Shown: positions 1-64,000 of the stretch, piece after piece
Layout: every line of letters begins with the position of its first letter
Position numbering within the stretch: the stretch's first letter is position 1
Assembly (NCBI GenBank): GCA_963729875.1
Contig: CAVSPR010000004.1
Location: 442,046-506,045 of the forward strand
Reading direction: 5' to 3'
Length of the DNA stretch: 64,000 bases
Source of the DNA: an uncultured Acidobacteriota bacterium
Lineage (GTDB): Bacteria; Acidobacteriota; Vicinamibacteria; Fen-336
Program-made: the position numbers and the translations under genes
Notes under the pieces: generated by a model
Databases searched by the model: none
What the model saw: the letters and a program-made list of their open reading frames with translations, nothing else
Told to the model about the DNA's origin: nothing

Positions 1-1121
1 AGGTAGAGGCCGTCCTTGCGGTGCCACTTGCCGGCGGTCGCGTGGGCGAAGCTCGAGAGCTCCTTCGGCCGCCCCTCGCCCCAGAAGAACCCGTGGTCCG
101 AGGCGAGGACGAGGACGGCTCCCCGCGCCTCCGCGAGGGCGCGGTAGGCGCCGAGGAGCGCGTCCACGTGCCGGAAGTAGAGCTCCGGCACCCCGGAGTA
201 GCGCGCGTAGTCCTCCTCCGAGACGGTGGGCTGCCGCGGCGGCGCGAAAGGGGCGAAGGTGTGGCCGATGCTGTCGGTGCCCTCGAAGTACACGATCGCG
301 AGATCGGGCTTCTCCTTCTCGATCCACTCCGTGGCGAGGCGGTGGTAGACCTCCGTCTGCACGAGGATCCGCCGCAGCGCGGTCACGGGGTGGGCGTACG
401 GGTCGGCCTTCTTCTCCCTCTCGAGGCGGAGGTACTCCTCGCGGGAGAGCCAGGGCAGGTAGGCGCGCAGCGCCTCGTCGCCCGTGGCTTCCTCCACCGC
501 GCGCAGGGTGTCCCGGGCCCAGCCTTCGCGCTCGGCGGGGAAGACGACGCCGGGCGGCGGTTCCTTCTCCGAGTACAGGAAGCCGCTGAACCGGTCCGAG
601 ACGAGGAGCCCGTTCACGTGCTCGGCGGGGTAGGTGGCCCACAGGCCGAACGTGGCGCTCGTCCGGCCGGCATAGCCGGCCATGTTCCAAACCGCGGGCG
701 CGCGCCTCTCGTCGCTCGTGATCGGCTCCTTGAGGCCGCTGCCGGGCGAGAAGCGGGTGAAGTCGAGGACCCGGTGCTCGAGCGGCGAGACACCGGTCAC
801 CATGCTCGTCCAGACGATGGGGGAGAGCGGCGGGTGGATCGTCTCGAGCGCTCCGCCGGCCCCCTCCGCCACGAGCCGGGCGAGTTGCGGCATGGCTCCC
901 TTCGCGACGTACTGGTCGAGGAGCTGCCAGTCGGCCCCGTCCAGCCCGACGAAGATCACCGGCCGGCCGTCCCGGGCCAGCCGCTCGATCGCGGGAACGA
1001 CGCCCACGCCCCCATGCGCGGCGGGCTGCGACCGCCCGCCGCGCCACCAGGCGAGCGCGGCCAGGGCCGTGGCCACGCCGAGGGCGGCGATCAGCAGGAC
1101 GCGCGTCTTCGGTCGGGTCAT
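1..1121 (-). CDS. AlkP-superfamily type I phosphodiesterase / nucleotide pyrophosphatase-like protein; C-terminus lies beyond the window start
   Basis: Reverse-strand translation reads MTRPKTRVLLIAALGVATALAALAWW... with VIFVGLDGADW and TSMVTGVSPLEHRVLDF motifs typical of ecto-nucleotide pyrophosphatase / AlkP-core proteins. ATG at ~1119-1121 with an N-terminal signal/TM. Not in the ORF track because it runs off the window. Confidence 0.6.
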   Translation of the reverse strand, partial: MTRPKTRVLLIAALGVATALAALAWWRGGRSQPAAHGGVGVVPAIERLARDGRPVIFVGLDGADWQLLDQYVAKGAMPQLARLVAEGAGGALETIHPPLSPIVWTSMVTGVSPLEHRVLDFTRFSPGSGLKEPITSDERRAPAVWNMAGYAGRTSATFGLWATYPAEHVNGLLVSDRFSGFLYSEKEPPPGVVFPAEREGWARDTLRAVEEATGDEALRAYLPWLSREEYLRLEREKKADPYAHPVTALRRILVQTEVYHRLATEWIEKEKPDLAIVYFEGTDSIGHTFAPFAPPRQPTVSEEDYARYSGVPELYFRHVDALLGAYRALAEARGAVLVLASDHGFFWGEGRPKELSSFAHATAGKWHRKDGLY

Positions 1122-1220
1122 GGCCTCGGGTCGGCGGGAGCCGCGAGCATAAAGGGTGGCCCCCGAAAAGGGAAGGGGCCCCGCCGGAGCGGGGCCCCTT
1201 CCGTCACGACGTCGTGACGG

Positions 1221-4124
1221 CTAGAACGTGAAGCGAACGCCGAGCCGGAGGCTGAAGGGCTGGGTGAACGCGACGCCCTTGTCGAGATAGTCGGGGTTGG
1301 TGGCACTCGCCCGCGGGTTGGGGATGGCACCCACAGGGTCGGTCGTGTCCGGGATGTACGCGATGCCGCCGCCGGCGCCGCAGAGGCCGTCGGGGATGCC
1401 CGCGCAGGGATCGCCGTCGGACACCAGGTTGTACCGCTCGTCGTACTGCGCGATGGCCTGGCGGTTGAACAGGTTGAACACGTCCGCGATCAAGTTGATC
1501 CGGGCCTTCTGGCCGACCTTGATCGGGTAGCTCAGGTGCAGGTCGGCTTCCCAGTCGCTCGGGCCGCGGCCCAGCGAGCCGCGCGGCACGAGGTAGTACT
1601 CCCAGTTGGCGTACCCGAAGGAGTAGCCGTAGGCGTTGAGCGGCAGGCCCGAGTAGTAGTAGGTGCTGAAGCCGACGTTCAGGCCGTCGAGGGCGCCCGA
1701 GAACTGGTAGCTGCCGTCGAACTTGAACTGGTGCTTGCGCTCGGCGGAGAGCGGCCCCTGGGCGTTGATCAGGAAGTCGGCGTAGTCGAAGGCCGAGTTG
1801 ATGTTCGGGTCGAGCTGGCCCGTCGAGTTCTGGAAGAGGCCGTCGTAGTTGCCCTCGAGCTTCGTCCAGACGTAGCTCGCCAGGAACTGCCAGTTGTTGG
1901 AGAAGCGCTTCCGGGCCGTGACCTCCCAGCTGTAGTTCTTGCGGTCGACCTTGGGCGCCGGCGCCGAGCCCACGTAGTCGTAGAAGTAGATGGTCTTGCC
2001 GAGGGTGCCTTCGCCCATGTTCGCGATCGCGTAGTTGCCATCCTGGTCGACGAGGAAGTCCTCGATCGCCCGGCCGAGGGTGCGGTAGGTGAACTTGGTG
2101 CCGAGGACGAAATTGGGCGCCACCTCGTACTCGAATCCCCCGAGGTACTCGTCGATGTACTGGCCCTTGAGCTCGGGGTCGACCGGCGTGGCGCCGCCGA
2201 GGGTGCTCGCGCGGGAGGGGGCGGAGGGGTCGTGGAAGATGTCGCTCGGGTTGGAGCTGAAGTTGTAGGCGAACGCCTGCACTTCCCCACCGAACGCGCG
2301 GATGTTGATGTCCTGCGGCACGTTCTCGTAGAACCGGCCGAAGTTGGCGTAGAGCTTGCTCTTGCCGTTCTTCGTGACGTCCCACATGAACCCGAGGCGC
2401 GGGGCCCAGTTCTGGTCGAGCTTGAACGCGCTCTCGCCGAACCGATCCTGCACGTCCTGCAGCTCGTAGCGCACGCCGAGGTTCAAGGTGATGTACGAGG
2501 TGACCTTCCAGCTGTCCTGGAAGTACGCGGAGTAGCTCTTCGAGCGGGGCTCGGAGGTGAGCGGGGCCGCGATCTGCCACGTGGTCGGGTCACTGCGCAC
2601 GTAGCCCGAGGCCTGGTCGTTGATGTAGTAGCGGTGGCGGTAGTAGACGATGCCGGTCGACGCCTGCCGCAGCTGGTAGATGCGCTGGCCGCCGCCACCG
2701 TTCCAGTTGTTGTTGATCGTGTTGGTCAGCTCGTAGTCGCCGCCGATCTTGATCTCGTGCTTGCCCAGGAACTTCGTGAGGTCGAGCTTGAAGACGTCAC
2801 GGGTGAACTCCTGGTCCTGGTGGAAGCCGAAGCCGTTGGCGACGGAGGTCGGGCTGACCGTCTGGTTGATGAGCTGCGGGATCGACTTGCCCGCGCCGTC
2901 GATCGTGCTCTCCTCCTGGTGGCGGCCGTACATGGCGCGGATCAGGAAGGTGTTGCTGAATGTGCCGTCGTAACGGGCCACCATGTCGGTGCTCCCGATC
3001 TTGTTGACGCCGTCCCAGGTGATCGCGGGGCCGGCGACGGTGAAGACGGGGCCGGTGATCTCGCCGGGGTCGCCGAAGATCGAGCCCGTGATGTTGTGGT
3101 TCGGGCTGAGGCTCCAGGTCAGCTTGCCGGCGAAGAGGTCGCGCTTCGTGTCGCGGGCGATGACCGAGCCGGGGACCGGGCTGCCGGGCGTGCTCAGCTG
3201 CCGGATCACCGAGATGTCGTCGGTGCGGTTCGTCCGGTTGTAGGCGCCGAAGAACCAGAGCTTGTCCTTGACCAGGTAGCCGCCGAGGTCGCCGCCGAAG
3301 TCCCAACGGTTGTTGATGTCAGTGACGGTGGTCGTGGTCTCGGGACGGAGGTCGGCCGTGCTGTCGTCGCTCTGGAGAGAGCCGCCCTCGTAGAACCCGA
3401 AGACGTCGCCCTTGAACTGGTTGCCGCCCGACTTGGTGAGGACGTTGATGACGCCGCCCGTCATGCGGCCGTACTCGGCGGGGAGGCCGCCCGTCTTGAC
3501 CTCGATCTCCTCGACGAAGTCGAAGTTGAGGGTCTTGCCCTGGTCGCCGACCTCGACGCCCGTCGTGTTGAGGCCGTCGATGATGTAGTTGTTCTCGGCG
3601 CCGGTGGAGCCGTAGACGACCATGCCGACGCCATCGTCCTGGGTGCCCGCGGCCACGCGCGCGATCGCGTAGATGTCGCGGCGGACCGGGAGGCGGTCGA
3701 AGAGGTCGGAGGTGGCGTTGACGCCCGTGGTCGTGCTCGTGGTGTCGATTACCGGCGACTCGCCGGTCACCTCGATCGTCTCGGACACCGTCGCGACCTC
3801 GAGCCTGACCGGGAGGGTCACGGTGCGGTCGAGGCCGACCACGACGCCGGTCTGGTTCACGGTCTTGAAGCCGGACAGCTCCACCCGGACCGTGTAGGTG
3901 CCCGGGGGCACCGACGGGAAGCGGAACTCACCGCTCTGGTCGGTGGTGGTCGTCTGGACCCCCTGGAGGCTGGGGCTGCTGGCCGTCACGACGACGCCGG
4001 GAATTCCCGCGGCGGAGTTGTCGGTGACGGTGCCCTGGATACGCCCCGACGTCTGGGCGAGCAGCGGGGAGGCGACCAGCAACAGGATCGCGATCGCCAC
4101 GAACGCTCTTACGGATTGTCTCAT
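1221..4124 (-). CDS. TonB-dependent outer-membrane receptor with N-terminal carboxypeptidase-regulatory-like domain
   Basis: 967-aa ORF. Signal peptide MRQSVRAFVAIAILLLVASPLLAQT, then SGRIQGTVTD...TYTVRVELSGFK (CarboxypepD_reg-like), a plug domain (NNYIIDGLN...GGVINVLTKSG) and a beta-barrel ending in an aromatic residue (RLGVRFTF). Confidence 0.85.
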   Translation of the reverse strand: MRQSVRAFVAIAILLLVASPLLAQTSGRIQGTVTDNSAAGIPGVVVTASSPSLQGVQTTTTDQSGEFRFPSVPPGTYTVRVELSGFKTVNQTGVVVGLDRTVTLPVRLEVATVSETIEVTGESPVIDTTSTTTGVNATSDLFDRLPVRRDIYAIARVAAGTQDDGVGMVVYGSTGAENNYIIDGLNTTGVEVGDQGKTLNFDFVEEIEVKTGGLPAEYGRMTGGVINVLTKSGGNQFKGDVFGFYEGGSLQSDDSTADLRPETTTTVTDINNRWDFGGDLGGYLVKDKLWFFGAYNRTNRTDDISVIRQLSTPGSPVPGSVIARDTKRDLFAGKLTWSLSPNHNITGSIFGDPGEITGPVFTVAGPAITWDGVNKIGSTDMVARYDGTFSNTFLIRAMYGRHQEESTIDGAGKSIPQLINQTVSPTSVANGFGFHQDQEFTRDVFKLDLTKFLGKHEIKIGGDYELTNTINNNWNGGGGQRIYQLRQASTGIVYYRHRYYINDQASGYVRSDPTTWQIAAPLTSEPRSKSYSAYFQDSWKVTSYITLNLGVRYELQDVQDRFGESAFKLDQNWAPRLGFMWDVTKNGKSKLYANFGRFYENVPQDINIRAFGGEVQAFAYNFSSNPSDIFHDPSAPSRASTLGGATPVDPELKGQYIDEYLGGFEYEVAPNFVLGTKFTYRTLGRAIEDFLVDQDGNYAIANMGEGTLGKTIYFYDYVGSAPAPKVDRKNYSWEVTARKRFSNNWQFLASYVWTKLEGNYDGLFQNSTGQLDPNINSAFDYADFLINAQGPLSAERKHQFKFDGSYQFSGALDGLNVGFSTYYYSGLPLNAYGYSFGYANWEYYLVPRGSLGRGPSDWEADLHLSYPIKVGQKARINLIADVFNLFNRQAIAQYDERYNLVSDGDPCAGIPDGLCGAGGGIAYIPDTTDPVGAIPNPRASATNPDYLDKGVAFTQPFSLRLGVRFTF

Positions 4125-4302
4125 CTCGGTTCAACTCCTCGTCAAAAGAACGATTTCTGGGACCGGCTGCATCGTGTCCTGGTCCCCTTTGACTCGTTTG
4201 AAAAAACGGGGTCGACAGTACTCTATGCAGGTCTCGTGCCACCCGTTCCGAGCCGTAAGTGCTGACGGATGAGAGGCCACCCCGTGCCCTACCGGAGAAG
4301 CC

Positions 4303-4337
4303 ATCCAATCGACTGGATCGCCTTCAGTCGATTGGAT
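4303..4337. promoter_or_regulatory. Perfect 13-bp inverted repeat ATCCAATCGACTG-N9-CAGTCGATTGGAT in the divergent intergenic region; candidate operator
   Basis: Seen directly in the sequence between the divergently transcribed TonB-receptor gene (start 4124, minus) and the hypothetical gene (start 4407, plus). Confidence 0.3.
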
Positions 4338-4406
4338 CGGCCCGGCGCGCGCTCTCTCCCGACGGGGGCCGGCGCTATAGAATTGCGGCGTCGCCAGGAG
4401 ACCGCC

Positions 4407-4898
4407 ATGGATGCCACTCTCGCCTCCCTTCTCTCCGCGCGCGCCGGCGCGATCGCCTCGGGCCTCGAGGCCTCCCTGCTGGCCCAGGACGCCCCGCACT
4501 ACCGGGACGCGCCGGTCGCGGCGCGGCGGGGGCGCGTCGAGCTCCTCGTCGCCGCGTTCCTCGAGGCGGCCCGCGCGGGCGGCCCCGCTCCCTTCGTCGC
4601 CCACGTCCGGGCAATCGCCGGGGAGCGCGCGGCCGAGGGGTACGACCTCCGCGAGGTCCAGCACGCGCTCGGCGCCCTGGAGGCGCAGGCCTGGCCGATC
4701 GTCGTCGAGGCGGGCGGCGAGACGGACGTCGTCGTGCGGCGCCTCGCCCTCGTCACCGGCATCGTCGGCCGGGGCAAGGACGAGCTGGCCCGCACCTTCC
4801 TCGACCACAAAGAAAGAGCCGAAGCCCGGGCCGCCCAGCTGGCCGACAGGCTCGACAAGCTGTTCAAGGGCACTGACTCGCCGCCTCAAGCGCAGTAG
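4407..4898 (+). CDS. Hypothetical alpha-helical protein, possibly an RsbRD-N-like sensory domain
   Basis: ORF 4269..4898; the first plausible ATG is MDATLASLL at 4407. Strong GC3 bias. No catalytic motif recognised. Confidence 0.45.
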   Translation: MDATLASLLSARAGAIASGLEASLLAQDAPHYRDAPVAARRGRVELLVAAFLEAARAGGPAPFVAHVRAIAGERAAEGYDLREVQHALGALEAQAWPIVVEAGGETDVVVRRLALVTGIVGRGKDELARTFLDHKERAEARAAQLADRLDKLFKGTDSPPQAQ

Positions 4899-4901
4899 CC
4901 G

Positions 4902-5471
4902 TCACGCGGGTCGGGACCCCCCGCGCAGCCAGTGGGGGAGCCGCTCGGCGCAGGACGCGCAGAAGTGCTTTCCCCGCGTGTCCACCCGCTCGATGTTGCC
5001 GGCGAAGCTCATGAGGCAGCCGCGGTCCGGGCAGTGCTCGAGGGTCGCGAGGTGCCCGAGCTCGTGGAGGACCTCGGCGATCGCGCGCTCGTCCCGCAGC
5101 TCGGGGTCCGGCGGCAGGCCGTAGAACGAGGGGTCCGTGCGGAGCAGGGAGACGACGCAGGCGCGTCCCCCCTGCCGGGCGAGGCCGAACACGAACGTGA
5201 AGAGGGGGACCGCGATGTCGTCCCCGGCGACGCCGACCACGAGGCGGGTGTCGCTCGACGCCCGGGCCTCGACCGCCTCGAGGAGCGCGTTCGCGTCGAG
5301 CTGGTCGCGGTTGGGGATTCGCCGGAGGGGAAGCTCGGCGCCGGCCAGCACGTGGCAGGCGACCTCCACCTTGCGGCTCAGCCGCGAAGCCAGCCGCTCG
5401 AGCGTGCCCGGCGGCAGCTCCCCGATGGGCAGCAGGTCGACCGCCTCCGCGAGACGGGCCGCCTCGAACAA
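4902..5471 (-). CDS. Archaemetzincin-like (peptidase M54) zinc metalloprotease
   Basis: HELGHLATLEHC fits the HExxHxxGxxH zinc motif, followed by a CxxC pair (CASC) as in archaemetzincins. Confidence 0.55.
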   Translation of the reverse strand: MFEAARLAEAVDLLPIGELPPGTLERLASRLSRKVEVACHVLAGAELPLRRIPNRDQLDANALLEAVEARASSDTRLVVGVAGDDIAVPLFTFVFGLARQGGRACVVSLLRTDPSFYGLPPDPELRDERAIAEVLHELGHLATLEHCPDRGCLMSFAGNIERVDTRGKHFCASCAERLPHWLRGGSRPA

Positions 5472-5478
5472 GGCCGCC

Positions 5479-6858
5479 TCAGCCCGCGCTCTCCGGCTTC
5501 TTGAGCTCGTACTTGCGGATCTTGTTGTAGAGCGTCACCCGGTCCACGTCGAGGATCCGCGCGGCCTTCGTGATGTTCCAGCCGCTCGCGTCGAGGACGG
5601 CCTGGACGTGGGCGCGCTCGGCCTCGGCGAGAGAGCCGGGGCCCGGCCCGGAGGACGGCGCCTGCGTGATCCGCAGCGGAAGGTCGGAAGCCTGCACGAC
5701 GTCGCCGCGGCCGACCACCACCGCGCGCTCGATGGCGTTCTGCAGCTCGCGGACGTTGCCGGGCCAGGGGTAGGCGGCGAGGGCGTCGAGCGCCTCGGGG
5801 GAGAACCGCATGGGCTTGCGGCTCATCGACTGGGCGAACTTCGCGAGGAACTGCTCGGCGAGCACCGGCAGGTCCTCGGGCCGCTCGCGCAGCGGCGGGA
5901 TGTGGACGTGGACGACGTTGAGCCGCCAGTAGAGGTCCTCGCGGAACGCCCCGGCCTTCACCGCCGCCTCGAGGTCGCGGTTGGTGGCCGAGATGATCCG
6001 GAAGTCGACGCTCACCGGGGTCGTGCCCCCGAGGCGGGTCACCACCTTCTCCTCGAGGACGCGGAGCAGCTCCACCTGCACCTTCGGGCTCACCTCGCCG
6101 ATCTCGTCGAGGAAGACCGTCCCGCCCTCCGCCGCCTCGAACTTGCCCTTGTGGCGGGCGCGGGCCCCGGTGAAGGCGCCCGCCTCGTGGCCGAAGAGCT
6201 CGCTCTCGAGGATCCCCTCGGGCAGGGCCCCGCAGTTGACGACCACCATCGGGTTGTAGCGGCGGGGGGAGGCGCCGTGGATGGCCCGCGCCACCACCTC
6301 CTTGCCCGTGCCCGACTCGCCGGTGATGAGGACGGTCGCGTCCGAGAGGGAGACCGTCTCGACGAGCTCCTGCACGTGGCGCATGGCGGCCGACGTGCCG
6401 AGCAGCGGCGGTGCCTCGGCCTGGCTCTCGAGGCTCTTCTTGAGGCGCACGTTCTCGGCCCGCAGGGAGCGGTGCTCGGCCGCGCGCTTGACCAGCATCG
6501 AGAGGTCGTCGGGGTCGAAGGGCTTGACGATGTAGTCGTAGGCCCCGTTCTTCATGGCCTTGACCGCGGTGTCCACCGAGGCGTAGGCCGTCATGAGCAC
6601 GATGCTCAGCTCGGGGTCGGCGGCGGCGAGCCGCGTCTGCAGCTCGAGGCCGTCCATCCCCGGCATCTTGATGTCGAGGAAGGCGATGTCGTAGCGGTTC
6701 GCGCTGACGAGGTGCAGGGCCTCCTTGCCGCTCTCCACCACGTCCACCCGGTGCCCGTCCTGGCGGAACCAGGCCCCGAGCGAGTCGCGCACGATCGTCT
6801 CGTCGTCGACGATCAGGATCCGCAGCGTGCCGGGGGCGATGCCGGTCGTCGCGCTCAT
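5479..6858 (-). CDS. Sigma54-dependent response regulator, NtrC family (REC + AAA+ sigma54-activator + Fis-type HTH)
   Basis: [20 protein letters not shown] receiver domain with D at DIKMPGMDG. ESGTGKE Walker A, GAFTGA sigma54-contact motif, C-terminal HTH ...ITKAARILDVDRVTLYNKIRKY. Start ATG overlaps the kinase stop (ATGA). Confidence 0.9.
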   Translation of the reverse strand: MSATTGIAPGTLRILIVDDETIVRDSLGAWFRQDGHRVDVVESGKEALHLVSANRYDIAFLDIKMPGMDGLELQTRLAAADPELSIVLMTAYASVDTAVKAMKNGAYDYIVKPFDPDDLSMLVKRAAEHRSLRAENVRLKKSLESQAEAPPLLGTSAAMRHVQELVETVSLSDATVLITGESGTGKEVVARAIHGASPRRYNPMVVVNCGALPEGILESELFGHEAGAFTGARARHKGKFEAAEGGTVFLDEIGEVSPKVQVELLRVLEEKVVTRLGGTTPVSVDFRIISATNRDLEAAVKAGAFREDLYWRLNVVHVHIPPLRERPEDLPVLAEQFLAKFAQSMSRKPMRFSPEALDALAAYPWPGNVRELQNAIERAVVVGRGDVVQASDLPLRITQAPSSGPGPGSLAEAERAHVQAVLDASGWNITKAARILDVDRVTLYNKIRKYELKKPESAG

Positions 6859-8476
6859 GCCTGGTCTCCCGCGAGGGCCGGGGTGCCCTCGCCCTCTCCC
6901 CGGGTCGTCTCCGCCTTCTCCGGCTGGCGCGCCGGCAGGCGGACGGTGAAGGTGGTGCCGCGGCCCGGCTCCGACTGGACGTCGATCGTCCCGTGGTGCC
7001 CGGTGACGATCCCGTAGACGACGGCGAGACCGAGCCCCACGCCCTTGCCCGCTTCCTTGGTGGTGAAGAACGGCTCGAAGATGCGGTCGAGGTGCTCCTT
7101 CGGGATGCCCCAGCCCGTGTCGGCGATCACGATCCGGACGCCGTCGCCGTCGCCCGCGGCCTCGATCGAGACGCGGCCGTCGGAGGGCGTCGCCTCGAGA
7201 GCGTTCATCGCGAGGGCGAGGATCACCTGCTGGATCTGGGCCGCGTCGACGACGACCTTCGGGAGGTCCGGTGCCACCCGCGTCTCGAGCGTGACGCCGA
7301 GCATCTCGGCCTGGTGCTTGAGCAGCATGCGGCACCGCTCGATCACGGGGGCGAGGTCCTCCTCGGCCAGGCGCGCGCCGGACTGCCGGCTGAACGCGAG
7401 GAGGTTGCGCACGATGTCGCCGCAGCGGCCGGCCTCGGAGTCCACCATCTGCAGGATGCGGTCGGTCTCGGCCGCCTGCTCGGGGGTGGGGGGCGGCGCC
7501 GCCCCGGCCGCGAACTGCCGCCGGAGGAGCCGCGCGTAGGTCTTGATGCCGGCCAGCGGGTTGTTGATCTCGTGGGCCACGACCGCGGCCAGCTTGCCGA
7601 GCGAGGCCATCTTCTCGACCACCACCATCTGGCGGTGCGTCTGCTCGAGCTGGTGCGTCTTCTCCTCGACCCGCTGCTCGAGCGTGCGGTTCAGGCCCTC
7701 CAGCTCCTCGCGGGCCTGCTTGAGGTCGCCCGTCATGTCGTTCCAGGAGCGGGCGAGCCCGCCCATCTCGTCGCTCGAGCGCACGGGGACGCGCGCGGTG
7801 AGGTCCCCCTCGCCGGCCCGCTCCATGGCCTTGCGCAGCCGCTTCACCGGGCGCAGGACGAAGGCCCACAGCATCAGGAAGCTGAGCAGGAGCACCGCAA
7901 TGCCGGTGGCGAAGAGCCCGTACTGCATCTGCCGCTCGGAGGTGGCGAGCACGGCGTCGGCCTGGGCCATCGAGAGCCGCACGTCGAGGATGCCGAGGAC
8001 CCGCTGCGACGCCGGGTGCACGTGGCAGGCCGTGCACTTGGGCTCGTTGTAGATGGGGGTGATGATGCCGAGGACGCGCCCGCCGTTCGACCCCGGGAGC
8101 ATCCGGATGCGGTCCTGGCGCTCGAGGCCCGCCTTGGGCTGCTCGCCCGCGTGGCAGGCGATGCACTCGTCGGAGCGCTTGTCGACGATCGTCCCTTCCT
8201 CGGCGGGGGCGGGAGGAGACGCGGACACGCCCCTCCTTGTTGTAGATGCGGACCCGGTCGACGCCCTCCTGGCCGGCGATGTTCTCGATGATGCGACGCA
8301 CGCCGTCGGCGTCGTTGCTGAGCATGCCGTCGTGGGCGGCTCGGTGGACGGTCTCCGCCACGCGGTCGGCGGAGATGCCGACCAGGTCCTCGAGCTGCGC
8401 GCGCTGGCGGTCGAGGCTCAGCTGGTCGGCGACCCAGAGAATGGCCGCGGCCCCGAGCCCGAGGCCGAGGCCCATG
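6855..8476 (-). CDS. Sensor histidine kinase with a periplasmic domain carrying two CxxCH c-type haem-binding motifs, then TM, HAMP, HisKA and HATPase; frameshifted near 8205-8215 in this sequence
   Basis: Intact frame 6855..8228 contains CIACH and [34 protein letters not shown]-box AHEINNPL and G-boxes DTGWGIP / GLGLAV. The N-terminal 83 aa ([21 protein letters not shown]...[15 protein letters not shown]) lie in another frame from ATG ~8476. Joining them needs one indel in a C/G run. Confidence 0.75.
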
Positions 8477-8543
8477 CGGACCGCGAGGCGCCTCCAGGGC
8501 TGGAGGCGCCTCGCGACGGAGGTAGCGGTTCGCAGCGGCGTGG

Positions 8544-9776
8544 TCAGCTCCTCACGGGTACGGCGGCCAGCGTGCCGGCGGGCGCCTCCGACCGGGCCAC
8601 GAGCTCGGGCTCCTCGACCTTCTCCATGATCGGGAGGAAGCGCACGGCGAGGCCGAAGACGGCCATGCCGATCCCCACCAGCATCAGCGTGATGATCCCC
8701 TCGGCGACACTCGGGACGTAGTGGCCTCCCTGGGTCCCCTCGAAGCCGGTGAGGCTCACGTTCAGGCGGTTCACCACGAGGCCGGCCACCACGAGGACGG
8801 ACGCCCGGAACAGCCTCTCGGAGTTGCGGCGGACGGCCGGCAGCGAAAGGAGCACCATGGGGAGGATAACCCCGATCGCCATCTCGAGCTGGAAGAACCG
8901 GGCCTCGCGGCTCCCGGCGAAGATCTCGCCGAGGACCCCCAGGCGCGCCATGTCGGCGAGGCGCACCGTGGCGTAGAAGCCGAGGGCGACGACGAGTCCC
9001 TTGGCCAGCGACTGCAGGAGCGGCATCTCGAGCCCCCTTCCGAAGGCCCGGGAGGAGAGGCGCGACTCGACGATCATCATCGCGAGGCCGCCCGCGATCG
9101 CGGAGAAGTAGAACATCCAGGACAGGAAGGGCGTGTACCAGAGCGGGTGGAGCTTGCCCGGGGTGATCAGGTAGAACGTGCCGAGCGAGGACTGGTGCAG
9201 GGTCGAGATGATGACGCCCGCGATCACCAGGGGCACCGTCGCCGCGTGCTGCACGGCGATCGCCTTCCTCCAGCCGAGCTTCTCGAACACGACGCCCGAG
9301 AACTCGAGGGCGAGGACCGTGAGGTACAGCATCACGCACCAGCCCACCTCGAACATCGGCGAGCGCGGGTTCCACATGATGATCGGGTGCCAGATGTTCC
9401 AGGGCTTGCCGAGGTCGTACATGAGGCCGACCGCGACCAGGGTGTAGCCGAGGAATGCGGTGAGGACCGTCGGCCGCACGATCGGCTTGAAGCGCTTCAG
9501 GTTGAAGACGTAGACGGCGGCCGTGATCGTGAAGCCGCCGGCGGCGAGAGCCACCCCGCACAGCACGTCGAACCCGATCCACAGCCCCCAGGGGAACCGG
9601 TCGGAGAGGTTCGTGACCGCGCCGAGGCCCTTCCAGAAGCGCAGGACGGTGACGACCGCGCCGGCGGCGAGGATCACGCCGAAGAGGTACGTCCAGAAGC
9701 CGGGGCGGAAGCGGTCGTTGGGGTTGATGGGCGTGAGAAGAGGCTGGAAAGGCCTCAGCAGCTTGGGCAGTCGCAT
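8544..9776 (-). CDS. NrfD/PsrC/HybB-family polytopic membrane subunit (quinone-interacting)
   Basis: Multi-TM protein (MRLPKLLRPFQPLLTPINPNDRFRPGFWTYLFGVILAAG...) typical of the NrfD family, immediately downstream of a 4Fe-4S subunit. Start ATG ~9776. Confidence 0.8.
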   Translation of the reverse strand: MRLPKLLRPFQPLLTPINPNDRFRPGFWTYLFGVILAAGAVVTVLRFWKGLGAVTNLSDRFPWGLWIGFDVLCGVALAAGGFTITAAVYVFNLKRFKPIVRPTVLTAFLGYTLVAVGLMYDLGKPWNIWHPIIMWNPRSPMFEVGWCVMLYLTVLALEFSGVVFEKLGWRKAIAVQHAATVPLVIAGVIISTLHQSSLGTFYLITPGKLHPLWYTPFLSWMFYFSAIAGGLAMMIVESRLSSRAFGRGLEMPLLQSLAKGLVVALGFYATVRLADMARLGVLGEIFAGSREARFFQLEMAIGVILPMVLLSLPAVRRNSERLFRASVLVVAGLVVNRLNVSLTGFEGTQGGHYVPSVAEGIITLMLVGIGMAVFGLAVRFLPIMEKVEEPELVARSEAPAGTLAAVPVRS

Positions 9777-9780
9777 GGTG

Positions 9781-10548
9781 TCACTCCTTCTCGCCGTGCT
9801 CGGCGGCCGCAACTTCCTCGCGCCGGTGGGTGATCCAGTAGATCGCCGAGAGGCCCACGGCGCCGCCGGCCACGACCTTGGGGATCTTCGACAGCGCCGC
9901 CCAGGTGAGGTTCGGCATCGGGTCGTTGCCGAGGCCGACCTTCATCCCGAGCTGCTCGAAGGGGACGGGGGAGAGGACGAAGACGTTCGTGCCTCCCACC
10001 GTGTGCTCGCCGTAGATCACGGGGTGGTACGCGCCGGGGTTCTCGGCGAGGCGCTTCTTCGCCTCGGCCAGCATCTCCTCGCGGGTGCCGCCGACCGTCG
10101 CCTCGGCCGGGCAGGCCTCGGTGCACGCGGTCGGCTTGCCGTCCTTCTGCCGCTCGAAGCAGCCGTCGCACTTGCGGACGACGGGGATCGGCTTCGACCA
10201 CTCGTAGCGCGGCACGTTGAAGGGGCAGGCGATCATGCAGTACCGGCAGCCCATGCACTTCGAGGCGTCGTAGACGACCGGGCCGAGCTCGGTTTTGGTG
10301 AAAGCGCCGACCGGGCACGCGCTCACGCAGCTCGGGTCGGCGCAGTGCATGCACATGCGGCGCAGGTAGCGGTCCTCGCCCTTGTCGAGGACCACGGTGT
10401 AGGTGGTCGCGTCGAGCTCCGTCTCCTCGCCGGTGCCGGGGAACTCGTGCGAGGCCTTGCAGGCCTTGGCGCACTCGTGGCAGCCGACGCAGCGGGTGAC
10501 GTCGAAGAGCAGGGCCCGCGACTTCGGGTTGGGCATCATCAGGGCCAT
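9781..10548 (-). CDS. 4x[4Fe-4S] ferredoxin-type iron-sulfur subunit (PsrB/HybA/FdnH-like) with C-terminal TM anchor; no Tat signal
   Basis: Four Cys clusters (CVGCHECAKAC, CMHCADPSCVSACP, CMGCRYCMIACP, CDGC...C...CP) and a C-terminal helix AGGAVGLSAIYWITH. Confidence 0.85.
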   Translation of the reverse strand: MALMMPNPKSRALLFDVTRCVGCHECAKACKASHEFPGTGEETELDATTYTVVLDKGEDRYLRRMCMHCADPSCVSACPVGAFTKTELGPVVYDASKCMGCRYCMIACPFNVPRYEWSKPIPVVRKCDGCFERQKDGKPTACTEACPAEATVGGTREEMLAEAKKRLAENPGAYHPVIYGEHTVGGTNVFVLSPVPFEQLGMKVGLGNDPMPNLTWAALSKIPKVVAGGAVGLSAIYWITHRREEVAAAEHGEKE

Positions 10549-10584
10549 GGTTCCTTGTCTCCTCAGAGGGGTGGTGTCGGCGCC

Positions 10585-11268
10585 CTAGGTGAGCAGGAAC
10601 TCGTGGACGAGGCGCTCCCAGTCCGCCGACGGCAGGTGGTCGCCCAGGTCGGAGGCGGGCTCGCCGCCGTCCTGCAGCACCGAGCCGGAGAACGCCATGA
10701 GCCGCACCTCGAGGGCCTCGCGGCTGTCCTCCATCCACTTGCGGGCGAGACGGCCCGAGAGGAGGTTCCGGAGGTTGTCGGCGAGGTTGGGGGCCTTCAC
10801 CTTGAGCACCCAGCCGCGGCCGTAGGGGTCCTCGCCGGCGAGGTCCGGCTTGCCGCCGAGCTCGGGGTTGACCTCGACGACCTCGCCCTCGACCGGCGAG
10901 ACGAGCGTGGCTGCCTTGCCGTTGACCTTCATGGCGAAGGCGCGCCCGCCCTGGTGGAGCCAGTCGCCGCGCGAGGGGGACTGGACGGTGGCGGCGGTCC
11001 CAATCAGGCGGCGGGCGAAGTCGTCGACGCCGATGAGGACGGTGTTGGCGTCCAGCGGGCGGGCCCAGGTGTGCCCGCGGTGGTAGTAGAGGGACTCCGG
11101 CATCTGGTAGCCGGCCACCCAGGCGGGCTCGACGGAGGGCATCGCCGCGGTGGCGAGGGCCCTGGACTCACGCGCGAGCCGGTGACGGGTCACCAGGTAG
11201 TCCATGGTGATGAGAGCAACGAAGAACGCAAGAACGAGCATGACAGTCATGACCGCACCTCCGACCAC
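10585..11268 (-). CDS. Membrane-anchored glycine-cleavage H-protein-like (lipoyl-domain) protein
   Basis: N-terminal TM (MTVMLVLAFFVALITMDYLV). Residues HRGHTWARPLDANTVLIGVDDFA...AMKVNGKAATLVSPVEGEVVEVNPEL...DPYGRGWVLKVK match the GcvH fold, including the conserved lipoyl-lysine position. Confidence 0.6.
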   Translation of the reverse strand: MVGGAVMTVMLVLAFFVALITMDYLVTRHRLARESRALATAAMPSVEPAWVAGYQMPESLYYHRGHTWARPLDANTVLIGVDDFARRLIGTAATVQSPSRGDWLHQGGRAFAMKVNGKAATLVSPVEGEVVEVNPELGGKPDLAGEDPYGRGWVLKVKAPNLADNLRNLLSGRLARKWMEDSREALEVRLMAFSGSVLQDGGEPASDLGDHLPSADWERLVHEFLLT

Positions 11269-11612
11269 CCCCTATTGCAAGACCGAGTCCCACCGTTGGG
11301 TCGAGGTGTTGAGAAGCTCGCAATCGACTGAAAACAAAGGGGAACTGCAAGCGACAGGAAGTTCAACGCCTTCCCCGGATGGTGTTGAAGATCTCGTCGA
11401 TCCCCGAGCGGCCCACGTGGAGTTCTTGTCCAAACCCATTCACAACAGTGGGTTGCCTTCCGCGTTGAGGAATTCAGCATGTCGATGAAAGACTCAACAG
11501 CCCTCCAGCGTGAGCGATCCGGGTCGATTTGGAGACCTGGGGGCCCTGGGATCTCGGGAGTGAGCGACCGACCCCGGGACGCACGCGACAAGGCCGCGGC
11601 GCCTTCGCTATC

Positions 11613-13430
11613 ATGGGCGGCGTGAACGACTTGCGAGTGCCGCTCCTCTCGCGGCTCGAGCGCGCGCTCGAGGACCGGCGGCGCCTCGTGCTCGCGGTGT
11701 TCGTCGCCCTTCTCGTCCTCGCCCGTGCCCTGTACTTCGCAGAGCTGTCCGGCAGCCCTCACCTCGTCCAGCACCTCTGGGAGCAGTCGGACATGAGCTT
11801 CTTCGACCGCTGGGGCCGGGCGGTCGCCGAGGGCGACTGGCTCTCGCGGCGGGTCGCGCACCCGGTCCACCTCTGGCACGCCGACGTCGCGTTCGCGTGG
11901 CTGCGGGACCACCCGGCGGAGATCGCGAGGCTCGTGCCCCCCGGAGGGAGTCGCGAAATGGCGGCGGTGGCGCTCTGGGACCGCTGGTACGGGGGGCCGA
12001 CCTTCCACCAGGAGCCGCTCTACCCCTATCTCGTCGGACTCACCTACCTTCTCTTCGGCCCCGACGTCCGGTACGTCTTCGCGTGGCAGCTCCTGGTCGG
12101 CGTCGGCACCGGCGTGCTCCTTCTGCTCCTCGCCCGGCGGCTCTTCGGCCACGTGGTGGGCGCGACGACCGCCTTCCTCACCGTCCTCTGCAGCCCGCTT
12201 CTCTACTACGAGCTCGTCCTCCTCCGCGAGACGTTGATCGTCGGCGCCGGGCTCCTGCTGGTGGCGGCCACGGTGTGGGCGCTCGAGCGGCGGGGCTTCG
12301 GGGCGTGGCTCCTCGTGGGCCTCGTCTGCGGCCTCGCCCTCCTGCTCAAGTCGAGCGTGGCCCTCATGCTGGCCGGGACGGGGCTCGGCCTCTTCCTCGT
12401 TCTCCGCCGCACTCCCCGGGACCTCCGGCGAGCGGCCGGCGGTCTCGCCCTCGGTCTCGCCATGGCCCTCGGTCCCGCCGTGGCCCGCAACCTGGCGGTC
12501 GGCGTCCGGCCCTTCGCGCTCTCGAGCGTCGGGACCATCACCTTCGTGAACGCCAACGCCGAGGACGCCCGGCCGGAGCGGGGCTTCTCCGTGAGCCGTC
12601 ACGCCGCGGCCATCATGGGCGAATCCGGCGGCCGCTTCGCCCCGGCGGCCCTCGCCGCGCTGCGCACCCATCCCGACCTCTCGAGCTACCTGCGCCAGCT
12701 CGGGAGCAAGCTCGCCACCGCCTGGCACTGGTACGAGCTCCCGAACAACAGCAACTTCTACCAGTACCGCGCGGAGGCACCCGTCCTCCGCCTGCCCTTC
12801 ACCTTCGCGCTCGCCGGGCCTCTCGGCCTCCTCGGCCTCGTCCTCGCCGCCTCCCGCTGGCGGTCGGTCTGGCCTCTCGTCCTGCTCGCGGCCACGAGCC
12901 TGCTCACCATGCTCGTCTTCTACCCGCTCTCGCGCTTCCGCGCACCGATGCTCGCGGCGCTCGTGCCGTTCGCCGCCTTTGCCGTCGTGCGGACCGCCGA
13001 CCTGCTCGCCTCGGGGCGCATCCGGCACGGCGTGGCGGCCGTGCTCGCCTTCCTCGGCCTCGCCGCCTGGATGGGGCGCCCCCTCCCGCCGACGGAGTCG
13101 CTCGTGCGCGGCTCCGACTGCCGCGTCCCCGTCGAGTTCGTCTACCGCCCGGCCCTCGACCGCGCCGCGCGGCAGGAGGCGTGGGGGGCGGTCGCGAGGC
13201 TCGGCGAGCGCGCGCTCGAGGGCGAGCCGGCGGCGGTGCGGCGGATCGGCGCGGAGCCGGTGCCCCTGAACGACCACGACCGGCAGTGCGCCGTCGTCTT
13301 CGCCGAGCTCTCGGAGCGCACCGCCGATGCCCTGGACCGGCTCGGGCGCACCGAGGCGGCCGGTCGGCACCACGAGCGGGCCCGCGTTCTCGTGACCGCG
13401 GCCCGGAGCTACCCGCCGGTCGGCGGCTGA
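11613..13430 (+). CDS. GT-C fold membrane glycosyltransferase (ArnT / PMT, GT39/GT83-like)
   Basis: 606-aa polytopic protein with an N-terminal TM bundle and a periplasmic-loop region (WDRWYGGPTFHQEPLYPYLVGLTYLLFG) typical of ArnT/PMT-type transferases. Start ATG 11613 (MGGVNDLRVP). Confidence 0.55.
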   Translation: MGGVNDLRVPLLSRLERALEDRRRLVLAVFVALLVLARALYFAELSGSPHLVQHLWEQSDMSFFDRWGRAVAEGDWLSRRVAHPVHLWHADVAFAWLRDHPAEIARLVPPGGSREMAAVALWDRWYGGPTFHQEPLYPYLVGLTYLLFGPDVRYVFAWQLLVGVGTGVLLLLLARRLFGHVVGATTAFLTVLCSPLLYYELVLLRETLIVGAGLLLVAATVWALERRGFGAWLLVGLVCGLALLLKSSVALMLAGTGLGLFLVLRRTPRDLRRAAGGLALGLAMALGPAVARNLAVGVRPFALSSVGTITFVNANAEDARPERGFSVSRHAAAIMGESGGRFAPAALAALRTHPDLSSYLRQLGSKLATAWHWYELPNNSNFYQYRAEAPVLRLPFTFALAGPLGLLGLVLAASRWRSVWPLVLLAATSLLTMLVFYPLSRFRAPMLAALVPFAAFAVVRTADLLASGRIRHGVAAVLAFLGLAAWMGRPLPPTESLVRGSDCRVPVEFVYRPALDRAARQEAWGAVARLGERALEGEPAAVRRIGAEPVPLNDHDRQCAVVFAELSERTADALDRLGRTEAAGRHHERARVLVTAARSYPPVGG

Positions 13431-13909
13431 GCGTCCCCCACGACCAGGGCCACGATCTCGTGGACCGCGCGACCGACCTCCGGCGAGAGGCCCCCTCCCT
13501 CGCGCGAATGACCCGCCTCCACGGCGTAGATGACGAGCCGCGACGGGAGCGTGCCGAGCGCCCGCGCGAGGCCGATCGCGGCGGCGACGCCGAGCGAGTG
13601 AGTGGACGCGTGCTGCAGCCTCGCGATGCGCTCGACGTCGTCGGGGCCGATGCGGTGGACGCTGCCCGGGGGGCCGGCGCCGCGGCACGCGTCCACGAGG
13701 ACGACGTCGTCGAAGCCGGTCCACGCGCTCATGAGGGCGGTCGTCTCGCCGCTGCACTCGCGCACCACGAGGCCGCTGCCGTCGAGGGAGGCGAGGTGGC
13801 GCGCGACCGCCCGCCCCGCGCCGTCGTCGCCCCGGTGCGGATTGCCCACGCCGATCACGAGGCGATGCCCGGCCCGCGCGGAGGGCGACCGCGGCGCCTC
13901 GGGAGGCAT
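13409..13909 (-). CDS. Hydrogenase maturation endopeptidase (HyaD/HoxW family)
   Basis: RLVIGVGNPHRGDDGAGRAVARHL... matches hydrogenase maturation proteases. ATG overlaps the large-subunit stop (ATGA). Confidence 0.8.
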   Translation of the reverse strand: MPPEAPRSPSARAGHRLVIGVGNPHRGDDGAGRAVARHLASLDGSGLVVRECSGETTALMSAWTGFDDVVLVDACRGAGPPGSVHRIGPDDVERIARLQHASTHSLGVAAAIGLARALGTLPSRLVIYAVEAGHSREGGGLSPEVGRAVHEIVALVVGDAQPPTGG

Positions 13910-15219
13910 CACTCCCGGCGCAGGTCCAGCTTGAGGAAGTGCGTGGCGCAGGAGATGCACGGGTCGTAGTTGCGGATCGCCTGCTCGCACTTCCAGGTGA
14001 GCTCGTCCTTGGGCAGGTGGAGCACGGTGGGCACGAAGTGCCAGAGGTCGTTCTCGATCGTCTTCTGGTTCTGCGAGGTGGGAGGGACGATCTTCGCCGT
14101 CTGCACGAGCCCCGCCGCGTCGATGCGGTAGCGGTGGTAGAGCATCCCGCGGGGCGCCTCGGAGGCCCCGTGGCCGGTGCCCTCGCGGGGCGCCACCTCC
14201 ACCGCCGGGAGCTCCGGCGGCTCCCAGGCGTCGACGAGGCGCAGCGCCTCGTGGCACGCGAAGACGAGCTCGACCGCCCGGACGACGATGCTCTTGAAGG
14301 GGTTGCGGCAGGTCGTGCCGAGCCCGGCCCCGCGCGCCGCCTCCTGCGCGAGCGCGGGCAGCCGTTCGAAGTTCAGGCTGTACCGCGCCAGCGGCCCGAC
14401 GTGGAAGGCCCCGTGGCCCGTGTGGACCGAGTGGAGCGCGTTCGCGTGGGGGACGTGCTCCTCGACGAAGTGCTCCTCGTACTCGGAGACGGGGATGTCG
14501 AGGCCCTTGCTGGAGACGATCCGCCCCTCGTTGAACGGGTACTCGTCGGGGTGCCGCAGCGAGACGAACTCGTAGTCCTGCTCGAAGTCGGGGAACTCGA
14601 GGGACGCGGCGAAGCGGACCGCCTCGAGCGAGAGGTCGAGGGCCCGCTTGAGCCGCTCGGCGATCGGCGCGAGCTCCCTCCGCGTGGGAACGCGGTAGAA
14701 GCCGCCCACCTTCACGTTGATCGGGTGGATCTCGCGCCCGCCGACGAGAGTGACGAGGTCGTTGCCGACCTTCTTGAGCTCGAGCGCCTTTCTGACCACG
14801 TCGGGGTGGTCGGCCGCCATGTGGATGGCGCTCTCGTACCCGAGGAAGTCGGGGGCGTGGAGCATGTAGACGTGGAGCGCGTGGGACTCGATCCACTCCC
14901 CGCAGTAGAGGAGGCGCCGCAGGGCCCGCAGCGGTCCTCCCACGCTCACCCCGCACGCCGCCTCCATCGCGTGGACGGAGCTCATCTGGTAGGCGACCGG
15001 GCAGATCCCGCAGATGCGGGCGGTGACGTCCGGCACCTCGCGGAAGTCGCGCCCCCGCAGGAAGGCCTCGAAGAAGCGGGGCGGCTCGTAGATCCGGAGC
15101 TTGACGTCGGCGACCTTGCCCCCTCGCACCTGCACGGTGAGGCCGCCCTCGCCCTCCACGCGGGCGAGGGCGTCGACGACGATCGTCTTGCTACGTGCGC
15201 TCGTGCTCATAGGCATCAC
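13909..15219 (-). CDS. hydA: [NiFe] hydrogenase large (alpha) subunit, group 3 cytoplasmic (sulfhydrogenase / HydA-type)
   Basis: N-terminal Ni-binding [10 protein letters not shown] and C-terminal DPCISCATH motifs; 436 aa. Confidence 0.9.
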
Positions 15220-15994
15220 TCGCCATCCGGAAGGGGGCGGCCCAGGCGTTGTAGGTGCGGAAGGCCCGGACGAGGTCGGGGCGGGTCGCCCCGAGGTGCT
15301 GCTGCCACCAGCCGCCGAGGGAGGCGGTGTTCGGCGACTCGGACGGGCCGAAGCAGCCGTAGCAGCCGCGCTGGTACGACGGGCACAGCGCCCCGCAGCC
15401 GGCCTGGGTGACGGGCCCGAGGCAGGGCGTGCCGTGGGCGGCCATCACGCAGACCGTACCCCGGCGCTTGCACTCGAGGCAGACGGAGTAGGTCGGGATG
15501 TTGGGCCGCCGCCCCCGCAGGAAGGCCCCCAGCACCTCGACCAGCTGTCCCTTGCTGATCGGGCAGCCGCGCAGCTCGAAGTCCACCCGCACGTGCTGGG
15601 AGATCGGCGTCGATGCCCCGAGGGTGCTGATGTACTCGGGCGTCGCGTAGACCGCCGAGGTGAACTCGCGGACGTCCTTGAAGTTGCGGAGGGACTGGAT
15701 GCCGCCGGCGGTGGCGCAGGCCCCGATCGTGACGAGGAAGCGGGACTGCTTGCGGACGTGCTGGATGCGCTCCGCGTCGTGCGACGTGGTGATCGAGCCC
15801 TCGACGAGGGTCAGGTCGTAGGGCCCCTTCACGACCTCGCGCGAGGCCTCGAGGAAGTTCGCGACCTGGATCTCCCCCACGACCGCCAGGAGCTCCTCCT
15901 CGCAGTCGAGGAGGGAGAGCTGGCAGCCGTCGCAGGATGCGAACTTGAAGATGGCCAGCTTCGGCTTCAGCTTCGGCTTCGGCTTCGCCGCCAC
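15191..15994 (-). CDS. hydD: [NiFe] hydrogenase small (delta) subunit, group 3
   Basis: [19 protein letters not shown] proximal-cluster motif, GACATAGG, and C-terminal Cys clusters. Confidence 0.85.
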
Positions 15995-15995
15995 C

Positions 15996-16859
15996 TCACA
16001 CCTCCCGCAGGCCGAAGAAGCGCTGGATCCGGTCGTAGGGGAAGACCGGGCCGTCCTTGCAGACGAACCACGGCCCGAACTGGCAGTGGCCGCACACCCC
16101 CACCGCGCACTTCATGTTCCGCTCCATCGAGACGAAGATCCTCGACCCGGACGTGCCCCGCTGCTCGAGGGCCTGGGCGGCGTAGCGGATCATGACCTCG
16201 GGGCCGCAGATGAAGGCCATCGCGCTCGTGGGGTCGAAGGGGGAGCGCTGCACCATCTTGGTCACCACCCCCACCGCGCCCTGCCACTCCATGGTGGCGC
16301 GGTCCACGGTCACGTCCACCACCACGTCGAAGCGGCTGCGCCACTCGCGCAGCTCCTTCGGGTACAGCATGTCCCGCGGGGTCCGCGCGCCGTAGAGGAT
16401 CACCACCCGGCCGTAGAGGGCGCGGTGGAGGAGCACGTGGTAGATCGCCGGCCGGATGGGGGCGAGGCCGATCCCGCCCGAGATCAGGATGACGTCGTGG
16501 CCGTGGGCCTGGTCCACCGGCCACGACGTGCCGAAGGGGCCGCGCACGCCCACCCAGTCGCCCTTCTCCAGCTTCTGCATGGCCCGGGTGGTGGCTCCCA
16601 CGGACCGGATGGTGTGCACGAGGATCTCGGGCCTCGCGGGGTCGCCGCTGATCGAGATCGGGACCTCGCCCACCCCGAAGACGTAGAGCATGTTGAACTG
16701 GCCGGGGGCGAACGGGCGGAACTTCGCTCCCCCGACCGGGGCCAGGGTCAGGGTGAAGGTGTCGCCGGTCTCCTGCGTGACGTGACGCACCACGAACGGC
16801 TCCGGCCGCATCGGGTCGGAGGCGGAGACGGTGGCCGAGGAGGGCTCAGTCGTTGCCAT
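15996..16859 (-). CDS. hydG: Hydrogenase gamma subunit: FAD/NAD(P)-binding oxidoreductase with C-terminal 2Fe-2S (PyrK-like)
   Basis: FNR-like fold ([15 protein letters not shown]...[11 protein letters not shown]) and [10 protein letters not shown] cluster. Confidence 0.8.
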
Positions 16860-17306
16860 AGAGGTCCAGGAGCTGCATGCGGGTCGCCTCGAGACGGGAG
16901 ATCGCGAGCTGGGCGAAACGCTTCAGGAGCTCGTAGCCGAAGCCCGGGTCCTTCTCGCACTTCGTGCGCAGGCACGACCCGTCGAGCGAGAGCGCGCGGA
17001 CGGCGTTCATGGCCCGCGCGTCGAAGAAGGTCTTGTAGGGGGGGAACATCCAGGACCAGCCGAGCACCTCGCCGCCCTCGATCGTCTCGATGGTGACCGG
17101 CCCCTTGTTGGGGACGAAGACCTCGACCGCGACCTTGCCCTCGCGGACGACGAAGAAGCGGTCGGCGGCCTCCCCCTCCCGGAAGACGAACTCCCCCGGC
17201 TGGAACACGACGTTCGCGACGCACCCCACGACCGTGTCCAGGTAGGGCGCGGGCAGGTCCTTGAAGAAGGGGTGCTCCCCGAGGATCTTCTCGAAGGTGT
17301 GGATCG

Positions 17307-17310
<4 letters not shown>
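16846..17310 (-). CDS. Cyclic-nucleotide-binding (Crp/Fnr-type cNMP) domain protein embedded in the hydrogenase operon
   Basis: C-terminal part of ORF 16846..18507: FFKDL...[29 protein letters not shown]...GEVLGWSW matches a cNMP-binding beta-barrel. GTG start overlaps the hydB stop (GTGA). Confidence 0.55.
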
Positions 17311-18491
<1,181 letters not shown>

Positions 18492-18621
18492 GCGTCCGGC
18501 CGTCCAAACCGAACGAAGCGAGCGTGCTACAGGGGTCCGCTCACGCCGTTTTTCCGCGCGGGGCCACTCGCCGCGAAAAACTGGCGATGAGGCGTTCGGC
18601 TCAGCCTCGGGTCGAGGCTCC

Positions 18622-19242
18622 CTACTCCACGTCGGTGACGATGAACATCAGGACGTGGCTCCCCACCCGGAACTCCTGCTGGTTGTTGAGCTGGTGCTGC
18701 TCGATCCGGTCGAGGTCGATCCAGGTCCCGTTGGTGGAGCCGAGGTCTCGCAAGAGGGCCACGTCACCCACGATCTCGACCGCCGCGTGCTGGCGGGAGG
18801 CCTCGGGGTCGTCGAGGTTGATGTCGGCCCCCGTGCGCCCGATGACCGTGCGGGTCTTCGAGATCGAGAAGATCTGCCCGGTCGCGGCGCCCTGGATGAC
18901 GGCGAGGGAGAATCTCTTGTCCCTCGGCAGCTGGAGCAGGCCCATCCGGTGGGCGTCGCCGCCCGCGATCGTGGCCGATCCCGCTGCGGGCTGGTCCGCC
19001 GGCGGCTGGGTCGGCGTCTGGCGCGTGCGCAGGCTCTCGTCCGGTCCAGGTGCGGGCGTCGGTGGGGCGGCCGGGGGAGGCGCCGGCTCCTCGGCTGGCA
19101 TGGTCAACGAGCCGAGCAGCGGGTTCTCGATCTCGATCGTGCTCCCGCACTTCGAGCAGCGCGTCTTCACCTTCGGCCGGTCTCCCAGCTTGGACTCGTC
19201 GAACTTGTACCTCGACTGGCAGCTGGGGCAGGCGACGATCAT
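18622..19242 (-). CDS. Zinc-ribbon (MJ0042-type) + FHA domain protein
   Basis: [14 protein letters not shown]...CSKCGS zinc ribbon, Pro-rich linker, C-terminal FHA core ([25 protein letters not shown]...GSTNGTWID). Confidence 0.75.
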
Positions 19243-19341
19243 CGCGACTCTCCTCTGCCCGGGCCGCAGGCCGGGCTCCTGCTCCGAAACGACCGGGGAT
19301 GAGGATAATACGAATCAGGCTGGCGCGGCACCCGGGGTAGA

Positions 19342-19647
19342 ATGCCGGTCAGATTCCGAGGAGGCGACGTGGAGCGGAACGAGATCCTCTGGTTCGGCGA
19401 GGACGAGGACATCGAGGACGAGGACGTCGAGGATGACGACTTCGAGGACGATGACTTCGAAGACGACGACGACGAGGAGGAGGAAGACGAGGAGGAGGAA
19501 GAGGACGAGGACATCGAGGATGACGACTTCGAGGACGACGACGAGGAGGAAGACGACGAGGACCGGACGACGACGACGGGGACGGGTTCGACGACGACGA
19601 GGACTGGGACGACGACGAGGAGCTCGAGGACGAGGACCCGGAGGTAG
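19342..19647 (+). CDS. Highly acidic Asp/Glu-rich low-complexity ORF just upstream of lipA; may continue in another frame to 19653
   Basis: Translation [33 protein letters not shown]... A second frame continues the acidic run ([28 protein letters not shown]) to a TGA at ~19651. The opposite strand is poly-Ser and not credible. Confidence 0.3.
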
Positions 19648-19649
19648 AG

Positions 19650-20527
19650 TGAGCTCACGCGTCCCCCTTCCGCCTCCCCGGCGACCGGATTGGATCCGGG
19701 CGAGGGCTCCGCACGGCCCCGTCTACGAGGGCCTCAAGAGCCTCATGCGGGGTCTCGAGCTCCACACGGTCTGCGAGGAGGCCCACTGCCCGAACCTCGG
19801 CGAGTGCTGGGGGCGCGGCACCGCCACGTTCATGATCCTGGGGGAGACCTGCACGCGGGCGTGTGGCTTCTGCGCGGTCAAGACGGGACTGCCCGGGCAG
19901 CCGCCGGACCCTGACGAGCCCCGGCGCGTCGCCGACGCCGCCACCCGGATGGGGCTGCGCCACGTCGTGGTCACGTCCGTCAACCGCGACGACCAGCCGG
20001 ACGGGGGGGCCGGGATCTTCGCCGCCACGGTCCGCGAGCTGCGGGCGCGGGTTCCCGCCTGTGCCATCGAGGTCCTGATCCCCGACTTCAAGGGACGGTG
20101 GGACGCGCTCCAGGTCGTGCTGGACGCACGTCCCGACGTCCTCAACCACAACGTCGAGACGGTTCCTCGCCTCTACCGCCAGGCGCGGGCGGGGGCGAGC
20201 TTCGCGCGCTCGCTCGAGCTGCTGAGCAGGTCGAAGCACGCAGGGCTCCTCACCAAGAGCGGGATCATGGTCGGCCTCGGCGAGGAGTGGGCCGAGGTCG
20301 AGGAGACGATCCGGGCCATTCGCTCCGCGGGCGCCGACATCCTGACGGTCGGACAGTACCTCAGGCCCTCGCCCCAGCACCTGCCGGTCCTTCGGTACTA
20401 CCCCCCGGAGGAGTTCGAGCGGCTCCGGTCCTTCGCGCTGGGCCTGGGCTACGCCCACGTCGAGTCGGGCCCGCTCGTGCGCTCGAGCTACCACGCCGAG
20501 AGGCATGTGCCGGTGACGGCTCCGTAG
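19650..20527 (+). CDS. lipA: Lipoyl synthase
   Basis: [13 protein letters not shown] and radical-SAM [10 protein letters not shown] motifs. GTG start predicted at ~19650. Confidence 0.85.
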
Positions 20528-20672
20528 TCCTGCATCCCGGGGACTGGCGGGCGCCACAACGAACACCGGTCATCCAGCATGGCGGGGACCAGCCAGCCGA
20601 TACGGCTTCGCCTGTTGCCAGCTTCCTCTTTTCTGGGGGGACTTCGTCCCCCCAGACCCCCCTGAGAGGCGG
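20527..20672. repeat. Structured intergenic element, copy A; related copy at 26594-26770
   Basis: Shares motifs TCCTGCATYCCGGGGASTG, CGGCTTCRCCTG and TTNTTCTGGGGGG...CCCCNGACCCCCC with the second locus. Contains the perfect hairpin CTGGGGGGA-cttcg-TCCCCCCAG. Confidence 0.4.
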
Positions 20673-20704
20673 GTGGACGACGAGGCTCGCAGCCCGGGCC
20701 GCTG

Positions 20705-21843
20705 CTACTTGCGCAGACGGGACACGACGGCGGCAACGACGTCGGCGGCGTGGGCGACGTCGGAAGCGGTGGTCGAGCGGCCGAGGGAGAGGCGCAGCGA
20801 GGACTGCACGCGCTGCGGGGGAAGGCCCATCGCGCGCAGGACGTGGGACGGCTCGACACCCCCGGCGGCGCAGGCGGCGCCGGTCGAGACCGCGATGCCC
20901 TCGAGGTCCAGGGCGATGACGAGGCCCTCGGCCTCGACGCCCTCGAACGACACGTTCGACGTGTTGGGCAGCCGGGGATCGGTGCCGTTGCGCCGGGCGC
21001 CGGGGATGGCGAGGAGCTTTTCCTCGAGGAGGTCCCGCAGGGCCGCCTGCCGCGCTCGCCTCCTCCGCGAGGCCCTCGCGGGCCAGGTGCGCGGCGGCGC
21101 CGAAGCCGGCGATGCCGGCCACGTTCTCCGTGCCCGCCCGGCGGTTGCGCTCCTGGCCGCCCCCGCGCACGAGCGGGGCCATGGGCGTGCCCCGGCGGAC
21201 GTAGAGACAGCCCACGCCCTTGGGCCCGCAGAGCTTGTGGGCCGAGAGCGTGAGGAGGTCCACGTCGAGCTCCCGCACGTCGACGGGGACCTTGCCCGCG
21301 GCCTGCACCGCGTCGCAGTGGACGAGGGCGCCCCGCGCGCGGGCGAGGCGGGCCGCCTCGGCCACCGGCTGGAGGACGCCCGTCTCGTTGTTCGCCAGCA
21401 TGAGGGACACGAGCGCGGTCCCGTCCTGCACCTTCGCCGCCAGGTCGTCGAGATCGACGATCCCGCCCTCCGAGACCCGCGCGATCTCCACCGGGACGCC
21501 CTCCTCGCGCAGGGCCTTCCCCGTGTGGAGCACGGCGTGGTGCTCGACGGCGCTCGTGACGAGGCCGCGCCGCTCCGCGCGGCGCGCGGGCCAGCACCCC
21601 GCGCAGCGCCATGTTGTCGGACTCGCTGCCGCTCGCGGTGAAGACGATCTCGGCCGGCGAGGCTCCGACGAGGGCCGCCACCCTCGCGCGCGCGTCCTCG
21701 ACCGCGGCGCGGGCCCGCTGGCCGAACCAGTGGAGGCTCGAGGGGTTGCCGTAGTCGTCGCGCAGGAAGGGCAGCATCGCCTCGAGCACGCGGGGGTCGA
21801 CCGGCGTCGTGGCGTTGTGGTCGAGGTAGACGCGGCGGCTCAC
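20705..21843 (-). pseudogene. iscS: Cysteine desulfurase (IscS/NifS family) split over three frames by two single-base indels (~21040-21055 and ~21575-21595)
   Basis: N-terminal VYLDHNATTPVD...SGSESDNMALRGV in one frame; middle HTGKALREEGVPVEI...LSAHKLCGPKGVGCLYVRR...GTENVAGIAGFG in a second; C-terminal NVSFEGVEAEGLVIALDLEGIAVSTGAACAAG...SLRLSLGRSTT in a third. GTG start overlaps the pncB stop. Confidence 0.8.
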
Positions 21844-23306
21844 AGGCCCCTCGCCTCCAGGACGAGGCGCGTCTTCAGGTCGTGGAGCTCCACGGCGAGG
21901 CCCACGGGGTACTGGTGGGGGTTGACGAACCGCCGGATCCCGGAGTGGAGGCGGCCGATCTGCTGGCGGGCGCGCTCGCGCGTCGCCTCGAGCGGCGGCG
22001 GCTCGTAGATGGTCCGTCCCCCGCGCACCACCGGCACGAGCAGGTCCTCGCCGGGCGTGCCCGGCGGGACCCGCTTGCGGCGCGTGGGATCGAGCGGGTC
22101 CACGGCGAGCGGCGCGTCGGAAAGGCCCGTCTCCTCGTCGAAGATGACGTCGGCCAGGAAGCCCGCGGGAGAGGAGAACCGCCTCACCTGCTGGACGCCC
22201 GGGTTCGACGTCTTCGCCGCCTGCTCCGACACCTTGACCCGGTGCTGCCACGGCCGCCCCGGCTGGCGGACCGCCCCCAGCTTGTACACACCGCCGAGCG
22301 CGGCCTGGTCGCCTCCGGTGACGAGTCTCGTGCCCACGCCCCACAGGTCGATGCGCGCGCCCTGCTCCTTGAGGCTCGCGATGAGGTGCTCGTCGAGGTC
22401 GTTGCTGGCGAGGATGCGCACCGTCGCGAGGCCGGCGTCGTCGAGGATCTTGCGCGCCTCGATGCTGAGGTACGCCAGGTCGCCCGAGTCGAGCCGGATG
22501 CCGATCGGCTCGTGGCCGCGCTCGCGCAGGCGCAGGGCCGCCTCGGCCGCGTGGCGGACGCCGTCGAGGGTGTCGTAGGTGTCGACGAGGAAGACGCAGT
22601 TGTTCGGCTGCGCCCGCGCCCACGCCTCGAACGCCTCTGTCTCCGTGTCGAAGGCCATCACCCAGCTGTGGGCGTGGGTCCCCCGCACCGGGATGCCGAA
22701 CAGGCACGCGGCGAGGACGTTCGAGGTGGCGGCGGCGCCGCCCACGTAGGCCGCGCGCGAGGCGCTGAGCCCGCCGTCGGGCCCCTGCGCCCGCCGCAGG
22801 CCGAAGTCGATCACCTCGTCGCCCCGCGCGGCGAGGCAGACCCGCGCCGCCTTCGTCGCGATGAGGGTCTCGAAGTTGACGAAGTTCAGCAGGGCGGTCT
22901 CGACGAGCTGCGCGTGGAGGATGGGGCCGCGCACGCGGACGAGCGGCTCGTAGGGGAAGGCGACGGTGCCCTCGGGCACGGCGTCCACGTCGCAGCGCAG
23001 GCGCAGCTCGCCGAGCTCGCGCAGGAAGGCGGGGTCGAAGAGGGGGCGCCCGTCGTTGCCCGAGAGTCCGCCGAGGTACGCGAGGTCCTCGGGCGTGTAG
23101 TGGAAGCCGGCCAGGTAGTCGAGCGCCCGGGCGAGGCCGCACGCCACCGCGAAGCCGCCCCCGAAGGGGTTGCTCCGAAAGAAGAGGTGGAAGACGGCCT
23201 CCTCCTCCGCGCGGCCCGAGTGGCGGTACGCCTGGGCCATGGTCAGCTGGTAGAGGTCCGTGGAGAGCGCGAGCGAAGGCCGGTAGACGTCCGCGAGGCG
23301 GGTCAT
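21840..23306 (-). CDS. pncB: Nicotinate phosphoribosyltransferase
   Basis: [21 protein letters not shown] and [10 protein letters not shown] motifs match the NAPRTase family. Start [12 protein letters not shown] at ~23306. Confidence 0.85.
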
Positions 23307-24153
23307 GGGAGCATCATGCGACAAGAGCCGGCCCGCAGGCGAGGGGCTACAATCCGGCGTGCCTCCCCTGATCGCGCTGCTCACCGACTTCGGGCTCCGC
23401 GACGCCTACGTCGGGGCCATGAAGGGGGCGATCCTCTCGGTCTGCCCGGAGGCGACGCTCGTGGACGTGCTGCACGAGGTACCCGCCCACGACGTGGCGG
23501 CGGGGGCGCTCGCGCTCGAGGCCGCCTACCGGCACTTCCCGGGAGGCACGGTGTTCGTGGCGGTGGTGGACCCGGGCGTCGGCTCGCCGCGGCGGCCCCT
23601 CGCCGTGGGGGCGGGCCGCTGGCTCTTCGTCGGCCCCGACAACGGCCTCCTCACCCCCGTGCTCGACGCCCACCCGTCGGCTCGCGTGCACCTCGTCGCG
23701 AGCCCGCTGCTCTTCCGCGAGCCGCTCTCCCCGGTCTTTCACGGGCGCGACCTCTTCGGCCCCGTCGCCGGCCACCTGGCCCGTGGCCTCTCCCTGGAGG
23801 AGGTGGGGCCCCGGGTGGCGGACGCCGTCCGCCTCGCCGCGCCCCCGAAGACGCGGCTCGAGGACGGCTGGCAGGGAGTGGTCGTCCTCGTCGACCGCTT
23901 CGGCAACCTCACGACCAACCTCCTCGAGTCCGACCTCGAGCCGCTCGCCGGCCGCGGCTTCGAGGGGCTCGAGGTGAGCCTCGGCGGGCGGGCTCTCCCC
24001 CTCGTTCGCTCGTACTCGGACGTGGAGGCCGGCCAGCCCTGTGCGCTCGTCGGCTCGAGCGGCCGGCTCGAGATCGCCGTTCACCGCGGCCGTGCCGACG
24101 CGCTGCCGGGCGCCGGCCCCGGCGCGAGCGTGCGGGTGCGCCGGCGCACCTGA
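23305..24153 (+). CDS. SAM hydroxide adenosyltransferase (DUF62; fluorinase/chlorinase-related S-adenosylmethionine hydrolase)
   Basis: [23 protein letters not shown]...VVDPGVGS...GPDNGLL match the DUF62 family. Alternative GTG start near 23359. Confidence 0.65.
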
Positions 24154-24248
24154 GCGTGCTAAACTCGGCTCCGCGTTAAGCTGCGGAAAACGTGCGGCTT
24201 GTCGCTCGAGCGAGGGCCGCTCGGCACCCAGAAAGGGGCACGACCCGC

Positions 24249-25073
24249 ATGGCCGAGGAGTTCGACGATCCACACGACGAGGACGTCTTCGCCCCCGTCG
24301 GCGACCAGGCCTTCAAGCACGTCACCGTCGACACCGCGCAGGGGATCACCCGCATCACGCTGAACCGACCGCCCGCCAACGTGCTCTCGGTCGAGATGAT
24401 GCAGGAGCTGGCGGCGGCCGTGGAGTCGCTCGAGTACCAGCGCGACGTCAAGCTCGTCACCCTGTTCGGCTCAGGCAAGTACTTCTCGGCGGGCTTCGAG
24501 CTCGGCGACCACCTGGGCGACCGCGCCTACATGATGCTCGAGGGGTTCCGGCGCATCTTCGAGGCGCTCGCCAAGGTGGACAAGCCGACGCTCGCGGTGG
24601 TGGCGGGGCCGGCCCTCGGGGCCGGCTGCATCCTCGCCGCGGGCTGCGACATGGTGCTCGCCGCCCAGAGCGCCAAGCTCGGCCATCCCGAGATCCGGGG
24701 GGGCGTCTTCAACACGGTGGCGGTGGCGCTCCTGCCCCGGCTGGTGGGGAGGCGGCGCGCCTTCGAGCTGCTGATGACGGGAGCGAGCCTGAGCGCCGCC
24801 GACGCCGAGCGGATCGGCCTCGTGTCGAGGGCGGTGCCCGACGAGCGGCTCGACGCGGAGGTGGCGGCGATCGTCCAGCGCTTCCAGGAGTCGAGCGCCC
24901 CGGTGATGCAGCTGACGCGGCGCGCGATCGCGGGCGGCCTCAACCTCCCCTTCGACGAGGCGGTGCGCCACGCCGAGGACGTGTACCTCAACCAGCTGCT
25001 CAACACCGAGGACGTCGAGGAGGGGCTGCGCGCGGTGTCGGAGAAGCGCAAGCCCGCCTGGAAGGACCGTTGA
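24249..25073 (+). CDS. Enoyl-CoA hydratase/isomerase (crotonase) family protein
   Basis: Crotonase fold: ITLNRPPANVLS, LFGSGKYFSAGFELGD, AVVAGPALGAGCILAAGCDMVLAAQSAKLGHPEIRGGV. Confidence 0.8.
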   Translation: MAEEFDDPHDEDVFAPVGDQAFKHVTVDTAQGITRITLNRPPANVLSVEMMQELAAAVESLEYQRDVKLVTLFGSGKYFSAGFELGDHLGDRAYMMLEGFRRIFEALAKVDKPTLAVVAGPALGAGCILAAGCDMVLAAQSAKLGHPEIRGGVFNTVAVALLPRLVGRRRAFELLMTGASLSAADAERIGLVSRAVPDERLDAEVAAIVQRFQESSAPVMQLTRRAIAGGLNLPFDEAVRHAEDVYLNQLLNTEDVEEGLRAVSEKRKPAWKDR

Positions 25074-25339
25074 GCGCGGCCGGCCGACCCTCCCACGGCG
25101 ACTGGGACTGCGTGCTCGAGGCCCGGCAGGTCTACGAGGCCGAGCTGGCGGCCGGGCGGCTGCGGGAGGCGGGGATCGAGGCGCGCGTGATCGACCAGAG
25201 CTACCGCCAGGAGCCGGTGCCCAGCGTGCGGTCGTTCTCGATCGTGCGGGTGCTGGTGCCGGCCGAGCGCGCCGCGGAGGCGCGCGAGATCCTGGCGGAG
25301 GCGGGCGGAGCCGCCCCCCGACGACGAGAGCGAGGAGAC

Positions 25340-26552
25340 ATGATCGACCTGGATCTGACCGAAGAGCACGAGGCGCTCGTCGCGACCGCTGAGCGAGTGG
25401 GGCCGGAAGGAGGTCCTCCCGCAGATCCACGACCTCGACCGGGCCCACCGGTTCAACCGCGACTTCCTCCGGCAGATGGCCGACCTGCAGCTGCTCGGCA
25501 TCTGCATCCCCGAGGAGTGGGGGGGCGCGGGCATGGACTACGTGAGCCTCGGCCTCGCCTGCGAGGAGCTCGAGTACGTGGACACCCACCTGCGCGTGAT
25601 CATGTCCGTGCACGTGGGGCTCAACTCGATGACCCTGTGGTGCTGGGGGACGGAGGAGCAGAAGAAGAAGTACCTCGTGCCCCAGGCGAAGGGCGAGAAG
25701 ATCGCGACCTACGGCCTCACCGAGCCGAACGCGGGCTCCGACGCGGTCGGCATCCAGACGACCGCCGTGCGCCGGGGGGACCGCTACGTCCTCAACGGCG
25801 AGAAGATGTGGATCAGCCTCGCCGACGTGGCCGACCACTTCCTGGTGATCGCCTGGACCGACCAGGAAAAGAAGAAGAGGCGCGACCACTCGGGCATGTC
25901 GGCCTTCATCGTCGAGCGCGGCTTCGAGGGCTTCTCGTCCTTCTCGATCAAGGAGAAGTGGGGGATCCTCGCCGGGAACACCGGGGGCTTCTCGATGCAG
26001 GACGTCGAGGTCCCGGTCGAGAACCGGGTGGGGGAGGAGGGCGAGGGCTTCAAGGTCGCGATGTTCGCCCTCGAGAACGGCCGCTACACCGTGGCCTCCG
26101 GCGCGACCGGCCTCGTCCGGGCCTGCCGCGACGCCTCCGTGGCCTACGCGCAGACCCGCAAGACCTTCGGGGTGCCGATCGGCGAGCACCAGCTGGTCAA
26201 GGAGATGATCGCGCAGATGGTCTCCGACTACGACGCGTCGCGCCTGCTCTGGCTGCGCGCCGGCTGGCTCAAGAACGAGGGCCGGCGCAACACGCGCGAG
26301 ACCTCGCTCGCGAAGTGGTTCGCGACGGTGGCGAGCGAGCGCGCAGCCGGCGACGCGGTGCAGATCCACGGCGCGAACGGCTACTCCGACGAGTACCCGG
26401 TCGGCCGCTTCTACCGCAACTGCAAGGCAGCGGTCATCTACGAGGGCAGCCGCGAGGTCCACAAGCTCATGCAGGCCGACTACGCACTCGGCTACCGCCA
26501 GGACAAGCCTCGGCGGGTCGAGCTGCCGGCGTACAAGGCGGCCGGCAGGTAG
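25340..26552 (+). CDS. Acyl-CoA dehydrogenase; single-base frameshift at ~25398-25402; possible in-frame N-terminal DUF2007-like extension from ~25070
   Basis: [20 protein letters not shown] in one frame, then [10 protein letters not shown]...[15 protein letters not shown]...[11 protein letters not shown]...[33 protein letters not shown] in the frame of ORF 25476..26552. Confidence 0.8.
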
Positions 26553-26593
26553 CCGGCGGCCAGACGCTGCGGCCGAGGGGCGCGGGCCTCGTC

Positions 26594-26770
26594 GTCCTGC
26601 ATTCCGGGGAGTGAACGTCGAGAGGCCCTCGGCCGTCGCCTTCGTAATCCTACATTTCGGGGACTGGCCGGCATCGACGCCCACGGCTTCACCTGGCGTT
26701 CTTGTTCTGGGGGGTGCTGCTTGCCCTGGCCGGAGGGCCAGGGCGCACCCCGGACCCCCCGGGGCGACGG
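26594..26770. repeat. Structured intergenic element, copy B; related to 20527-20672
   Basis: Two tandem TCCTRCATYYCGGGGASTG boxes, CGGCTTCACCTG, TTGTTCTGGGGGG, hairpins GCCCTGGCC-ggag-GGCCAGGGC and CCCCGG-acccc-CCGGGG. Lies between the acyl-CoA dehydrogenase stop and the glpX start. Confidence 0.4.
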
Positions 26771-26802
26771 AGTATGATCGGCTCGTTCCGCGGAGGTGCT
26801 TG

Positions 26803-27771
26803 ATGATTCCGGCTGATCTGCCTCTCGAGTTCGTACGCGTCGTCGAGCGTGCGGCGATCGCGGCGGCCCGCACGATGGGCCAGGGCGACCGCAAGGGCGC
26901 GGACCACGTCACGGTCGAGGCGATGCGCAAGGAGATGGAGACGGTCGACATCGAGGGCACCATCGTGATCGGCGAAGGCGAGCGCGACGAGGCCCCCATG
27001 CTCTACATCGGCGAGAAGGTCGGGACCCGGCACGGGCCCGCCGTAGACATCGCCGTCGACCCCCTCGAGGGCACCAACCTCTGCGCGACCGGCACCGCGG
27101 GCGCGATCGCGGTTCTCGCCGCCGCCGAGCAGGGGGGCCTCCTCCACGCGCCCGACATCTACATGGACAAGCTCGTCGTGCCCGGCCCCGCCCGGGGCAA
27201 GCTCGACATCCTGGCGCCCGTGGCCGACAACCTGAAGGCGCTCGCCGCCGCCCTCAACCGGGACGTCGAGGACCTGGTGGTCATCGTGCTCGACCGGCCG
27301 CGGCACGAGAAGCTGATCACGGAGATACGGCGGGCCGGGGCGCGCATCCGGCTGATCGGGGACGGCGACCTGTCCGCCGCCATCTCGGCCGCGGTGAGCG
27401 GGACCGGGGTCCACGCGGTGATGGGCATCGGCGGGGCCCCGGAGGGGGTGCTCGCGGCCGCCGCGATGCGCTGCCTGAACGGCGAGATCCAGGGACGGCT
27501 CGTCCTCACCCGGCCGGCGGACGCGGACCGCATGCGCAAGATGGGGATCACCGACCTCGGCCGGGTGTACCGGACGGAGGACCTCGCCCCCGGCCGGAAC
27601 ATCATCTTCGCCGCCGCCGGGGTCACCGAGGGCCCGCTGCTCGAGGCGGTCCGCTTCTTCCGCGACGGCATCAGGACGGAGTGCCTGGTCATGACGACCG
27701 CTCCACACCAGGTCCGGTTCATCGACACCATCCACGCCGAGGACCGCCCGGACCTGCTGATCCGTTTCTGA
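26803..27771 (+). CDS. glpX: Fructose-1,6-bisphosphatase class II
   Basis: [24 protein letters not shown]...[11 protein letters not shown]...[10 protein letters not shown] match the GlpX family. Confidence 0.85.
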
Positions 27772-27941
27772 ACACACCGCTGGCTCTATTGTGATCGCGG
27801 ACACATTCTGAGGGCCCCCTCCGGGCGGTTAATGGCGCGCTGCGGAGAGGAGGGGCGGGTGTCTCGACGGCCATCGGGGCGCAGGGTGGGTCGGCAGTCT
27901 CGTTCTATCGAGGGGTTACGAGCCGAACCCTCAATTTACGC

Positions 27942-27970
27942 TTGACATGACAAGGTGCGTCTGTTAGCTT
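27942..27970 (+). promoter_or_regulatory. Putative sigma70-type promoter TTGACA-N17-TAGCTT upstream of pilM, within an unusually AT-rich leader
   Basis: Hexamers seen directly; the same TTGACA-N17-TAGCAT architecture recurs upstream of pilB (55187-55215). The 27930-28030 region is strikingly AT-rich for this genome. Confidence 0.35.
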
Positions 27971-28103
27971 CACCCAGAACTTTAACTATTCTTGATAAGT
28001 GTGGATTTAAATTGAGTTCTAATTCGAAACAGCGCGGCGCCGGCAGGGGCCGTGAAACGACAGGCGAGGTCGGGAGCGAGAACGGTCAGTAGAGGAGACG
28101 CCC

Positions 28104-29171
28104 GTGGGCCTTTTCGGCAAGAAGAAGGGACTGGTCGGCGTCGACATCGGCTCCTCGGCTGTGAAGGCGGTGGAGCTGAAAGTTGGCGGCAAGGGCGGCG
28201 AAGAGTACCAGCTCCTGAACGTCGGGATCGAGTCGCTTCCGCCGGAGGCGATCGTGGACGGCGCGATCATGGACTCCGGTGCCGTGATCGACTCGATCCA
28301 GCGGCTGTTCCAGGAGAACAAGATCAAGACGAGCGACGTGGCCACGGGGGTCTCGGGCAACGCCGTCATCGTCAAGAAGATCAGCCTCCCGCAGATGAGC
28401 ACCGAGGAGCTCGCCGAGTCCATCCACTGGGAGGCGGAGCAGTACATCCCGTTCGACATCCAGGACGTCGCCCTCGACTACGAGGTCATCGAGGGCGGGG
28501 GCTCGGGCGGGAACATGGACGTCCTGCTCGTCGCGGTGAAGAAGGACAAGATCAGCGAGTACACGTCGACGATCACGCAGGCCGGCCGTAACGCCTCGAT
28601 CGTGGACGTGGACGTCTTCGCCCTCCAGAACTGCTACGAGCTCAACTACGGGGTGGACCCCGGCCGCGTGGTGGCGCTCCTGAACATCGGCGCCTCCATC
28701 ATGAACGTGAACGTGGTGAAGGGCGGGGTCTCGGTCTTCAACCGCGACATCGCCGCCGGCGGCAACCAGTACACGGACGCGATACAGAAGGACCTCAACC
28801 TCTCCTTCGAGCAGGCCGAGGCGCTGAAGAAGGGCGAGCAGGTCGAGGGGGCGGCCCCGGAGAGCCTCCACCCGATTCTCCAGGCGGTGTCGGAGAACGT
28901 GGCGATGGAGGTCCAGAAGACCTTCGACTTCTTCCGGGCCACGAGCCAGGAGGACCGGATCGACCAGATCTTCCTCTCCGGCGGCACCGCCAAGATCCAC
29001 GGCCTCCGGGACCTCCTCCAGGACCGGTTCGGAGCGCCGGTGGAGCTCCTGAACCCGTTCCTCAACGTTCGCTACAGCGAGAAGGACTTCAACCCGGACT
29101 ACCTCGAGGACATCGGGCCCTCGGCGGCCATCGCCGTGGGCCTCGCCGCACGCAGGGTGGGTGACCGATGA
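28104..29171 (+). CDS. pilM: Type IV pilus assembly protein PilM (actin-like ATPase)
   Basis: MGLFGKKKGLVGVDIGSSAVKAVEL... matches PilM/FtsA-like proteins; first gene of the pilMNOPQ set. Confidence 0.9.
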   Translation: MGLFGKKKGLVGVDIGSSAVKAVELKVGGKGGEEYQLLNVGIESLPPEAIVDGAIMDSGAVIDSIQRLFQENKIKTSDVATGVSGNAVIVKKISLPQMSTEELAESIHWEAEQYIPFDIQDVALDYEVIEGGGSGGNMDVLLVAVKKDKISEYTSTITQAGRNASIVDVDVFALQNCYELNYGVDPGRVVALLNIGASIMNVNVVKGGVSVFNRDIAAGGNQYTDAIQKDLNLSFEQAEALKKGEQVEGAAPESLHPILQAVSENVAMEVQKTFDFFRATSQEDRIDQIFLSGGTAKIHGLRDLLQDRFGAPVELLNPFLNVRYSEKDFNPDYLEDIGPSAAIAVGLAARRVGDR

Positions 29172-29800
29172 TCCGCATCAACCTCGTCGCACCCGAGCGG
29201 GCCGCCAAGGCGAAGCCCCGGGGCCCGGCCATGCCCGCAGGGGCTCTGCAGAGCTACCTGCTGCTCGCCCTCTTCGCGGGCGGCGCGCTCGTCCTCTGCG
29301 CCGGCGCGTGGTGGCTGCAGTCGGCGAAGCTCAAGGACCTCGAGACGCGGATCGCCGCCGACGAGAAGCGCCAGAGGGACCTGCAGGCGATCAAGCAGCA
29401 GGTCGATCAGTTCCAGCAGAAGAAGGCGATCCTGGAGAACAAGGTGCTCGTCATCGAGCAGCTCCGGCTCGCCCAGAAGAGCCCCGTGCACATGCTGGAG
29501 GAGATCTCCAAGGCCCTGCCCGACTTCGTCTGGCTCACCGGCATGGACGAAACCCAGGGTGCCGTCCGCTTCAACGGCCAGAGCAATACCCTGGCCGCGG
29601 TCGCCGACTTCATCAGCGGCCTCCAGCGCAGCGGCTGGTTTCCCCAGGTGGACCTCGTCTCCAGCCAGGATCAGGAAAACATCGTGAACTTCGTGGTCAG
29701 CGGGACGTTCAAGGACCCCGAGGTGGCGGCCAAGGAGAAGGCGGCGGCGGAGGCGAAAGCCGCGGCTGCACTCTCGGCCCAGCCCCAGGGCAGGAAGTAG
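29168..29800 (+). CDS. pilN: Type IV pilus assembly protein PilN
   Basis: MIRINLVAPE..., one TM, coiled coil; start overlaps the pilM stop. Confidence 0.85.
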   Translation: MIRINLVAPERAAKAKPRGPAMPAGALQSYLLLALFAGGALVLCAGAWWLQSAKLKDLETRIAADEKRQRDLQAIKQQVDQFQQKKAILENKVLVIEQLRLAQKSPVHMLEEISKALPDFVWLTGMDETQGAVRFNGQSNTLAAVADFISGLQRSGWFPQVDLVSSQDQENIVNFVVSGTFKDPEVAAKEKAAAEAKAAAALSAQPQGRK

Positions 29801-29810
29801 GGAGGCGGAG

Positions 29811-30428
29811 ATGGCCGAGAACCCCCTCACCAGACTCCCCCTGGCCGGCCAGCTGGGCGTGTCGGCTTTGATCGCCGCCGTCATCTGCGGAGGCTTCTAC
29901 TGGTTCTGGTACTCGGATGCCCTCGCGACGCAGAAGGCGCAGGAGGCCAAGCTCTCCGACCTGCAGAAGCAGATCCGGGCCCTCGAGGCCACCGCCAACA
30001 AGCTGCCGGAGTTCCAGCGCGAGGTGCAGGCCCTCGAGGCGCGGCTCGAGACCCTCAAGCGGATCCTCCCGCCGGAGAAGGAGATGCCCGATCTCATGCG
30101 GCGCGTGCAGTACCTCGCCGCGCAGTCGAGCCTCCAGATTCGCCGGTTCAACCCGGCCACTCCGGCCCAGAAGGAGTTCTACCAGGAAGTCCCGATCCAG
30201 CTCGACCTCGCCGGCACCTACCACAACCTCGGGGCGTTCCTGGACCGGGTCAGCCGGATGTCGCGACTCGTGAGCATGGGCAACGTGAAGATCAGCGCCA
30301 ACAGCACGCCCACGATCACGAACACGATCGCGGTCTCGGCGGTGGCCACCACGTACGTCTACCTGGACACCGCACCACCTGCCGCGGCCCAGAAGGGCAA
30401 GCGGCCCGGCCCTGGAGCCCAGCGATGA
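29811..30428 (+). CDS. pilO: Type IV pilus assembly protein PilO
   Basis: One TM then a coiled-coil / PilO fold; position between pilN and pilP. Confidence 0.8.
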   Translation: MAENPLTRLPLAGQLGVSALIAAVICGGFYWFWYSDALATQKAQEAKLSDLQKQIRALEATANKLPEFQREVQALEARLETLKRILPPEKEMPDLMRRVQYLAAQSSLQIRRFNPATPAQKEFYQEVPIQLDLAGTYHNLGAFLDRVSRMSRLVSMGNVKISANSTPTITNTIAVSAVATTYVYLDTAPPAAAQKGKRPGPGAQR

Positions 30429-30991
30429 GGGGGCTCGTCATGACGACCGCGCTCCTGGCCGCCCTCGCCCTCGTGGCGGCGGGACCCGCCCTGGCGCAGC
30501 CAGCGGCCCCGGCACAGCAAGCGGCCCCGGCCGCGACCCCGCCTCCCGAGGCGGTGCCCGCGGGCGCGGCCGAGGCGGCCCGCCCCCCGCTCGACGTGGA
30601 GCTCGAGACCGGCGGCTACTCGTACAACTCGCAGGGTCGACGCGACCCGTTCGTCAGCCTCCAGCGCCCGGTTGCGGCGGACCGGGGCCCGAAGACGCGC
30701 AAGCCGGGCATGGAAGGCTTCCTGATCCAGGAGATCGCACTCAAGGGAATCGTCCGCACGACCGGAGGCGGGGTCGGCGCGGCCCAGAGGGGCGGGTTCA
30801 TCGCCATGTTCCTGGGCGCCGACGGCAAGTCGTATTTCGTGACCACGGGGCAGCGGCTCTACGACGGTGTCATCACCGGCGTGGACGCGACCTCCGTGAC
30901 CTTCCGGCAGGAGGTAACGGATCCCCTCTCGCCGGTCAAGACGCGCGAGGTCCGGAAGAGCCTGTATGCGTCGGAGGAGGCGAGGCAATGA
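30425..30991 (+). CDS. pilP: Type IV pilus assembly lipoprotein PilP
   Basis: Signal peptide, Pro/Ala-rich linker and beta domain; overlaps pilO and pilQ. Confidence 0.75.
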   Translation: MRGLVMTTALLAALALVAAGPALAQPAAPAQQAAPAATPPPEAVPAGAAEAARPPLDVELETGGYSYNSQGRRDPFVSLQRPVAADRGPKTRKPGMEGFLIQEIALKGIVRTTGGGVGAAQRGGFIAMFLGADGKSYFVTTGQRLYDGVITGVDATSVTFRQEVTDPLSPVKTREVRKSLYASEEARQ

Positions 30992-33351
30992 GAGCGAAGC
31001 TCGCTGGGGTGGGCCTGTTCGCGGCCGTCCTGGCGCTGGCCACGTGGGTGCCGGCGCAGGAAGCGACCCCGACGACCATTACCGATATCCGCCAGGAGAG
31101 CACCGACCGGTCCACACGGCTCATCGTCGAGTGCACCGGTCCGCTCGCCTACACCTACTACAGCCCCGACCCGCTGACCCTCGTCGTGGACATCCCCGAG
31201 GTCGACGCCTCCCAGGTGCCCGCCAGGGTCAACGTCGGCACGAGGGAAGTCGAGTCCCTCCGGGTCACCAGCCTGGCGCGGGCCGACGGCCGCAACCTCG
31301 CGCGCGTCGAGGTGCGCCTGGCCAGCCTGGTCCCGTACCAGATCTTCACCCGGGACAAGTCCCTGAACCTCGTCTTCGAGAGGCCCGCGAGCCTGCCCGC
31401 GACGGCCGAGGCGGCACCCGCCCCGGCCCCGGCGGCCACCGCGGCGCTGCCGCCGGCGATGCCGGCGGCCCCGCCCGCGCCGATCGCGGCCGAGCCGGCC
31501 AGGGGCGCGCGGGCGACGCGGATCGTCGCCGTCACGCGTGACGCCGACGGGGGGCTGCTCGCATTCACGGTCAAGGCGGACGGCCGCCTCAAGTACCGCG
31601 ACTTCGTCATCCCGAACCCGGACCGCCTCGTCGTGGACTTCGCCGACGTCACCGCCCGCGCGAGCGTGCGCTCGATCGACGTCGGGGAGAGCCCGGTCAA
31701 GAAGGTCCGGCTGGGCCAGTTCAGCGCCGAGTCGCCGAAGGTGGCGCGGCTGGTCCTGGACCTCACCCAGACCGCCCCCTACCGGATCATCGACGGTACC
31801 GACGGCGTGCGGATCGTGTTCGGCGAGTCCGCCGAACCGGCCGCCGCGGCTCCCGTGCCGCTCGCCGCGCTGCGGACGGCGGAGCCCGAGCCGGTCGAGC
31901 CCGCGGCGGCGACGGCGGCCCCGCGGCCCGTCGCGGTCGAACCACTCGCCCTCCCGGCCCTGCCCGAGCCGCAGGCCGCGGCCGCTCCGCCGGAATCCGC
32001 TCTCCCGGCCGACCAGAGCAACATCGGGACAGCCTGCGGAACCACCGGAAACCTCGGCACCCCGATCAGCCTCGACTTCAAGGACGGGGACCTGCAGGAC
32101 ATCTTCCGCCTGTTCTCCGACATCTCGGGCCTCAACGTCGTCGTGAACCCGGGCGTGGCCGGCAAGGTCACCCTCAAGCTGAACGAGGTCCCGTGGGGCC
32201 GCGCCCTCGAGCTGATCCTCAAGACGAACAACCTGGGCTGCGTCCTCGAGGGCAACGTGATCCGCATCGCGCGGATGGCCGACCTCCAGCGCGAGGAGTC
32301 CGACCGCCGCAAGCTGGAAGAGGAGAAGGCGCTGGCCGGCGACCTCACCGACTTCAGCCGGCGAATCTCCTACGCCAAGGCGGGCGAGCTGCAGGCGGTC
32401 CTGAAGCAGGCGGGCGCCCTGTCCTCGCGCGGCCAGATCAACGTCGACCCCCGCACGAACACGCTGATCATCAAGGACCTCCCGGCCTTCATCGAGAAGG
32501 CCAAGGTGCTCATCGCCGACCTCGACACCGCGACGCCGCAGGTCGAGATCGAGGCCCGGATCGTCGTGACCACGCGCAACTTCACCCGCGACATCGGGAT
32601 CCAGTGGGGCTTCGGGGCGGAGGCGACCAGCCGGTACGGGAACACCACGAACAAGACCTTCCCGAACTCGATCGTGCTCAACGGCGGCGCGGTGCCGGGC
32701 GAGCTCGGGGTGCCCGCGGACATGATCGGTCCCGGCGGCCCCTCGTCCGCCGCTGGCATCGGCACCGCCGGCCGCGGCTACGCGGTCAACCTCCCCGCCA
32801 GCGCGTTCAACAGCGCGATCGGCGTCTCGATGGGCAACATCCTGGGCAGCTTCAACCTCGACGTGGCCCTCACCGCCCTCGAGCGGCAGGGCCGGGGGCG
32901 CCTGCTCTCGACGCCGAAGGTGACGACCCAGAACAACAAGCCGGCCGAGATCAAGCAGGGCGTGCAGATCCCGATCCAGACGCTCGCCAACAACACGGTC
33001 AGCGTCCAGTTCAAGGATGCCGTGCTGACCCTGAAGGTCACGCCCCAGATCACCGAGGCCGGCACCGTCATCCTCGAGCTCGAGGTGGAGAACAACTCGC
33101 CGGACTACGCGAACAAGGTCAACGGGATCCCGCCGATCAACACCCAGTCGGCGAAGACGATCGTCCTCGTCAAGGACGGCCAGACCGCGGTCGTCGGCGG
33201 CATCTACCAGAGCTCGGAGACCAGCACCCAGAACCAGACTCCCTTCCTCAGCAGGCTCCCGGTGCTCGGGTACCTGTTCAAGAGCAAGGCCGTTGACACG
33301 CGCAACAACGAGCTGCTCCTGTTCATCACGCCGCGCATCGTCAAGTCCTAG
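30988..33351 (+). CDS. pilQ: Type IV pilus secretin PilQ (AMIN domains, N0/N1 and secretin domain)
   Basis: 787 aa with signal peptide, two AMIN-like repeats, NolW-like and secretin C-domain (VVLVKDGQTAVVGGIYQ...PFLSRLPVLGYLFKSK...LLLFITPRIV). Confidence 0.9.
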   Translation: MRAKLAGVGLFAAVLALATWVPAQEATPTTITDIRQESTDRSTRLIVECTGPLAYTYYSPDPLTLVVDIPEVDASQVPARVNVGTREVESLRVTSLARADGRNLARVEVRLASLVPYQIFTRDKSLNLVFERPASLPATAEAAPAPAPAATAALPPAMPAAPPAPIAAEPARGARATRIVAVTRDADGGLLAFTVKADGRLKYRDFVIPNPDRLVVDFADVTARASVRSIDVGESPVKKVRLGQFSAESPKVARLVLDLTQTAPYRIIDGTDGVRIVFGESAEPAAAAPVPLAALRTAEPEPVEPAAATAAPRPVAVEPLALPALPEPQAAAAPPESALPADQSNIGTACGTTGNLGTPISLDFKDGDLQDIFRLFSDISGLNVVVNPGVAGKVTLKLNEVPWGRALELILKTNNLGCVLEGNVIRIARMADLQREESDRRKLEEEKALAGDLTDFSRRISYAKAGELQAVLKQAGALSSRGQINVDPRTNTLIIKDLPAFIEKAKVLIADLDTATPQVEIEARIVVTTRNFTRDIGIQWGFGAEATSRYGNTTNKTFPNSIVLNGGAVPGELGVPADMIGPGGPSSAAGIGTAGRGYAVNLPASAFNSAIGVSMGNILGSFNLDVALTALERQGRGRLLSTPKVTTQNNKPAEIKQGVQIPIQTLANNTVSVQFKDAVLTLKVTPQITEAGTVILELEVENNSPDYANKVNGIPPINTQSAKTIVLVKDGQTAVVGGIYQSSETSTQNQTPFLSRLPVLGYLFKSKAVDTRNNELLLFITPRIVKS

Positions 33352-33408
33352 AGGTTGAGAAGAGCCATGTGTTTCCGAATGCTCGTTCGTGACGCGGGGG
33401 GGTGGACC

Positions 33409-33975
33409 ATGAGGCTCGGCACAGCCGCGGCGCTGGCGGGGGCGCTCGCCCTGGCGGGCTGCAGTGCGGACTACGTGGAAGGGGACTCGTCCCAGGTGCT
33501 CGTGACGGTGGAGAGCATCAACGAGGGCGCTCCGATGCTGTCGGACGTGAGCGTCGAGGGCGTCGTCGTGAACTGCCAGACGATCGTCGGGGTTTCGGTC
33601 CGGGCGAAGAACCCGAGCGTGGCCCTGACGCCGGTCAACGACGTGCGTTTGACCCGCTACGAGGTGTCGTACCGGCGCTCGGACGGCCGGTCCGTCCAGG
33701 GCGTCGACGTGCCCTACACGATCAGCGGGAACATGACGGTCACGATTCAAGCCGGTGCGGGCCCGACGACGTTCGCGATGGATGTCGTGCGTCACCAGGC
33801 GAAGCTGGTTCCCCCGCTGAGCAACATCACGGGGCTCCAGATCGTGACGATGTTCGCCGACGTGACGCTCCACGGCGAGACGATCGCGAAGCAGGCGGTG
33901 TCCGCGCAGGGCTCGGTGCAGATCACCTTCGCCGACTTCGCGAGCGGGACGCAAACCTGCGAGTCCGGGAGCTAG
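33409..33975 (+). CDS. Putative lipoprotein (LALAGC lipobox), function unknown
   Basis: MRLGTAAALAGALALAGCS lipobox, then a beta-rich domain; immediately downstream of pilQ. Confidence 0.5.
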   Translation: MRLGTAAALAGALALAGCSADYVEGDSSQVLVTVESINEGAPMLSDVSVEGVVVNCQTIVGVSVRAKNPSVALTPVNDVRLTRYEVSYRRSDGRSVQGVDVPYTISGNMTVTIQAGAGPTTFAMDVVRHQAKLVPPLSNITGLQIVTMFADVTLHGETIAKQAVSAQGSVQITFADFASGTQTCESGS

Positions 33976-33985
33976 GAGAGGAGCC

Positions 33986-34459
33986 ATGCGAGTTCCCTTT
34001 GCCGAACGGGGCGTGCGTCCCCTCCTTCTGATGGCGGCGGCCCTCGGGCTGGCCGCGGGCGGGTGCAGCCTGGACAAGGTCGAGGAGCCGGGCCTCATCG
34101 GGCCGTCGGAGACGGGCATCTCGGTGGAGCTGCTGGCCCTGCCGGACACCCTGAACGCGGACGGGGTGAGCGCGTCCACGGTTCAGCTCGTCCTTCGCGA
34201 CGCGAACGGGCAGCCGGTGAACGGGCTGGCCGTGTGGTTCGACCACGACGGGGACGGCACGCTGGTCCCGTCGCCGGTCTCCCGGTACGTCGGCCCCCTG
34301 CAGACCGGGTTCGTGATGGCCACCGACAGCAACGGGGTCGCCAACGTGGTGTACTTCGCGGGCACGGACCGGGGGCGGACGGTGACCGTGGTCGTCCGTC
34401 CCTACGGCCTCGACGCCGCCCGCGCCTTCGTCCGGACGGTCGAGATCGCCCAGCTCTGA
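33986..34459 (+). CDS. Putative lipoprotein with a bacterial Ig-like (BIG) domain
   Basis: LAAGGCSL lipobox; ...ADGVSASTVQLVLRDANGQPVNGLAVWF resembles an invasin/intimin Ig-like fold. Confidence 0.5.
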   Translation: MRVPFAERGVRPLLLMAAALGLAAGGCSLDKVEEPGLIGPSETGISVELLALPDTLNADGVSASTVQLVLRDANGQPVNGLAVWFDHDGDGTLVPSPVSRYVGPLQTGFVMATDSNGVANVVYFAGTDRGRTVTVVVRPYGLDAARAFVRTVEIAQL

Positions 34460-34490
34460 TCCGCCAGGGGTGAGGGCATGCCCAGGTACG

Positions 34491-34515
34491 GGGCCGGCCG
34501 GGTGCAGGCCGGCCC
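34491..34515 (+). terminator. GC-rich hairpin GGGCCGGCC-N7-GGCCGGCCC downstream of the lipoprotein genes; weak U-tract
   Basis: Seen directly. The tail GGCGCTTT is U-poor, so intrinsic termination is uncertain. Confidence 0.25.
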
Positions 34516-34524
34516 CGGCGCTTT

Positions 34525-35718
34525 GTGACCGTGGCTGACTCCCGCATCGACGAACTCCGCCGCCGGCTCGAGCGCGATCCGGGCTCGAGGCTCTTCGCCC
34601 AGCTGGCCGAGGAGTACCGGAAAGCGGGCGACCACGCCGAGGCGATCCGGGTGGCCCGGGCGGGGCTCGCGCAGCACCCGTCCTACCCGTCGGCGCGGCT
34701 GACCCTGGGGCGTGCGCTGCTCGGGTCGGGCGACGCGGCGGGGGCGCGGGTCGAGCTCGAGGCGGCCCTGCGCGAGGCCCCGGACAACATTCTCGCGAGT
34801 CGATTCCTCGGCCAGGCCCTCGAAGCGCTGGGGGAGCTGGGCCCGGCCCTGCTCCAGCTCCAGAAAACGCTCAAGATGGCGCCCGGCGACAGGCAGCTGG
34901 AGGGCCAGATCGTCTCGCTTCAGACGCGGCTGCGGGCACCGCAGCCTTCCGCAGCGCCGGGAGCGGCCGCGTGGGCCGCCCGGCCCCTGGTTCCGGCCGC
35001 CGAGGCGGAAGAGAGCGAGGGGGAGCCGCTCCCGCCAACGATCCGCATCCACATGCCGGGCGATCCCGGTCCGTGGGGGCGCACGCCGGCCAGCCCTCCA
35101 CCCCTGCCGCCGAGGGCGGGGCCGCCGCCCGCTCTGGCGGAGGCGACGCTGGCGTCGCCGGTTCTCGAGGCGCTCGTCCCGCAAGTGCCGCCGGCTGCGG
35201 CCGCCGCCCCTGCCGCCGAGCTGCCGCCGGTGCCGCCGCCGGTGGCGGGCGCGGCGCGGGCACCGCTCTCGGCCGAGCCGTTCTGGGAGTCGGACGTTGC
35301 GCCGACGCTCCCCACGGCCCAGACTCCCGAGCTCGGGCGCGTGGACGAGGAGGCGGCGCCGACCCTGCGGCCGGGTGCCGTTGCCGCCGAGGAGACCGTG
35401 TTCGAAGCCGAGCCGGTCCCGGAGGCAGACGGTGGACCCGCGCCAGGCACCCTGCTCGAGGAGGCGACCCCCCCGCCGGCGCCCTTCACGTCCTCGACCC
35501 TGGCCGAGCTGTACGTGAAGCAGGGGCTCGCGAACCGGGCCGTAGAGGTCTACCGCCAGCTCGTGGTGGAAGAGCCGGGGAACGAGCGCGCCCGTGCCCG
35601 GCTCGCCGATCTCGAAGGCGGGCTTGGCGGGGGCGACGGGCGCACCGCCCGGCGCCGGGCTCTCCAGCGGACGATTGCCGGCCTGGAAGCCCTGCTGGCC
35701 GCCGTGCGGAGGCGATGA
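34525..35718 (+). CDS. TPR-repeat protein with Pro/Ala-rich linker
   Basis: N-terminal TPR repeats ([25 protein letters not shown]...), a long Pro-rich low-complexity region, C-terminal TPR-like helix pair. Stop overlaps the Roadblock gene start (ATGA). Confidence 0.6.
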
Positions 35719-36083
35719 CCATGGCTGCCTTTGCCGACGCTCTCAAGGGGGTTGCGAGCCGGGTTCCCGAGACCGAGGCCCTGATGGTCATCGGGACGGA
35801 CGGGATCCCGATCGAGAAGCTCATGATCCGCCCGGACCCGAACATGGAAGCGGTGGCCGCCGAGTACACGACCCTTCTGCGGGCCAGCCTCGCCGCATCG
35901 GCGGATACCGGCCTCGGGTCGCTGCAGGAGCTCGCGATCACGACGGAGCGGATGGCGACCCTGCTCGTCGCGATCACTCCCGAGTACTTCCTCTTCGCCT
36001 CGCTCGCCCCCGGGGCGCTGATGGGCCGCGCCCGCTTCGCGCTGAGGCTGGCCGGGCTCGCCCTCCGCAGCGAGTTCGAGTAG
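35715..36083 (+). CDS. Roadblock/LC7 domain protein (MglB-like)
   Basis: 122 aa; ...[16 protein letters not shown]...[30 protein letters not shown] is the Roadblock/LC7 signature. Confidence 0.7.
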
Positions 36084-36172
36084 CCCCCGGGCGGGGCGTC
36101 CTTGACTTTCCGTCTTTCCGTCCAAATAATCTCTATTCTGCGACATACGGGGATTTGCCCCGAGGAGAGCGC

Positions 36173-36640
<468 letters not shown>

Positions 36641-36670
36641 GCGGGCGAGGGGCCCCTTCTACCCACGCCG

Positions 36671-38035
36671 ATGTTCAAGAAGGTGCTGATCGCCAACCGC
36701 GGCGAGATCGCGCTGCGGGTGATGTGGGCCTGCAAGGAGCTCGGGCTCAAGACGGTCGCCGTCTACTCGGAGGCGGACGCCAACGGCCTCCACGTGCGCT
36801 TCGCCGACGAGGCGGTGTGCATCGGTCCGCCCCGCAACATCGAGTCGTACCTGAACATCCCGGCGATCATCAGCGCCGCCGAGATCACCGGCGCCGACGC
36901 GATCCACCCGGGCTACGGGTTCCTCTCCGAGTCCGCCTACCTCGCCGAGATCTGCGAGGCGTGCAACATCCGCTTCATCGGCCCCGGACCGCAGGCGATC
37001 CGCCTGATGGGAGACAAGAGCCGGGCGAAGAAGGCGATGATCAAGGCCGGGGTGCCGGTGGTCCCGGGGTCGAACGGCAACGTCGAGGACGAGGAGAAGG
37101 CCGTCCGGATCGCGAAGGACGTCGGCTTCCCGGTCATCCTCAAGGCCTCGGCCGGCGGGGGCGGGCGCGGGATGCGGATCGTGCGCCAGGCCGCCGACCT
37201 CGCCCAGAGCTACCGGGCGGCGCAGGCCGAGGCGCAGGCGGCGTTCGGCGTGCCCGACGTGTACATCGAGAAGTACGTCGAGGGCCCCCGTCACGTCGAG
37301 ATCCAGGTGATGGCGGACAGCAAGGGCAACGTCGTGCACCTCGGCGAGCGCGAGTGCTCGATCCAGCGCCGGCACCAGAAGATCATCGAGGAGGCCCCGT
37401 CGGTCGTGATCACGGAGAAGCTGCGCCGCCGGATGGGCCGCACCTCGGTCGAGGCGGCGGCGGCCGTCCAGTACGTGAGCGCCGGCACCGTCGAGTTCCT
37501 CGTCGACAAGGACAACAACTACTACTTCATGGAGATGAACACGCGCATCCAGGTGGAGCACGGGGTGACCGAGCTCGTCACCGGCCGCGACCTCGTCAAG
37601 GAGCAGATCCACGTGGCGGCGGGGGCGCCCCTGTCGTTCTCCCAGAAGGACATCACCTTCTCCGGCCACGCCCTCGAGTGCCGGATCAACGCCGAGGACC
37701 CCGTGACCTTCGTTCCCTCCCCGGGCACCATCCGGCACTTCTTCGCGCCCGGGGGGCCGGGGGTGCGAGTGGACACGTTCGCCCACGAGGGCTGCGAGAT
37801 CTCCCCCTACTACGACAGCATGATCGCCAAGCTGATGACGCACGGGCGCAACCGCGCGGAGGCGATCGCGAGGATGCGGCGCTGCCTCGACGTGATGGTG
37901 GTCGAGGGGATCAAGACGAACATCCCGCTCCACCGGCGGATCATGGACGACCCCGACTTCCAGGCGGGCCGCTTCGACACCCGCTTCATGGATCGGTTCG
38001 TGCCGCCGAAGAAGGCGGCCGGCGCCACCTCCTGA
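36671..38035 (+). CDS. accC: Acetyl-CoA carboxylase biotin carboxylase subunit
   Basis: [25 protein letters not shown]... Full-length 454-aa match to the biotin carboxylase family, intact. Confidence 0.95.
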
Positions 38036-38079
38036 CCCGCGCCCGCACCGGGCGGGAGAGCCAGTGTAAGATCCCGGCC

Positions 38080-38989
<910 letters not shown>

Positions 38990-38999
38990 AGGGGCCCAC

Positions 39000-40266
39000 G
39001 TGCTCCGGGTCGGCCTGACCGGTGGGATCGCCTGCGGGAAGTCCCACGTCCTGCGGCGGCTGGCCGCTCACGGCTTCCCGACCCTGGACCTCGACGCCGT
39101 CGCGCGGGAGGTCACGGCCCCGGGGAGCCCCGCCGTCGCCGAGATCGCCGAGGCCCTCGGCCCCGGCCTCGTGGGGAACGGACGGCGCGCTCGACCGGGC
39201 TTCTCTCGCGGCGGTGGTGTTCGCGGACCCCGCGGCACGGGCGCGGCTCAACGCCATCGTCCACCCCCGGGTGCGCGCCGCCGAGGCCCTCTGGGCGGGC
39301 CGGCTCGGCGGCCGGCCGGACGCGGTCCTGGTGACCGACGCCGCCCTCCTCGTCGAGGCGGGCGCTCACCTGCGGTTCGACCGCCTGGTCGTCGTGCACT
39401 GCGACCCGCGGCTGCAGCTCGAGCGATTGCAGGCCCGCGACGGGCTCGACGAGCGCGCCGCCCGCGCGCGGCTCGAGGCCCAGATGCCGCTCCCGGAGAA
39501 GCGGGCCTTCGCACACTTCGAGGTGGACACGTCCGGCTCCGTCGCGCAGACGGAGCAGTCGGCGGACGCGCTCGCGGAGGCCCTCGCCGGCCTCGTACGC
39601 GGGCGACGCCTCCCGCGCGAGGAGGGCCTGGCCACGCTGCTCGGAGGCCTCGTGCACGGCCCCGTGGAAGGCCCGCGCGGCCTCTCGCCGTCGTCCCTCC
39701 TCCTGGCCGCGGTCGAGGCGGGGGGCCTCGAGATGGAGGCCCTCGCGCGCCGGCTCTCGCCGCCGGCCGCCGGGCCGTGGTACCGGACGGCGGCCGAGGC
39801 GGAGCCCGGCGCCTCCGCGGCCGGCCTCGCCGTCGCCCTGGCCGCCTGGGCCCTGTGCCGCGGCCTCGCCGACCCGCCGTTCCTCGCGGCGGCCGCGGGC
39901 TCGGTCTCGCGCCTCACCCACGCCGACCCCGTGGCCCGGGCGGAGGCCTGCCTCGTGGCGCTCGTCGCGCAGGAGGTGGCGCTCGCCGGCGGGGCGACGG
40001 CCGGCGTCGAGGCGGACGCGGCGCGGCTGGGGTCGCTCGCCGCCCGCTTCGGGGGTGCTTTGCCGTCGCGACAGCTGGACCCGGTGTGGGCCGCGGTGCG
40101 GCGGCACCCCGCAGGCCCCGCCGCGGCCCGCGCCGACTGCGAGCGCGAGGGCGGCGACGGCGCGCTCGCGGGAGCCCTCGCCGGCCTCGGGGCCGCGGTC
40201 GAGCCGTCACCCCGCGCCGCGTCCTTGCGGGCGATGCTCGAGGCGCTGGCGCCGCCGGCGGCCTGA
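39000..40266 (+). CDS. coaE: Dephospho-CoA kinase with a ~210-aa Ala-rich C-terminal extension; frameshift at ~39176-39185
   Basis: MLRVGLTGGIACGKSHV P-loop, then (other frame) DGALDRASLAAVVFADPAARARLNAIVHPRV. The extension to 40266 keeps strong GC3 bias, so it is probably coding. Confidence 0.6.
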
Positions 40267-40293
40267 ACGGTCGCCGGTCGCCGCCCCGTCCCT

Positions 40294-41481
40294 CTATCGC
40301 GCGCCCGCCGCCGGCCCCACCCGCTCCTCCACGAAGGTGTTCCACTCGTGGCAGTGGGGGCAGCGCCACAGCATGTCGTCGGCGCGGTAGCGGCAGACCG
40401 TGCAGATGTGGGGATCGACGTAGAGGGCCGACTCCTCGACGGTCGCCACGTAGCGCTGCTCCTCCGGCCCGAGCTCCCCGAGGGCGCGCAGCGTCCGCCA
40501 GACCTCGAGGTGGACGAGGAGCACGTGGGGGTTCGCCTCCAGTGCGCGCAGGAGGAGGCCGAGGGCCTCTCCCGCGCGCCCCTCGGCGCGCAGCTGCCGG
40601 GCGAGGGCGAGGCGGGCCCGCCAGTCCCGGGGGTCCTGGCCGACGAGACGCTCGCAGAGCACGGCGAAGCGGGAGGGCTCGTTGGCCGCGGCGTAGGCCT
40701 CCTGGAGGGCGGGGAAGGCGAGGTAGGCGCGCTCCGGCGCCGCCGCGATCGCGTCCTCGAGGATGTGGGCCGCCCGCCGCGGGTCCCGCTCGCGCCAGAG
40801 ATCGGCGAGCGCGAGGTGGGCGGGGAAGACGCGCCGGTCCAGGGAGAGGGCGGTTCGGAAGGCCTCCTCCGCGTCCTCGCGGCGGCCGGCGCGCAGCGCG
40901 TCCCGTCCCATCTCCGCCTGCAGGAAGCCGAGCACGAGGGCGTCGTTCGACTTGCGCATCCGGGCGAGCCGGGTCTGGATCTCGTACGCCTCGCGCCACT
41001 GCCGCTGCTCCTCGTGCAGCTTCTGCTGTCCGGCGAGGGCGTGGAGGTTCCCCGGGTCCACGTCGAGGGCGTCGGAGTAGGCCTGGGCCGCCCGGTCGAG
41101 GAAGCCGGCCTTGCGGTAGTCGGTGCCGAGGTTGGCGAGGGCGTGGGCGCGCTCCGCCCGCGTGAGGTCGGTGCGGGCGAGCAGCCCGCGGTGGATCTCG
41201 ATCGCGCGCTCCACCCGGCCGGCCTCCCGCTGGAGGTGGCCGAGGACCTGCTGCACCTCCACCGCCTCCGGGTAGTCGCGCAGGACCTTGCCGAGCTCGT
41301 GGACGGCCGTCTCGAGCTGGCCGGTGGCGAGACAGTGCAGGCCCTCCGTGTAGTGCGACGAGGAGCGGAAGGCCGGTCGCTGCCGGTCGGCCGCCTTCCG
41401 GCGGCCCGCCACCCACGCGCCGCCGGCGAGCGACCCCGCGGCCGCGGCCAGCAGGACGGCGAGGAGGGCCGTGTCCGTCAC
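40294..41481 (-). CDS. lapB: Lipopolysaccharide assembly protein B (LapB/YciM): N-terminal TM, TPR repeats, C-terminal rubredoxin-like zinc finger
   Basis: N-terminal TM, about 8 TPR repeats, C-terminal CTVCRYRADDMLWRCPHCHEW. GTG start immediately after the kpsF stop. Confidence 0.8.
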   Translation of the reverse strand: MTDTALLAVLLAAAAGSLAGGAWVAGRRKAADRQRPAFRSSSHYTEGLHCLATGQLETAVHELGKVLRDYPEAVEVQQVLGHLQREAGRVERAIEIHRGLLARTDLTRAERAHALANLGTDYRKAGFLDRAAQAYSDALDVDPGNLHALAGQQKLHEEQRQWREAYEIQTRLARMRKSNDALVLGFLQAEMGRDALRAGRREDAEEAFRTALSLDRRVFPAHLALADLWRERDPRRAAHILEDAIAAAPERAYLAFPALQEAYAAANEPSRFAVLCERLVGQDPRDWRARLALARQLRAEGRAGEALGLLLRALEANPHVLLVHLEVWRTLRALGELGPEEQRYVATVEESALYVDPHICTVCRYRADDMLWRCPHCHEWNTFVEERVGPAAGAR

Positions 41482-42451
41482 TAGATCATCTCGGTCTTCC
41501 AGAGGTCGTGCAGGTGCAGCACGCCCTCGATCCGGCCCTCCTCGTCCGTGACCAGGAGGGAGGTGATCTTGCGCGTCTCCAGGAGGTCGAGGGCGCGCGT
41601 GGCGAGCTCGCGGCGGCCCACCAGCACGGGGTCGCGGGTCATGCACTCGGCGGCGGTGCGGTCGAGGAGAGCGTAGCCGTGGCGCTCCATCTGCCGCCGC
41701 AGGTCGCCGTCCGAGATCACCCCGAGCAGCTTCCCGTCCTCCTCGGCGACGGTGGTGAGCCCGAGGCGCTTCCTGGTCATCTCGAACAGGACGTCCTTCA
41801 TCCGTCGTGCCCGGGGCCACGCGGGGGACGGCGTCACCGGTGTGCATGAGGTCCTCGACCCGGAGCAGCTTCTTGCCGAGGCGGCCGCCGGGGTGCAGCA
41901 CGGCGAAGTCGTCCACGGTGAAGCCCCGCCTCTCGAGCAGCGCCATGGCGAGCGCGTCGCCCATGGCGAGGGCGGCGGTGGTCGAGGCGGTGGGGGCGAG
42001 GCCGAGGGGGCACGCCTCGGCGCGGATGGACACGTCGAGGTGGACGTCGGCGGCCTGGGCGAGGGGCGAGCGGGGGTTGCCGGTGAGGGCGACGACGGCC
42101 GAGCCCAGCCGCTTGACCCAGGGCAGCGAGGGCCAGGATCTCCTCCGTGTCGCCGCTGTTCGAGACGGCGAGGAGCACGTCCCCCTTCACGATGCGGCCG
42201 AGGTCGCCGTGGATCGCCTCGGCGGGGTGGAGGAAGAGCGAGGGGCTGCCGGTCGAGGCGAGCGTGGCGGAGATCTTCTGGGCGATGATCCCGCTCTTGC
42301 CCATGCCGGTGGCCACCACGCGGCCGGTGCAGGCGAAGAGCGTCTCCACGGCCCGGTCGAAGCTCTCGTCGAGGCGCGGGATCAGCGCGCGGATCGCCTC
42401 CGCCTCGGTCTCCAGCACCTTGCGCGCGGTCTCGCGGGGCATCGGGCCCAT
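41481..42451 (-). pseudogene. kpsF: Arabinose-5-phosphate isomerase (KpsF/GutQ; SIS + tandem CBS) split over three frames by two or more indels
   Basis: SIS N-terminus VVATGMGKSGIIAQKISATLASTGSPSLFLHP...VLLAVSNSGDTEEI (ORF 41834..42451); SIS C-terminus ...FTVDDFAVLHPGGRLGKKL (frame of ORF 40294..42033); CBS pair ...VISDGDLRR...VTDEEGRIEGVLHLHDL (ORF 41481..41837). Confidence 0.7.
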
Positions 42452-42455
42452 CCTA

Positions 42456-44958
<2,503 letters not shown>

Positions 44959-44963
<5 letters not shown>

Positions 44964-45771
44964 CGGTCCTTCCCTTCTCGGGGCGAAGGAGCGCGCGCAC
45001 GCGCTCGAGGTCCTCGGGAGTGTCCACCGCGACGCCGCCCTCCCCGTCCAACGGCACGACGCGGATCCTCATGCCGTGGTGCAGGGCGCGGAGCTGCTCG
45101 AGCCCCTCGGCCTCCTCGAGCGGCGAGCGGGGGAGCGAGGCGAAGCGCAGGAGGGCCTCGCGCCGGTACGCGTAGAGGCCCACGTGCTTGCGCGCCAGGC
45201 CGCGCGCGACCGCCGCCTCCGCCGCCGCGCGCAGGTCGGCGCCCTTCCCGAGGCGCGCGTGGGGGATCGGGCTGCGCGAGAAGTAGAGGGCGTCGCCCCC
45301 GGCGTCGACCACCACCTTGACCACGGACGGGGCGAGCATCTCCTCGACCGAGCGGAGGGGAGCGAGAGCGTCGCCATCGGGAGCCCGGGCTCTTCGAGCG
45401 AGCGCCCCGGCCGCCGCGTCGATCCCCGCCGGGTCGAGCATCGGCTCGTCGCCCTGCACGTTCACCACGATCTCGGCCTCGAGGGCCCGGGCCACCTCGG
45501 CGAGGCGGTCGGTCCCGGTCGGGTGGTCGGGCGAGGTGAGGACCGCCTCCCCGCCGAAGCCGCGGACGACCGAGGCGATGCGCTCGTCGTCGGTCGCAAC
45601 GACCACCCGGTCCGGCATCCGGGCCGCGCGCGCACGCTCGTACACCCGCTGGATCATGGTCTTCCCGTGGATCACCGAGAGGGGCTTCCCCGGCAGCCGT
45701 GTGGAGGCGAAGCGCGCGGGGATGATGGCGACGATGGCCAAGCTTGGTCGGGGCCCTCGTGAACATCGCAT
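44959..45771 (-). CDS. kdsB: 3-deoxy-manno-octulosonate cytidylyltransferase (CMP-Kdo synthetase)
   Basis: [21 protein letters not shown]...NVQGDEPML matches the KdsB family; 270 aa. Confidence 0.85.
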
Positions 45772-45843
45772 CCTACCAGATCGCCCCGCGCGAGGAAACG
45801 GGGACCGCCCTTGCGGCGCGGCTGCTATAGTCCCCGCGCGGGC

Positions 45844-48174
45844 ATGACTCTCCCTCGCGTCGTCAGGCGGGACGCTGCGGTGGCCGGTCTCGTGCTCGCC
45901 CTCTGCCTCGTGCTCTTCCCGCGCGCGCTGCTGAGGGGCGAGATCTTCTTCGAGCGCGACCTCCACGTCGACTGGTACCCACGCATCGCCTCCATCTCCC
46001 GCAGCCTGGCCGCGGGGGCGTGGCCGCTGTGGGACCCGTTCATCGGCTTCGGGCAGCCGCTCCTCGCCGACCCCGGGGCGCAGGTGGCGTACCCGGCCAC
46101 CTGGCTGGCGCTGCTTCTCCCCACCGGCGCGGGCTACACGGCCTTCGTCGTCTGCCACCTGGTGCTGACCGCGGTCGGGGCCGCGCGGCTCGCGCGCGCG
46201 GTCGGGGCCGGCCGGGTCGGGGCGGTCGCGGCGGCCGCATTCTGGACGCTGTCGGGCCCCCTGCAGTCGAGCGTGAACCTGTGGCACCACTTCGCGGGCG
46301 TCGCCTGGACGCCCTGGGTGCTGCTCGCCGTCGACCGGCTGGCACGGCGGCCGGGCGCCGCCGCCGCGGCGTGGCTCGCCGCGGCGCTCGGGGTCCAGAT
46401 ACTGGCCGGCTCGGCGGACGCGTGCGCGATGACGCTCCTCCTCGGGGCGGGGTGGGCCGGCCTCCGCCTCGCCGGGCGCTCGGCCCGGGGGCGCCGGGCG
46501 GGGCGGGCCGCCGGGGCGGCGGCCGGCGCGATCGTGGTCGCCGCCGCGGCGACCGCCGTCGTCTGGTGGCCCGCGGGCGACCTGCTGTCCCGCTCGCCCC
46601 GCCGGGACCTCCCGGAGGACGTCCGCACCGCCTGGTCGGTGCCGGCGGCGGGCCTGCTCCGGCTCGCCGTTCCGCTCGAGCCCTCGCGCGTGCCCTTCGC
46701 GTCGGGGACGTGGCCGTCGCTCTACGGCGGCCCGCAGCCGCCCTTTCTTCTCTCCCTGTACATGGGCCCGGTGCTGCTCGCGGGGGCCGTCGCCGGCCTC
46801 GCGTGGAGGAGGGTGCGGCGGCGCGCCGTGCTGCTGCTCGCGGGGGCGACGGGGGCCCTCGCGGTGGCGATGGGGCCGCAGGGCCTGGTCTACTCCCTGC
46901 TGGTCGCGCTCCTTCCCCCGCTGCGCATCTTCCGCTACCCGTCGAAGGCGACCCTGGTGGCGGCGCTCCTCCTCTCGCTCGCGGCGGGACTGGGCGTGGC
47001 CGCAATGCGGCGCGGCGCCTGTCGGCCGGCCCTCGCCGGGCTCCTGCTCGCGGGCGCGCTGCTGGCGGGCCTCGCGGGGCCCGGCTTCGGAGCCGCCTTC
47101 CCCGTGCTGGTGGTCGCCCTGGCCTGCGCCGCCGCGGTCCTGGTGACGCTGGTGGCGCGGGGCCGTGTCCGCCCGGGGCTCGCGGCCCCTGTTTTCGCCG
47201 CGCTGGCCGTCGCCGATCTGGTGGGCGTGCACGCGGGGATGAACCCGACGGCGCCCGCCTCGCTGCTGCTCGTCCCCCCTCCCCTCGTCTCGCACGTGGA
47301 CCGCAGCGAGGGACGCCGCCTCTACGTCTACGACTACCACGGCCTCCCCGAGGCCTCGCGGAGCCACCTCGGCCGGGCCGCCCCCTATGCTCATCTCTCC
47401 GCGCCCGCCGGCTGGGACGAGCGCGCGTTCGTCATGGTGGCGCTGCGTCTGTACCTGGTGCCGCCCGCGGCCGGCTTCTACGGGCTGGAAGGCAGCTACG
47501 ACCTCGACCTGCGCGGCCTCTACCCGCGGGAGCTCCGGGACCTGACCCTCTTCCTCCGCCAGGTGGAAGGGCAGCCGGCGCACGCGAAGCTCCTGCGCAT
47601 GGGGGCGGTGGGAACCGTGGCCTCCCTCCACGACGGTGGCTTCGGAGTGCCCGTCGCGACCCTCGCGAGCCTCTTCCCCGAGCCGATCCGCGTGTGGCGC
47701 GTGCCGGAGGCGCTCCCCCGCTCGTGGGTCGCAGGGTGCGCGCGTCTCGCCGACCGGGGTCCCGCGTTCGAGGCGCTCCTCGACCCGGGTTTCGACCCGG
47801 CGGGAGAGGTCATTCTCGCCGGGCCGGTCAGCGGGGGCTCGACGTGCGGGCCCGCGGGAACGAGCCGCTACCTCAGCCCGCAGCCCGACCGGGTGCGGCT
47901 GGAGGTCGAGGCGGAGAGGGAAGGGTACGTCGTCGTGGCCGACGCCTTCGACCCCGGGTGGCAGGCGAGCGTCGACGGTGTGGCCGCGCCGTTGCTGCGG
48001 GCGAACGTGGCCTTCCGCGCCGTCCCCGTCCCCGCCGGCCGGCACGTCGTCGAGATGGTCTACCGGCCCCGGGCCGTGGCCCGCGGGCTCGCCCTCACGC
48101 TGCTCACGATCGCCCTGGCGGCCGTCGCCGCGGCCACAGCAGCCCTGCGGTCGCGGCGAGGGCGAGGGCGCTGA
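45844..48174 (+). CDS. YfhO-family GT-C membrane protein, paralogue 1
   Basis: N-terminal TM bundle with ERDLHVDWYP... and the C-terminal YfhO signature DPGWQASVDGVAAPLLRANVAFRAVPVPAGRHVVEMVYRP. Confidence 0.7.
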   Translation: MTLPRVVRRDAAVAGLVLALCLVLFPRALLRGEIFFERDLHVDWYPRIASISRSLAAGAWPLWDPFIGFGQPLLADPGAQVAYPATWLALLLPTGAGYTAFVVCHLVLTAVGAARLARAVGAGRVGAVAAAAFWTLSGPLQSSVNLWHHFAGVAWTPWVLLAVDRLARRPGAAAAAWLAAALGVQILAGSADACAMTLLLGAGWAGLRLAGRSARGRRAGRAAGAAAGAIVVAAAATAVVWWPAGDLLSRSPRRDLPEDVRTAWSVPAAGLLRLAVPLEPSRVPFASGTWPSLYGGPQPPFLLSLYMGPVLLAGAVAGLAWRRVRRRAVLLLAGATGALAVAMGPQGLVYSLLVALLPPLRIFRYPSKATLVAALLLSLAAGLGVAAMRRGACRPALAGLLLAGALLAGLAGPGFGAAFPVLVVALACAAAVLVTLVARGRVRPGLAAPVFAALAVADLVGVHAGMNPTAPASLLLVPPPLVSHVDRSEGRRLYVYDYHGLPEASRSHLGRAAPYAHLSAPAGWDERAFVMVALRLYLVPPAAGFYGLEGSYDLDLRGLYPRELRDLTLFLRQVEGQPAHAKLLRMGAVGTVASLHDGGFGVPVATLASLFPEPIRVWRVPEALPRSWVAGCARLADRGPAFEALLDPGFDPAGEVILAGPVSGGSTCGPAGTSRYLSPQPDRVRLEVEAEREGYVVVADAFDPGWQASVDGVAAPLLRANVAFRAVPVPAGRHVVEMVYRPRAVARGLALTLLTIALAAVAAATAALRSRRGRGR

Positions 48175-50367
48175 GCGCGAGGCCTCCGCGAAGGCGCGGG
48201 GGCCGGAAGCGCAGCTCCACCGAGCTGCGGCCCCGCGGCACCGGGACCGTCCACCCACCGGGGACGCGCCCCAGTGCCGCCGGCCGGCCGTCGACCGTCC
48301 CCTCCCATCCCCGCGCCCAACCCTCGCGCACGACGAGCGTGGCCGGGCGGTCCGACTCGACGATGGCCAGGATTCGCCCGGTCGAGCGGTGGGCCTCGAC
48401 CACCCGCCCGGCGGGCGGATCACCGCCGGGCGGAACGGCCGTCACCTCGAGCAGCGGTGAGGGCCGCCTCGTCTCGTACACGCGCACCCGGAGCGGGGCC
48501 ACGCGGGCCGGCGCGAGCGTCCGCTCGAGGGCGAGGTCCGGGTGGCGCAGCTCCGTGGCGCTGAGCACCCACCGGACGCCGGCGAGCTGCAGGCGCGGGG
48601 CGATCCGGTCGAGGTCCCGGCAGGAGGCCTCCTCCGGCGAAAGCACCTGCTCCTCGGGCACGAGCATGGTGAGGTCGGGGCTGAGCGCGGTGGCGACCCC
48701 GAAGCGCAGGTTCGAGAACGGCGTGAGGGTCTCCTGGAGGCCGGCGAAGGTCCACAGCTCGTGGTCCCCGCCGCGCGCGTGGCGGGCGGCCACGTAGGCG
48801 GGGCTTTCGTCGAGCGAGCAGGTGAAGACGCGGCCCTCGCGCAGGGACGGCAGCGCCGCGGAGAGCTCCCGGGAGACCCCGAAGAACGGGACCGGGACCA
48901 TGGGGTTGAGCCCCGCCCCGGCGCGGAGCAGGTCGGCGGCGACCACGACCACGGCCAGTCCGACCCCGATGCGGGGGGCGAGCTTTCCGAGGAGGACGGC
49001 GAGCGCGGTCCCGCAGAGCAGGAGCGCGAGGAAGCCGCCGGCGGCCGCGTCGGCCAGGACCCGTTCCAGCATCCGCGCCCTCGCGGACGCGTCGAGGCCA
49101 GGGGGGAAGAACCGCGCGCCGAAGGCCGCCAGCGGTCCCGGCAGGAGGGCCGGGAGCGTCGCGGAGAGCGCGAGGACCGCTCCCAGCGCACCCGCCACGG
49201 CGCCGAGCCGCCTCCAGGCGGCGCGCGACGGCTCGCCGGCGAGCGCGGCGAGGCCCAGGGATGCCAGGAGGGACACGGCGAAGTGGACGGTGAAGAACGC
49301 CTTCACCGGGAAGCGCAGGACGCGCAGCGCCGGGACCGCGTCGACGAGCGGGGCGAGGCCCGCGAAGCGCCCGAGCGACAGGACGAGCGCGACCAGGGCC
49401 AGGGCCGCGAGCGGGCGGCTCATCCTCCGGCCCGACGTCGCCCCGACGAGGCACAGCGAGAGGGCCGCCGCGCCGAGGTAGAGGCTCAGCACGTAGGGGA
49501 AGCCCCGGGGAAGAAGTTCTGGCCCCACCACTCGTTGACGAGGTTGCTCGTGTTCCCGTACAGCCCGCCCACGACGACCTGGAGGAGCGTGAAGGGGTGG
49601 ACGGAGTGGGCGAGGACCACGTCGGTGGGCAGCCCGCGCCCGCGGGCGCTGCCCTCCACCTGGCCCGCGACCAGGACGAGGACCGGCGCCGCGATCGCGG
49701 CGCCGAGCGCCAGCGAGCCCGCGAGCGCGAGCCGGTCCGCCGCCCGGGCCCGGGCGAGACGCCGCCAGCCCAGGACCAGCCCGATCGCCACGGCCTGTCC
49801 GACGACCTCGACGCCCGTCGTCGAGAGGCCGATCGCCAGGAGGAGAGCGGTGAGGGCCACGGCGCGGCGGTCGCTTCCCGGACCGTCCCGCGCGAGCACG
49901 AGGACCAGGAGCGGGGCCCAGGCCGCGGCCTCGACGTACACGTAGAGGTTCAGGCTCGAGAGCAGGAAGCCGCCGAGCGCGTAGACGAGCGCCCCCCCGG
50001 CCGCCGCGACGGCGGGGAGGCCCAGGCCGCGGGCCATCGCGAGGAAGGTGACCGCGGCGAGCGGGACGTGCAGGGCGAGTACCAGCGAGATGCCGACCTC
50101 GTCGGGTCGCACCAACTGGAGGAGGTCGAGGGGGTATCCCACGGCGGGCAGGGACAGGGGGACACCCTCGTGGACCAGGGGGTTCCACAGCCGCACCTCG
50201 CCCGCCCGCAGGCCCTCGAGCGCGTAGCGTCGCAGGGGCAGGAACTGCATCGCGAGATCGCGGAAGTAGAGGGACGCGCCGGAGAGGGCCCCGCGCAGGA
50301 AGGGCAGGAAGGCAACCAGCGCGACGAGGGCGGCGGGGAGCGCCCGGCGTCCTCGGGTCGGGCCCAC
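48104..50367 (-). CDS. YfhO-family GT-C membrane protein, paralogue 2; frameshift at ~49495-49505 (C run)
   Basis: N-terminal half in ORF 49486..50682 (...LYFRDLAMQFLPLRRY...NEWWGQNFFPG), C-terminal half in ORF 48104..50188 (GFPYVLSLYLG...ARGWEGTVDGRPAALGRVPGGWTVPVPRGRSSVELRFRP). GTG start ~50367, 9 nt after the acetyltransferase stop. Confidence 0.65.
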
Positions 50368-50375
50368 TTCGACCC

Positions 50376-50915
50376 TCAGTCGAGGCGACGCAGGACGCGG
50401 GCGGGCACGCCGGCGACCAGCGTTCGCGGTGGCACGTCGGCGGTGACCACGCTGCCGGCGGCCACGAAAGAGCAGGACCCGACCCGCACCCCGGGCAGCA
50501 GCGTGACGTTCGCGCCGACGAAGGCGCCCGACTCCACCACGACCGGCGCCGCGACCGCGGGGAAGTGCGCCTGGAGGGGGTGGTCGGCGTAGCCGACGTT
50601 CGTGTGGGTGAGGACCAGGACCCGCTCGGCGAGCGTGACCTGGCGCTCGAGGCGGACGGACTCGGCGAGGTCGATCAGGCACTCGTCGCCGAGGAAGCAG
50701 TCCTCCCCGACGTCGAGCCCGCGCAGCCCGCGGCGGTAGAGGTTGAAGAAGCGCACGTCGTGCAGGATGGCGCGGCGGCCCACGCGGGCCCCGAGCAGGC
50801 GAAGCCAGGGCGCGCGCAGCTGGGGCACGAGCGCGAGGCGGTAGGGGACCATCGCGAGCGTGAAGAAGCCGAAGCGCACGGCGCGGCCCCAGCCGATCTC
50901 GCGGAGCGCCTTCAT
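50376..50915 (-). CDS. Hexapeptide-repeat (LbH) acetyltransferase
   Basis: MKALREIGWG... N-terminal TM, then left-handed beta-helix repeats (VVESGAFVGANVTLLPGVRVGSCSFVAAGSVVTADV). ATG overlaps the GT2 stop (ATGA). Confidence 0.75.
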   Translation of the reverse strand: MKALREIGWGRAVRFGFFTLAMVPYRLALVPQLRAPWLRLLGARVGRRAILHDVRFFNLYRRGLRGLDVGEDCFLGDECLIDLAESVRLERQVTLAERVLVLTHTNVGYADHPLQAHFPAVAAPVVVESGAFVGANVTLLPGVRVGSCSFVAAGSVVTADVPPRTLVAGVPARVLRRLD

Positions 50916-51637
50916 CGCCCCTCGGCCCGCAGCCGGCGCCGGAAGCGGAGGAGCTGGCGGAAGTAGCGCGCGGAGTCGCGGAGGCCGCGCACGGTCGACG
51001 CCTTGTCCTCGCGGCGCACGTAGGCCCCTGGGATCTCCGTGACCTCGAGGCCGCGGCGCGCCGCGCGCGCCATGAACTCGGTGTCCCAGAACCACCCGCC
51101 GTCCTCGATCTCGTCGAGGAGGGGCAGCACCCGCTCCCGCCGGAAGAACTTGTAGCCCGTCTCGGTGTCGCGGTAGGGCACCCCGAGCAGCCGGCGGACG
51201 AGGAAGGAGTAGCCCCGGCTCATGAGGTAGCGGTCGAGGGAGAGGACCTGGAAGGCGTAGATGCGGCGCAGGGTCGCCACGTCCGCCCCCTTCTCGATCG
51301 CCCGCACGAGGGACGGGATGTAGCGACAGTGGACCTCGAGGTCGACGTCGATGTAGCCGGCGATCGTCCCCCGCGCCGCCCGGAAGCCGTCGGTCACGGT
51401 CGCCCCCCGCCCGCGGTTGGCGTCGTGCAGGATGAGCCTCAGGTCCAGGCCGGGGTGCGCCGCCACGATCGCGTCGAGGATCTCCCGGGTCCGGTCGCGG
51501 CTCGCGTCGTCGACGAAGAGGACCTCGAAGGGCCAGGGGGCCTGCTCGAGCGTCTCGAGGATCTCGTCGACGCTCCCCGCGAGGTGCGGTGCTTCGTTGT
51601 AGCAGGCCAGCACGAGGCTGAGGTACGGCGCCGTCAC
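50912..51637 (-). CDS. GT2 glycosyltransferase, polyprenyl-phosphate sugar synthase type (ArnC/GtrB/DPM1-like)
   Basis: LSLVLACYNEAPHL...EVLFVDDASRDRT...ANRGRGATV(DxD-region)...FLVRRLL match a GT2 of the ArnC/GtrB type. GTG start overlaps the aminotransferase stop (GTGA). Confidence 0.8.
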   Translation of the reverse strand: MTAPYLSLVLACYNEAPHLAGSVDEILETLEQAPWPFEVLFVDDASRDRTREILDAIVAAHPGLDLRLILHDANRGRGATVTDGFRAARGTIAGYIDVDLEVHCRYIPSLVRAIEKGADVATLRRIYAFQVLSLDRYLMSRGYSFLVRRLLGVPYRDTETGYKFFRRERVLPLLDEIEDGGWFWDTEFMARAARRGLEVTEIPGAYVRREDKASTVRGLRDSARYFRQLLRFRRRLRAEGR

Positions 51638-52779
51638 CGCCCGGTCTCCCGGACCGCGTCCACGACCCGCTCGACGTCCTCGTCCGAGAGGAGCGGGTGG
51701 AGGGGGAGGCGCAGCAGCCTCGCTGCCACCCGGTCGGTGACCGGCAGATCGGTCTCGACGCCAATCGCGCGGGCGTGGGGAGACGAGTGCAACGGGACGT
51801 AGTGGAAGGTGGCGCCGATGCCCCCCGCGCGCAGGGCCGAAAGGGCCGCATCGCGGAGGCGACCCTCGGGGTAGATCAGGTGGAAGATGTGGTGGTTCGA
51901 CGTCCGCTCCGGCAGCTCCGCCGGGAGCCGGACCCCGTGCTCGGCCGCCCAGGACGAGAGGCCCGTCCGGTAGCGGGCCACGACGGCCGCGCGCCGAGAC
52001 TCGATGGCCTCGAGCTTCGCGAGCTGGGCGAGGAGGACGGCGGCCAGCAGGTCGGAGAGCACGTAGCTGCTGCCCTCCGCGATCCAGGTGTACTTGTCCA
52101 CCTCTCCGCGGAAGAACGCGGCGCGGTTCGTGCCCTTCTCTCGGACGATCTCGGCCCGGCGCGCCACGGCCGGGTCGGAAACCACCAGGGCGCCGCCCTC
52201 GCCGCAGGTGACGTTCTTCGTCTCGTGGAAGCTCAGGCACCCCGCGTCCCCCAGGGTGCCGAGCGCGCGCGAGCGCCAGGTCGCCCCGAGGCCCTGGGCG
52301 GCGTCCTCGACCAGGAGCAGGCGGCTGCGTCGGGCCAGCCCGAGGAGGGCCTCCATGTCGGGCGCCACCCCGGCGTAGTGCACGGGCAGGATCGCGGCGG
52401 TGCGCGGAGTGATCCGGGACTCGACGTCCGCGGGGTCGAGCCCGAGCGTCGTCTCCTCGATCTCCGCGAAGACGGGGCGGGCCCCCACGCGCAGCACGGC
52501 GTTCGCGCTCGACACGAACGTGAACGAAGGGCAGATCACCTCCTGGCCCGGGCCAATCCCCAGGGCGAGCAGGCCGAGCTCGAGGGCGTGGGTGCCCGAG
52601 GTGGTGAGCAGCACTCGGGAGGCGCCGAGTCGCTCGGCGAGGAGCGCCTCGACCCGGCGGCCGATCGGGCCGTCGCCGGCCACGCGTCCCCCGAGCGCTT
52701 CGCGTACGGCCTCGACCTCGCGCTCGTCGAACCACGGCGCGTGGAAGGGAATCGGGTGGTCGTTCGGCGCGCGCCCCAC
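51634..52779 (-). CDS. DegT/DnrJ/EryC1/StrS-family sugar aminotransferase (ArnB/WecE-like)
   Basis: IPFHAPWFDEREVEAVREAL...TSGTHALELGL...FHETKNVTCGEGGALV (PLP-Lys region). The start is uncertain: GTG ~52779 is only ~27 nt from the divergent YfhO-3 start. Confidence 0.75.
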   Translation of the reverse strand: MGRAPNDHPIPFHAPWFDEREVEAVREALGGRVAGDGPIGRRVEALLAERLGASRVLLTTSGTHALELGLLALGIGPGQEVICPSFTFVSSANAVLRVGARPVFAEIEETTLGLDPADVESRITPRTAAILPVHYAGVAPDMEALLGLARRSRLLLVEDAAQGLGATWRSRALGTLGDAGCLSFHETKNVTCGEGGALVVSDPAVARRAEIVREKGTNRAAFFRGEVDKYTWIAEGSSYVLSDLLAAVLLAQLAKLEAIESRRAAVVARYRTGLSSWAAEHGVRLPAELPERTSNHHIFHLIYPEGRLRDAALSALRAGGIGATFHYVPLHSSPHARAIGVETDLPVTDRVAARLLRLPLHPLLSDEDVERVVDAVRETGR

Positions 52780-52806
52780 GGCGCGGATGCTAACATGCCC
52801 CCGCGA

Positions 52807-55083
52807 ATGAACGGGTGGCGCGGGGCGCTCGCGATCGGGCTGGCCGCGGTCGCGTGGCTTTTCTCGGGGCCGCTCTTTGCGGGTCGCGTCCTCTACTACC
52901 GCGACGTCGCCGTCACGTACTACCCGGACCTGGTCTTCGTCGAGCGCTCGCTGGGCCAGGGAGTCTGGCCCCTCTGGCACCCGGGAGCCGACGCCGGCGC
53001 GCCGTTCCTGCTCGCCTACCCGGTCCACCTCGTCCTCCTGCTCGCGGTCGGGGCCCGAGCGACACTCGCGCTCTCCCCACCGCTGCACCTCCTGCTCGCG
53101 ATGGCGGGGACCGCCGCGCTCGCCCGACGGCTGGGGATCGGGCCGGCGGGTTCGGCCCTCGCGGGTGCGGTCTTCGGGCTCTCGGGCCAGATGCTGGGCT
53201 CGGTCCTCTACCCCGTGTTCCTCGCCGCCGCCTGGGCGCCCCTGGCCGTGGAGCGCTTCCTCGCGCTCGTCCAGTCCCCGAGCGGTCGCCGCGTCGCGCT
53301 CCTCGCCCTCGTGCTCGCGGCGCAGGTCTCGACCCTCGGTGCCGAGGCCGTCCTCGCCACCGCGGTGGCCGCGCTCTTTCTGATCGCGCGCCGGCCCGGT
53401 CGTCGCGCGGTGCTGTCCGCCGCCGCGGCCCTGGCCCTCGCCGCCTGCCTCGCCGCGCCCGCGCTGCTCGGGGCGTGGGCTCTGCTCGCCGGCACGGCGC
53501 GGGGAGCCGGCTTCCCGGCCGCCGAGCGCCTGGGTTTCTCGGCGCCGCTCCCCGTCCTCCTCGAGGCGGTGTGGCCGCGCTTCCTCGGGGACACCCACAC
53601 CTTCACCGACGTCGGCTACTGGGGTCAGCCGTTCTTCCCTTCGGGCTCGCCCTTCTTCCTGAGCCTCTACCTGGGCCCGGTCGTCTTCCTCCTCGCGCTC
53701 GGCGCCCGGAGGGGGGCACGACGCCTTTGGGCGCTGGCGGGCCTCGGGGTGCTCCTGGCGCTCGGTGGGCACGGGCCCCTCGGCCTCGCACCGTGGCCCT
53801 TCCCGGGCTTCCTGCGCCACCCGGTGAAGCTGTTCCTCCTGGCGACACTCGCGGTCGCCCTGCTGGCCGGGCTGGGCCTCGAGCGCGCGCGGGCCGGGCC
53901 GGGCCGACTGCGCCGGTGGGCCTGGGTGCCGGGCCTGGCCCTGCTGGCCGCAGCGCTCGTCGCCCGGCTCGCGCCGGGCGCCCTGGCGGCCGGACTGTCT
54001 CTCGTGATTCCCGCGGCCGGGGGGCCGCAGGCCGGGGAAGTCATCCGTGGGCAGTGGCCGCTCGCGATGGCATCGACGGGGGCGCTCGCGCTCGGGGCGG
54101 GCCTCGCGGTCCTCGCCGGCCCGAGGCTGGCCGCGGTCGCGGGTCTCCTCGCGATCGTGGATCTTCTCGTGGTGAACGGCGGGCTCAACCCATCGGCGGA
54201 CGGGACCTTCTTCACCCTGCGGCCGGAGGTTCGGGAAGCCGTCGAAAGGGCACGCGCGGAAGGACGGTACCGGTGGTTCTCCTACGGCATCGCCGGCTCA
54301 CCCGGCCTGCGGTGGGATCCCGCGATCGTGCGGCGCGACTCGGACGTCTGGCTCTTCTACCTCGACCGGCAGTCGCTGCTGCCGCGCACGCACGTTCTCG
54401 ACGGCCTCGAGGGGGCCTTCGACGTCGACCGCATGGGGCTCGCGCCGGCCGCGTCGACCCTGGGGGTGGCCGAGGCCCGGACGGCTCTGTTCCCTGAGCA
54501 CTACCGCCGCCTGCGGCTCGCCGGGGTCCGCTGGGTGCTGGGCTTCGACGCGCTTCCCGAGGACCTCGTCCGCCTGCGGGCGTCGCTGCCCCTGCCGGGG
54601 CTGGTCGAGCCCCTGCGACTTCACGAGCTGCGCGACCCGCTCCCGCGCGCCTTCTGGGTCGGGGAGGCGGAAGTCGAGCCGGACCCCGCCCGCCGGGCGC
54701 GCCGGCTCGAGGACGCCCGGTTCGACCCGCGGCGGGCCGTGCTCCTCGACACCGCGCCGCCCCCCCTCCCGAGCGCTCCGGGCGGCCCCGGGTACGAGGC
54801 CCGTGTGTCGTATCGCCTGATCGACCCCCATACCGTGAGCCTGGAGGCTCGGACGCCGCCCGGCTTTCTCGTCGTCCTCGACGGCCATCATCCGGACTGG
54901 GTGGCCGAGGACGAGTCGGGTCCGGTCAGCGTCCTGCGGGCCCAGGGGCGCTACCGCGCTCTGCCGACCGCGGGGGGCGAGCGGCACATCACCTTGCGCT
55001 ACCGGCCTCGATGGCGGGCGAGCGCGCTGACGCTGGCCGGCCTCGGTGCCCTCGCCGCGATGGCTCTCGCCTTCCGGCGGTGA
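52807..55083 (+). CDS. YfhO-family GT-C membrane protein, paralogue 3
   Basis: MNGWRGALAIGLAAVAWLF...VLYYRDVAVTYYPDLVF...YWGQPFFPSGSPFFLSLYLGPVVFLLALG and a C-terminal domain homologous to paralogues 1 and 2. Confidence 0.7.
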   Translation: MNGWRGALAIGLAAVAWLFSGPLFAGRVLYYRDVAVTYYPDLVFVERSLGQGVWPLWHPGADAGAPFLLAYPVHLVLLLAVGARATLALSPPLHLLLAMAGTAALARRLGIGPAGSALAGAVFGLSGQMLGSVLYPVFLAAAWAPLAVERFLALVQSPSGRRVALLALVLAAQVSTLGAEAVLATAVAALFLIARRPGRRAVLSAAAALALAACLAAPALLGAWALLAGTARGAGFPAAERLGFSAPLPVLLEAVWPRFLGDTHTFTDVGYWGQPFFPSGSPFFLSLYLGPVVFLLALGARRGARRLWALAGLGVLLALGGHGPLGLAPWPFPGFLRHPVKLFLLATLAVALLAGLGLERARAGPGRLRRWAWVPGLALLAAALVARLAPGALAAGLSLVIPAAGGPQAGEVIRGQWPLAMASTGALALGAGLAVLAGPRLAAVAGLLAIVDLLVVNGGLNPSADGTFFTLRPEVREAVERARAEGRYRWFSYGIAGSPGLRWDPAIVRRDSDVWLFYLDRQSLLPRTHVLDGLEGAFDVDRMGLAPAASTLGVAEARTALFPEHYRRLRLAGVRWVLGFDALPEDLVRLRASLPLPGLVEPLRLHELRDPLPRAFWVGEAEVEPDPARRARRLEDARFDPRRAVLLDTAPPPLPSAPGGPGYEARVSYRLIDPHTVSLEARTPPGFLVVLDGHHPDWVAEDESGPVSVLRAQGRYRALPTAGGERHITLRYRPRWRASALTLAGLGALAAMALAFRR

Positions 55084-55186
55084 GCCTGTGCGGTATTTCA
55101 CCGTTCGGCGGGCATGCGACGTGCTATTCTCTGCCCGCAGAAGCGGAAATGGCCGGTATCCGGTCACGCGATGGCAGGAACGAGGC

Positions 55187-55215
55187 TTGACACCTCTAGA
55201 CCTGGGCGTTAGCAT
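55187..55215 (+). promoter_or_regulatory. Putative sigma70-type promoter TTGACA-N17-TAGCAT upstream of pilB
   Basis: Same architecture as the pilM upstream element (27942-27970). Confidence 0.35.
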
Positions 55216-55264
55216 CCGGTGACTAAATAGCTGTGGGTGCGTGATTTTTCTGGCTGAGTACTGA

Positions 55265-57113
55265 ATGCCCGTCAAGCTCGGAGAACTGCTGCTGAAGGAG
55301 AACATGGTGTCTCCGCAGCAGCTCCAGGACGCGCTCAACCACCAGAAGATGAACGGGGGCAAGCTCGGCAAGGCCTTCGTCAGCCTGGGATTCGTGAAGG
55401 ACGAGGAGATCACCAGCCTTCTGTCGCGCCAGTACGGTGTCCCGTCGATCAACCTCGACCACTTCGAGGTCGATCCCGCGATCATCAAGATCATCCCCGC
55501 CGAGACGGCCCGGAAGTACCAGGTCCTGCCGCTGTCGCGCTCCGGCGCGACCCTCACGATCGCCATGGCCGACCCCACGAACGTGTTCGCCATGGACGAC
55601 ATCAAGTTCATGACGGGCTACAACGTGGAGCCGGTCGTGGCCTCGGAGAGCGCGCTCGAGGACGCGATCGAGCGCTACTACGGGTCGACCCGCTCGCTGG
55701 AGCTTCGGCGGGGGCACGGCGCGCCCGGCGGGGCGGCACGGGAGCCGGGCGGCAGCCCGGCCGGCCTCAAGGAGGTCATGGAGGGGCCGACCCTGAGCGT
55801 CGACGACATGGCCGCGATCGGCGGCCTGTCCGAGATCGACCTCGACTCGATGGGCGAGGCGGAGGCCGACGTCGAGACCGTCAAGAGCGAAGACGACGAG
55901 ATCGACCTCGGCAACCTGGCCAAGTCGGCCGACGCCGCGCCGGTCGTCAAGCTGACGAACGTGCTGCTCGTCGACTCGCTCAAGCGGGGGGCCTCGGACA
56001 TCCACATCGAGCCCTACGAGAAGGAGTTCCGGGTCCGCTTCCGGATCGACGGCATCCTGTACAACGTGATGGCGCTGCCGCATGAAGCTGCGGGACCCGC
56101 TCATCTCGCGCATCAAGATCATGGCCAAGCTGGACATCGCCGAGAAGCGCCTGCCCCAGGACGGGCGCATCAAGATCAAGATGAAGGTCGAGGACCGCAG
56201 CCGCGACCTCGACTTCCGCGTCTCCTGCCTGCCCACCCTGTGGGGCGAGAAGATCGTCATGCGGCTGCTCGACAAGTCGAAGCTGATGCTCGACATGACG
56301 AAGCTGGGCTTCGAGCCGCACTCGCTCGAGCGGTTCAAGCTCGCGATCTCCAAGCCCTACGGCATCGTCCTGGTGACCGGGCCGACCGGGTCGGGCAAGA
56401 CGAACACGCTCTACTCGGCGATCGCCGCGCTCAACAAGCCCGACACCAACATCATGACCGCCGAGGACCCGGTCGAGTTCAACCTGCCGGGGATCAACCA
56501 GGTCCAGATCAGGGACAACATCGGCCTCAACTTCGCGGCGGCGCTGCGCTCGTTCCTGCGCCAGGACCCGAACATCATCCTGGTCGGCGAGATCCGCGAC
56601 TACGAGACCGCGGAGATCGCGGTCAAGGCGGCCCTCACCGGGCACCTCGTGCTCTCGACCCTGCACACCAACGACGCGCCCTCCACCGTGTCGCGCATGG
56701 TCAACATGGGCATCGAGCCGTTCCTGGTCGGCACCGCGGTGAACCTGATCCAGGCCCAGCGCCTGGTGCGCCGCGTCTGCTCCAAGTGCAAGGTCGACGT
56801 CGCCGCCGACGTGCCGGCCAAGACGCTGATCGACATCGGCTTCACGCCCGAGCAGATCGGCACCTTCAAGGTCATGAAGGGCAAGGGTTGCGGGACCTGC
56901 AACGGCACCGGCTACAAGGGCCGGGTGGGCCTCTACGAGGTGATGGAGATCACCGAGGGGATCCGCGACCTGATCATGGTCGGGGCCACCGCGGTCGAGA
57001 TCAAGAGAAAGGCCCTCGAGGAGGGGATGCTCACCCTGCGCATGAGCGGCCTCGAGAAGATCAGAAACGGCGTGACGACCGTCGAGGAGGTCCTCCGGGA
57101 GACGGTTCTCTAG
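55265..57113 (+). CDS. pilB: Type IV pilus assembly ATPase PilB; single inserted base at ~56081
   Basis: N-terminal GSPII_E_N domain (ORF 55265..); the C-terminal ATPase continues in ORF 56082..57113 (GPTGSGKT Walker A, tetracysteine CSKC...CGTCNGTG). Junction ...ILYNVMALP|(M)KLRDPLISRIKIM. Confidence 0.85.
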
Positions 57114-57159
57114 CGCGACCGGGGGCTCCGGCCGTCGCGTCGGGATAAGGGGGTAGGGC

Positions 57160-58383
57160 GTGGCCGTCAGCCTTCACCAGTTGCTCAAGACCATGACGGA
57201 GATGGGGGGGACCGACCTCCACGTCACCACCAACTCCGCGCCGCAGATCCGCGTCGACGGCAAGCTGCGCCCGCTCGACCTGCCGCCGCTGTCGCCGGTC
57301 GAGACCAAGCAGCTCGCCTACAGCGTGCTGACCGACGCGCAGAAGCACCGCTTCGAGGAGAACCTCGAGCTCGACTTCAGCTTCGGCATCAAGGGCCTGG
57401 CCCGCTTCCGCGCGAACGTCTTCATGCAGCGCGGCGCGGTGGCGGCGGTCTACCGCACGATCCCCTACGAGATCCGCGGCTTCCGGGAGCTGGGGCTGCC
57501 CCCGGTGGTGTCCACGATCTGCGACAAGCCGCGCGGGCTGGTCCTGGTGACCGGGCCCACCGGCTCCGGCAAGTCGACGACGCTCGCCGCCATGCTCGAC
57601 AAGATCAACTCCGAGCGCCACGAGCACATGCTCACCATCGAGGACCCGATCGAGTACCTGCACCAGCACAAGAAGTGCGTGGTCAACCAGCGCGAGGTCC
57701 ACGCCGACACCCACTCCTTCGCCAACGCGCTGCGTGCCGCGCTGCGCGAGGACCCCGACGTCGTGCTGATCGGTGAGATGCGCGACCTGGAGACGATCGA
57801 GTCCGCCCTGCGCATCGCGGAGACCGGCCACTTCACCTTCGCCACCCTGCACACGAACTCGGCCTCCCAGACCATCAACCGCATCATCGACGTCTTCCCC
57901 GCGCACCAGCAGTCGCAGGTCCGGGCGCAGCTGTCGCTCGTGCTGGAGGGCATCATGTGCCAGGCCCTCCTCCCGCGCGCGAGCGGCAGCGGGCGCGCGA
58001 TGGCCATGGAGATCCTGGTCCCGAACCCCGCCATCCGCAACCTGATCCGGGAGGACAAGATCCACCAGATCTACTCCTCGATGCAGACCGGCCAGGAGAA
58101 GTACGGGATGCAGACCTTCAACCAGTCCCTGGCCAGCCTGTACTTCGCCAAGCAGATCACTCTGCAGACCGCCCTCGGCATCAGCTCGAACCCCGAGGAG
58201 CTGCAGGACATGATCAACCGCGGCGCCGGTCTCGCCACCCCGCAGACCGGGGGCCGCCGCCCGTGCGGCCGGCAGGCCGCTAGCTCCGGGAGGAAAAGAT
58301 GCCTGCTTTCGTCTGGAAGGGCAAGACGCGCGACGGCAAGGTCGTCTCCGGCGAGCGGGTCGCCGACAACAAGGAAGCGGTGA
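57160..58383 (+). CDS. pilT: Twitching-motility ATPase PilT; annotated frame overlaps pilC by 85 nt, true stop probably TAG at ~58280 after an indel near 58248-58253
   Basis: MAVSLHQLLKTMTEMGGTDLHVT..., GPTGSGKST Walker A, AIRNLIREDK. An alternative frame after the GGGGG run ends at a TAG 16 nt before the pilC RBS/ATG. Confidence 0.85.
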   Translation: MAVSLHQLLKTMTEMGGTDLHVTTNSAPQIRVDGKLRPLDLPPLSPVETKQLAYSVLTDAQKHRFEENLELDFSFGIKGLARFRANVFMQRGAVAAVYRTIPYEIRGFRELGLPPVVSTICDKPRGLVLVTGPTGSGKSTTLAAMLDKINSERHEHMLTIEDPIEYLHQHKKCVVNQREVHADTHSFANALRAALREDPDVVLIGEMRDLETIESALRIAETGHFTFATLHTNSASQTINRIIDVFPAHQQSQVRAQLSLVLEGIMCQALLPRASGSGRAMAMEILVPNPAIRNLIREDKIHQIYSSMQTGQEKYGMQTFNQSLASLYFAKQITLQTALGISSNPEELQDMINRGAGLATPQTGGRRPCGRQAASSGRKRCLLSSGRARRATARSSPASGSPTTRKR

Positions 58384-59502
58384 TGGCGCTGCTGCGGCGC
58401 GACCAGATCCTGGTCTCGTCGGTCAAGGAGAAGGGGCGCGAGATCGCCCTGCCGAAGTTCGGTGGGGGCGTGCCGGCCAAGGACCTCGCCATCTTCACCC
58501 GGCAGTTCTCGGTCATGATCGACGCCGGCCTGCCCCTCGTCCAGTGCCTCGAGATCCTGGGCGGCCAGCAGGAGAACAAGACCTTCGCCAAGGTCCTCCA
58601 GCAGACCCGCATGGACGTGGAGGGCGGGGCGAGCCTGGCCGACGCGATGCGCAAGCACCCCAAGGCCTTCGACGACCTCTTCACCAACATGATCGCGGCG
58701 GGCGAGGCGGGCGGCATCCTCGACACCATCCTCAAGCGCCTGGCGACCTACATCGAGAAGAACGTCAAGCTGAAGGCCCAGGTCAAGGGCGCCATGGTCT
58801 ACCCGATCTCGGTCATCAGCATCGCCGGCATCGTCATCAGCGTCATCCTCTGGAAGGTCATCCCCACCTTCGCCGCGATGTTCGCGGGCCTCGGCGCCGA
58901 GCTGCCGCTGCCCACGCGGTTCGTGATCGCGCTCTCCAACTGGCTGATCCGGCTGCTGCCCTTCCTCGTCGTGGGCGGCATCCTGGGAGTGATGGGGTTC
59001 AGGCGGTACTACGCCACCTACTGGCGGCCGGCGCGTCGTCGACAAGGTGGTGATCAACGCGCCCATCTTCGGCACCCTGATGCGGAAGATCGCCGTGGCC
59101 CGCTTCTGCCGCACCCTCTCGACCCTCATCTCCTCCGGCGTGCCCATCCTCGACGGCCTGGAGATCACCGCGCGGACGGCCGGCAACGCGATCGTCGAGG
59201 ACGCCATCATGGCCGTCCGCAAGGGGGTGGAGAGCGGCCTCACCATGGCCCAGCCCCTCAAGGAGACCGGGGTCTTCCCCGCGATGGTCGTCCAGATGAT
59301 CGGGGTCGGCGAGCAGACGGGCGCCCTCGACGCGATGCTCAGCAAGATCGCCGACTTCTACGAGGAGGAGGTGGACCAGGCGGTGGCCAACCTGCTCACC
59401 CTGATGGAGCCGGTCATGATCCTGTTCCTCGGCGTCACCGTCGGCGGCATCATCATCGCGATGTACCTGCCGCTGTTCGACCTCATCAGCAAGCTCTCCT
59501 GA
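58299..59502 (+). CDS. pilC: Type IV pilus inner-membrane platform protein PilC; frameshift at ~59025-59035
   Basis: N-terminal half in ORF 58299.. (MPAFVWKGKTRDGK...GSPII_F domain 1). C-terminal half in ORF 59047..59502 (VINAPIFGTLMRKIAVARFCRTLSTLISSGVPIL...). RBS GGAGGAAAAG precedes the ATG. Confidence 0.85.
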
Positions 59503-59652
59503 TGCCCCGCCCGGCGCCACGGCGCCGGGCGGAAGGACGATGAACACGCTCTCACCGAGGCTCTGGGGCAGGGACGGCCGGAGTATGGTGCGCTCGCGGG
59601 GAAGCGGTCGAGAGGGGGCACCGTCCAGGTCCGCCCGCGCTTCGCGCGGGCG

Positions 59653-61311
59653 GTGCGTATGAACGTCGCCCTGGACGGTCGGCTCCGGCGGCTGATGCTG
59701 TTCCGGGTGGTCATGGTGACCACCCTGCTCTTCCTCGTCACCTACGTCGAGGCGGTGTCGGAGACGCTCTTCGACGTCAACCCCGTCTACTTCGTCGTCG
59801 TCGCGACCTACGCCCTCACCGTCGTCTACGCCCTCGCGCTGCGCTTCGTGCCGCAGGGGGTGCCGCAGGCCTACGCCCAGGTGGTGGGGGACCTCCTCAT
59901 CATCACGGCCCTCGTGCAGGTCACCGGCGCCATCCGCACCGGCTTCCTGCTTCTGTACCCGCTCGCGGTGCTGGCCGCCGCCATGCTGGTGCCGAGGCGG
60001 GGCGCGCTCTACCTCGCGGGGCTGGCGACCGTGCTCTACGGGGGCCTGCTCCTGACCGTGCGCTCGGGGCTCCTGCTTCCCTACGGCCTGCGGGACGTGC
60101 TCGACGCCCCGCCGCGCGCGCTCGTCTACTCGGTCTTCGTGCTGGGGGTGGCCTGCGTGACGGTCGCCCTGCTGGGCACGTACCTGGCCGAGAGCCTGCA
60201 GCACGCCGGGAGGCAGCTGCGGGAGGCCGCGGTGGAGGTGGCCGACCTGCGCGGCCTCAACCAGGTCATCGTCGACAGCATCCAGAGCGGCCTGATGACG
60301 ACGGACGGCGAGGGCCGGATCCTGTACGTCAACGCCTTCGGCGAGAAGATCCTCGGGCGGCCGGCGGCGGCCGCGATAGGGCGCACGGTGCGCGAGCTGC
60401 TCGCGACGCCGCTGCTCGGCGGCCCCGAGCTCCAGGTGCGGGTCGCACGCCGGTCGCTCGCCCGGCTGGAGCTGTCCTACCAGCATCCCGAGGGTCGGCA
60501 GCGGGAGCTCGGGGTGTCGGTGACCCCGCTGGCGACCGGCGCCAGCGACCGGGGCGGCTACCTCGTGGCCTTCCAGGACCTGACCGAGATCCGCCGGCTC
60601 GAGCAGGAGGTGCGGACCAAGGAGAAGCTCGCGGCGGTGGGGGAGATGGCGGCCCTGCTCGCCCACGAGATCCGCAACCCGCTGGGCTCCATCCGGGGCT
60701 CGGCGCAGGTGCTCATGGGCGAGCCGGGCATCGCCGGCGAGCAGCAGCGCCTGCTCGAGATCATCTCCCGCGAGTCCAAGCGCCTCTCCGACACGCTCAA
60801 CCGCTTCCTCTACGAGGCCCGCTCGCCCGCCCGCCCGCGCGACCCGGTGGACCTCCGGCCGGTCCTGGAGTCGGCGGTCACGCTGCTACGCAACGCGGCC
60901 GAGGTGGGTCCGAGCCACGAGATTCGCTTCGAGGCGGACGAGGGCCCCCACGTGTGCCTGGCCGACCCGGACCAGATCGCGCAGGTATTCTGGAACCTCG
61001 CCCGCAACGCCCTCGAGGCGATGCCGGAAGGAGGGCGTCTCGACGTGGCCCTGCGCCGCACGGAGGGGGACGTCGTGCTGAGCGTGCGCGACCAGGGCCG
61101 GGGCATGGGCCGCGACGAGCAGCGCCGCCTCTTCGAGCCCCTGCCCGCCTCGGGTCGGCTGGGCGCCGGCCTCGGGCTCGCCATCGTCTTCCAGATCGTC
61201 CGCCAGCACGAGGGGGACATCACCGTGAAGAGCGTGGCCGACCAGGGCACGCAGTTCGACGTTCGGCTTCCCCTCGTCTCCGCCGGAGCACCGGCGGCCG
61301 CCCCGGCATGA
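59653..61311 (+). CDS. pilS: Sensor histidine kinase PilS (polytopic membrane domain, PAS, HisKA, HATPase)
   Basis: Six predicted TMs, a PAS-like region, H-box LAHEIRNPLGSIRGS, and N/G boxes. Confidence 0.85.
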   Translation: MRMNVALDGRLRRLMLFRVVMVTTLLFLVTYVEAVSETLFDVNPVYFVVVATYALTVVYALALRFVPQGVPQAYAQVVGDLLIITALVQVTGAIRTGFLLLYPLAVLAAAMLVPRRGALYLAGLATVLYGGLLLTVRSGLLLPYGLRDVLDAPPRALVYSVFVLGVACVTVALLGTYLAESLQHAGRQLREAAVEVADLRGLNQVIVDSIQSGLMTTDGEGRILYVNAFGEKILGRPAAAAIGRTVRELLATPLLGGPELQVRVARRSLARLELSYQHPEGRQRELGVSVTPLATGASDRGGYLVAFQDLTEIRRLEQEVRTKEKLAAVGEMAALLAHEIRNPLGSIRGSAQVLMGEPGIAGEQQRLLEIISRESKRLSDTLNRFLYEARSPARPRDPVDLRPVLESAVTLLRNAAEVGPSHEIRFEADEGPHVCLADPDQIAQVFWNLARNALEAMPEGGRLDVALRRTEGDVVLSVRDQGRGMGRDEQRRLFEPLPASGRLGAGLGLAIVFQIVRQHEGDITVKSVADQGTQFDVRLPLVSAGAPAAAPA

Positions 61312-61411
61312 CCGGACCCGCCCGGAAGGGTGCGCCACCCGCGCTTGAGGGATGCGCGACCGAGAGGGTAGCATTCGTGCGGTCACGGCACAGAGAGGAG
61401 GGGCGCGCGAG

Positions 61412-62782
61412 GTGAACCGGATCCTCATCGTCGACGACGAGCAGTCGATGAGGGACATGCTCGCCATCCTGCTCAGGAAGCAGGGGCTCGAGGTCCGCTC
61501 GGCGGGCAGCCGGGGTGAGGCGGCGGACGAGCTGGCCCGGGCGGCCTTCGACCTCGTGCTCACCGACGTCAAGCTCCCGGACGGGGACGGCCTCGAGATC
61601 CTGAGGCACGTCAAGGCGGCCTCGCCGGGTACCGCGGTCGTGGTCATGACCGCCTACGGCACCACCGAGACGGCCGTCGCCGCCCGCAAGCTGGGGGCCG
61701 AGGCCTACATCCTCAAGCCCTTCGACGTGGACGAGCTGCGCATCGTCGTGCGCGACGCGCTCGCCAACCGGAGCCTGCGGGAGGAGAACCTCCGCCTCCG
61801 GCGCGAGGTGGGCCAGGTCTACGGCCTCGACCGGGTGATCGGCGTCTCCCAGGTCATGGCGTCCCTGTTCGAGATGGTCCGCGCGATCGCGCCGACCAGC
61901 TCCACCGTGCTCGTCGAAGGGGAGAGCGGCACCGGGAAGGAGCTGGTCGCCAAGGCCATTCACGGCCTGTCCGGGCGGGCCGGCGGCCCCTTCGTGAGCG
62001 TGAACTGCGGAGCCCTGCCCGACACCCTGCTCGAGAGCGAGCTGTTCGGGTACATGAAGGGGGCCTTCACCGACGCGCGGCAGAGCCGCAAGGGACTCTT
62101 CGAGGCGGCGATCGGAGGGACGCTCTTCCTCGACGAGGTGGGGGAGACCTCTCCTCCGATGCAGGTCAAGCTGCTCCGGGCCTTGCAGGAGCGCCGCATC
62201 CGGCGGGTCGGGGGCACGGAGGAGATCGACGTGGACGTGAGGGTGATCGCGGCCACGAACGTCTCGCTCGAGAGCCTGGTCGAGCAGAAGCGGTTCCGCG
62301 AGGACCTCTTCTACCGCCTCCAGGTCATTCCCATCCGAACGCCCACGCTTCGCGAGCGCCGCGAGGACATCCCGCTCCTGGCCGAGCACTTCCTGGGACG
62401 CTTCGCCCGGCAGATGGGGAAGCGGGTCGCCAAGATCTCGGAGGAGGCGATGTCCCTCCTGCAGGACTTCACCTGGCCGGGAAACGTGCGCCAGCTCGAG
62501 AACGTGATCGAGCGGGCGGTCGCGTTGGAGACGACCGAGGCCGTGCTGCCGGAGCGGCTCCCCGAGGAGATCCGGCGCCCGACGCGCTCGGAGCCGTTGC
62601 CCGCGATGGGGGACGGCTTCAGCCTCGACGCGTACCTGCTGTCGGTCGAGGCCCGCCTCCTGGGCGAGGCCCTGGACCGCGCGCGCGGGGATCGGGCCGA
62701 CGCGGCGCGGCTGCTGGGGGTCTCCCCGCGTTCGCTGCGCTACCTCCTGCAGAAGCACGGCGGGGTGGGCGACAAGAATTGA
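61412..62782 (+). CDS. pilR: Sigma54-dependent response regulator PilR (NtrC family)
   Basis: REC (ILIVDDEQSMRDML...LTDVKLPDGDG), AAA+ (EGESGTGKE; GAFTDA sigma54-contact), C-terminal HTH. Alternative ATG at 61352. Confidence 0.9.
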   Translation: MNRILIVDDEQSMRDMLAILLRKQGLEVRSAGSRGEAADELARAAFDLVLTDVKLPDGDGLEILRHVKAASPGTAVVVMTAYGTTETAVAARKLGAEAYILKPFDVDELRIVVRDALANRSLREENLRLRREVGQVYGLDRVIGVSQVMASLFEMVRAIAPTSSTVLVEGESGTGKELVAKAIHGLSGRAGGPFVSVNCGALPDTLLESELFGYMKGAFTDARQSRKGLFEAAIGGTLFLDEVGETSPPMQVKLLRALQERRIRRVGGTEEIDVDVRVIAATNVSLESLVEQKRFREDLFYRLQVIPIRTPTLRERREDIPLLAEHFLGRFARQMGKRVAKISEEAMSLLQDFTWPGNVRQLENVIERAVALETTEAVLPERLPEEIRRPTRSEPLPAMGDGFSLDAYLLSVEARLLGEALDRARGDRADAARLLGVSPRSLRYLLQKHGGVGDKN

Positions 62783-62789
62783 CCCGTTG

Positions 62790-63209
62790 ACAATTCTCGT
62801 CCGGGGCCGGCTCGATTCCGACACCAGTACACGTTGAAAAAGCTGGACTTATGCCCTGCGAGGCACATGGCAGGCGGATTGCTTGCAGTAAGGAATAAGG
62901 TATGAGTGCCTCCATTGAAAGGAAGGCTGAGCAGATGAAAAAGCAAAAGGGTTTCACCCTGATCGAGCTGCTGATCGTCGTGGCGATCATCGGCATCATC
63001 GCGGCGATCGCGATCCCGAGCCTCCTCCGGGCGCGCGTGTCGGCCAACGAATCGGCCACCATCGGCGACATCCGGACGGTCATTTCGGGGCAGGCTGCCT
63101 ACCAGTCCGCCAACGGCGGCTGGTACGCGGGCAACTTCACGTGCTTGAGCGTCCCGAGCGGCGGCGGCTGCATTCCCAACTACCTCACCACCGCGCCGAC
63201 GTTCCTCGA
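62790..63209 (+). repeat. Tandem duplication unit 1 (pilA promoter + 5' ~270 nt of pilA); ~98% identical to 63581-64000
   Basis: Direct alignment at an offset of 791 bp shows only a handful of substitutions across the promoter, RBS and first ~90 codons. Confidence 0.8.
62868..62883 (+). promoter_or_regulatory. Sigma54 (RpoN) -24/-12 promoter TGGCAG-N5-TTGCT for pilA1
   Basis: TGGCAGGCGGATTGCT matches the TGGCAC-N5-TTGCW consensus. PilR (a sigma54 activator) is encoded immediately upstream. Confidence 0.65.
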
Positions 63210-63474
63210 CAGCGCGATCACCGGTCTGCAGGCCAAGTCCGGCTACAACCGCACCTTCTCCCCTGGCAACACCGTCACCGTGAACACCCTGGTTTCCGGC
63301 ACCGCCAGCGTCGCGAGCTTCGCCTATGCCTCGACCCCGGTGACCTCCGGCCAGACGGGCGTCCGCGGGTTCGCCGGGGACGCGAGCGGCGTCCTCTGCT
63401 TCAACGCGAACGGCTCGGCGTTCCCGATCACCACCGGCGCGCTCGATCTCGCCGCCTGCAACATCCTGCAGTAA
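62935..63474 (+). CDS. pilA: Type IV major pilin PilA, copy 1
   Basis: MKKQKGFTLIELLIVVAIIGIIAAIAIPSL prepilin leader/methylation motif with Glu at +5, C-terminal Cys pair. RBS AGGAAGG upstream. Confidence 0.9.
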   Translation: MKKQKGFTLIELLIVVAIIGIIAAIAIPSLLRARVSANESATIGDIRTVISGQAAYQSANGGWYAGNFTCLSVPSGGGCIPNYLTTAPTFLDSAITGLQAKSGYNRTFSPGNTVTVNTLVSGTASVASFAYASTPVTSGQTGVRGFAGDASGVLCFNANGSAFPITTGALDLAACNILQ

Positions 63475-63493
63475 GCTGGCTCGCGCCGCACGT

Positions 63494-63527
63494 GGGGCCC
63501 GGGGGCGACCCCGGGCCTCCTTTTTTT
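63494..63527 (+). terminator. Rho-independent terminator GGCCCGGGGG-cgac-CCCCGGGCC followed by TTTTTTT, downstream of pilA1
   Basis: Seen directly: a perfect GC stem plus a 7-T tract. Confidence 0.65.
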
Positions 63528-63661
63528 GGGGACAGTTCCACGTTCGTCAGCGGGCAAGGTGCCGACGAGAATTGACGGCTTGACAATTCTTGTCAAGGGG
63601 CCGGCTCGATTCCGACACCAGTACACATTGAAAAAGCAGGACTTATGCCCTGTAAGGCACA

Positions 63662-63677
63662 TGGCAGGCGGATTGCT
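63662..63677 (+). promoter_or_regulatory. Sigma54 -24/-12 promoter TGGCAG-N5-TTGCT for pilA2
   Basis: Identical core to the pilA1 promoter. Confidence 0.65.
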
Positions 63678-63725
63678 TACCACACAGGCAGCCATGCGAT
63701 GCTATGGCGAAAGGAAGGTTGAGCA

Positions 63726-64000
63726 GATGAAGAAGCAGAAGGGCTTCACCCTGATCGAGCTGCTGATCGTCGTGGCGATCATCGGCATCATCGCGGCGAT
63801 CGCGATCCCGAGCCTCCTCCGGGCGCGCGTGTCGGCCAACGAGTCGGCCACCATCGGCGACATCCGGACGGTCATTTCGGGGCAGGCTGCCTACCAGTCC
63901 GCCAACGGCGGCTGGTACGCGGGCAACATCACGTGCCTGAGCGTCCCGAGCGGCGGGGGCTGCATTCCCAACTACCTCAACACCGCGCCGACGTTCCTCG
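63726..64000 (+). CDS. pilA: Type IV pilin PilA, copy 2; 3' end beyond the window
   Basis: MKKQKGFTLIELLIVVAIIGIIAAIAIPSLLRARVSANESATIGDIRTVISGQAAYQSANGGWYAGNITCLSVPSGGGCIPNYLNTAPTF differs from copy 1 at only two or three residues so far. Confidence 0.85.

Follow-up and report, generated by a model that had tools for sequence, protein, structure and literature searches.

Results

In the deposited sequence of the window, that is, the whole 64-kb stretch of DNA that was analyzed, the reading frames of 15 genes are broken at 23 sites, 19 times by the insertion and four times by the deletion of a single base (Table 1). About a quarter of the genes is affected (15 of approximately 60), and the mean density is about one frame break per 2.8 kb. 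The frame breaks are real in the deposited sequence, and thus an earlier observation made on this DNA is confirmed. Most probably, however, they are consensus errors of a long-read, probably metagenome-derived, assembly and not features of the organism's genome; on the sequence evidence described below we assign a probability of about 0.93 to this explanation. The window has a G+C content of 71%, and its nearest kin are Vicinamibacteria MAGs. The matches listed in scans of genome and metagenome collections were relatives with at most 89% protein identity.

Four independent checks were applied, namely, a frame map, Pfam coordinates, frameshift-aware tblastn, and nucleotide alignments. The GC3-based Viterbi frame map, together with the table of open frames, revealed frame switches on the same strand without a stop codon at the switch. 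The coordinates of Pfam profiles continue from frame to frame in nine genes, and tblastn with proteins from related contigs revealed that single proteins of relatives match two window frames in succession. At the nucleotide level, each event for which a comparison was possible showed up as a 1-nt gap in all, or all but very few, of the relatives that cover it. All 13 genes that had been named in the initial annotation are broken, either at the positions given there or at most about 20 nt away, and a frameshift-aware alignment of the kind recommended there yielded tblastn junctions at 13 positions. Two further broken genes were absent from that list, i.e., the DUF2007 gene with a break in its tail (~25310) and kdsB (+1 at 45399, -1 at 45357).

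Table 1. Single-base frame breaks in the window, with the covering relatives that lack each event and the tblastn junctions (number of loci in brackets).
Gene	Position	Strand	Event	Frame	Relatives	tblastn junction (loci)
Sensor histidine kinase (gene ~6858-8540)	8206..8216	-	+1 insertion, C-rich run CCCGCCCCCGCC	-1 to -0		
Acidic D/E-rich small ORF upstream of lipA	19560..19572	+	1-nt deletion, probably CCC to CC	+1 to +0		
iscS-like cysteine desulfurase (Aminotran_5)	21050..21066	-	+1 insertion	-0 to -2		21054 (4)
iscS-like cysteine desulfurase	21576..21589	-	+1 insertion	-1 to -0		21577 (6)
DUF2007 small gene, C-terminal tail	25300..25320	+	net +1	+2 to +0		
Acyl-CoA dehydrogenase	25388..25392	+	+1 insertion ACCG[C]TG, 17 codons past ATG	+2 to +0	gap in 7/7	
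folD	38706..38709	+	+1 insertion, GG to GGG	+1 to +2		38702 (29)
coaE	39174..39180	+	+1 insertion	+0 to +1		39177 (35)
kpsF (arabinose-5-phosphate isomerase)	41802..41806	-	+1 insertion, ACG[G]ATG on coding strand		gap in 47/48	41804 (66)
kpsF	42124..42128	-	+1 insertion, CTCG[C]TG on coding strand		gap in 46/46	42131 (72)
kdsA	42929..42932	-	+1 insertion		gap in 29/29	42921 (27)
kdsA	43040..43046	-	+1 insertion, CATCG[G]CG on coding strand		gap in 27/29	43044 (16)
kdsA	43113..43115	-	+1 insertion, GAGC[G]CTC on coding strand		gap in 28/28	43112 (11)
pyrG, C-terminal tail	43329..43357 (approximate)	-	net +1, by comparison with L001 and L002			
pyrG	44245..44251	-	+1 insertion, GG to GGG		gap in 15/16	
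pyrG	44269..44271	-	+1 insertion, CCCG[G]AG on coding strand		gap in 16/16	
pyrG	44853..44858	-	+1 insertion, GTC[G]CAG or GTCGC[A]GAT		gap in 15/15	44839 (42)
kdsB	45355..45359	-	1-nt deletion in C run, C5 to C4; resets frame broken at 45399		14/14	
kdsB	45398..45400	-	+1 insertion		14/14	
Large membrane protein ('YfhO-2')	49503..49510	-	1-nt deletion in run CCCCGGGG	-1 to -2		49510 (3)
pilB	56078..56081	+	+1 insertion CTGCC[G]CATG	+2 to +0	3/3	56090 (3)
pilT, 3' end	58249..58253	+	1-nt deletion in G run, G6 to G5			
pilC	59013..59030	+	+1 insertion	+0 to +1		

Housekeeping genes between 38.7 and 45.4 kb

The THF_DHG_CYH_C profile of folD is matched from 1-89 in frame +1 and from 88-156 in frame +2, with the switch at about 38710, and the nucleotide alignments agree with the tblastn junction. 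The profile of coaE is divided in the same way (3-57 in +0, 59-179 in +1; switch at about 39177). The domains of kpsF are distributed over three frames (SIS 2-74, SIS 74-131, and CBS), the SIS domain being split at profile position 74. The DAHP_synth_1 match of kdsA is in four pieces; at the insertion at 42929..42932 it passes from 81-124 to 124-257 in a different frame. At least two breaks had been noticed for kpsF and at least three for kdsA, and exactly these numbers, two and three, were found with the Pfam pieces as well as with the gaps in the relatives.

Four events were found in pyrG. The CTP_synth_N profile is matched from 1-38 and then from 32-230 in different frames, followed by the GATase domain. 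As had been noticed before, two of the events are close together, but the pair is situated at about 44250 and 44270 and not at 44225-44260; together the two insertions form one net +2 tblastn junction at 44260 (48 loci). The break in the C-terminal tail can be placed only approximately, as this tail varies from relative to relative. Because of this break, the conserved overlap of the pyrG stop codon with the start codon of kdsA (TGA/GTG) falls out of frame, the TGA is missed, and the reading frame continues into kdsA. In kdsB an insertion and a deletion are only 42 nt apart, 14 codons are garbled, and the ORF stays open. The DNA between the two indels still codes for a conserved peptide in the ancestral frame, and repair raises the identity of KdsB to the protein of the nearest relative, L001, from 81.8 to 84.9%.

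Genes in the remaining parts of the window

A 1-nt gap in the sensor kinase gene is present at 8211-8213 in both L168 and L169, and the rejoined protein of 539 aa covers 98% of 539-aa homologues with 88% identity. The acidic composition of the small ORF upstream of lipA runs on in frame +0 and ends at a TGA that overlaps the GTG start codon of lipA. This overlap is also found in three relatives (L162, L165, and L166), and the deletion at about 19567 takes the conserved GTGA out of frame. The Aminotran_5 profile of the iscS-like gene is spread over three frames (1-83, 86-273, and 277-368, with switches at about 21577 and 21054), and the two breaks that had been claimed for this gene are borne out by the Pfam pieces and the tblastn junctions. 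Frame +2 of the DUF2007 gene lacks a stop codon, and only frame +0 leads to the conserved ATGA in which the stop codon of this gene overlaps the start codon of the acyl-CoA dehydrogenase gene. The rejoined acyl-CoA dehydrogenase has 403 aa and covers 99-100% of homologues of 400-402 aa, with identities of up to 94%.

For the large membrane protein, a Pfam search with the 'YfhO' fragments gave no match, and the split of this gene is seen from the relatives alone: proteins of about 765-790 aa from L002, L087, L108, and L140 match its two frames consecutively. Three type IV pilus genes are affected. The T2SSE profile of pilB is matched from 2-55 and from 54-370 in different frames, with the switch at about 56081. 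The break in pilC falls between two T2SSF domains, which lie in frames +0 and +1 according to Pfam and the translation of the junction. The pilT ORF runs about 100 nt past its stop codon into pilC, while the conserved C-terminal end 'RPAGR*' is located in the -1 frame; the site is covered by one relative (L002). This out-of-frame end indicates that pilT, which had been listed only as probably affected, is indeed broken.

Several candidate frameshifts from the GC3 map were rejected. The 3' extension of coaE (39547-40263) is ordinary, as CoaE proteins of 340-430 aa from relatives align in one frame. The region 33391-34455 consists of two separate genes (about 209 and 158 aa), the region 13.4-15.4 kb of hycI and the hydrogenase large subunit gene, and the region 16.8-18.4 kb of a cNMP-binding gene and a Fer4_22 gene, not iscS. 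Alignment noise explains the weak clusters of gaps at 39999, 40066, and 40247, and the switches at 29747 and 36155 are gene boundaries.

State of the genes apart from the breaks

Wherever a comparison was possible, the break turned out to be private to the window, and the genes are intact in up to 72 related contigs; no lesion was shared with sister lineages among these up to 72 relatives. The relatives used for the comparison have nucleotide identities of 75-90%. In the ancestral frame, the substitutions in comparison to L001 concentrate at codon position 3, also downstream of the breaks. The differences at codon positions 1, 2, and 3 amount to 0.5, 2.1, and 15.9% for pyrG, and to 0, 0, and 31.6% for kdsA. 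An even distribution of substitutions over the codon positions, the pattern of relaxed selection, was not seen past the breaks. Eleven one-base edits suffice to give back full-length pyrG, kdsA, and kpsF with 92-94% identity and without gaps: the repaired PyrG aligns over 529 aa with 93.2% identity and no gaps, and the values for the repaired KdsA and KpsF are 93.8 and 92.4%. Signs of secondary decay were not found, i.e., the repaired ORFs contain no stop codons, larger deletions are absent, and only 1-nt indels were seen.

Indel spectrum and clustering

Insertions outnumber deletions 19 to 4. The textbook picture of Nanopore errors is the deletion in homopolymers, and the excess of insertions departs from that picture. 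It had been proposed that many of the indels sit in G/C homopolymers. This holds for the deletions, all four of which shortened runs of 3-6 nt (background probability of a run of at least 3 nt, 0.15), but not for the insertions: seven of the 14 with a resolved base (50%) are adjacent to an identical base, versus a background of 45%, and thus these 14 show no homopolymer enrichment. Several insertions turn GG into GCG or CC into CGC. Inspection of the insertion sites revealed heterogeneous contexts and no convincing shared motif. Three insertions are located in or beside AGCGAG. The inserted base is a G on the coding strand in eight to nine of the 14 resolved cases (counted by hand), which is not significant (p of about 0.1 by a rough estimate), and a plus-strand bias was not observed either.

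The events are clustered over the window (chi-square test, p = 1.6e-4). Thirteen of the 23 events are situated between 38.7 and 45.4 kb, about one per 0.5 kb; 2.4 would be expected in this interval, which was picked after seeing the data (p = 1.6e-6). A uniform error process does not account for the clustering.

Discussion

Origin of the frame breaks

Consensus indel error is the best explanation, because the indels are private, the genes are otherwise intact, and related long-read contigs behave alike. An NCBI/ENA record contains the exact products of the window, including a truncated PilB of 343 aa, and places them on one contig of 1,269,529 nt. For a lineage of uncultured Vicinamibacteria, such a length (1.27 Mb) is typical of, and suggests, a long-read assembly, the platform being judged from contig size alone. 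Three related contigs have names that look like the output of long-read assemblers (L164, 'ctg251887l'; L168 and L169, 'contig_N'), and each has its own, different private frame-breaking indels at a similar density. L164 differs from L165, to which it is 99.77% identical, by five one-base insertions and no single-base deletion in 10.8 kb, and its gene calls are broken; L168 has three private insertions in nrfD, and L169 has several private indels. It has been reported that Nanopore errors are mostly indels and that pseudogene counts are inflated in long-read MAGs, most at low coverage (PMC8103633). The authors of a soil MAG catalogue, who used Flye and a single round of Medaka, likewise acknowledge leftover Nanopore-associated errors (PMC12313526).

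We infer that the indels originated during sequencing or assembly. Single bases would have been wrongly added (19 cases) or lost from short G/C runs (four cases) when the consensus was built, and gene callers would then divide every such gene into pieces that lie in different frames. The local clustering may reflect a local fall in consensus quality, for example due to low depth, or due to reads of co-occurring related strains that were mixed into conserved housekeeping genes.

Alternatively, the indels could be real and mark a mutator or a declining lineage with very recent frameshifts and young pseudogenes. The breaks are present in the deposited sequence, after all, and a truncated PilB stands in the public record. 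The kdsB deletion follows its insertion after 42 nt, as selection acting on a real mutation could yield, and three +1 events return the original frame in kdsA and also in pyrG (the insertions upstream of the tail event). However, the out-of-frame stretches between the insertions of pyrG and kdsA reach 585 nt in length, and therefore a 'restored' frame would not bring function back. pyrG, folD, coaE, and kdsA are normally indispensable, and a real origin would mean that these four genes and kpsF, pilB, pilT, and pilC are all affected together, with ancestral frames that are free of nonsense codons, larger deletions, and a relaxed substitution pattern, and with no lesion common to any relative. 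That each related long-read assembly has different private indels fits a technical origin. A real origin is thus very unlikely, and the earlier view that an artefact, not pseudogenisation, is responsible is supported by the private indels, the bias toward codon position 3, the repairability by one-base edits, and the essential genes that are affected.

Real extra bases might also be rescued by recoding, that is, by +1 ribosomal frameshifting, transcriptional slippage, or editing, and a single mechanism would indeed need events of one sign, as seen for 19 of the 23. Yet the four -1 deletions would call for a second mechanism, two sites in pyrG are only 20 nt apart, and inspection of the sites revealed no common slippery or stimulatory motif. 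Known programmed frameshifts are conserved, whereas the orthologues in up to 72 relatives are single uninterrupted ORFs. Such a rescue is hardly credible, and there is next to no chance that essential genes like pyrG, kdsA, and folD are expressed via pervasive, motif-independent +1 recoding or correction at the RNA level. It is equally far-fetched that there are no frameshifts at all and that the apparent fragments are spurious ORFs of the long kind in which all six frames abound at 71% G+C. In the window, 268 ORFs reach 60 aa or more, many of them long and overlapping in alternative frames, and some switches in the GC3 map are mere gene boundaries, but the continuity of Pfam profiles in nine genes, the proteins of relatives that extend over two frames, and the directly visible 1-nt gaps refute this explanation.

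Consequences for the use of the contig

The finding bears on data quality and not on biology. Without correction, the contig would yield about 35 gene fragments for 15 genes. False 'pseudogenes' would appear in central metabolism and among the genes for type IV pili, pyrG and kdsA would falsely look like a read-through fusion, and KdsB would have a garbled stretch of 14 residues that is invisible to gene callers. Therefore, polishing or frameshift-aware annotation is needed before the 1.27-Mb contig is used for pangenome studies, metabolic reconstruction, or selection analysis, and the related long-read contigs L164, L168, and L169 should be treated with like caution. The insertion-heavy, only partly homopolymer-linked, and locally clustered spectrum may be of interest for benchmarking long-read consensus building on high-G+C metagenomes.

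Comparison with known systems

The breaks resemble the residual indels of long-read assemblies (Nanopore or PacBio) in that they are single-base events, are private to one assembly, split genes, inflate the counts of genes and pseudogenes, and are regionally uneven. Further similarities are the deletions in G/C runs and the like behavior of L164, L168, and L169. In contrast to that class of errors, insertions dominate in the window by 19 to 4, and one half of those with a resolved base do not extend a homopolymer. Mycobacterium leprae and recent endosymbionts have pseudogene-rich genomes that are under reductive evolution. Many genes with frameshift interruptions are a common feature of such genomes, as exemplified by M. 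leprae, and of the window, but the latter has single-base lesions only, the signatures of purifying selection are intact in the ancestral frames, genes of central metabolism are affected, and no lesion is shared with relatives. The bacterial prfB gene is an example of programmed +1 ribosomal frameshifting, and such sites have a conserved motif and are themselves kept across orthologues. As in prfB, one extra base has to be skipped to obtain the full protein; in contrast to prfB, the sites in the window have neither motif nor conservation, and there are up to four events per gene.

Single-base events break the reading frames of 15 genes

Since third codon positions in the window have a G+C content of 0.9-1.0 (71% overall), coding frames are readable from composition alone. 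The gene map and a list of frame switches on the same strand without a stop codon at the switch were obtained from a GC3-based six-frame Viterbi map and the open-frame table. The closest relatives among the matches listed are MAGs of Vicinamibacteria (Acidobacteriota) and soil or sediment metagenome contigs. Alignments with two related public loci gave 87.9% nucleotide identity for L001 (window 45740-40290) and 84-88% for L002 across the pil and kds/pyrG regions.

In total, 23 single-base events, 19 insertions (+1) and 4 deletions (-1), break 15 genes, a rate of about 3.6e-4 per base. Single Pfam domains run on from one frame into another (see table), and the notion that there are no frameshifts, merely spurious ORFs in high-G+C DNA, is directly refuted by these profile coordinates and the alignments. 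Frameshift-aware tblastn with proteins from 160 related loci as queries, a check proposed in the initial annotation, reproduced the junctions at 38-45 kb (11-72 supporting loci each) and both iscS junctions (4-6 loci). In nucleotide alignments, events appeared as one-base gaps in nearly all covering relatives (47/48, 46/46, 29/29, 27/29, 28/28, 15/16, 16/16 and 15/15). The initial annotation, made from the sequence alone, had claimed frameshifts across conserved genes; this is confirmed and slightly extended, as the DUF2007 gene and kdsB are also broken.

Broken genes, one candidate and neighbouring features in the window (frames +0/+1/+2 and -0/-1/-2)
Feature	Position (strand)	Break	Evidence
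Peptidase_M54 gene	5337-5349 (-), candidate site	+1 ~5346, -1 ~5337 (candidate pair)	
Sensor kinase	6858-8540 (-)	C-rich run 8206-8216	-1 and -0 pieces rejoin; one-base gap in L168 and L169 alignments
nrfD	8547-9780 (-)		
Acidic ORF	19342-19652 (+)	~19567	D/E-rich reading carries on in +0
lipA	19649-20527 (+)		
iscS-like desulfurase		~21577, ~21054	Aminotran_5 1-83, 86-273, 277-368, three frames
DUF2007 gene	25103-25342 (+)	+1 near 25310	ATGA overlap reached only after shift
Acyl-CoA dehydrogenase	25340-26552 (+)	25390	base missing from 7/7 relatives
pilM to pilQ cluster	28092-33348 (+)		
folD		~38710	THF_DHG_CYH_C 1-89 in +1, 88-156 in +2
coaE	39009-40263 (+)	~39177	Pfam profile 3-57 in +0, 59-179 in +1
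kpsF		~42126, ~41804	SIS 2-74 and 74-131 + CBS, three frames
kdsA		43114, 43045, 42931	DAHP_synth_1 in four pieces
pyrG		44855, 44270, 44250, and a fourth (see text)	CTP_synth_N 1-38 and 32-230, + GATase
kdsB		+1 at 45399, -1 at 45357	14/14 relatives
'YfhO-2' (large membrane protein)		CCCCGGGG run, 49503-49510	frame -1 then -2 matched consecutively by 765-790-aa proteins of four relatives
pilBTC cluster	55266-63474 (+)		
pilB		~56081	T2SSE 2-55 and 54-370
pilT		G5 run 58249-58253	C-terminal 'RPAGR*' in -1 frame
pilC		~59025	two T2SSF domains, one in +0, other in +1

The rejoined sensor kinase has 539 aa and matches homologues of the same length with 98% coverage and 88% identity, and the rejoined acyl-CoA dehydrogenase (403 aa) covers 99-100% of 400-402-aa homologues with identities of up to 94%. 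When corrected, the acidic ORF stops at a TGA that overlaps the GTG start of lipA, the same arrangement that relatives have. The stop codon of pyrG (TGA) overlaps the start of kdsA (GTG) in relatives; its position in the window is one frame off, the fourth pyrG break, and therefore pyrG would read through into kdsA. Similarly, the conserved 'RPAGR*' terminus of PilT, at a site covered by one relative, lies in another frame, and therefore the pilT ORF overruns into pilC. The frameshifts already named for these genes and for 'YfhO-2' thus hold.

Other frame switches turned out to be ordinary. The switch at 33.4-34.5 kb separates two genes, several more are plain gene boundaries, and coaE owes its long 3' part to an extension typical of the lineage. 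CoaE proteins of this lineage measure about 340-430 aa, and their dephospho-CoA kinase domain is followed by a conserved C-terminal extension of about 200 residues; the Pfam match to ADP-ribosylglycohydrolase is weak and sub-threshold (E = 0.0014).

Error spectrum and clustering

The initial annotation had placed many events in G/C homopolymers. This is true for the deletions, all four of which fall in runs of 3-6 bases (counted before deletion; background probability of a base lying in a run of at least three, 0.15), but not for the insertions with a resolvable base, of which 7/14 adjoin an identical base versus a 45% background. Several of the other 7/14 split GG into GCG or CC into CGC. Non-homopolymer insertions lie at 44853-44858, 43113-43115, 45398-45400, 56078-56081, 42124-42128 and 25388-92; four of this class are such splits, and three lie within, or generate, the hexamer AGCGAG. 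From sequence context, a systematic bias of the basecaller or of the consensus in G+C-rich DNA could underlie these patterns. Apart from what the high G+C content of the genome entails, the events showed no significant strand or base bias.

The events are clustered (chi-square p = 1.6e-4, 8-kb bins). Between 38.7 and 45.4 kb, 13 events were found versus 2.4 expected, and p = 1.6e-6 overstates the significance because the interval was picked after the data had been seen. The clustering would be explained by low local depth, or by reads of co-occurring related strains having mixed into conserved housekeeping genes. The window sequence at 44855 resembles a blend of L001-type (GTC-CAG) and L002-type (GTCGC-G) alleles.

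Assembly errors versus real mutations

No event is shared with any of the relatives compared, and relatives at 75-90% identity are plentiful. Comparison with L001 revealed no decay of the broken genes: all segments that follow a break still have their differences concentrated at third codon positions when read in the ancestral frame (codon positions 1/2/3: pyrG 0.5/2.1/15.9%, kdsA 0/0/31.6%). With ten bases deleted and one added, pyrG is restored (529 aa aligned without a gap, 93.2% identity), as are kdsA (93.8%) and kpsF (92.4%), and the KdsB identity rises from 81.8% to 84.9%. The genes struck include pyrG, folD, coaE and kdsA, which are normally not dispensable together. The exact window proteins, including a truncated PilB fragment of 343 aa, are recorded (NCBI, ENA) together on one 1,269,529-nt contig, and for an uncultured soil-type acidobacterium a contig of megabase size suggests a long-read assembly. 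These observations support the initial interpretation: judged by sequence comparison, the frame breaks most probably represent consensus indel errors, an assembly-quality issue and no biological feature (probability about 0.93).

The same observations speak against real, recent pseudogenisation, which is very improbable. The strongest point in its favour is the compensated kdsB pair, which scrambles 14 codons and leaves the ORF open. However, the DNA between both indels, read in the ancestral frame, still codes for the conserved peptide, and paired errors of this kind could plausibly arise from local misalignment while the consensus is built. The Peptidase_M54 gene contains a candidate further pair, altering three codons compared to both L168 and L169, for which real substitutions are equally possible. 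Recoding at the shift sites is more improbable still, because inspection of the sites showed no common motif, the shifts are not conserved in orthologues, and four events have the opposite sign.

Neighbouring genes

The periplasmic part of the sensor kinase contains two CxxCH motifs (ECIACH and CTACH) and weak Mcp40H-20_sensor and Cytochrome_C7 matches. The gene adjoins an NrfD/4Fe-4S (polysulfide-reductase-like) gene pair and a sigma-54 response regulator; together, this suggests a haem-based redox sensor. The acidic ORF (about 100 aa) directly upstream of lipA has no Pfam family. Its stop overlaps the lipA start (GTGA), an arrangement kept in L161, L162 and L165-L167, and its protein ranges from 66 to 113 aa across relatives. 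The DUF2007 gene, joined by ATGA to the acyl-CoA dehydrogenase (JGI label: non-decarboxylating glutaryl-CoA dehydrogenase), is found in L164-L167 and missing from L161 and L162. Type IV pilus genes form two clusters, one with pilM, pilN, pilO, a 188-aa gene and the pilQ secretin, the other with pilB, pilT, pilC, ORF 59653-61311, a sigma-54 response regulator (probable pilR) and a probable pilin. The neighbours of pilBTC in L002 differ from those in the window, and therefore synteny is not conserved there.

Comparison with related contigs of probable long-read origin

Three related public contigs bear names in the style of long-read assemblers. L164 ('ctg251887l') has five one-base insertions and zero single-base deletions in 10.8 kb compared to the 99.77% identical L165 (sites L164:971-7771), and its gene calls are fragmented. 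A three-way alignment of the window with L168 and L169, both with 'contig_N' names, revealed three private insertions of L168 in nrfD (window-equivalent 9429, 9779 and 9859) and several private indels of L169 (window-equivalent 6415, 6825, 6841 and 10939), the gene calls of which are also truncated. Genes fragmented in these three contigs encode or include Pyridoxal_deC, lipA, NAPRTase, pilM, nrfD and a sigma-54 response regulator. A separate private indel set per assembly is the pattern that technical error predicts and shared ancestry does not. Because related contigs carry their own private indels, the problem is general to long-read assemblies of this lineage rather than peculiar to the window, which calls for caution when this contig and its long-read relatives are annotated. 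Indels have been described as the main error type of Nanopore sequencing and as the cause of surplus pseudogenes in MAGs from long reads, above all where coverage is low (PMC8103633). Residual Nanopore-associated errors have also been acknowledged for a large catalogue of soil MAGs that relied on Flye and a single round of Medaka (PMC12313526).

Follow-up and report, generated by a model that had tools for sequence, protein, structure and literature searches.

A conserved six-gene cassette pairing a predicted di-haem sensor kinase and a sigma54 regulator with an orphan HybA/HybB-like module in an uncultured Acidobacteriota bacterium

Organization and spread of the cassette

The window is a 64,000-nucleotide stretch of DNA from an uncultured Acidobacteriota bacterium (GCA_963729875.1, CAVSPR010000004.1:442046-506045). 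Five co-directional genes occupy positions 5479-11268 of its minus strand, as described in an earlier note on this DNA. From first to last they encode H, a GCV_H-domain protein of 221 aa with an N-terminal TM helix (10585-11250); B, a HybA/HmcB-like 4x[4Fe-4S] protein of 255 aa with a C-terminal TM anchor (9781-10548); C, a HybB/HmcC-like membrane protein of the NrfD family (8544-9812, with a likely ATG start at 9776); a sensor histidine kinase (6855-8475); and an NtrC-type sigma54 response regulator (5479-6858). For H, the ATG at 11250 is a likelier start than the GTG at 11268 used in the earlier note. The five-gene unit described there is one gene short, since the conserved unit includes a sixth minus-strand gene at 4902-5471 encoding an archaemetzincin (M54) zinc metalloprotease.

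Soil and sediment bacteria from at least seven phyla share the cassette; no description of it was found in the literature searched. The genes follow the order H-B-C-kinase-regulator-protease in 37 of 50 species-level loci, from Acidobacteriota (several classes), Planctomycetota, Krumholzibacteriia, Latescibacteria, Eisenbacteria and Binatia. A sister clade has the same six families rearranged as B-C-H-kinase-regulator-protease, and that they recur in another order points to a functional link and not to gene order kept by descent. Around the cassette, no further gene family is conserved. The locus is best explained as a self-contained cassette whose six genes form two modules, one of kinase, regulator and M54 protease and the other of B, C and H.

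The archaemetzincin has a zinc site of the HExxHxxxxxH type (HELGHLATLEH) followed by a Cys-rich second site (HELGHLATLEHC...C...CxxC). It scores 73.8 bits against Pfam Peptidase_M54 (2.4e-20, cut-off 24.4) and 130.2 against the NCBIfam model, which is below the cut-off of 145, and HExxHx5H is kept in 49 of 52 orthologues. The gene always follows that of the regulator and still adjoins it where that module is inverted; the protease presumably has a role within the same module.

The sensor kinase, its regulator and the candidate promoter before H

The kinase is ordered TM1, periplasmic domain, TM2, HAMP, HisKA and HATPase_c (Pfam: Mcp40H-20_sensor, HAMP, HisKA, HATPase_c). The two CxxCH haem c motifs that had been assigned to its periplasmic domain, CIACH at residue 104 and CTACH at residue 147, do lie between the TM helices, which places the sensor outside the cytoplasm. 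A Pfam search of this region matched PF21563, the GSU0582-type haem-c sensor (32.7 bits, cut-off 27), and the PDB matches are the Geobacter haem sensors 3b47 and 3b42. The structure model has a Cache fold flanked by helices 2-52 and 170-220, with Foldseek matches to the Cache domains of WalK, KinD, CitA and DctB as well as to 3b42 and 3b47. In the model, the second motif (C147-H151) is located on a helix (145-148) between strands 133-142 and 159-168, and it aligns with the Geobacter CxxCH. Residues C104, C107, H108, C147, C150, H151, H153 and M51 are nearly invariant in the orthologue alignment.

The GSU0582 and GSU0935 domains (PDB 3B47, 3B42) have been grouped with DUF3365/Tll0287 as 'sCache_heme' (PMC12889525). 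Common to this family and the kinase sensor are an extracytoplasmic single-Cache fold between two TM helices that is joined to a signalling module, a CXXCH carried by a short helix that lies between beta strands (PMC12889525), and a conserved Met on the N-terminal helix that is a candidate distal ligand. In contrast to the Geobacter domains, the kinase sensor adds another, nearly invariant CxxCH, the first in sequence, on an inserted helix (residues ~88-122). This motif is kept in about 55 of 58 orthologues, and none of the 22 sister-clade kinases lacks either motif. The family-defining motif at the second site is Cx2-4CH across the cassette orthologues, many of which have Cx3CH or Cx4CH, and the domain signals through a histidine kinase that has a sigma54 regulator as partner, not through a chemoreceptor. 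The sensor is predicted to be a di-haem variant of the GSU0582/GSU0935/Tll0287 sCache_heme family, in which both motifs would be loaded with haem.

The earlier note missed that the kinase frame as assembled is split by one extra base in a C5 homopolymer at 8205-8209, so that the N-terminal 90 codons and the 449 that follow are read in different frames. Mending the frameshift before translation gives a product of 539 aa. The split frame counts against a working cassette in this genome, and if the frameshift present in the sequence as given is real, the kinase would be a pseudogene and the system dead in this organism. Against this, the lesion is a single base within a C5 run, the rest of the cassette genes are intact, both kinase halves keep coding-type composition, and contigs of the same study ('contig_N', ERZ250394xx) carry many split genes. 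In the alignment, all 16 orthologous kinase DNAs have a 1-nt gap here, and every orthologue is in frame. Since every orthologue lacks the extra base, the frameshift is probably a long-read homopolymer error, and loss of the system in this organism seems quite unlikely.

The regulator contains Response_reg, Sigma54_activat (2.7e-69) and HTH_8 domains in Pfam, corresponding to the REC, AAA+ and HTH_8 regions expected of an NtrC-type protein, and GAFTGA is found at residue 227. Its start overlaps the kinase stop (ATGA). The kinase core is nearest AtoS/ZraS, and the best NCBIfam matches of the regulator are AtoC, NtrC and ZraR. As in ZraSR and AtoSC, the two genes are adjacent and overlapping; however, the sensor domain and the co-encoded genes of the cassette differ, and all scores are under the equivalog cut-offs. 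The first proposal, that a kinase with a haem-c sensor in the periplasm is paired with an NtrC-type sigma54 regulator, is supported, and none of the three conditions that the earlier note named as refuting its reading was found to hold.

A candidate sigma54 promoter (-24 GG / -12 GC), GGGACTCGGTCTTGCA, is located on the minus strand at 11276-11291, about 25 nt 5' of the H start. GG-N10-GC and TTGCA are invariant when this region is aligned with the upstream regions of four orthologues. At least 8 of 11 consensus positions (TGGCAC/TTGCW context) are matched in 57 of 85 H-upstream regions versus 6.4 expected from shuffles, an enrichment of about ninefold, and the site before H is found across phyla. 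Wherever H and B are spaced apart, as in Terriglobia loci, a second GG-N10-GC promoter directly precedes B. Two observations weigh against autoregulation through sigma54: the window copy matches only 7 of the 11 positions, and no sigma54 promoter is detectable within 220 nt upstream of the sister-clade B. Further upstream of H, a repeat search identified a direct repeat, CGAG(C/A)T(T/C)TTCAACACC, at 11305-11320 and 11381-11396; inverted repeats built on GTTGA/TCAAC are found at 11352-11399 and 11464-11498, and the TCAAC/GTTGA columns are conserved in the alignment of H upstream regions. The region 11305-11498 (minus strand) is a candidate for activator binding.

An orphan iron-sulfur pair and a GcvH-fold protein

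B has exactly 16 cysteines arranged as four ferredoxin motifs (20/23/26/30, 66/69/74/78, 98/101/104/108 and 127/130/142/146; Pfam Fer4_11). Its C-terminal TM tail is present in 62 of 63 orthologues. The tail helix is followed by HRR, and there are more K/R after it than before (3.5 vs 1.5), as in periplasm-facing tail-anchored proteins. The NCBIfam scores for HmcB (247.8 bits, cut-off 420) and HybA (200.5, cut-off 263) are both below threshold. C matches Pfam NrfD (5.8e-23) and is likewise below the cut-offs for HmcC (339 bits, cut-off 550) and HybB (282, cut-off 450). It has 10 predicted TM helices with both termini inside, and its K+R count is 18.4 on the predicted inside and 7.1 outside. 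The HybAB-like label of the earlier note fits both proteins, as does its description of a 16-Cys 4Fe-4S protein with a C-terminal anchor beside an NrfD-family protein; its alternative label, PsrBC-like, does not, since B and C match HmcB/HmcC and HybA/HybB best.

B is 40% identical to mature E. coli HybA and C is 31% identical to HybB over 376 residues, with equivalents of D58, R89, Y99, E148 and H184 conserved. Compared to hydrogenase-2, the cassette has no HybO/HybC hydrogenase, the NCBIfam scores are sub-cut-off, and B is Tat-less in this clade: the alignment starts at HybA residue 33, the first cluster motif lies only 12 residues past the protein start, and no Tat signal peptide was found in about 60 orthologues. 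The sister-clade B carries a clear twin-arginine signal. From the 16 cysteines, the HybA-like C-tail, the HybB catalytic residues and the N-in topology, B-C is predicted to be functional and to face the periplasm. The missing Tat signal in the window's clade conflicts with the predicted periplasmic location of B, and this conflict is unexplained.

The Desulfovibrio HmcB/HmcC pair, which provides the best-scoring models for B and C, joins a periplasmic c-type cytochrome to the membrane in Hmc itself; however, the cassette has neither the 16-haem HmcA nor HmcD/E/F, and 248 and 339 bits are far below 420 and 550. No catalytic subunit for B-C is encoded in the window's cassette or in about 50 related loci, in agreement with the orphan module described earlier, and no hydrogenase or multihaem cytochrome partner is found in the cassette or its flanks among about 130 loci. 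Even where the genes further upstream are quite different, the operon begins at H, which argues that nothing was lost to assembly. The kinase is the only haem protein of the cassette.

H has, after its N-terminal TM helix, an H-protein domain predicted to be cytoplasmic and a C-terminal helical extension with a conserved QDGG motif. The H-protein fold is excellent, with about 30% identity to genuine H-proteins, and the scores against the two NCBIfam GcvH models (82.1 and 73.7) are below their cut-offs (117 and 115.85). The barrel-sandwich fold is shared with GcvH and with GcvH-like carriers such as the sHdr-associated LbpA and S. pyogenes GcvH-L (PDB 5A35). In contrast to these, H is membrane-anchored, has the QDGG extension, has no gcvT/P or hdr genes nearby and lacks the lipoyl-lysine. 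The E. coli residue K65 aligns to Gly111, and among 143 family members this column is Gly in 94, Ser in 20 and Asp in 12 (126 together) while Lys is found in just 3; the adjacent Lys112 is not conserved. H is thus ruled out as a lipoyl carrier. The anchor and the fold noted earlier hold, but the lipoyl assignment does not.

The first interpretation of the locus had H lipoylated and serviced by the nearby lipA, with the two-component system mainly controlling the adjacent NiFe hydrogenase. The fold of H is consistent with it, as is the position of lipA (19688-20512), 8.4 kb from H. The group 3b hydrogenase operon, which has its own conserved sigma54 promoter, also adjoins the cassette in several Vicinamibacteria. 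However, the attachment lysine is absent, and lipA is near the cassette in this window and in one Vicinamibacteria relative only; its proximity to H is coincidental. Hydrogenase genes occur in 12 of 85 fetched loci (9 of 80 species-level loci), all from close Vicinamibacteria relatives, and no repeat common to the cassette and hydrogenase upstream regions was seen by eye. The interpretation as a whole is extremely unlikely, though the regulator may also drive the hydrogenase operon. The sigma54 promoters reported at pilA genes elsewhere in the window correspond to two TGGCAGGCGGATTGC sites, at 62868 and 63662, next to pilS/pilR/pilin genes.

Proteins with the same domain as H are fused to REC domains, to a tetrahaem cytochrome with a TM helix, and to FAD-oxidase/CCG proteins. 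Since these fusions include receiver domains and membrane-anchored multihaem cytochromes, H may serve the membrane module as an adaptor or a regulatory subunit; with no cofactor or conserved Cys found in it, this role is guesswork.

In the window's clade, the signal-less B might instead dock with the cytoplasmic H domain, giving an N-side H-B-C complex laid out like SoeABC with H replacing the catalytic subunit. NrfD-family complexes with cytoplasmic peripheral subunits exist (SoeABC, PMC8076601), the H and B genes are adjacent and closely spaced, and Tat loss on B coincides with a shorter H: 64 loci have the short H with a signal-less B and 27 have an H with a conserved periplasmic N-terminal peptide and a Tat-bearing B, with 2 exceptions. 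However, this correlation reflects two clades and thus a single evolutionary event. In both clades C is colinear with HybB and N-in, which puts the face that docks B on the periplasmic side; the charge bias around the B tail also points outward, and H has no redox cofactor or Cys. A cytoplasm-facing module is therefore very doubtful.

Possible working of the cassette

HybA-like/HybB-like pairs are usually encoded beside c-type cytochromes, and stand-alone modules of a C-tail Fe-S protein, a HybB-like quinol oxidase and a c-type cytochrome likewise pair beside a cytochrome and not an enzyme (bioRxiv 10.1101/2023.11.02.564894). The cassette differs from these in that its cytochrome is the kinase sensor domain and in that it also encodes a GcvH-fold protein, a sigma54 regulator and a protease.

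B-C with H may alternatively be the regulated output, an inducible quinone-linked electron-transfer module for a periplasmic enzyme or cytochrome whose gene lies elsewhere in the genome. B would then be exported by Tat 'hitchhiking' with its partner, the kinase and regulator would do no more than set the timing of the module's synthesis, and the sensor haems would exchange no electrons with B. The signal-less B has a HybA/FdnH-type C-tail and an N-in HybB-like partner, and FdnH and a HybA-like protein beside FeFe hydrogenase are signal-less B-type subunits exported with a partner. B also has its own sigma54 promoter in Terriglobia loci. In addition, five loci keep H, kinase, regulator and protease without B-C and their kinases retain both haem motifs, while the first motif is gone from three loci that have B-C; the extra haem thus does not co-vary with B-C, which also speaks against wiring between the two. 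On the other side, a survey of about 130 loci shows no conserved candidate partner near the cassette, the sister-clade B lacks an enzyme partner even though it bears a Tat signal itself, and the tight linkage of B-C to this particular di-haem kinase across phyla and gene orders would be unexpected for a generic anchor module. An output role is possible, though on the unlikely side.

The preferred reading, given a probability of roughly 0.4, is that the cassette is a self-activating redox or NO sensor in which the kinase haems would be wired to the quinone pool through B-C. It builds on gene content, folds, synteny and the conservation of motifs and promoter. The kinase would project its single-Cache sCache_heme domain with two c-type haem attachment motifs into the periplasm, where a redox change of the haems, or a small ligand such as NO, would alter autophosphorylation. 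The phosphorylated regulator would then act at the sigma54 promoter before the cassette, resulting in positive autoregulation and the induction of H, B and C, with H tethered at the cytoplasmic face as a non-lipoylated adaptor or regulatory subunit. The wiring itself has a difficulty in that B has no Tat signal in about 60 orthologues and no carrier partner is encoded in the cassette, leaving its route to the periplasmic haems unexplained.

Quinone-pool sensing by the cassette is plausible but unproven. As a HybA/HybB (HmcB/HmcC)-type menaquinone-interacting Fe-S pair without a catalytic subunit, B-C would most likely exchange electrons with the quinone pool on one side and the sensor haems on the other, because the kinase sensor is the only c-type cytochrome of the cassette and pairs of this type normally have a periplasmic cytochrome as partner. 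In that case the kinase would either monitor the quinone pool or be re-reduced from it.

Organization and conservation of the cassette

It is well supported that the six minus-strand genes in the tight block at 4902-11250 form a conserved, probably sigma54-dependent cassette combining a predicted di-haem periplasmic Cache kinase, an NtrC-type regulator, an enzyme-less HybAB/HmcBC-type quinone module, a lysine-less protein with the fold of the glycine cleavage H protein, and an M54 protease. In H (10585-11250, minus strand) a transmembrane (TM) helix at the N-terminus precedes a Pfam GCV_H domain. B (9781-10548, minus) matches Fer4_11; its 16 cysteines make up four ferredoxin motifs, and a TM helix lies at its C-terminus. 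C (8544-9776/9812, minus) belongs to the NrfD family. The kinase (6855-8475, minus) is of HAMP-HisKA-HATPase composition, and its stop is overlapped by the start of the regulator (5479-6858, minus), a REC-AAA+-HTH_8 protein in which GAFTGA is present. The five genes of the unit described in the earlier note are all there; the sixth, an archaemetzincin of family M54 (4902-5471, minus), had been left out.

The window has a G+C content of about 70%, and close relatives of its proteins are from Vicinamibacteria (Acidobacteriota) metagenome-assembled genomes. On the 5' side of the cassette lie a divergent PMT_2 glycosyltransferase gene and then a group 3b NiFe hydrogenase operon; the next gene on the 3' side is convergent. 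No Rfam families were found in 4000-12000, and no useful sigma70 promoters or terminators in 4100-11600. Immediately past the cassette end is a gene for a CarboxypepD_reg/TonB-dependent-receptor-like outer-membrane protein (1221-4124), with TGGCACGAGACCTGC, one mismatch from the sigma54 consensus, about 100 nt 5' of it (4227-4241, minus). The cassette is followed by part of a similar gene in the related locus L004 and not in L002.

A scan of one genome per species gave 80 loci, and gene order was counted in the 50 in which 7 kb or more follow H. The order H-(H2)-B-C-kinase-regulator-M54 was found in 37/50, the same order without B-C in five, and the remainder were either in altered order or carried inserted IS200, toxin-antitoxin or PadR genes. 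Examples of such interruptions are an IS200-type transposase (L050, 10901-11353) and a PadR regulator with a DUF2442 protein (L075, 11251-15175). The cassette occurs in several Acidobacteriota classes, Planctomycetota, Krumholzibacteriia, Latescibacteria, Eisenbacteria and Binatia; from Gemmatimonadota there is one contig, not long enough to show anything beyond H and the first part of B. When flanking ORFs were clustered all-vs-all, no further conserved family emerged, only lineage-specific hydrogenase genes and one downstream family (a tRNA methyltransferase, by position), each in at most nine loci. In a metagenome scan queried with a more distant H subfamily carrying a conserved N-terminal ATKGIEY peptide, the six families recur as B-C-H-kinase-regulator-M54, or as B-C-H convergent with M54-regulator-kinase. 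Since the same families recur in other orders, the cassette is composed of two modules, a membrane one (B, C, H) and a regulatory one (kinase, regulator, M54), which remain linked despite rearrangement.

Predicted sigma54 control and the neighbouring hydrogenase

A sigma54-type site, GGGACTCGGTCTTGCA (11291-11276), lies 5' of H and matches 7/11 consensus positions. When it is aligned with four orthologous regions, GG-N10-GC and TTGCA are invariant within otherwise diverging sequence. A site matching at least 8/11 positions was present in the H-upstream regions of 57 of 85 loci (6.4 expected by shuffling). In loci with 190-400 nt between H and B, a second site, TGGCAGGCGGATTGCC or a similar sequence, is located about 45 nt before B; sigma54 promoters 5' of B in the sister clade, whose loci have the six families in a different order, were not above shuffles. 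TCAAC/GTTGA repeats found 15-200 nt 5' of the H promoter are candidate activator sites, and no convincing second copy of the candidate activator site CTTCTCAACACC was found in the window. The simplest reading is autoregulation, in which the regulator would activate the sigma54 promoter of its own cassette.

A plain TGGCAC-N5-TTGC scan of the window was not enriched over chance (32 observed, 42 expected). The sigma54 promoters that the earlier note had seen at the pilA genes are there, as two identical TGGCAGGCGGATTGC sites at 62868 and 63662. They belong to a region (59503-63700, plus strand) encoding PilS (6TM_PilS-PAS-kinase), the sigma54 activator PilR and a pilin. The same 15-mer precedes B in Terriglobia cassettes, probably through mere closeness to consensus.

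The cassette adjoins a hydrogenase only in Vicinamibacteria, and a general hydrogenase linkage was rejected on this basis. The group 3b operon has its own conserved sigma54-type promoter, TGGCGTTCCCTTTGCA (18476-18491, minus), about 35 nt 5' of its Shine-Dalgarno sequence and also found in loci L001 and L002, with an imperfect palindrome (TTTTTCGCGG ... CGCGGAAAAA) some 70-110 nt further 5'. A link between the regulator and the hydrogenase is possible, for Vicinamibacteria only. Within the operon, a single ORF (16846-18448, minus), likewise in L001, encodes both a hydrogenase beta-type subunit (Fer4_22-like) and a cyclic-nucleotide-binding domain; L002 has two overlapping genes instead, for products of 378 and 155 aa. 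The single ORF may be a true fusion or one more case of a single-base error in assembly.

The predicted haem sensor and quinone module

The kinase is split over two frames, with the first 90 codons (TM1 and the start of the sensor) in one and the remainder in another, meeting at a run of five Cs (8205-8209). Taken at face value this break would make the kinase a pseudogene, which is improbable: removal of one C restores a 539-aa product colinear with intact orthologues (e.g. 541 aa in GCA_035542035), all 16 of the 16 orthologous DNA segments aligning at the run are one base shorter, and split genes are abundant in contigs of the same study. The frameshift is thus probably a long-read homopolymer error.

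The repaired kinase matches Pfam PF21563 above cut-off, as well as the structures 3b47 and 3b42 of Geobacter haem-c sensor domains, which were reportedly first described as haem-containing redox sensors. An AlphaFold model (pLDDT 83) has a Cache-type sheet of five strands, together with a long helix at the N-terminus and a second TM helix, and Foldseek matched it to the Cache domains of WalK, KinD, CitA and DctB in addition to 3b42 and 3b47. CTACH (residues 147-151) sits on a short helix between strands, the defining position of the recently described sCache_heme family, while CIACH (residues 104-108) is on an additional helix inside an insertion (PMC12889525 for the family). The two CxxCH motifs pointed out in the earlier note proved to be conserved, the first in about 55/58 orthologues, the second as Cx2-4CH, and both in 22/22 sister-clade kinases; in a wider alignment little or no variation is seen at C104, C107, H108, C147, C150, H151, H153 and M51. 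With its Cache fold, its matches to PF21563, 3b47 and 3b42, and both motifs conserved, the sensor domain is predicted to be a di-haem variant of the known haem-c Cache sensor. For signalling-coupled members of that family, NO-sensor-like properties have been reported in a preprint (PMC12889525). In the kinases of L034, L048 and L054 (Planctomycetota, Acidiferrales and Binatia) the first CxxCH is gone and the second kept, with B-C still present.

The top NCBIfam models are HmcB and HybA for B, and HmcC and HybB for C, all four scoring below the equivalog cut-offs. C shares 31% identity with E. coli HybB across 376 residues and retains HybB residues D58, R89, Y99, E148 and H184; PMC8076601 cites mutagenesis of R89, Y99, E148 and H184. 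A sequence search of C against the PDB gave no match. Across 50 orthologues, Lys and Arg on C number 18.4 in predicted cytoplasmic against 7.1 in predicted periplasmic segments, a positive-inside count which points to a canonical N-in topology and thereby places the Fe-S partner in the periplasm. No catalytic subunit was found in the cassette loci, in agreement with the earlier note; in some loci a second H paralogue, or an IS200, toxin-antitoxin or PadR insertion, lies between H and B. A functional-looking B-C quinone module is well supported.

B is 40% identical to mature HybA, the alignment starting at HybA residue 33, right after the Tat signal, and no N-terminal extension was found on B among about 60 orthologues. 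HRR follows its C-tail, likewise in periplasm-facing tail-anchored Tat substrates. The predicted periplasmic location of B conflicts with the absent export signal and with there being no exported partner in the cassette. The B proteins of the sister clade have a textbook twin-arginine signal. A short H accompanies a signal-less B in 64 loci and an extended H a Tat-bearing B in 27, with two exceptions; since the split is between two clades, this pairing represents one evolutionary event. A tail-anchored Fe-S protein without the Tat signal that is kept in a sister clade is a useful puzzle for protein export.

The H protein and a proposed sensory complex

The earlier note had called H a lipoyl-domain protein and pointed to lipA about 8 kb away. 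Lipoylation is rejected: BLAST aligns the E. coli lipoyl-lysine, without gaps, with Gly111 of H, and among 143 family members this column is G in 94, S in 20, D in 12 and K in only three, beside a column of R, H, K or E. H has no cysteines. The lipA gene (19688-20512, plus), 80% identical to the lipoyl synthase of L002, is linked to H by nothing. An R/K-rich segment right after the TM helix in all members predicts a cytoplasmic H domain.

In different relatives the GcvH-like domain is coupled to a TM anchor, a receiver domain or a periplasmic tetrahaem cytochrome. REC-GCV_H or TM-REC-GCV_H proteins are P0171, P0376-P0378 and two genes of L088. In P0152 and P0200 the GCV_H domain comes after a signal peptide, a tetrahaem cytochrome c and an ATKG(V/I)EY TM helix, in that order, and P0144 joins three GCV_H domains with an FAD oxidase, a ferredoxin domain and a pair of CCG domains (HdrD/GlcF-like). 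In P0192, P0243 and P0257 the domain is fused to a duplicated Cys-rich N-terminal region. Among fused members inspected by eye, the first domain of P0144 and P0171 have no lysine at the lipoyl position. The fusions to REC, cytochrome and FAD-oxidase/ferredoxin/CCG domains suggest that the GCV_H-like domain serves as an adaptor or output element in redox and signalling settings. A literature search on REC-GCV_H fusions, on the cassette, or on GcvH-like proteins with NrfD found nothing relevant.

Additional H paralogues were also observed. The sister-clade locus L088 (920-4025) has three extra GcvH-like genes 5' of B (REC-GCV_H, TM-REC-GCV_H and a second TM-GCV_H paralogue). The Terriglobia loci L057, L058, L059, L076 and L055 have a tandem second paralogue of about 225-250 aa between H and B, about 30% identical to H and some 60-750 nt after it. 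Many H proteins of the sister clade, P0383 and P0403 among them, carry Pfam accession PF28260.1 in precomputed annotation.

HybA-like/HybB-like pairs are normally encoded beside c-type cytochromes (bioRxiv 10.1101/2023.11.02.564894). As the kinase is the only cytochrome of the cassette, B-C may, by analogy, link the quinone pool to the kinase haems. This proposal is weakened by the lack of a Tat signal on B in the clade of the window, by the five loci without B-C, and by B-C and the first haem motif not co-varying. The chief alternative treats B-C as an induced anchor whose partner is encoded elsewhere. The most far-reaching reading, to which a probability of roughly one in four is given, is that the GcvH fold of H, lysine-less and with a QDGG tail, is an unrecognised signalling or adaptor domain, relaying the state of the di-haem kinase or the periplasm to or from the HybAB-type quinone module; together they would constitute a new respiratory-chain-coupled sensory complex in at least seven phyla.

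Two-component redox sensing is understood mainly for cytoplasmic or quinone-binding kinases (ArcB, RegB, FixL, DosS). The definition of a family of periplasmic haem-c Cache sensors is very recent (PMC12889525). If B-C does connect to the kinase haems, the cassette would be a compact and widely distributed case of a haem-c sensor hard-wired to a quinone-interacting Fe-S module, in which what reduces or resets the periplasmic haem sensor becomes directly testable. The H family also matters in itself. A large family is exposed in which many proteins annotated "glycine cleavage H" are predicted to be incapable of lipoylation, and such genes would be miscounted as glycine-cleavage genes in metabolic reconstructions for Acidobacteriota and further phyla from soil. 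With members fused to receiver domains and to cytochromes, the family points to regulation as an unexplored role for the H-protein fold.

Follow-up and report, generated by a model that had tools for sequence, protein, structure and literature searches.

An island of six genes in a 64-kb stretch of soil Acidobacteriota DNA (the whole stretch analysed, hereafter the window) is best read as a pilus-linked variant of the known three-component glycosylation systems that work through lipid-phosphate-linked sugars. It holds three GT-C paralogues (A, BC and G), a DegT aminotransferase (F), a GT2 (E) and a hexapeptide acetyltransferase (D), and in our estimate the chances are evenly balanced that these form a modular extracytoplasmic glycosylation system that is functionally part of the type IV pilus locus. 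Three-component systems are well studied in the LPS and O-antigen of Proteobacteria and in the teichoic acids and surface proteins of Firmicutes, and the YfhO branch counts as a Firmicutes family. Here, in abundant soil Acidobacteriota, genes of a large YfhO-like clade that Pfam mostly misses recur within the type IV pilus cluster, together with swappable sugar cassettes.

Genes were called from third-position GC frame plots, the genome having about 72% GC. All six genes listed by the original prediction are present and in place, by frame plots and by Pfam and NCBIfam matches. Paralogue A (45844-48174, plus strand, 776 aa by frame plot) follows the TTG at 45811 from which the prediction had counted, and which is the upstream end of its ORF. 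BC (48104-50367, minus strand, 754 aa once repaired, by frame plot) meets it head-on, the 3' ends of the two genes overlapping by 71 nt. Also on the minus strand lie D (50376-50915, 179 aa), a left-handed beta-helix acetyltransferase matching Pfam Hexapep and Hexapep_2; E (50912-51637, 241 aa), a GT2 of polyprenyl-phosphate-sugar synthase type with no TM helix; and F (51634-52779, 381 aa), a PLP-dependent sugar 4-aminotransferase assigned to the WecE type by NCBIfam NF008687. F and E overlap in GTGA, E and D in ATGA, and only 8 nt separate D from BC, so that F-E-D-BC form one operon with BC as its last gene. G (52795-55083, plus strand, 762 aa) stands directly upstream of pilB. The F-E-D-BC group is kept together in more than 25 related loci, and the island genes are conserved in more than 40, which sets them apart from chance ORFs. 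In most relatives a 500-aa membrane protein, X, is encoded between F and G; it is missing from the window, has no Pfam or NCBIfam family and shows no relation to the GT-C family by hhalign.

The large membrane proteins had been predicted to be three divergent YfhO-family GT-C paralogues. They are mutual paralogues of about 760 aa each (BLASTP E 1e-12 to 1e-33), BC and G aligning at E 1e-33 over 746 aa. In A, some 12 TM helices at the N-terminus precede a periplasmic domain, and a further TM helix closes the protein at the C-terminus. The Pfam YfhO profile (PF09586; gathering cut-off 28.5 bits) accepts A at 32.1 bits, places BC below the cut-off at 25.2 bits and does not find G; neither G nor 25 relatives of its family match any Pfam or NCBIfam model, and a G-family profile matched none of the PDB sequences. 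The match of A spans only its C-terminal residues 685-752 (68 aa, profile positions 767-835), relatives of A match at positions 765-835 only, and its database homologues are annotated with PF09586 as 'YfhO family protein [Vicinamibacteria]'. Judged from their sequences, A, BC and G are YfhO-like; where the Pfam profile matches the clade, it does so over the last 60-70 residues only and not over the catalytic TM module.

Profile comparison aligns the G family with the A family over their full length (hhalign probability 100%, E 1.3e-67, 697 columns), and G is a branch of the YfhO-like family that escapes Pfam. The predicted structure of G is a confident GT-C fold, in which the C-terminal domain is modelled as a beta-sandwich followed by a TM helix. 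All three proteins have the motifs RD, LWxP, SLYxG and RxPxK in common, as FERD36-39, LWDP62, SLYMG304 and RYPSK364 in A and as YFRD34, LWNP60, SLYLG295 and RFPVK352 in BC; the Arg-Asp pair after TM1 is invariant and the RxPxK motif is kept. A multi-TM GT-C fold is thus combined with an acidic residue that is conserved in extracytoplasmic loop 1, and nothing in these comparisons sets the proteins outside the GT-C/YfhO homologues. A profile of the A and G families found 85,763 clusters at 50% identity (E <=1e-3) in a search of 1.84 billion representatives; the best 150 matches are all close relatives, none of which bridges to canonical YfhO. Relatives of G fall into 321 database clusters at E <=1e-3. 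A caution for annotation follows, in that G and several hundred detected relatives are labelled only 'hypothetical protein'.

The second GT-C gene, BC, had been noted as frameshifted. The break is indeed there in the letters, a -1 shift at 49503-49510 (minus strand) in a CCCCGGGG run from which one C is missing; one added base restores the 754-aa protein, and orthologues read ...NFFPRGFPY(V/L)LSLYLG... at the break, which needs CCCCC. This is very probably a long-read assembly error and not a pseudogene, because other genes of the window, essential ones among them, are also shifted (at least seven frameshifts affect pyrG, kdsD, pilB, pilC and folD) and BC is intact in its relatives (L004, L007, L011, L015, L023 and L025), including short-read assemblies. 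Homopolymeric tracts serve phase variation of surface-glycan genes in other bacteria, and the position of the break in such a tract would suit slippage in the C/G run, or a pseudogene. However, no viable cell could carry a load of frameshifts such as this, which is what uncorrected long-read assemblies typically show, and fragmentation of the same kind recurs in the related MAG loci L001, L003, L011, L012 and L024. A pseudogenised or phase-variable BC was rejected on the spread of frameshifts across the window, and a real frameshift is barely credible.

E had been predicted to be a GT2 of the polyprenyl-phosphate-sugar-synthase type, and its relatives agree. It matches Pfam Glycos_transf_2 at 88 bits, and the solved structures nearest to it in both sequence and fold are those of Dol-P-Man synthase (DPMS), ArnC and GtrB. 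The GT-A domain has a DxD motif, and the HMMER alignment with DPMS extends beyond the catalytic domain through the conserved TGYKFFRR segment. No hydrophobic or TM segment was found in its 241 aa; the C-terminal TM helices of GtrB, ArnC, CsbB and archaeal DPMS are missing, and the protein ends in an amphipathic basic helix (residues 218-240). A processive GT2 was considered and rejected, since E has no TM helices and no synthase-type model matches it above the polyprenyl-P enzymes; E does not cluster with processive cytoplasmic GT2s.

Alternatively, E could work in the cytoplasm as an ordinary GT2, lengthening an acceptor that is lipid-PP-linked or soluble, in which case F-E-D would be a fragment of a conventional polysaccharide pathway and the membrane proteins would be independent of it. 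The lack of a TM helix fits such an enzyme, as do scores against the ArnC (47.8 bits, cut-off 529), PgfS and DPMS models that are far below the family cut-offs and similar to those against PgaC and EpsD, and loci L002 and L006, which hold A, X and G without F-E-D-BC. Against it, the best sequence and fold matches are the polyprenyl-P enzymes named above, and TM-less polyprenyl-P synthases exist in eukaryotic DPM1 and mycobacterial PpgS; E also matches the NCBIfam PpgS and haloarchaeal Dol-P-hexose transferase models. In addition, BC shares the operon and travels with F-E-D, and the island, which its six genes fill, is without an initiating phosphoglycosyltransferase, Wzx, Wzy or ligase by Pfam and ORF inspection. 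An ordinary GT2 is therefore very unlikely, and E is taken here as a candidate polyprenyl-P-sugar synthase.

F matches Pfam DegT_DnrJ_EryC1 at 330 bits and was predicted to be of ArnB type, an assignment that gives way on closer family tests. It passes the NCBIfam equivalog NF008687 (WecE, dTDP-4-amino-4,6-dideoxygalactose transaminase; cut-off 375) with 442.5 bits in an end-to-end alignment (residues 10-378 with profile positions 2-372 of 375), and fails the ArnB model (249 bits, cut-off 631). Its best PDB matches are WecE (4piw, 6blg), with 316 bits for 4piw vs 217 for ArnB (1mdo). The score against TIGR02379 is 373.8, below the cut-off of 434.85, and the C4 configuration of the product could be galacto or gluco. 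By these matches F is a WecE-type enzyme whose predicted product is a dTDP-4-amino-4,6-dideoxyhexose. For D, the best NCBIfam match is the WcaF family (69.8 bits, below the cut-off of 192), the NeuD/PglB/VioB model TIGR03570 is failed (59.7 bits, cut-off 160.8) and the best PDB matches are LacA/Maa-type enzymes, so that D resembles O-acetyltransferases of the WcaF and LacA/Maa types more than it does N-acetyltransferases, and the N-acetylation that had been predicted is putative.

These assignments fit the three-component logic of the original prediction, in which sugar-nucleotide tailoring supplies a polyprenyl-P-type GT2 and then a GT-C enzyme. The pathway would start from dTDP-4-keto-6-deoxy-D-glucose made by RmlA/RmlB-type enzymes encoded elsewhere, no rmlA or rmlB having been found in the window. 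F would transaminate this to a dTDP-4-amino-4,6-dideoxyhexose (Fuc4N or Qui4N), D would acetylate it, most simply at the new amine, and E would load the sugar onto undecaprenyl phosphate at the inner membrane face. We know of no transfer of a 4-acetamido-4,6-dideoxyhexose to Und-P for a GT-C enzyme. A flippase encoded outside the island would then carry the lipid-linked sugar to the periplasmic face. As predicted, no GtrA-like flippase is visible: the window contains no GtrA-sized multi-TM ORF, D, E and F have no TM segment, and no GtrA/GtcA-type or ArnE/F-type flippase was found in the island or recorded in the inspected flanks of related loci. In the periplasm the transfer of the sugar would fall to BC, whose gene is co-transcribed with F-E-D, and, if all three are active, to the paralogues A and G as well. 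The acceptors would most probably be Ser/Thr residues in type IV pilins or in other proteins of the pilus, and each paralogue may have its own acceptor site or its own donor.

The flanks in the window are those that had been predicted, Kdo genes on one side and the pilin locus on the other. Upstream, lapB, kdsD, kdsA, pyrG and kdsB make up a housekeeping block, of which kdsB (CMP-Kdo synthetase; 44959-45771, minus strand; 75% identical to an L002 gene with Pfam CTP_transf_3) is the left boundary of the island. Downstream runs pilB-T-C-S-R-pilA, all on the plus strand: pilB (assembly ATPase; 55265-57113; 84-90% identity to L002 PilB over two frames, with a frameshift near 56073-56098), pilT (retraction ATPase; 57160-58383; 94% identity to L002 PilT), pilC (platform protein; 58299-59502; frameshift near 59023-59078), pilS (sensor kinase; 59653-61311; orthologue with Pfam 6TM_PilS, HisKA and HATPase_c), pilR (sigma-54-dependent response regulator, by orthologue comparison; 61352-62782) and pilA, a type IV pilin and the candidate acceptor (62935-63474; 179 aa; Pfam N_methyl). 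A second pilin gene (63727-64000) ends at the window edge, its first 91 aa being 98% identical to pilA. At 20% of PilA as a whole and 22-23% of its globular part, the Ser and Thr content is ordinary and favours no reading. G and pilB are 181 nt apart, and the AT-richer gap has a sigma-70-like promoter match (TTGACA-17-TAGCAT, 55187-55215, plus strand; a consensus match only, with 1 site vs 0.0 expected in shuffles), so that G need not be co-transcribed with pilB.

In the window the island adjoins the Kdo block as closely as pilB, and the original prediction gave the two neighbours similar weight. The related loci strongly favour the pilus. These number 109, with enough flank for counting in 72; since all belong to a single clade (Acidobacteriota, chiefly Vicinamibacteria MAGs and soil contigs), they are not independent. 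Type IV pilus genes are present in 42 of the 72 informative loci, 30 of them without kds or pyrG; kds genes without pil genes were seen in only 4/72, all short contigs cut on the pilus side. YfhO-like genes enter the pil clusters in three different arrangements, mostly with no Kdo genes nearby. They stand between kdsB and pilB, as in the window (type I); between pilD and an AhpC-ABC-pilA-pilA-pilR block with no kds (type II; for example L029, L056, L064, L067, L071, L073 and L076), where the sugar cassette differs and includes an epimerase and a methyltransferase-GT2 fusion; or between pilS and pilR, co-directional with them, in 8 loci (type III). In L043/L044, L106 and L107 they directly flank pilA. 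In the window as in its relatives, then, GT-C genes lie within or beside a type IV pilus cluster, and the neighbouring Kdo genes seem to be there incidentally. Genes resembling membrane sulfatases (LtaS/EptA superfamily) occur with the family in L001, L003, L015, L008 and L021; these and the methyltransferase-like genes of the relatives are only loosely placed in families.

LPS decoration, the leading suggestion of the original prediction, is unlikely on this evidence; on such a reading the GT-C enzymes would add an Und-P-linked amino sugar to lipid A, Kdo/core or O-antigen in the periplasm in the manner of ArnT, Gtr, LgmB or FlmK. The kds block is a housekeeping cluster, the pilus link persists without it, and the type II and III arrangements sit inside pil clusters; F and E fail the ArnB and ArnC models, the GT-C proteins are not of PMT_2/ArnT type, and no ArnA, ArnD or ArnE/F equivalents are present. 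The same chemistry could also serve an acceptor that is neither pilin nor LPS, such as Ser/Thr-rich periplasmic or surface proteins, or an envelope polymer (exopolysaccharide, S-layer or glycerol-phosphate-type) co-regulated with type IV pili. Firmicutes YfhO enzymes modify teichoic acids and many membrane proteins (PMC8035078, PMC12041528), the three to five GT-C paralogues per locus suggest several acceptors, and the sulfatase-like genes in five loci would be at home here. The 16 of 72 loci with neither pil nor kds genes likewise indicate that the family also works in other contexts. However, the genes recur beside pilA, pilR and pilS and also between pilS and pilR, placed as dedicated pilin modifiers such as TfpO and TfpW are, and the island is without Wzx/Wzy/Wza or ABC-type O-antigen exporter genes; we consider another acceptor of this kind rather improbable, and pilus proteins rather than LPS the most likely substrate.

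More tentatively, and somewhat short of probable in our view, the YfhO-like GT-C enzymes of diderm soil Acidobacteriota may be type IV pilin O-glycosyltransferases of a class not recognised so far. Their donors would be Und-P-monosaccharides, among them a hitherto undescribed Und-P-4-acetamido-4,6-dideoxyhexose that a WecE-type aminotransferase and a Dpm1-like GT2 without TM helices would produce. Swappable cassettes (aminotransferase/acetyltransferase or epimerase/methyltransferase) and differing numbers of paralogues would vary the surface of the pilus, for instance as a guard against phages specific to it, with one paralogue wired into the pilS-pilR operon. No earlier description was found in the literature on YfhO with pilin or on Acidobacteria with pilin glycosylation. 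Should pilin prove to be the acceptor, a third enzymatic route to its glycosylation would join PglL/TfpO and TfpW. The lipid-linked donor would be new as well, and surface variation in a hard-to-culture phylum would become easier to approach.

How does the island compare with known systems? With ArnB/ArnC/ArnT (Ara4N on lipid A), to which it had been likened, it has in common a DegT aminotransferase, an Und-P-loading GT2 and a periplasmic GT-C. The likeness ends with this parts list: F is WecE-type, E is no ArnC equivalog, A, BC and G have no PMT_2 match, the ArnA formyltransferase/decarboxylase, ArnD deformylase and ArnE/F flippase are replaced by an acetyltransferase, and the neighbourhood points to pili and not to lipid A. 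An Arn-type lipid A system was rejected on the ArnB, ArnC and PMT_2 family tests. The pairing of aminotransferase and acetyltransferase is the standard route to 4-acetamido-4,6-dideoxyhexoses, as in WecE/WecD (dTDP-Fuc4NAc, enterobacterial common antigen) and VioA/VioB (dTDP-Qui4NAc). In those pathways, unlike the island, the dTDP-sugar is used by a cytoplasmic Leloir transferase on a lipid-PP-oligosaccharide, and D is no GNAT of the WecD kind and not clearly a member of the VioB/PglD family.

Streptococcal YfhO-family GT-C enzymes O-glycosylate Ser/Thr-rich proteins from Und-P-sugars (GtrB/PgtC2 and PgfS/PgfE/PgfM1/PgfM2), and the Pgf operon combines two GT-C paralogues with a sugar-tailoring enzyme (PMC12041528). 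PgfS, PgfM1 and PgfM2 are among the best NCBIfam models for E and A, although with scores far under the equivalog cut-offs (50.7 vs 500; 22.8 vs 1400), and the phylum, sugar and presumed acceptor (type IV pilin) of the island differ. CsbB/GtcA/YfhO of Bacillus, Staphylococcus and Listeria is a three-component system for teichoic acid glycosylation (PMC8035078, PMC5836110), and in Bacillus and Listeria the flippase gene is unlinked (PMC8035078). The division of labour is that predicted for the island, with a GT2 that forms a C55-P-monosaccharide and a large GT-C of YfhO type that acts as its transferase outside the cytoplasm; in neither is a flippase gene linked, and the GT-C resembles A in its multi-TM N-terminal module, extracytoplasmic domain and C-terminal TM helix, with Pfam YfhO matching A. 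In contrast, the island belongs to a diderm Acidobacterium without teichoic acids, its Pfam match is limited to the last 60-70 residues and absent from G, its GT2 is TM-less, its predicted donor is a 4-amino-4,6-dideoxyhexose derivative rather than GlcNAc, and its loci carry three to five paralogues linked to a pilus locus.

The GT-C enzyme TfpW, encoded beside pilA, glycosylates pilin in P. aeruginosa group IV strains (bioRxiv 10.1101/2020.04.19.049825). Compared by description, TfpW ends in a TPR domain, carries an Emb-like proline motif and uses D-Araf, whereas the island has a modelled beta-sandwich and TM helix at the C-terminus and a dTDP-based sugar pathway. Both place a GT-C gene in a pilin locus, sometimes with sugar-synthesis genes clustered alongside, and both would use a polyprenyl-P-monosaccharide for periplasmic O-glycosylation of pilin, which for the island is a prediction.

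The window has a G+C content of about 72%, and mechanical ORF lists are therefore crowded with shadow ORFs. Third-position GC frame plots were used to resolve the genes of the 45.8-55.1 kb region, and reveal six: a YfhO-like membrane protein (A; 45844-48174, plus strand), a second such protein (BC; 50367-48104, minus), a hexapeptide acetyltransferase (D; 50915-50376, minus), a small GT2 (E; 51637-50912, minus), a DegT aminotransferase (F; 52779-51634, minus) and a third YfhO-like protein (G; 52795-55083, plus). The island of the original prediction is confirmed; the span assigned to it (45811-55083) runs from the outer end of ORF A to that of ORF G. Because the stop and start codons overlap at F/E (GTGA) and E/D (ATGA), and the gap from D to BC is only 8 nt, F-E-D-BC forms a single minus-strand operon. 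A and BC are convergent and their 3' ends overlap by 71 nt (48104-48174); both proteins have Arg-rich tails at their ends, and the overlap is seemingly conserved, e.g., as an HSP overlap in the related locus L007. G is divergent from F, with 15 nt separating the chosen start codons. A sigma-70-like promoter is seen in the gap between G and pilB, so the pilB transcript need not include G.

On the minus strand, BC is broken within a CCCCGGGG run (49503-49510). The original prediction had recognized this frameshift, but was wrong on its status. One added base restores ...NEWWGQNFFP(R/G)GFPYVLSLYLG..., where orthologues read NFFPRGFPY. When L002, a related MAG, is taken as reference, kdsD (41481-42452) and pyrG (43325-44962) of the window each change frame twice, and pilB (55265-57113) and pilC (58299-59502) once each; a further frameshift is present in folD (38080-38989). 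With at least seven frameshifts in approximately 13 kb, all in core or essential genes, the window is an unpolished long-read assembly in which single-gene "pseudogene" calls are unsafe. The same kind of fragmentation is found in related long-read MAG loci (L001, L003, L011, L012, L024), and BC is one unbroken ORF in L004, L007, L011, L015, L023, and L025. Since core genes are likewise frameshifted and orthologues are unbroken, BC is taken as an intact gene, and a biological origin of the break is very unlikely.

What are the three membrane proteins? All had been called YfhO-family transferases. A passes the Pfam YfhO model (32.1 bits, cut-off 28.5), albeit via its last 68 residues only, and its relatives align only to profile positions 765-835. 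BC falls below the cut-off (25.2 bits) and G has no score; none of 25 members of the G family matches a Pfam model, and their database label is "hypothetical protein." Pairwise BLASTP E-values among A, BC, and G are 1e-12 to 1e-33, and hhalign aligns the families of G and A over 697 columns (probability 100%, E 1.3e-67), showing that the three are full-length paralogues. They have in common [FY]xRD right after TM1, LWxP at ~60, SLY[LM]G at ~295 and RxPxK at ~350; the R-D residues, R36 and D37 in G, and those of R-x-P-x-K are invariant in 47 sequences. Paralogy, hhalign and the common motifs mark the three as GT-C enzymes, as originally proposed. For A the name "YfhO family" is fair, and for BC and G it serves reasonably as a superfamily label. 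A profile search found no YfhO in the PDB. A profile search of representatives gave 85,763 clusters at E <=1e-3, which makes the superfamily a very large one; among the matches listed in that search were only close relatives and no Firmicutes YfhO. A fourth GT-C, a 605-aa membrane protein of the ArnT/PMT type (Pfam PMT_2, 45 bits), is encoded at 11613-13430 (plus strand), a position unrelated to the island.

F belongs to the Pfam DegT family (330 bits). It passes NCBIfam NF008687 (dTDP-4-amino-4,6-dideoxygalactose transaminase; 442.5 bits, cut-off 375) and fails the NCBIfam ArnB model (249 bits, 631 required), and in the PDB it scores higher with WecE (4piw, 316 bits) than with ArnB (217 bits). 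These scores place F in the predicted specificity class of WecE and not of ArnB, and the ArnB-type sugar class first suggested was mistaken. D is a hexapeptide acyltransferase whose top family models are O-acetyltransferases of the WcaF type (69.8 bits, under the cut-off) and of the LacA/Maa type, with a lower score for the NeuD/PglB/VioB model of sugar N-acetyltransferases (59.7 bits, cut-off 160.8). Given the aminotransferase in its operon, D would most economically N-acetylate the new amine made by F. E (241 aa) did not prove to lack DxD/polyprenyl-phosphate features and to cluster with processive GT2s, and its assignment as a polyprenyl-phosphate-type GT2 therefore holds, by a modest margin. 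Unlike ArnC, GtrB, and CsbB, it has no TM helices.

The nearest relatives are all from Acidobacteriota, mostly Vicinamibacteria MAGs. A representative-genome scan, a metagenome-contig scan and exact-protein look-ups gave 109 loci, which were mapped in tblastn searches that used pilus, Kdo and island proteins as queries. In Type I, the arrangement of the window, the order is kdsB, A, BC<D<E<F, [X], [G], pilB-T-C-S-R-pilA-pilA with variable content: L002 has A, X, and G only, L026, L028, and L034-L036 are without G, and some loci carry methyltransferase-like and membrane sulfatase-like genes between BC and D. Type II (e.g., L029, L056, L064, L067, L071, L073, L076) comprises HK-pilD, an epimerase, a methyltransferase-GT2 fusion, a methyltransferase, two to three YfhO-like genes, AhpC-like, ABC-2, ABC, pilA, pilA, and pilR, with Kdo genes absent nearby. 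In Type III (8 loci), pilS and pilR flank a YfhO-like gene of the same orientation. YfhO-like genes are also immediately beside pilA-pilR in L043/L044, L106, and L107, and on a Marinacidobacterales chromosome a more distant G-like gene adjoins HK-pilD-...-ABC-pilA-pilA-pilR and three membrane sulfatase-like genes.

Neighbors were counted in those 72 loci that offer 2.5 kb or more of flanking sequence; as the loci are phylogenetically related, the counts represent non-independent trials: pil genes without kds or pyrG occur in 30/72, pil with kds genes in 12, only the pil-associated AhpC/ABC block in 10, only kds genes in 4 (short contigs with the pil side cut off), and neither in 16. The LPS emphasis of the original prediction does not survive the comparison of 30 loci with pil alone to 4 with kds alone; the Kdo block is simply what adjoins the other side of pilB in one lineage. 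Three separate insertion points inside pil clusters, each with different sugar cassettes, argue for a functional tie of the YfhO-like genes to the pilus, and would be hard to explain in its absence.

Several other genes accompany these loci. X is a 500-aa multi-TM protein found between F and G in most relatives (L002 8469-9974, minus strand; also L001, L003, L004, L005, L011, L012, L025, L031) and absent from the window; it matches no Pfam or NCBIfam family and hhalign shows no relation to the YfhO-like family. A copy of 45% identity lies between kdsD and kdsA in L026, L028, and L033. In unrelated arrangements, YfhO-like genes repeatedly have as neighbors genes for membrane-anchored proteins of the sulfatase/alkaline-phosphatase superfamily with a distant likeness to LtaS/EptA (L001 3162-6103; L015 4678-7540; L008 2371-9641; L021 8676-10019). 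These proteins might point to a second modification, a phospho-form, of the acceptor that the YfhO-like enzymes would glycosylate. One has PASTA domains, a 457-aa methyltransferase-like protein accompanies them, and in L015 the BC orthologue continues into a sulfatase domain (1463-aa ORF). A ~960-1060-aa protein with a Pfam Spermine_synth domain fills island slots in several loci, beside A or between F and pilB, the place of G in the window (L028 5009-7900; L027 16931-20125; L037 10430-12034; L084 6019-8814). Within the window, translations judged by eye resemble a pilM-pilN-pilO-(pilP)-pilQ set (28056-33351, plus strand) that precedes the Kdo block by ~12 kb on its upstream side; should this reading be right, the window alone would encode much of the machinery of the type IV pilus. 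Tandem pilin genes (62935-63474 and 63727-64000) are 98% identical over their first 91 residues, a duplication also present in most related loci. ORFs at 13909-18647 (minus strand) resemble, by eye only, NiFe-hydrogenase subunits and associated Fe-S/flavoprotein subunits.

In the pathway that the evidence supports best, F would make a dTDP-4-amino-4,6-dideoxyhexose, D would acetylate it, and E would load the acetylated sugar onto undecaprenyl phosphate. A flippase encoded outside the island would flip the lipid-linked sugar, and BC, which shares the operon, would transfer it in the periplasm, as would A and G; type IV pilins are the likeliest acceptors. As originally noted, no flippase gene is present among the ORFs and translations of the 64 kb window, nor are rmlA or rmlB found in it. 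With 20% Ser+Thr, PilA of the window is an N-methyl pilin of the standard kind. The original prediction was right in its pathway logic, and wrong in sugar class, frameshift status and LPS emphasis. We consider the modular three-component chemistry probable for the island; a pilin or pilus-protein acceptor is proposed tentatively, at a little under even chances, and the combined statement of this chemistry with such an acceptor is evenly balanced. An Und-P-linked 4-acetamido-4,6-dideoxyhexose is not known to have been described. Searches of the literature yielded no account of YfhO-like genes in pilus loci or of pilin glycosylation in Acidobacteria.

Precedents cover each half of this proposal. 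For YfhO-family GT-C chemistry, streptococci O-glycosylate Ser/Thr-rich proteins using YfhO-family GT-Cs and GtrB-/PgfS-type GT2s (PMC12041528), and in bacilli teichoic acids are glycosylated by YfhO-family GT-Cs (PMC8035078). For GT-C pilin glycosylation, Pseudomonas TfpW, a GT-C encoded beside pilA, glycosylates pilin using a polyprenyl-P-sugar (bioRxiv 10.1101/2020.04.19.049825).

Follow-up and report, generated by a model that had tools for sequence, protein, structure and literature searches.

The end of the window, the 64,000-nucleotide stretch of DNA analysed here, probably holds the 5' part of an old array of pilA genes that are driven by PilR and sigma-54 and kept alike by gene conversion. 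The host is a soil acidobacterium of the class Vicinamibacteria (phylum Acidobacteriota), and all features given below are on the forward strand. A Pfam search of the window ORFs places pilA1 and pilA2 directly 3' of pilB-pilT-pilC-pilS-pilR. The array comprises at least two intact pilA genes, and the window ends inside the second. An earlier, sequence-only reading had described a unit of about 791 bp duplicated head-to-tail, with a promoter and a palindrome in each copy. This observation holds with the corrections given below, and the main points of its interpretation are supported. That reading did not include the divergent 5' leader, the two-part nature of the upstream element or the regular occurrence of such arrays in the class.

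The genes preceding the array encode a sensor and an activator. pilS (59653–61311) encodes a sensor histidine kinase with the six-transmembrane pilin-sensing domain (Pfam PF25323, 6TM_PilS, 4.6e-16) together with PAS, HisKA and HATPase_c domains. pilR (61352–62782, with its stop codon at 62780–62782) encodes an NtrC-family sigma-54 activator composed of a receiver, an AAA+ sigma-54 interaction domain and a Fis-type helix-turn-helix (Pfam Response_reg, Sigma54_activat at 1.3e-69, AAA_lid_14 and HTH_8). The AAA+ loop at PilR residue 237 reads GAFTDA rather than the textbook GAFTGA, and the same variant occurs in 23 of 25 PilR-type motifs from related loci. An NCBIfam equivalog search returned no PilS or PilR assignment at cutoff, and rpoN, sought by its RpoN box in six-frame translations of both the window and the related loci, was not found. 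Apparent frameshifts in the assembly break up pilB and pilC over more than one reading frame, and single-base indels in this region are therefore unreliable.

The tandem genes are supported as type IV pilin genes, predicted to encode major type IVa pilins. pilA1 (62935–63474) is preceded by a ribosome-binding site, AGGAAGG, at 62920–62926 and encodes a 179-aa prepilin, as indicated by its ORF, Pfam matches and an AlphaFold model. The first 91 codons of pilA2 lie within the window (63727–64000, continuing past its end), at an offset of 792–794 nt that bears out the head-to-tail unit described earlier. Both products begin with the prepilin motif MKKQKG/FTLIEL (leader MKKQKG/FTLIELLIVVAIIGIIAAIAIP), in which Gly at −1, Phe at +1 and Glu at +5 mark a class III signal peptide and a hydrophobic N-terminal helix comes next. 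Profile matches include Pfam N_methyl (2.9e-11) and TIGR02532 (6.4e-10). The AlphaFold model (pLDDT 88.9) shows a predicted fold of the usual kind, a long helix (residues 9–59) plus a beta-sheet, here four-stranded.

Within the visible part, the copies are very similar. The block at 62916–63208 matches 63708–64000 at 283 of 293 positions, and the coding DNA alone is identical at 265 of 273, with six synonymous and two non-synonymous changes. The two amino acid changes from PilA1 to PilA2 are F68I and T85N (F79I and T96N in the numbering of a 190-aa ORF), and not N80I and T97N as given previously. The remainder of PilA2 can be read from a 179-aa database protein, P0001, which matches all 91 visible PilA2 residues exactly, including I68 and N85. 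The sole other member of its cluster is a 190-aa call of PilA1, and each protein is seen on a single public contig, of 1,269,529 bp in both cases. By way of this match, pilA2 is taken to be a complete 179-aa ORF, contrary to the truncated downstream copy that would have undermined the original proposal. Over their full length, PilA1 and P0001 are 95% identical, and all nine differences in 179 residues fall in the globular part, none of them before residue 68. The possibility that pilA1 is a decaying copy was also considered; however, PilA2 carries the family consensus at residues 129, 133 and 147 and PilA1 carries it at 93 and 171, and the idea was dropped because this comparison was mixed.

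Each copy appears to have its own promoter. The canonical −24/−12 elements noted earlier were borne out by a pattern scan, in which TGGCAS-N5-TTGCW occurs exactly twice in 64 kb, where 0.02 matches would be expected. Both are predicted sigma-54 promoters of the sequence TGGCAGGCGGATTGCT, one for pilA1 at 62868–62883 (predicted start near 62894) and one for pilA2 at 63662–63677 (predicted start near 63688). These elements (GG-N10-GC) lie 65–67 nt before each pilA ATG, and the −24/−12 element before pilA is conserved across related species. A spacing variant, GGCA-N7-TTGC, was discarded, both of its matches being irrelevant, and no sigma-70-like promoter was found in the region. A strong predicted intrinsic terminator at 63494–63529, detected by pattern scan and RNA folding, separates the copies; its GC-rich stem at 63494–63519 has 10 pairs by folding or 11 by the scan and leads into a run of seven T, and matching sequence is present in the intergenic regions of L004, the closest relative with an array. 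An Rfam scan of 62600–64000 gave only sub-threshold matches of the terminator type. The arrangement of a promoter for each gene and a terminator between them supports the prediction that pilA1 and pilA2 are separate transcription units.

In the region between the −12 element and the ribosome-binding site, the copies cannot be aligned. Over about 30 nt, 62885–62915 in copy 1 has no counterpart in 63679–63707 of copy 2, and the promoter block is identical at 78 of 83 positions (94%). The DNA identity of about 98% reported before does not extend to the leader. Alignment to copy 2 and to relatives shows that the pilA1 patch lacks homology to either, and a blastn-short search of all related loci compared found no source for it. 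The patch contains an in-frame ATG at 62902, where the public annotation starts, giving the 190-aa product. It also lacks the leader hairpin of the relatives, which pilA2 retains as a predicted stem-loop, GCCAUG-CGAUGC-UAUGGC (63691–63708), of a type conserved across the class and adjoining the ribosome-binding box GAAAGGAAGG at 63709–63718. When the 5' leaders were folded, no gain in stability over shuffled controls was seen for either (z = +0.26 and +0.62), and the case for the hairpin is therefore a comparative one.

These differences bear on whether the two copies are real, since a single pilA could have been expanded into two during assembly, for instance from strain variants in a metagenome. 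The contig is apparently metagenome-assembled and has indel-type errors such as those that split pilB and pilC, and contigs of a related short-read genome break inside pilA (L009, L031 and L032). However, the flanks of the copies differ, with copy 1 adjoining pilR and copy 2 following the terminator and its own spacer, and the leaders differ by some 30 nt of unrelated sequence. Additionally, the 1.27-Mb public contig carries separate annotation calls for the two proteins, and arrays are found in at least 17 independent assemblies made with short-read and long-read assemblers. An artefact is thus highly improbable.

Upstream of each promoter lies a conserved element with two parts, GACAAGAATTGAC and, after 5 nt, TGACA-N5-TGTCA. 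In copy 1, site A (GACAAGAATTGAC, 62771–62783) overlaps the pilR stop codon and is conserved in relatives, and site B (TGACAATTCTCGTCC, 62788–62802), 80 nt upstream of the promoter start, agrees with TGACA-N5-TGTCA at 8 of its 10 defined positions and has its centre at about −99 from the predicted transcription start. In copy 2, site A is an A-to-G variant (GACGAGAATTGAC, 63564–63576), and site B (TGACAATTCTTGTCA, 63581–63595) matches all 10 positions and forms the core of a 19-nt palindrome. The sequence-only reading had pointed to this perfect palindrome in copy 2 (CTTGACAATTCTTGTCAAG, 63579–63597, 65 nt before the pilA2 −24 element) and to a degenerate version in copy 1 (62786–62802; the blocks are identical at 27 of 32 positions). 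Both were recovered, although the palindrome proved to be one half of a longer element with two sites. The motif TGACA-N5-TGTCA, counted when 8 or more of its 10 positions agree, recurs 78–82 nt upstream of the promoter start in over 20 related species, against a background rate of 0.03 per 200 nt, and site A lies approximately 96–100 nt upstream of the promoter, about 18 nt above site B.

The proposal that the palindrome marks a PilR enhancer is strengthened by this fixed spacing, and on good comparative evidence the two-part site is a candidate PilR enhancer. Half-sites typically stand one helical turn apart in NtrC-family dimer sites, and the half-sites here show this geometry. It is improbable that the palindrome instead serves another regulator or acts as an RNA hairpin at the end of pilR. 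As RNA, the copy 2 palindrome could form an 8-bp hairpin (−8.2 kcal/mol, z = −2.9), but no T-run follows it, and the site also precedes pilA copies that are away from pilR (L003 copy 3, L004 copies 2 and 3, both L013 copies, and L006). Also in favour of another role, the hallmarks quoted for the PilR site of Pseudomonas aeruginosa, TGT-N11-AGA plus GTCT (PMC6058289), differ from the TGACA-N5-TGTCA pair found here. Against this, the distance from the site to the promoter is constant in the species compared, a sigma-54 promoter requires an enhancer-binding protein, and the gene for one such protein, PilR, is adjacent.

With an activator site, a sigma-54 promoter, a ribosome-binding site, an ATG, a full signal peptide and a complete ORF, pilA2 does not resemble a silent donor, which would have neither promoter nor 5' coding end. 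A pilin variation system like that of Neisseria, with one expressed gene and a silent cassette recombining into it, would be in keeping with near-identical copies, evidence of gene conversion and protein differences that all begin at residue 68. Given the features of pilA2, and the little diversity that nine differences in 179 residues represent, such a system is scarcely credible here.

Comparison with related loci indicates, at the level of sequence, that concerted evolution by gene conversion acts on an old array in the class. Two or three pilA genes lie 3' of pilSR in 17 of the 28 related loci that could be assessed. Copies within a genome are 95–99% identical in protein sequence (the window, L003, L004, L013 and L028), whereas the variable part of the pilin is at most 42–76% identical between species, and in a neighbour-joining tree of this part paralogues group by genome. 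In L003, L004, L013 and L028, coding DNA is 95–98.5% identical between copies and the region from −170 to −21 is only 47–64% identical, with 5–17 synonymous codon differences per within-genome pair. Paralogues within a genome are therefore more alike than orthologues between genomes, at synonymous sites as well. Because the copies are alike within genomes while upstream DNA and the pilins of different species have diverged, gene conversion is favoured over recent duplication or an artefact. The sequence-only reading had offered a recent duplication and continuing gene conversion as alternative origins; between these, the comparative data favour conversion and speak against a recent duplication.

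A very recent tandem duplication of the whole unit in this lineage, or its re-duplication by unequal crossover, remains an unlikely account that dispenses with gene conversion. From site A to the promoter and on into the coding sequence the copies are 84–97% identical, as duplication of a whole unit would give, and copy 2 has a small remnant of the pilR 3' end ahead of its site A. However, the unalignable leader patch of about 30 nt interrupts blocks of 94–97% identity, and unequal crossover cannot homogenise the pilR-proximal edge of an array. Nor can recent duplication explain the four species in which coding sequence is conserved and upstream sequence is not. L004, which has three pilA copies and a PilR 89% identical to that of the window, has the same unit length (790/792 nt), and the A-to-G variant of site A also occurs in its pilA1-pilA2 spacer. 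Unit length, this one shared substitution and a similar junction are suggestive of an array older than the split from L004. Tract boundaries are sharp in L003, L004, L013 and L028, and the evidence for them is weaker in the window, where the unalignable leader is enclosed by 94–97% identical sequence. Conversion rather than re-duplication is what we infer for the window's genome, with the strongest support coming from its relatives. Within the window itself, where the promoter block is 94% identical, re-duplication or unequal crossover plus a small leader replacement would look identical. Because the layout is common in the class, where gene conversion probably keeps the copies alike, the locus is a neat but fairly ordinary example of its kind.

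Under the favoured reading, a conversion-homogenised array under PilR and sigma-54, each unit would comprise a two-part activator site, a sigma-54 promoter, a short leader, a strong ribosome-binding site, a coding sequence and an intrinsic terminator. PilR binding, sigma-54 dependence and co-expression are inferred steps of this scheme. PilS would phosphorylate PilR, dimers of which would occupy the neighbouring inverted-repeat sites, with centres near −117 and −99, and assemble into an active AAA+ ring. Via DNA looping, the ring would remodel RNA polymerase carrying sigma-54 at each promoter. The two pilin genes would then come on together and feed one pilin pool, which would raise dosage and possibly give mixed filaments. 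In the window's genome, the converted tract would also cover the promoter and activator site, and about 30 nt of the pilA1 leader would have been replaced. This replacement would give the two mRNAs unlike 5' ends, and their stability or translation could differ as well.

A more tentative possibility is that Vicinamibacteria keep arrays of pilA genes, each independently driven by PilR and sigma-54, in which frequent conversion reaches no further than the coding sequence and terminator and leaves activator sites, promoters and leaders free to diverge. If so, one pilin product would be placed under several tunable control regions or, alternatively, new pilin alleles would sweep all copies quickly, for example under pressure from phages or predators. 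The copies described here would then already differ in mRNA fate, since pilA1 has lost the leader hairpin conserved in the class and has a weaker site B.

To our knowledge, there is next to no work on type IV pili in soil Acidobacteriota. The present analysis offers a concrete predicted PilR operator for the class, made up of a pair of GACA-N5-TGTC sites about 100–117 bp upstream of a sigma-54 promoter, and suggests that arrays of major pilin genes are the norm in Vicinamibacteria. It also offers a clear case, from nature, of concerted evolution in a gene for a bacterial surface structure. Because near-identical tandem pilA genes break short-read assemblies, metagenome-assembled genomes probably understate the number of pilin genes. 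The current understanding of pilin regulation is not overturned.

Several parts of the locus have counterparts in known systems. The gene order pilB-pilT-pilC-pilS-pilR-pilA is the same as that of the pil cluster of Myxococcus xanthus, whose reference strain presumably has a single pilA; here, in contrast, at least two near-identical genes each have a promoter and an activator site, and the phylum is Acidobacteriota. The N-terminal helix of the pilin weakly matches the NCBIfam model of myxobacterial PilA, and no sequence similarity to the M. xanthus pilin was found in the globular domain beyond residue 60. The M. xanthus pilA likewise has a sigma-54 promoter used by PilR (PMC6211767). The pairing of a six-transmembrane PilS sensor with an NtrC-type PilR, and a sigma-54 pilin promoter, are shared with P. 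aeruginosa. In that species, which has a single pilA compared with at least two here, the gene is presumably not directly downstream of pilR. PilS-PilR drives it from a sigma-54 promoter (PMC6058289).

Adjacent major pilin genes are also known from other bacteria. Streptococcus sanguinis has two or three (pilA1-3, or pilE1/pilE2), and its PilA1 and PilA3 are 94% identical with identical N-termini (PMC11121087), a value comparable to the 95% found here. These pilins have been shown experimentally to be functionally non-equivalent; S. sanguinis is, however, Gram-positive, and sigma-54/PilR control is not described for it in that report (PMC11121087). In Legionella pneumophila, the pilA1-pilA2 locus encodes two related predicted major pilins and the genome has PilS/PilR, but PilA2 alone was confirmed as the pilus subunit, and pilA2 mRNA was almost unaffected when pilR was lost (PMC13170364). 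The Legionella pilSR genes form a separate operon, whereas pilSR is directly 5' of the pilA genes here. In Neisseria, non-reciprocal recombination between pilin copies at pilE/pilS draws on silent, promoterless and 5'-truncated donors and generates diversity. That system is mentioned in PMC4569582. The copies described here are instead complete with promoters, and recombination would homogenise rather than diversify them. Lastly, two adjacent inverted-repeat sites about 100–120 bp upstream of a −24/−12 promoter resemble those of NtrC-family systems, and the AT-richer tract between the upstream sites and the promoter could be a bending site. The half-site sequence is nevertheless class-specific, and the sites, at 18 bp centre to centre, are closer together than the classic glnA sites.

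The head-to-tail pilA duplication proposed by the sequence-only reading is real and occupies the final 1.2 kb of the window; its promoter motif, palindromes and unit length were rightly recognised, although some details were in error. The first copy, pilA1 (62935-63474), encodes 179 aa, and pilA2 starts at 63727 and runs past the window end after 91 codons. Segment alignment of the two units gave 27/32 identical positions in the palindrome region (62770-62801 versus 63563-63594), 78/83 in the promoter block (62802-62884 versus 63596-63678), and 283/293 over the ribosome-binding site and coding sequence (62916-63208 versus 63708-64000). Contrary to the proposed ~98% identity of the leaders, a patch within them (62885-62915 versus 63679-63707) cannot be aligned. 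The visible coding sequences share 265 of 273 nt, with six synonymous changes and the substitutions F68I and T85N, which had been labelled N80I and T97N. Between the two genes, at 63494-63519 with seven T following, lies a strong intrinsic terminator. The closest database protein to PilA2, P0001 (179 aa), contains all 91 visible residues, including I68 and N85. Its 90%-identity cluster has as members only P0001 itself and a 190-aa annotation of PilA1, each found on a single contig, of 1,269,529 bp in both cases. Judged by this match and by the cluster and contig data, pilA2 is a full-length gene, with a complete ORF of 179 codons represented by P0001. PilA1 and PilA2 then differ at 9 of 179 residues, every one at position 68 or beyond.

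Upstream of pilA1 are pilB, pilT, pilC, pilS (6TM_PilS domain) and pilR, whose product has receiver, sigma-54 AAA+ and HTH_8 domains. PilA1 begins as a classic type IVa prepilin (MKKQKG/FTLIEL, with Pro22), four cysteines are invariant, and its relatives in public genomes are nearly all from Vicinamibacteria or Acidobacteriota metagenome-assembled genomes (MAGs). A confident AlphaFold model comprises a long helix and then a four-stranded sheet; no close solved relative of the head domain was found by sequence search or Foldseek. The loop of the window's PilR that contacts sigma-54 has GAFTDA at residue 237 in place of GAFTGA, a reading shared by 23 of 25 PilR-type motifs found in related loci. 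Relative to homologues, the reading frame switches in pilB (55265-57148) near 56073-56098 and in pilC (58299-59543) near 59023-59078, and the pilT ORF (57160-58383) is ~37 codons longer at its end. These anomalies are probably indel errors of long-read assembly rather than signs of pseudogenes; similar pilB breaks occur in the MFD locus L004, the closest relative with a pilA array.

The motif TGGCAS-N5-TTGCW has only two matches in the 64 kb, at 62868 and 63662 (0.02 expected), and a scan of the pilA region of the window found no sigma-70-like promoter. The 200 nt upstream of every pilA were compared across 30 related loci. In most first copies and many later ones, the ATG is preceded at 55-75 nt by a GG-N10-GC promoter, 78-82 nt upstream of which a TGACA-N5-TGTCA palindrome begins; another site, more degenerate and of the GACAAGAATTGAC type, is found ~18 nt further upstream (background, 0.03 activator-site matches per 200 nt). 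The palindrome noticed earlier is the promoter-proximal member of this pair (site B). Relative to the predicted transcription starts of the window copies (near 62894 for pilA1 and 63688 for pilA2), the centre of site A lies at about -117 and that of site B at about -99; site B is degenerate in copy 1 (8/10) and perfect in copy 2 (10/10). Site A of copy 1 (62771-62783) overlaps the pilR stop codon. The final pilR codons, GAC AAG AAT TGA, double as this site, and therefore the C-terminal Asp-Lys-Asn of PilR shares bases with its presumed binding site; the same overlap is seen in L004, L010, L012, L014, L015 and L016. The pair is not a relic of coding sequence: it also precedes pilA copies that do not adjoin pilR (L003 copy 3, L004 copies 2 and 3, both L013 copies, and L006), and is therefore a DNA element. 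Because its spacing to the sigma-54 promoter is fixed, the natural reading is a candidate enhancer-binding-protein site, for which PilR, encoded alongside, is the candidate protein, although the binding hallmarks quoted for Pseudomonas aeruginosa PilR differ from this motif.

In the window and its relatives, the DNA from the activator site to the -24 element includes an AT-richer conserved tract (...CATTGA...A[G/C]TTA...; 62833-62857 and 63627-63651). It matches the IHF consensus WATCAANNNNTTR or its complement by eye in L001, L004 copy 1 and L016, and may be a DNA-bending site. L006 (CAVRVE010000009.1, 10001-10543) has a pilA with the palindrome and a sigma-54 promoter, but neither pilS nor pilR was detected in the 10 kb preceding it, so the pilin unit can occur apart from pilSR.

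Measured from the predicted starts, the unalignable patch takes up the 5'-proximal half of the leader in both copies. In pilA2, a stem-loop GCCAUG...UAUGGC (63691-63708) adjoins the GAAAGGAAGG ribosome-binding box, and a stem-loop of this kind (GCCAN-loop-NUGGC) abuts the box in most Vicinamibacteria pilA genes compared (L001-L027). At this position, 21 of 35 leaders have a perfect stem of 5 bp or more (shuffled controls, mean 3.6, maximum 11), and the inner pairs of the stem show compensatory variation across relatives. The stem-loop is absent from pilA1 (62885-62915), whose replacement sequence has no match among the related loci compared. Within this pilA1-specific patch, at 62902, is an in-frame ATG that precedes the conserved start by 33 nt. 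The public annotation begins the 190-aa product there, giving it a leader peptide of 17 residues, an extension that none of the relatives compared shares. By RNA folding, neither leader taken alone is thermodynamically remarkable, and an Rfam scan returned no matching family for the stem-loop. An effect on mRNA stability or on translation is speculative.

Tandem pilA arrays are the rule in Vicinamibacteria, with two or three copies downstream of pilSR at 17 of the 28 loci assessable by tblastn. In one type (the window, L003, L004, L013 and L021), every copy carries a promoter and an activator site of its own. In the other (L008, L011, L012, L016, L023, L025, L027 and L028), the downstream pilin, often diverged, has neither and directly follows a GC-rich terminator-like hairpin. 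Three contigs of one short-read MAG, JBGASI01 (L009, L031 and L032), end or begin inside pilA, as expected if near-identical tandem copies break assemblies, which suggests that this is their cause; copy number in short-read MAGs is probably undercounted.

Within genomes, PilA copies are 95-99% identical (the window, L013, L028, and three copies each in L003 and L004), and in the variable part, from residue 61 onwards, the best match between species is only 42-76%. Coding DNA of the copies in L003, L004, L013 and L028 is 95-98.5% identical, with few synonymous changes, and the region from -170 to -21 is 47-64% identical. In a neighbour-joining tree of the variable part, paralogues cluster by genome in most lineages, with array position grouping across species in L011/L016 and partly in L023/L025; therefore, both old diverged and homogenised duplicates exist. 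The homogenised tracts indicate gene conversion, because their edges are sharp and synonymous sites are homogenised too, a pattern that fits neither selection nor recent duplication. For the window's array of at least two copies, where near-identity extends to the promoter and activator site as well, it is conceivable but improbable that the unit was recently re-duplicated and a small stretch of leader was then replaced. As for the age of the array, L004, whose PilR is 89% identical to that of the window, has a like unit length (790/792 nt), a matching terminator and, in its pilA1-pilA2 spacer, the A-to-G variant of site A found in the window, which suggests that the array is older than the split of the two lineages.

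Overall, the main yield is a candidate PilR operator for Vicinamibacteria and evidence for concerted evolution of pilA arrays. A silent-cassette system of the Neisseria type is excluded, since pilA2 is a complete gene with a promoter of its own. The regulatory logic is that by which PilSR and sigma-54 control pilA in Myxococcus and Pseudomonas. Legionella has a two-pilin locus, and Streptococcus sanguinis likewise has multiple near-identical major pilins, of which PilA1 and PilA3 are 94% identical and functionally non-equivalent.
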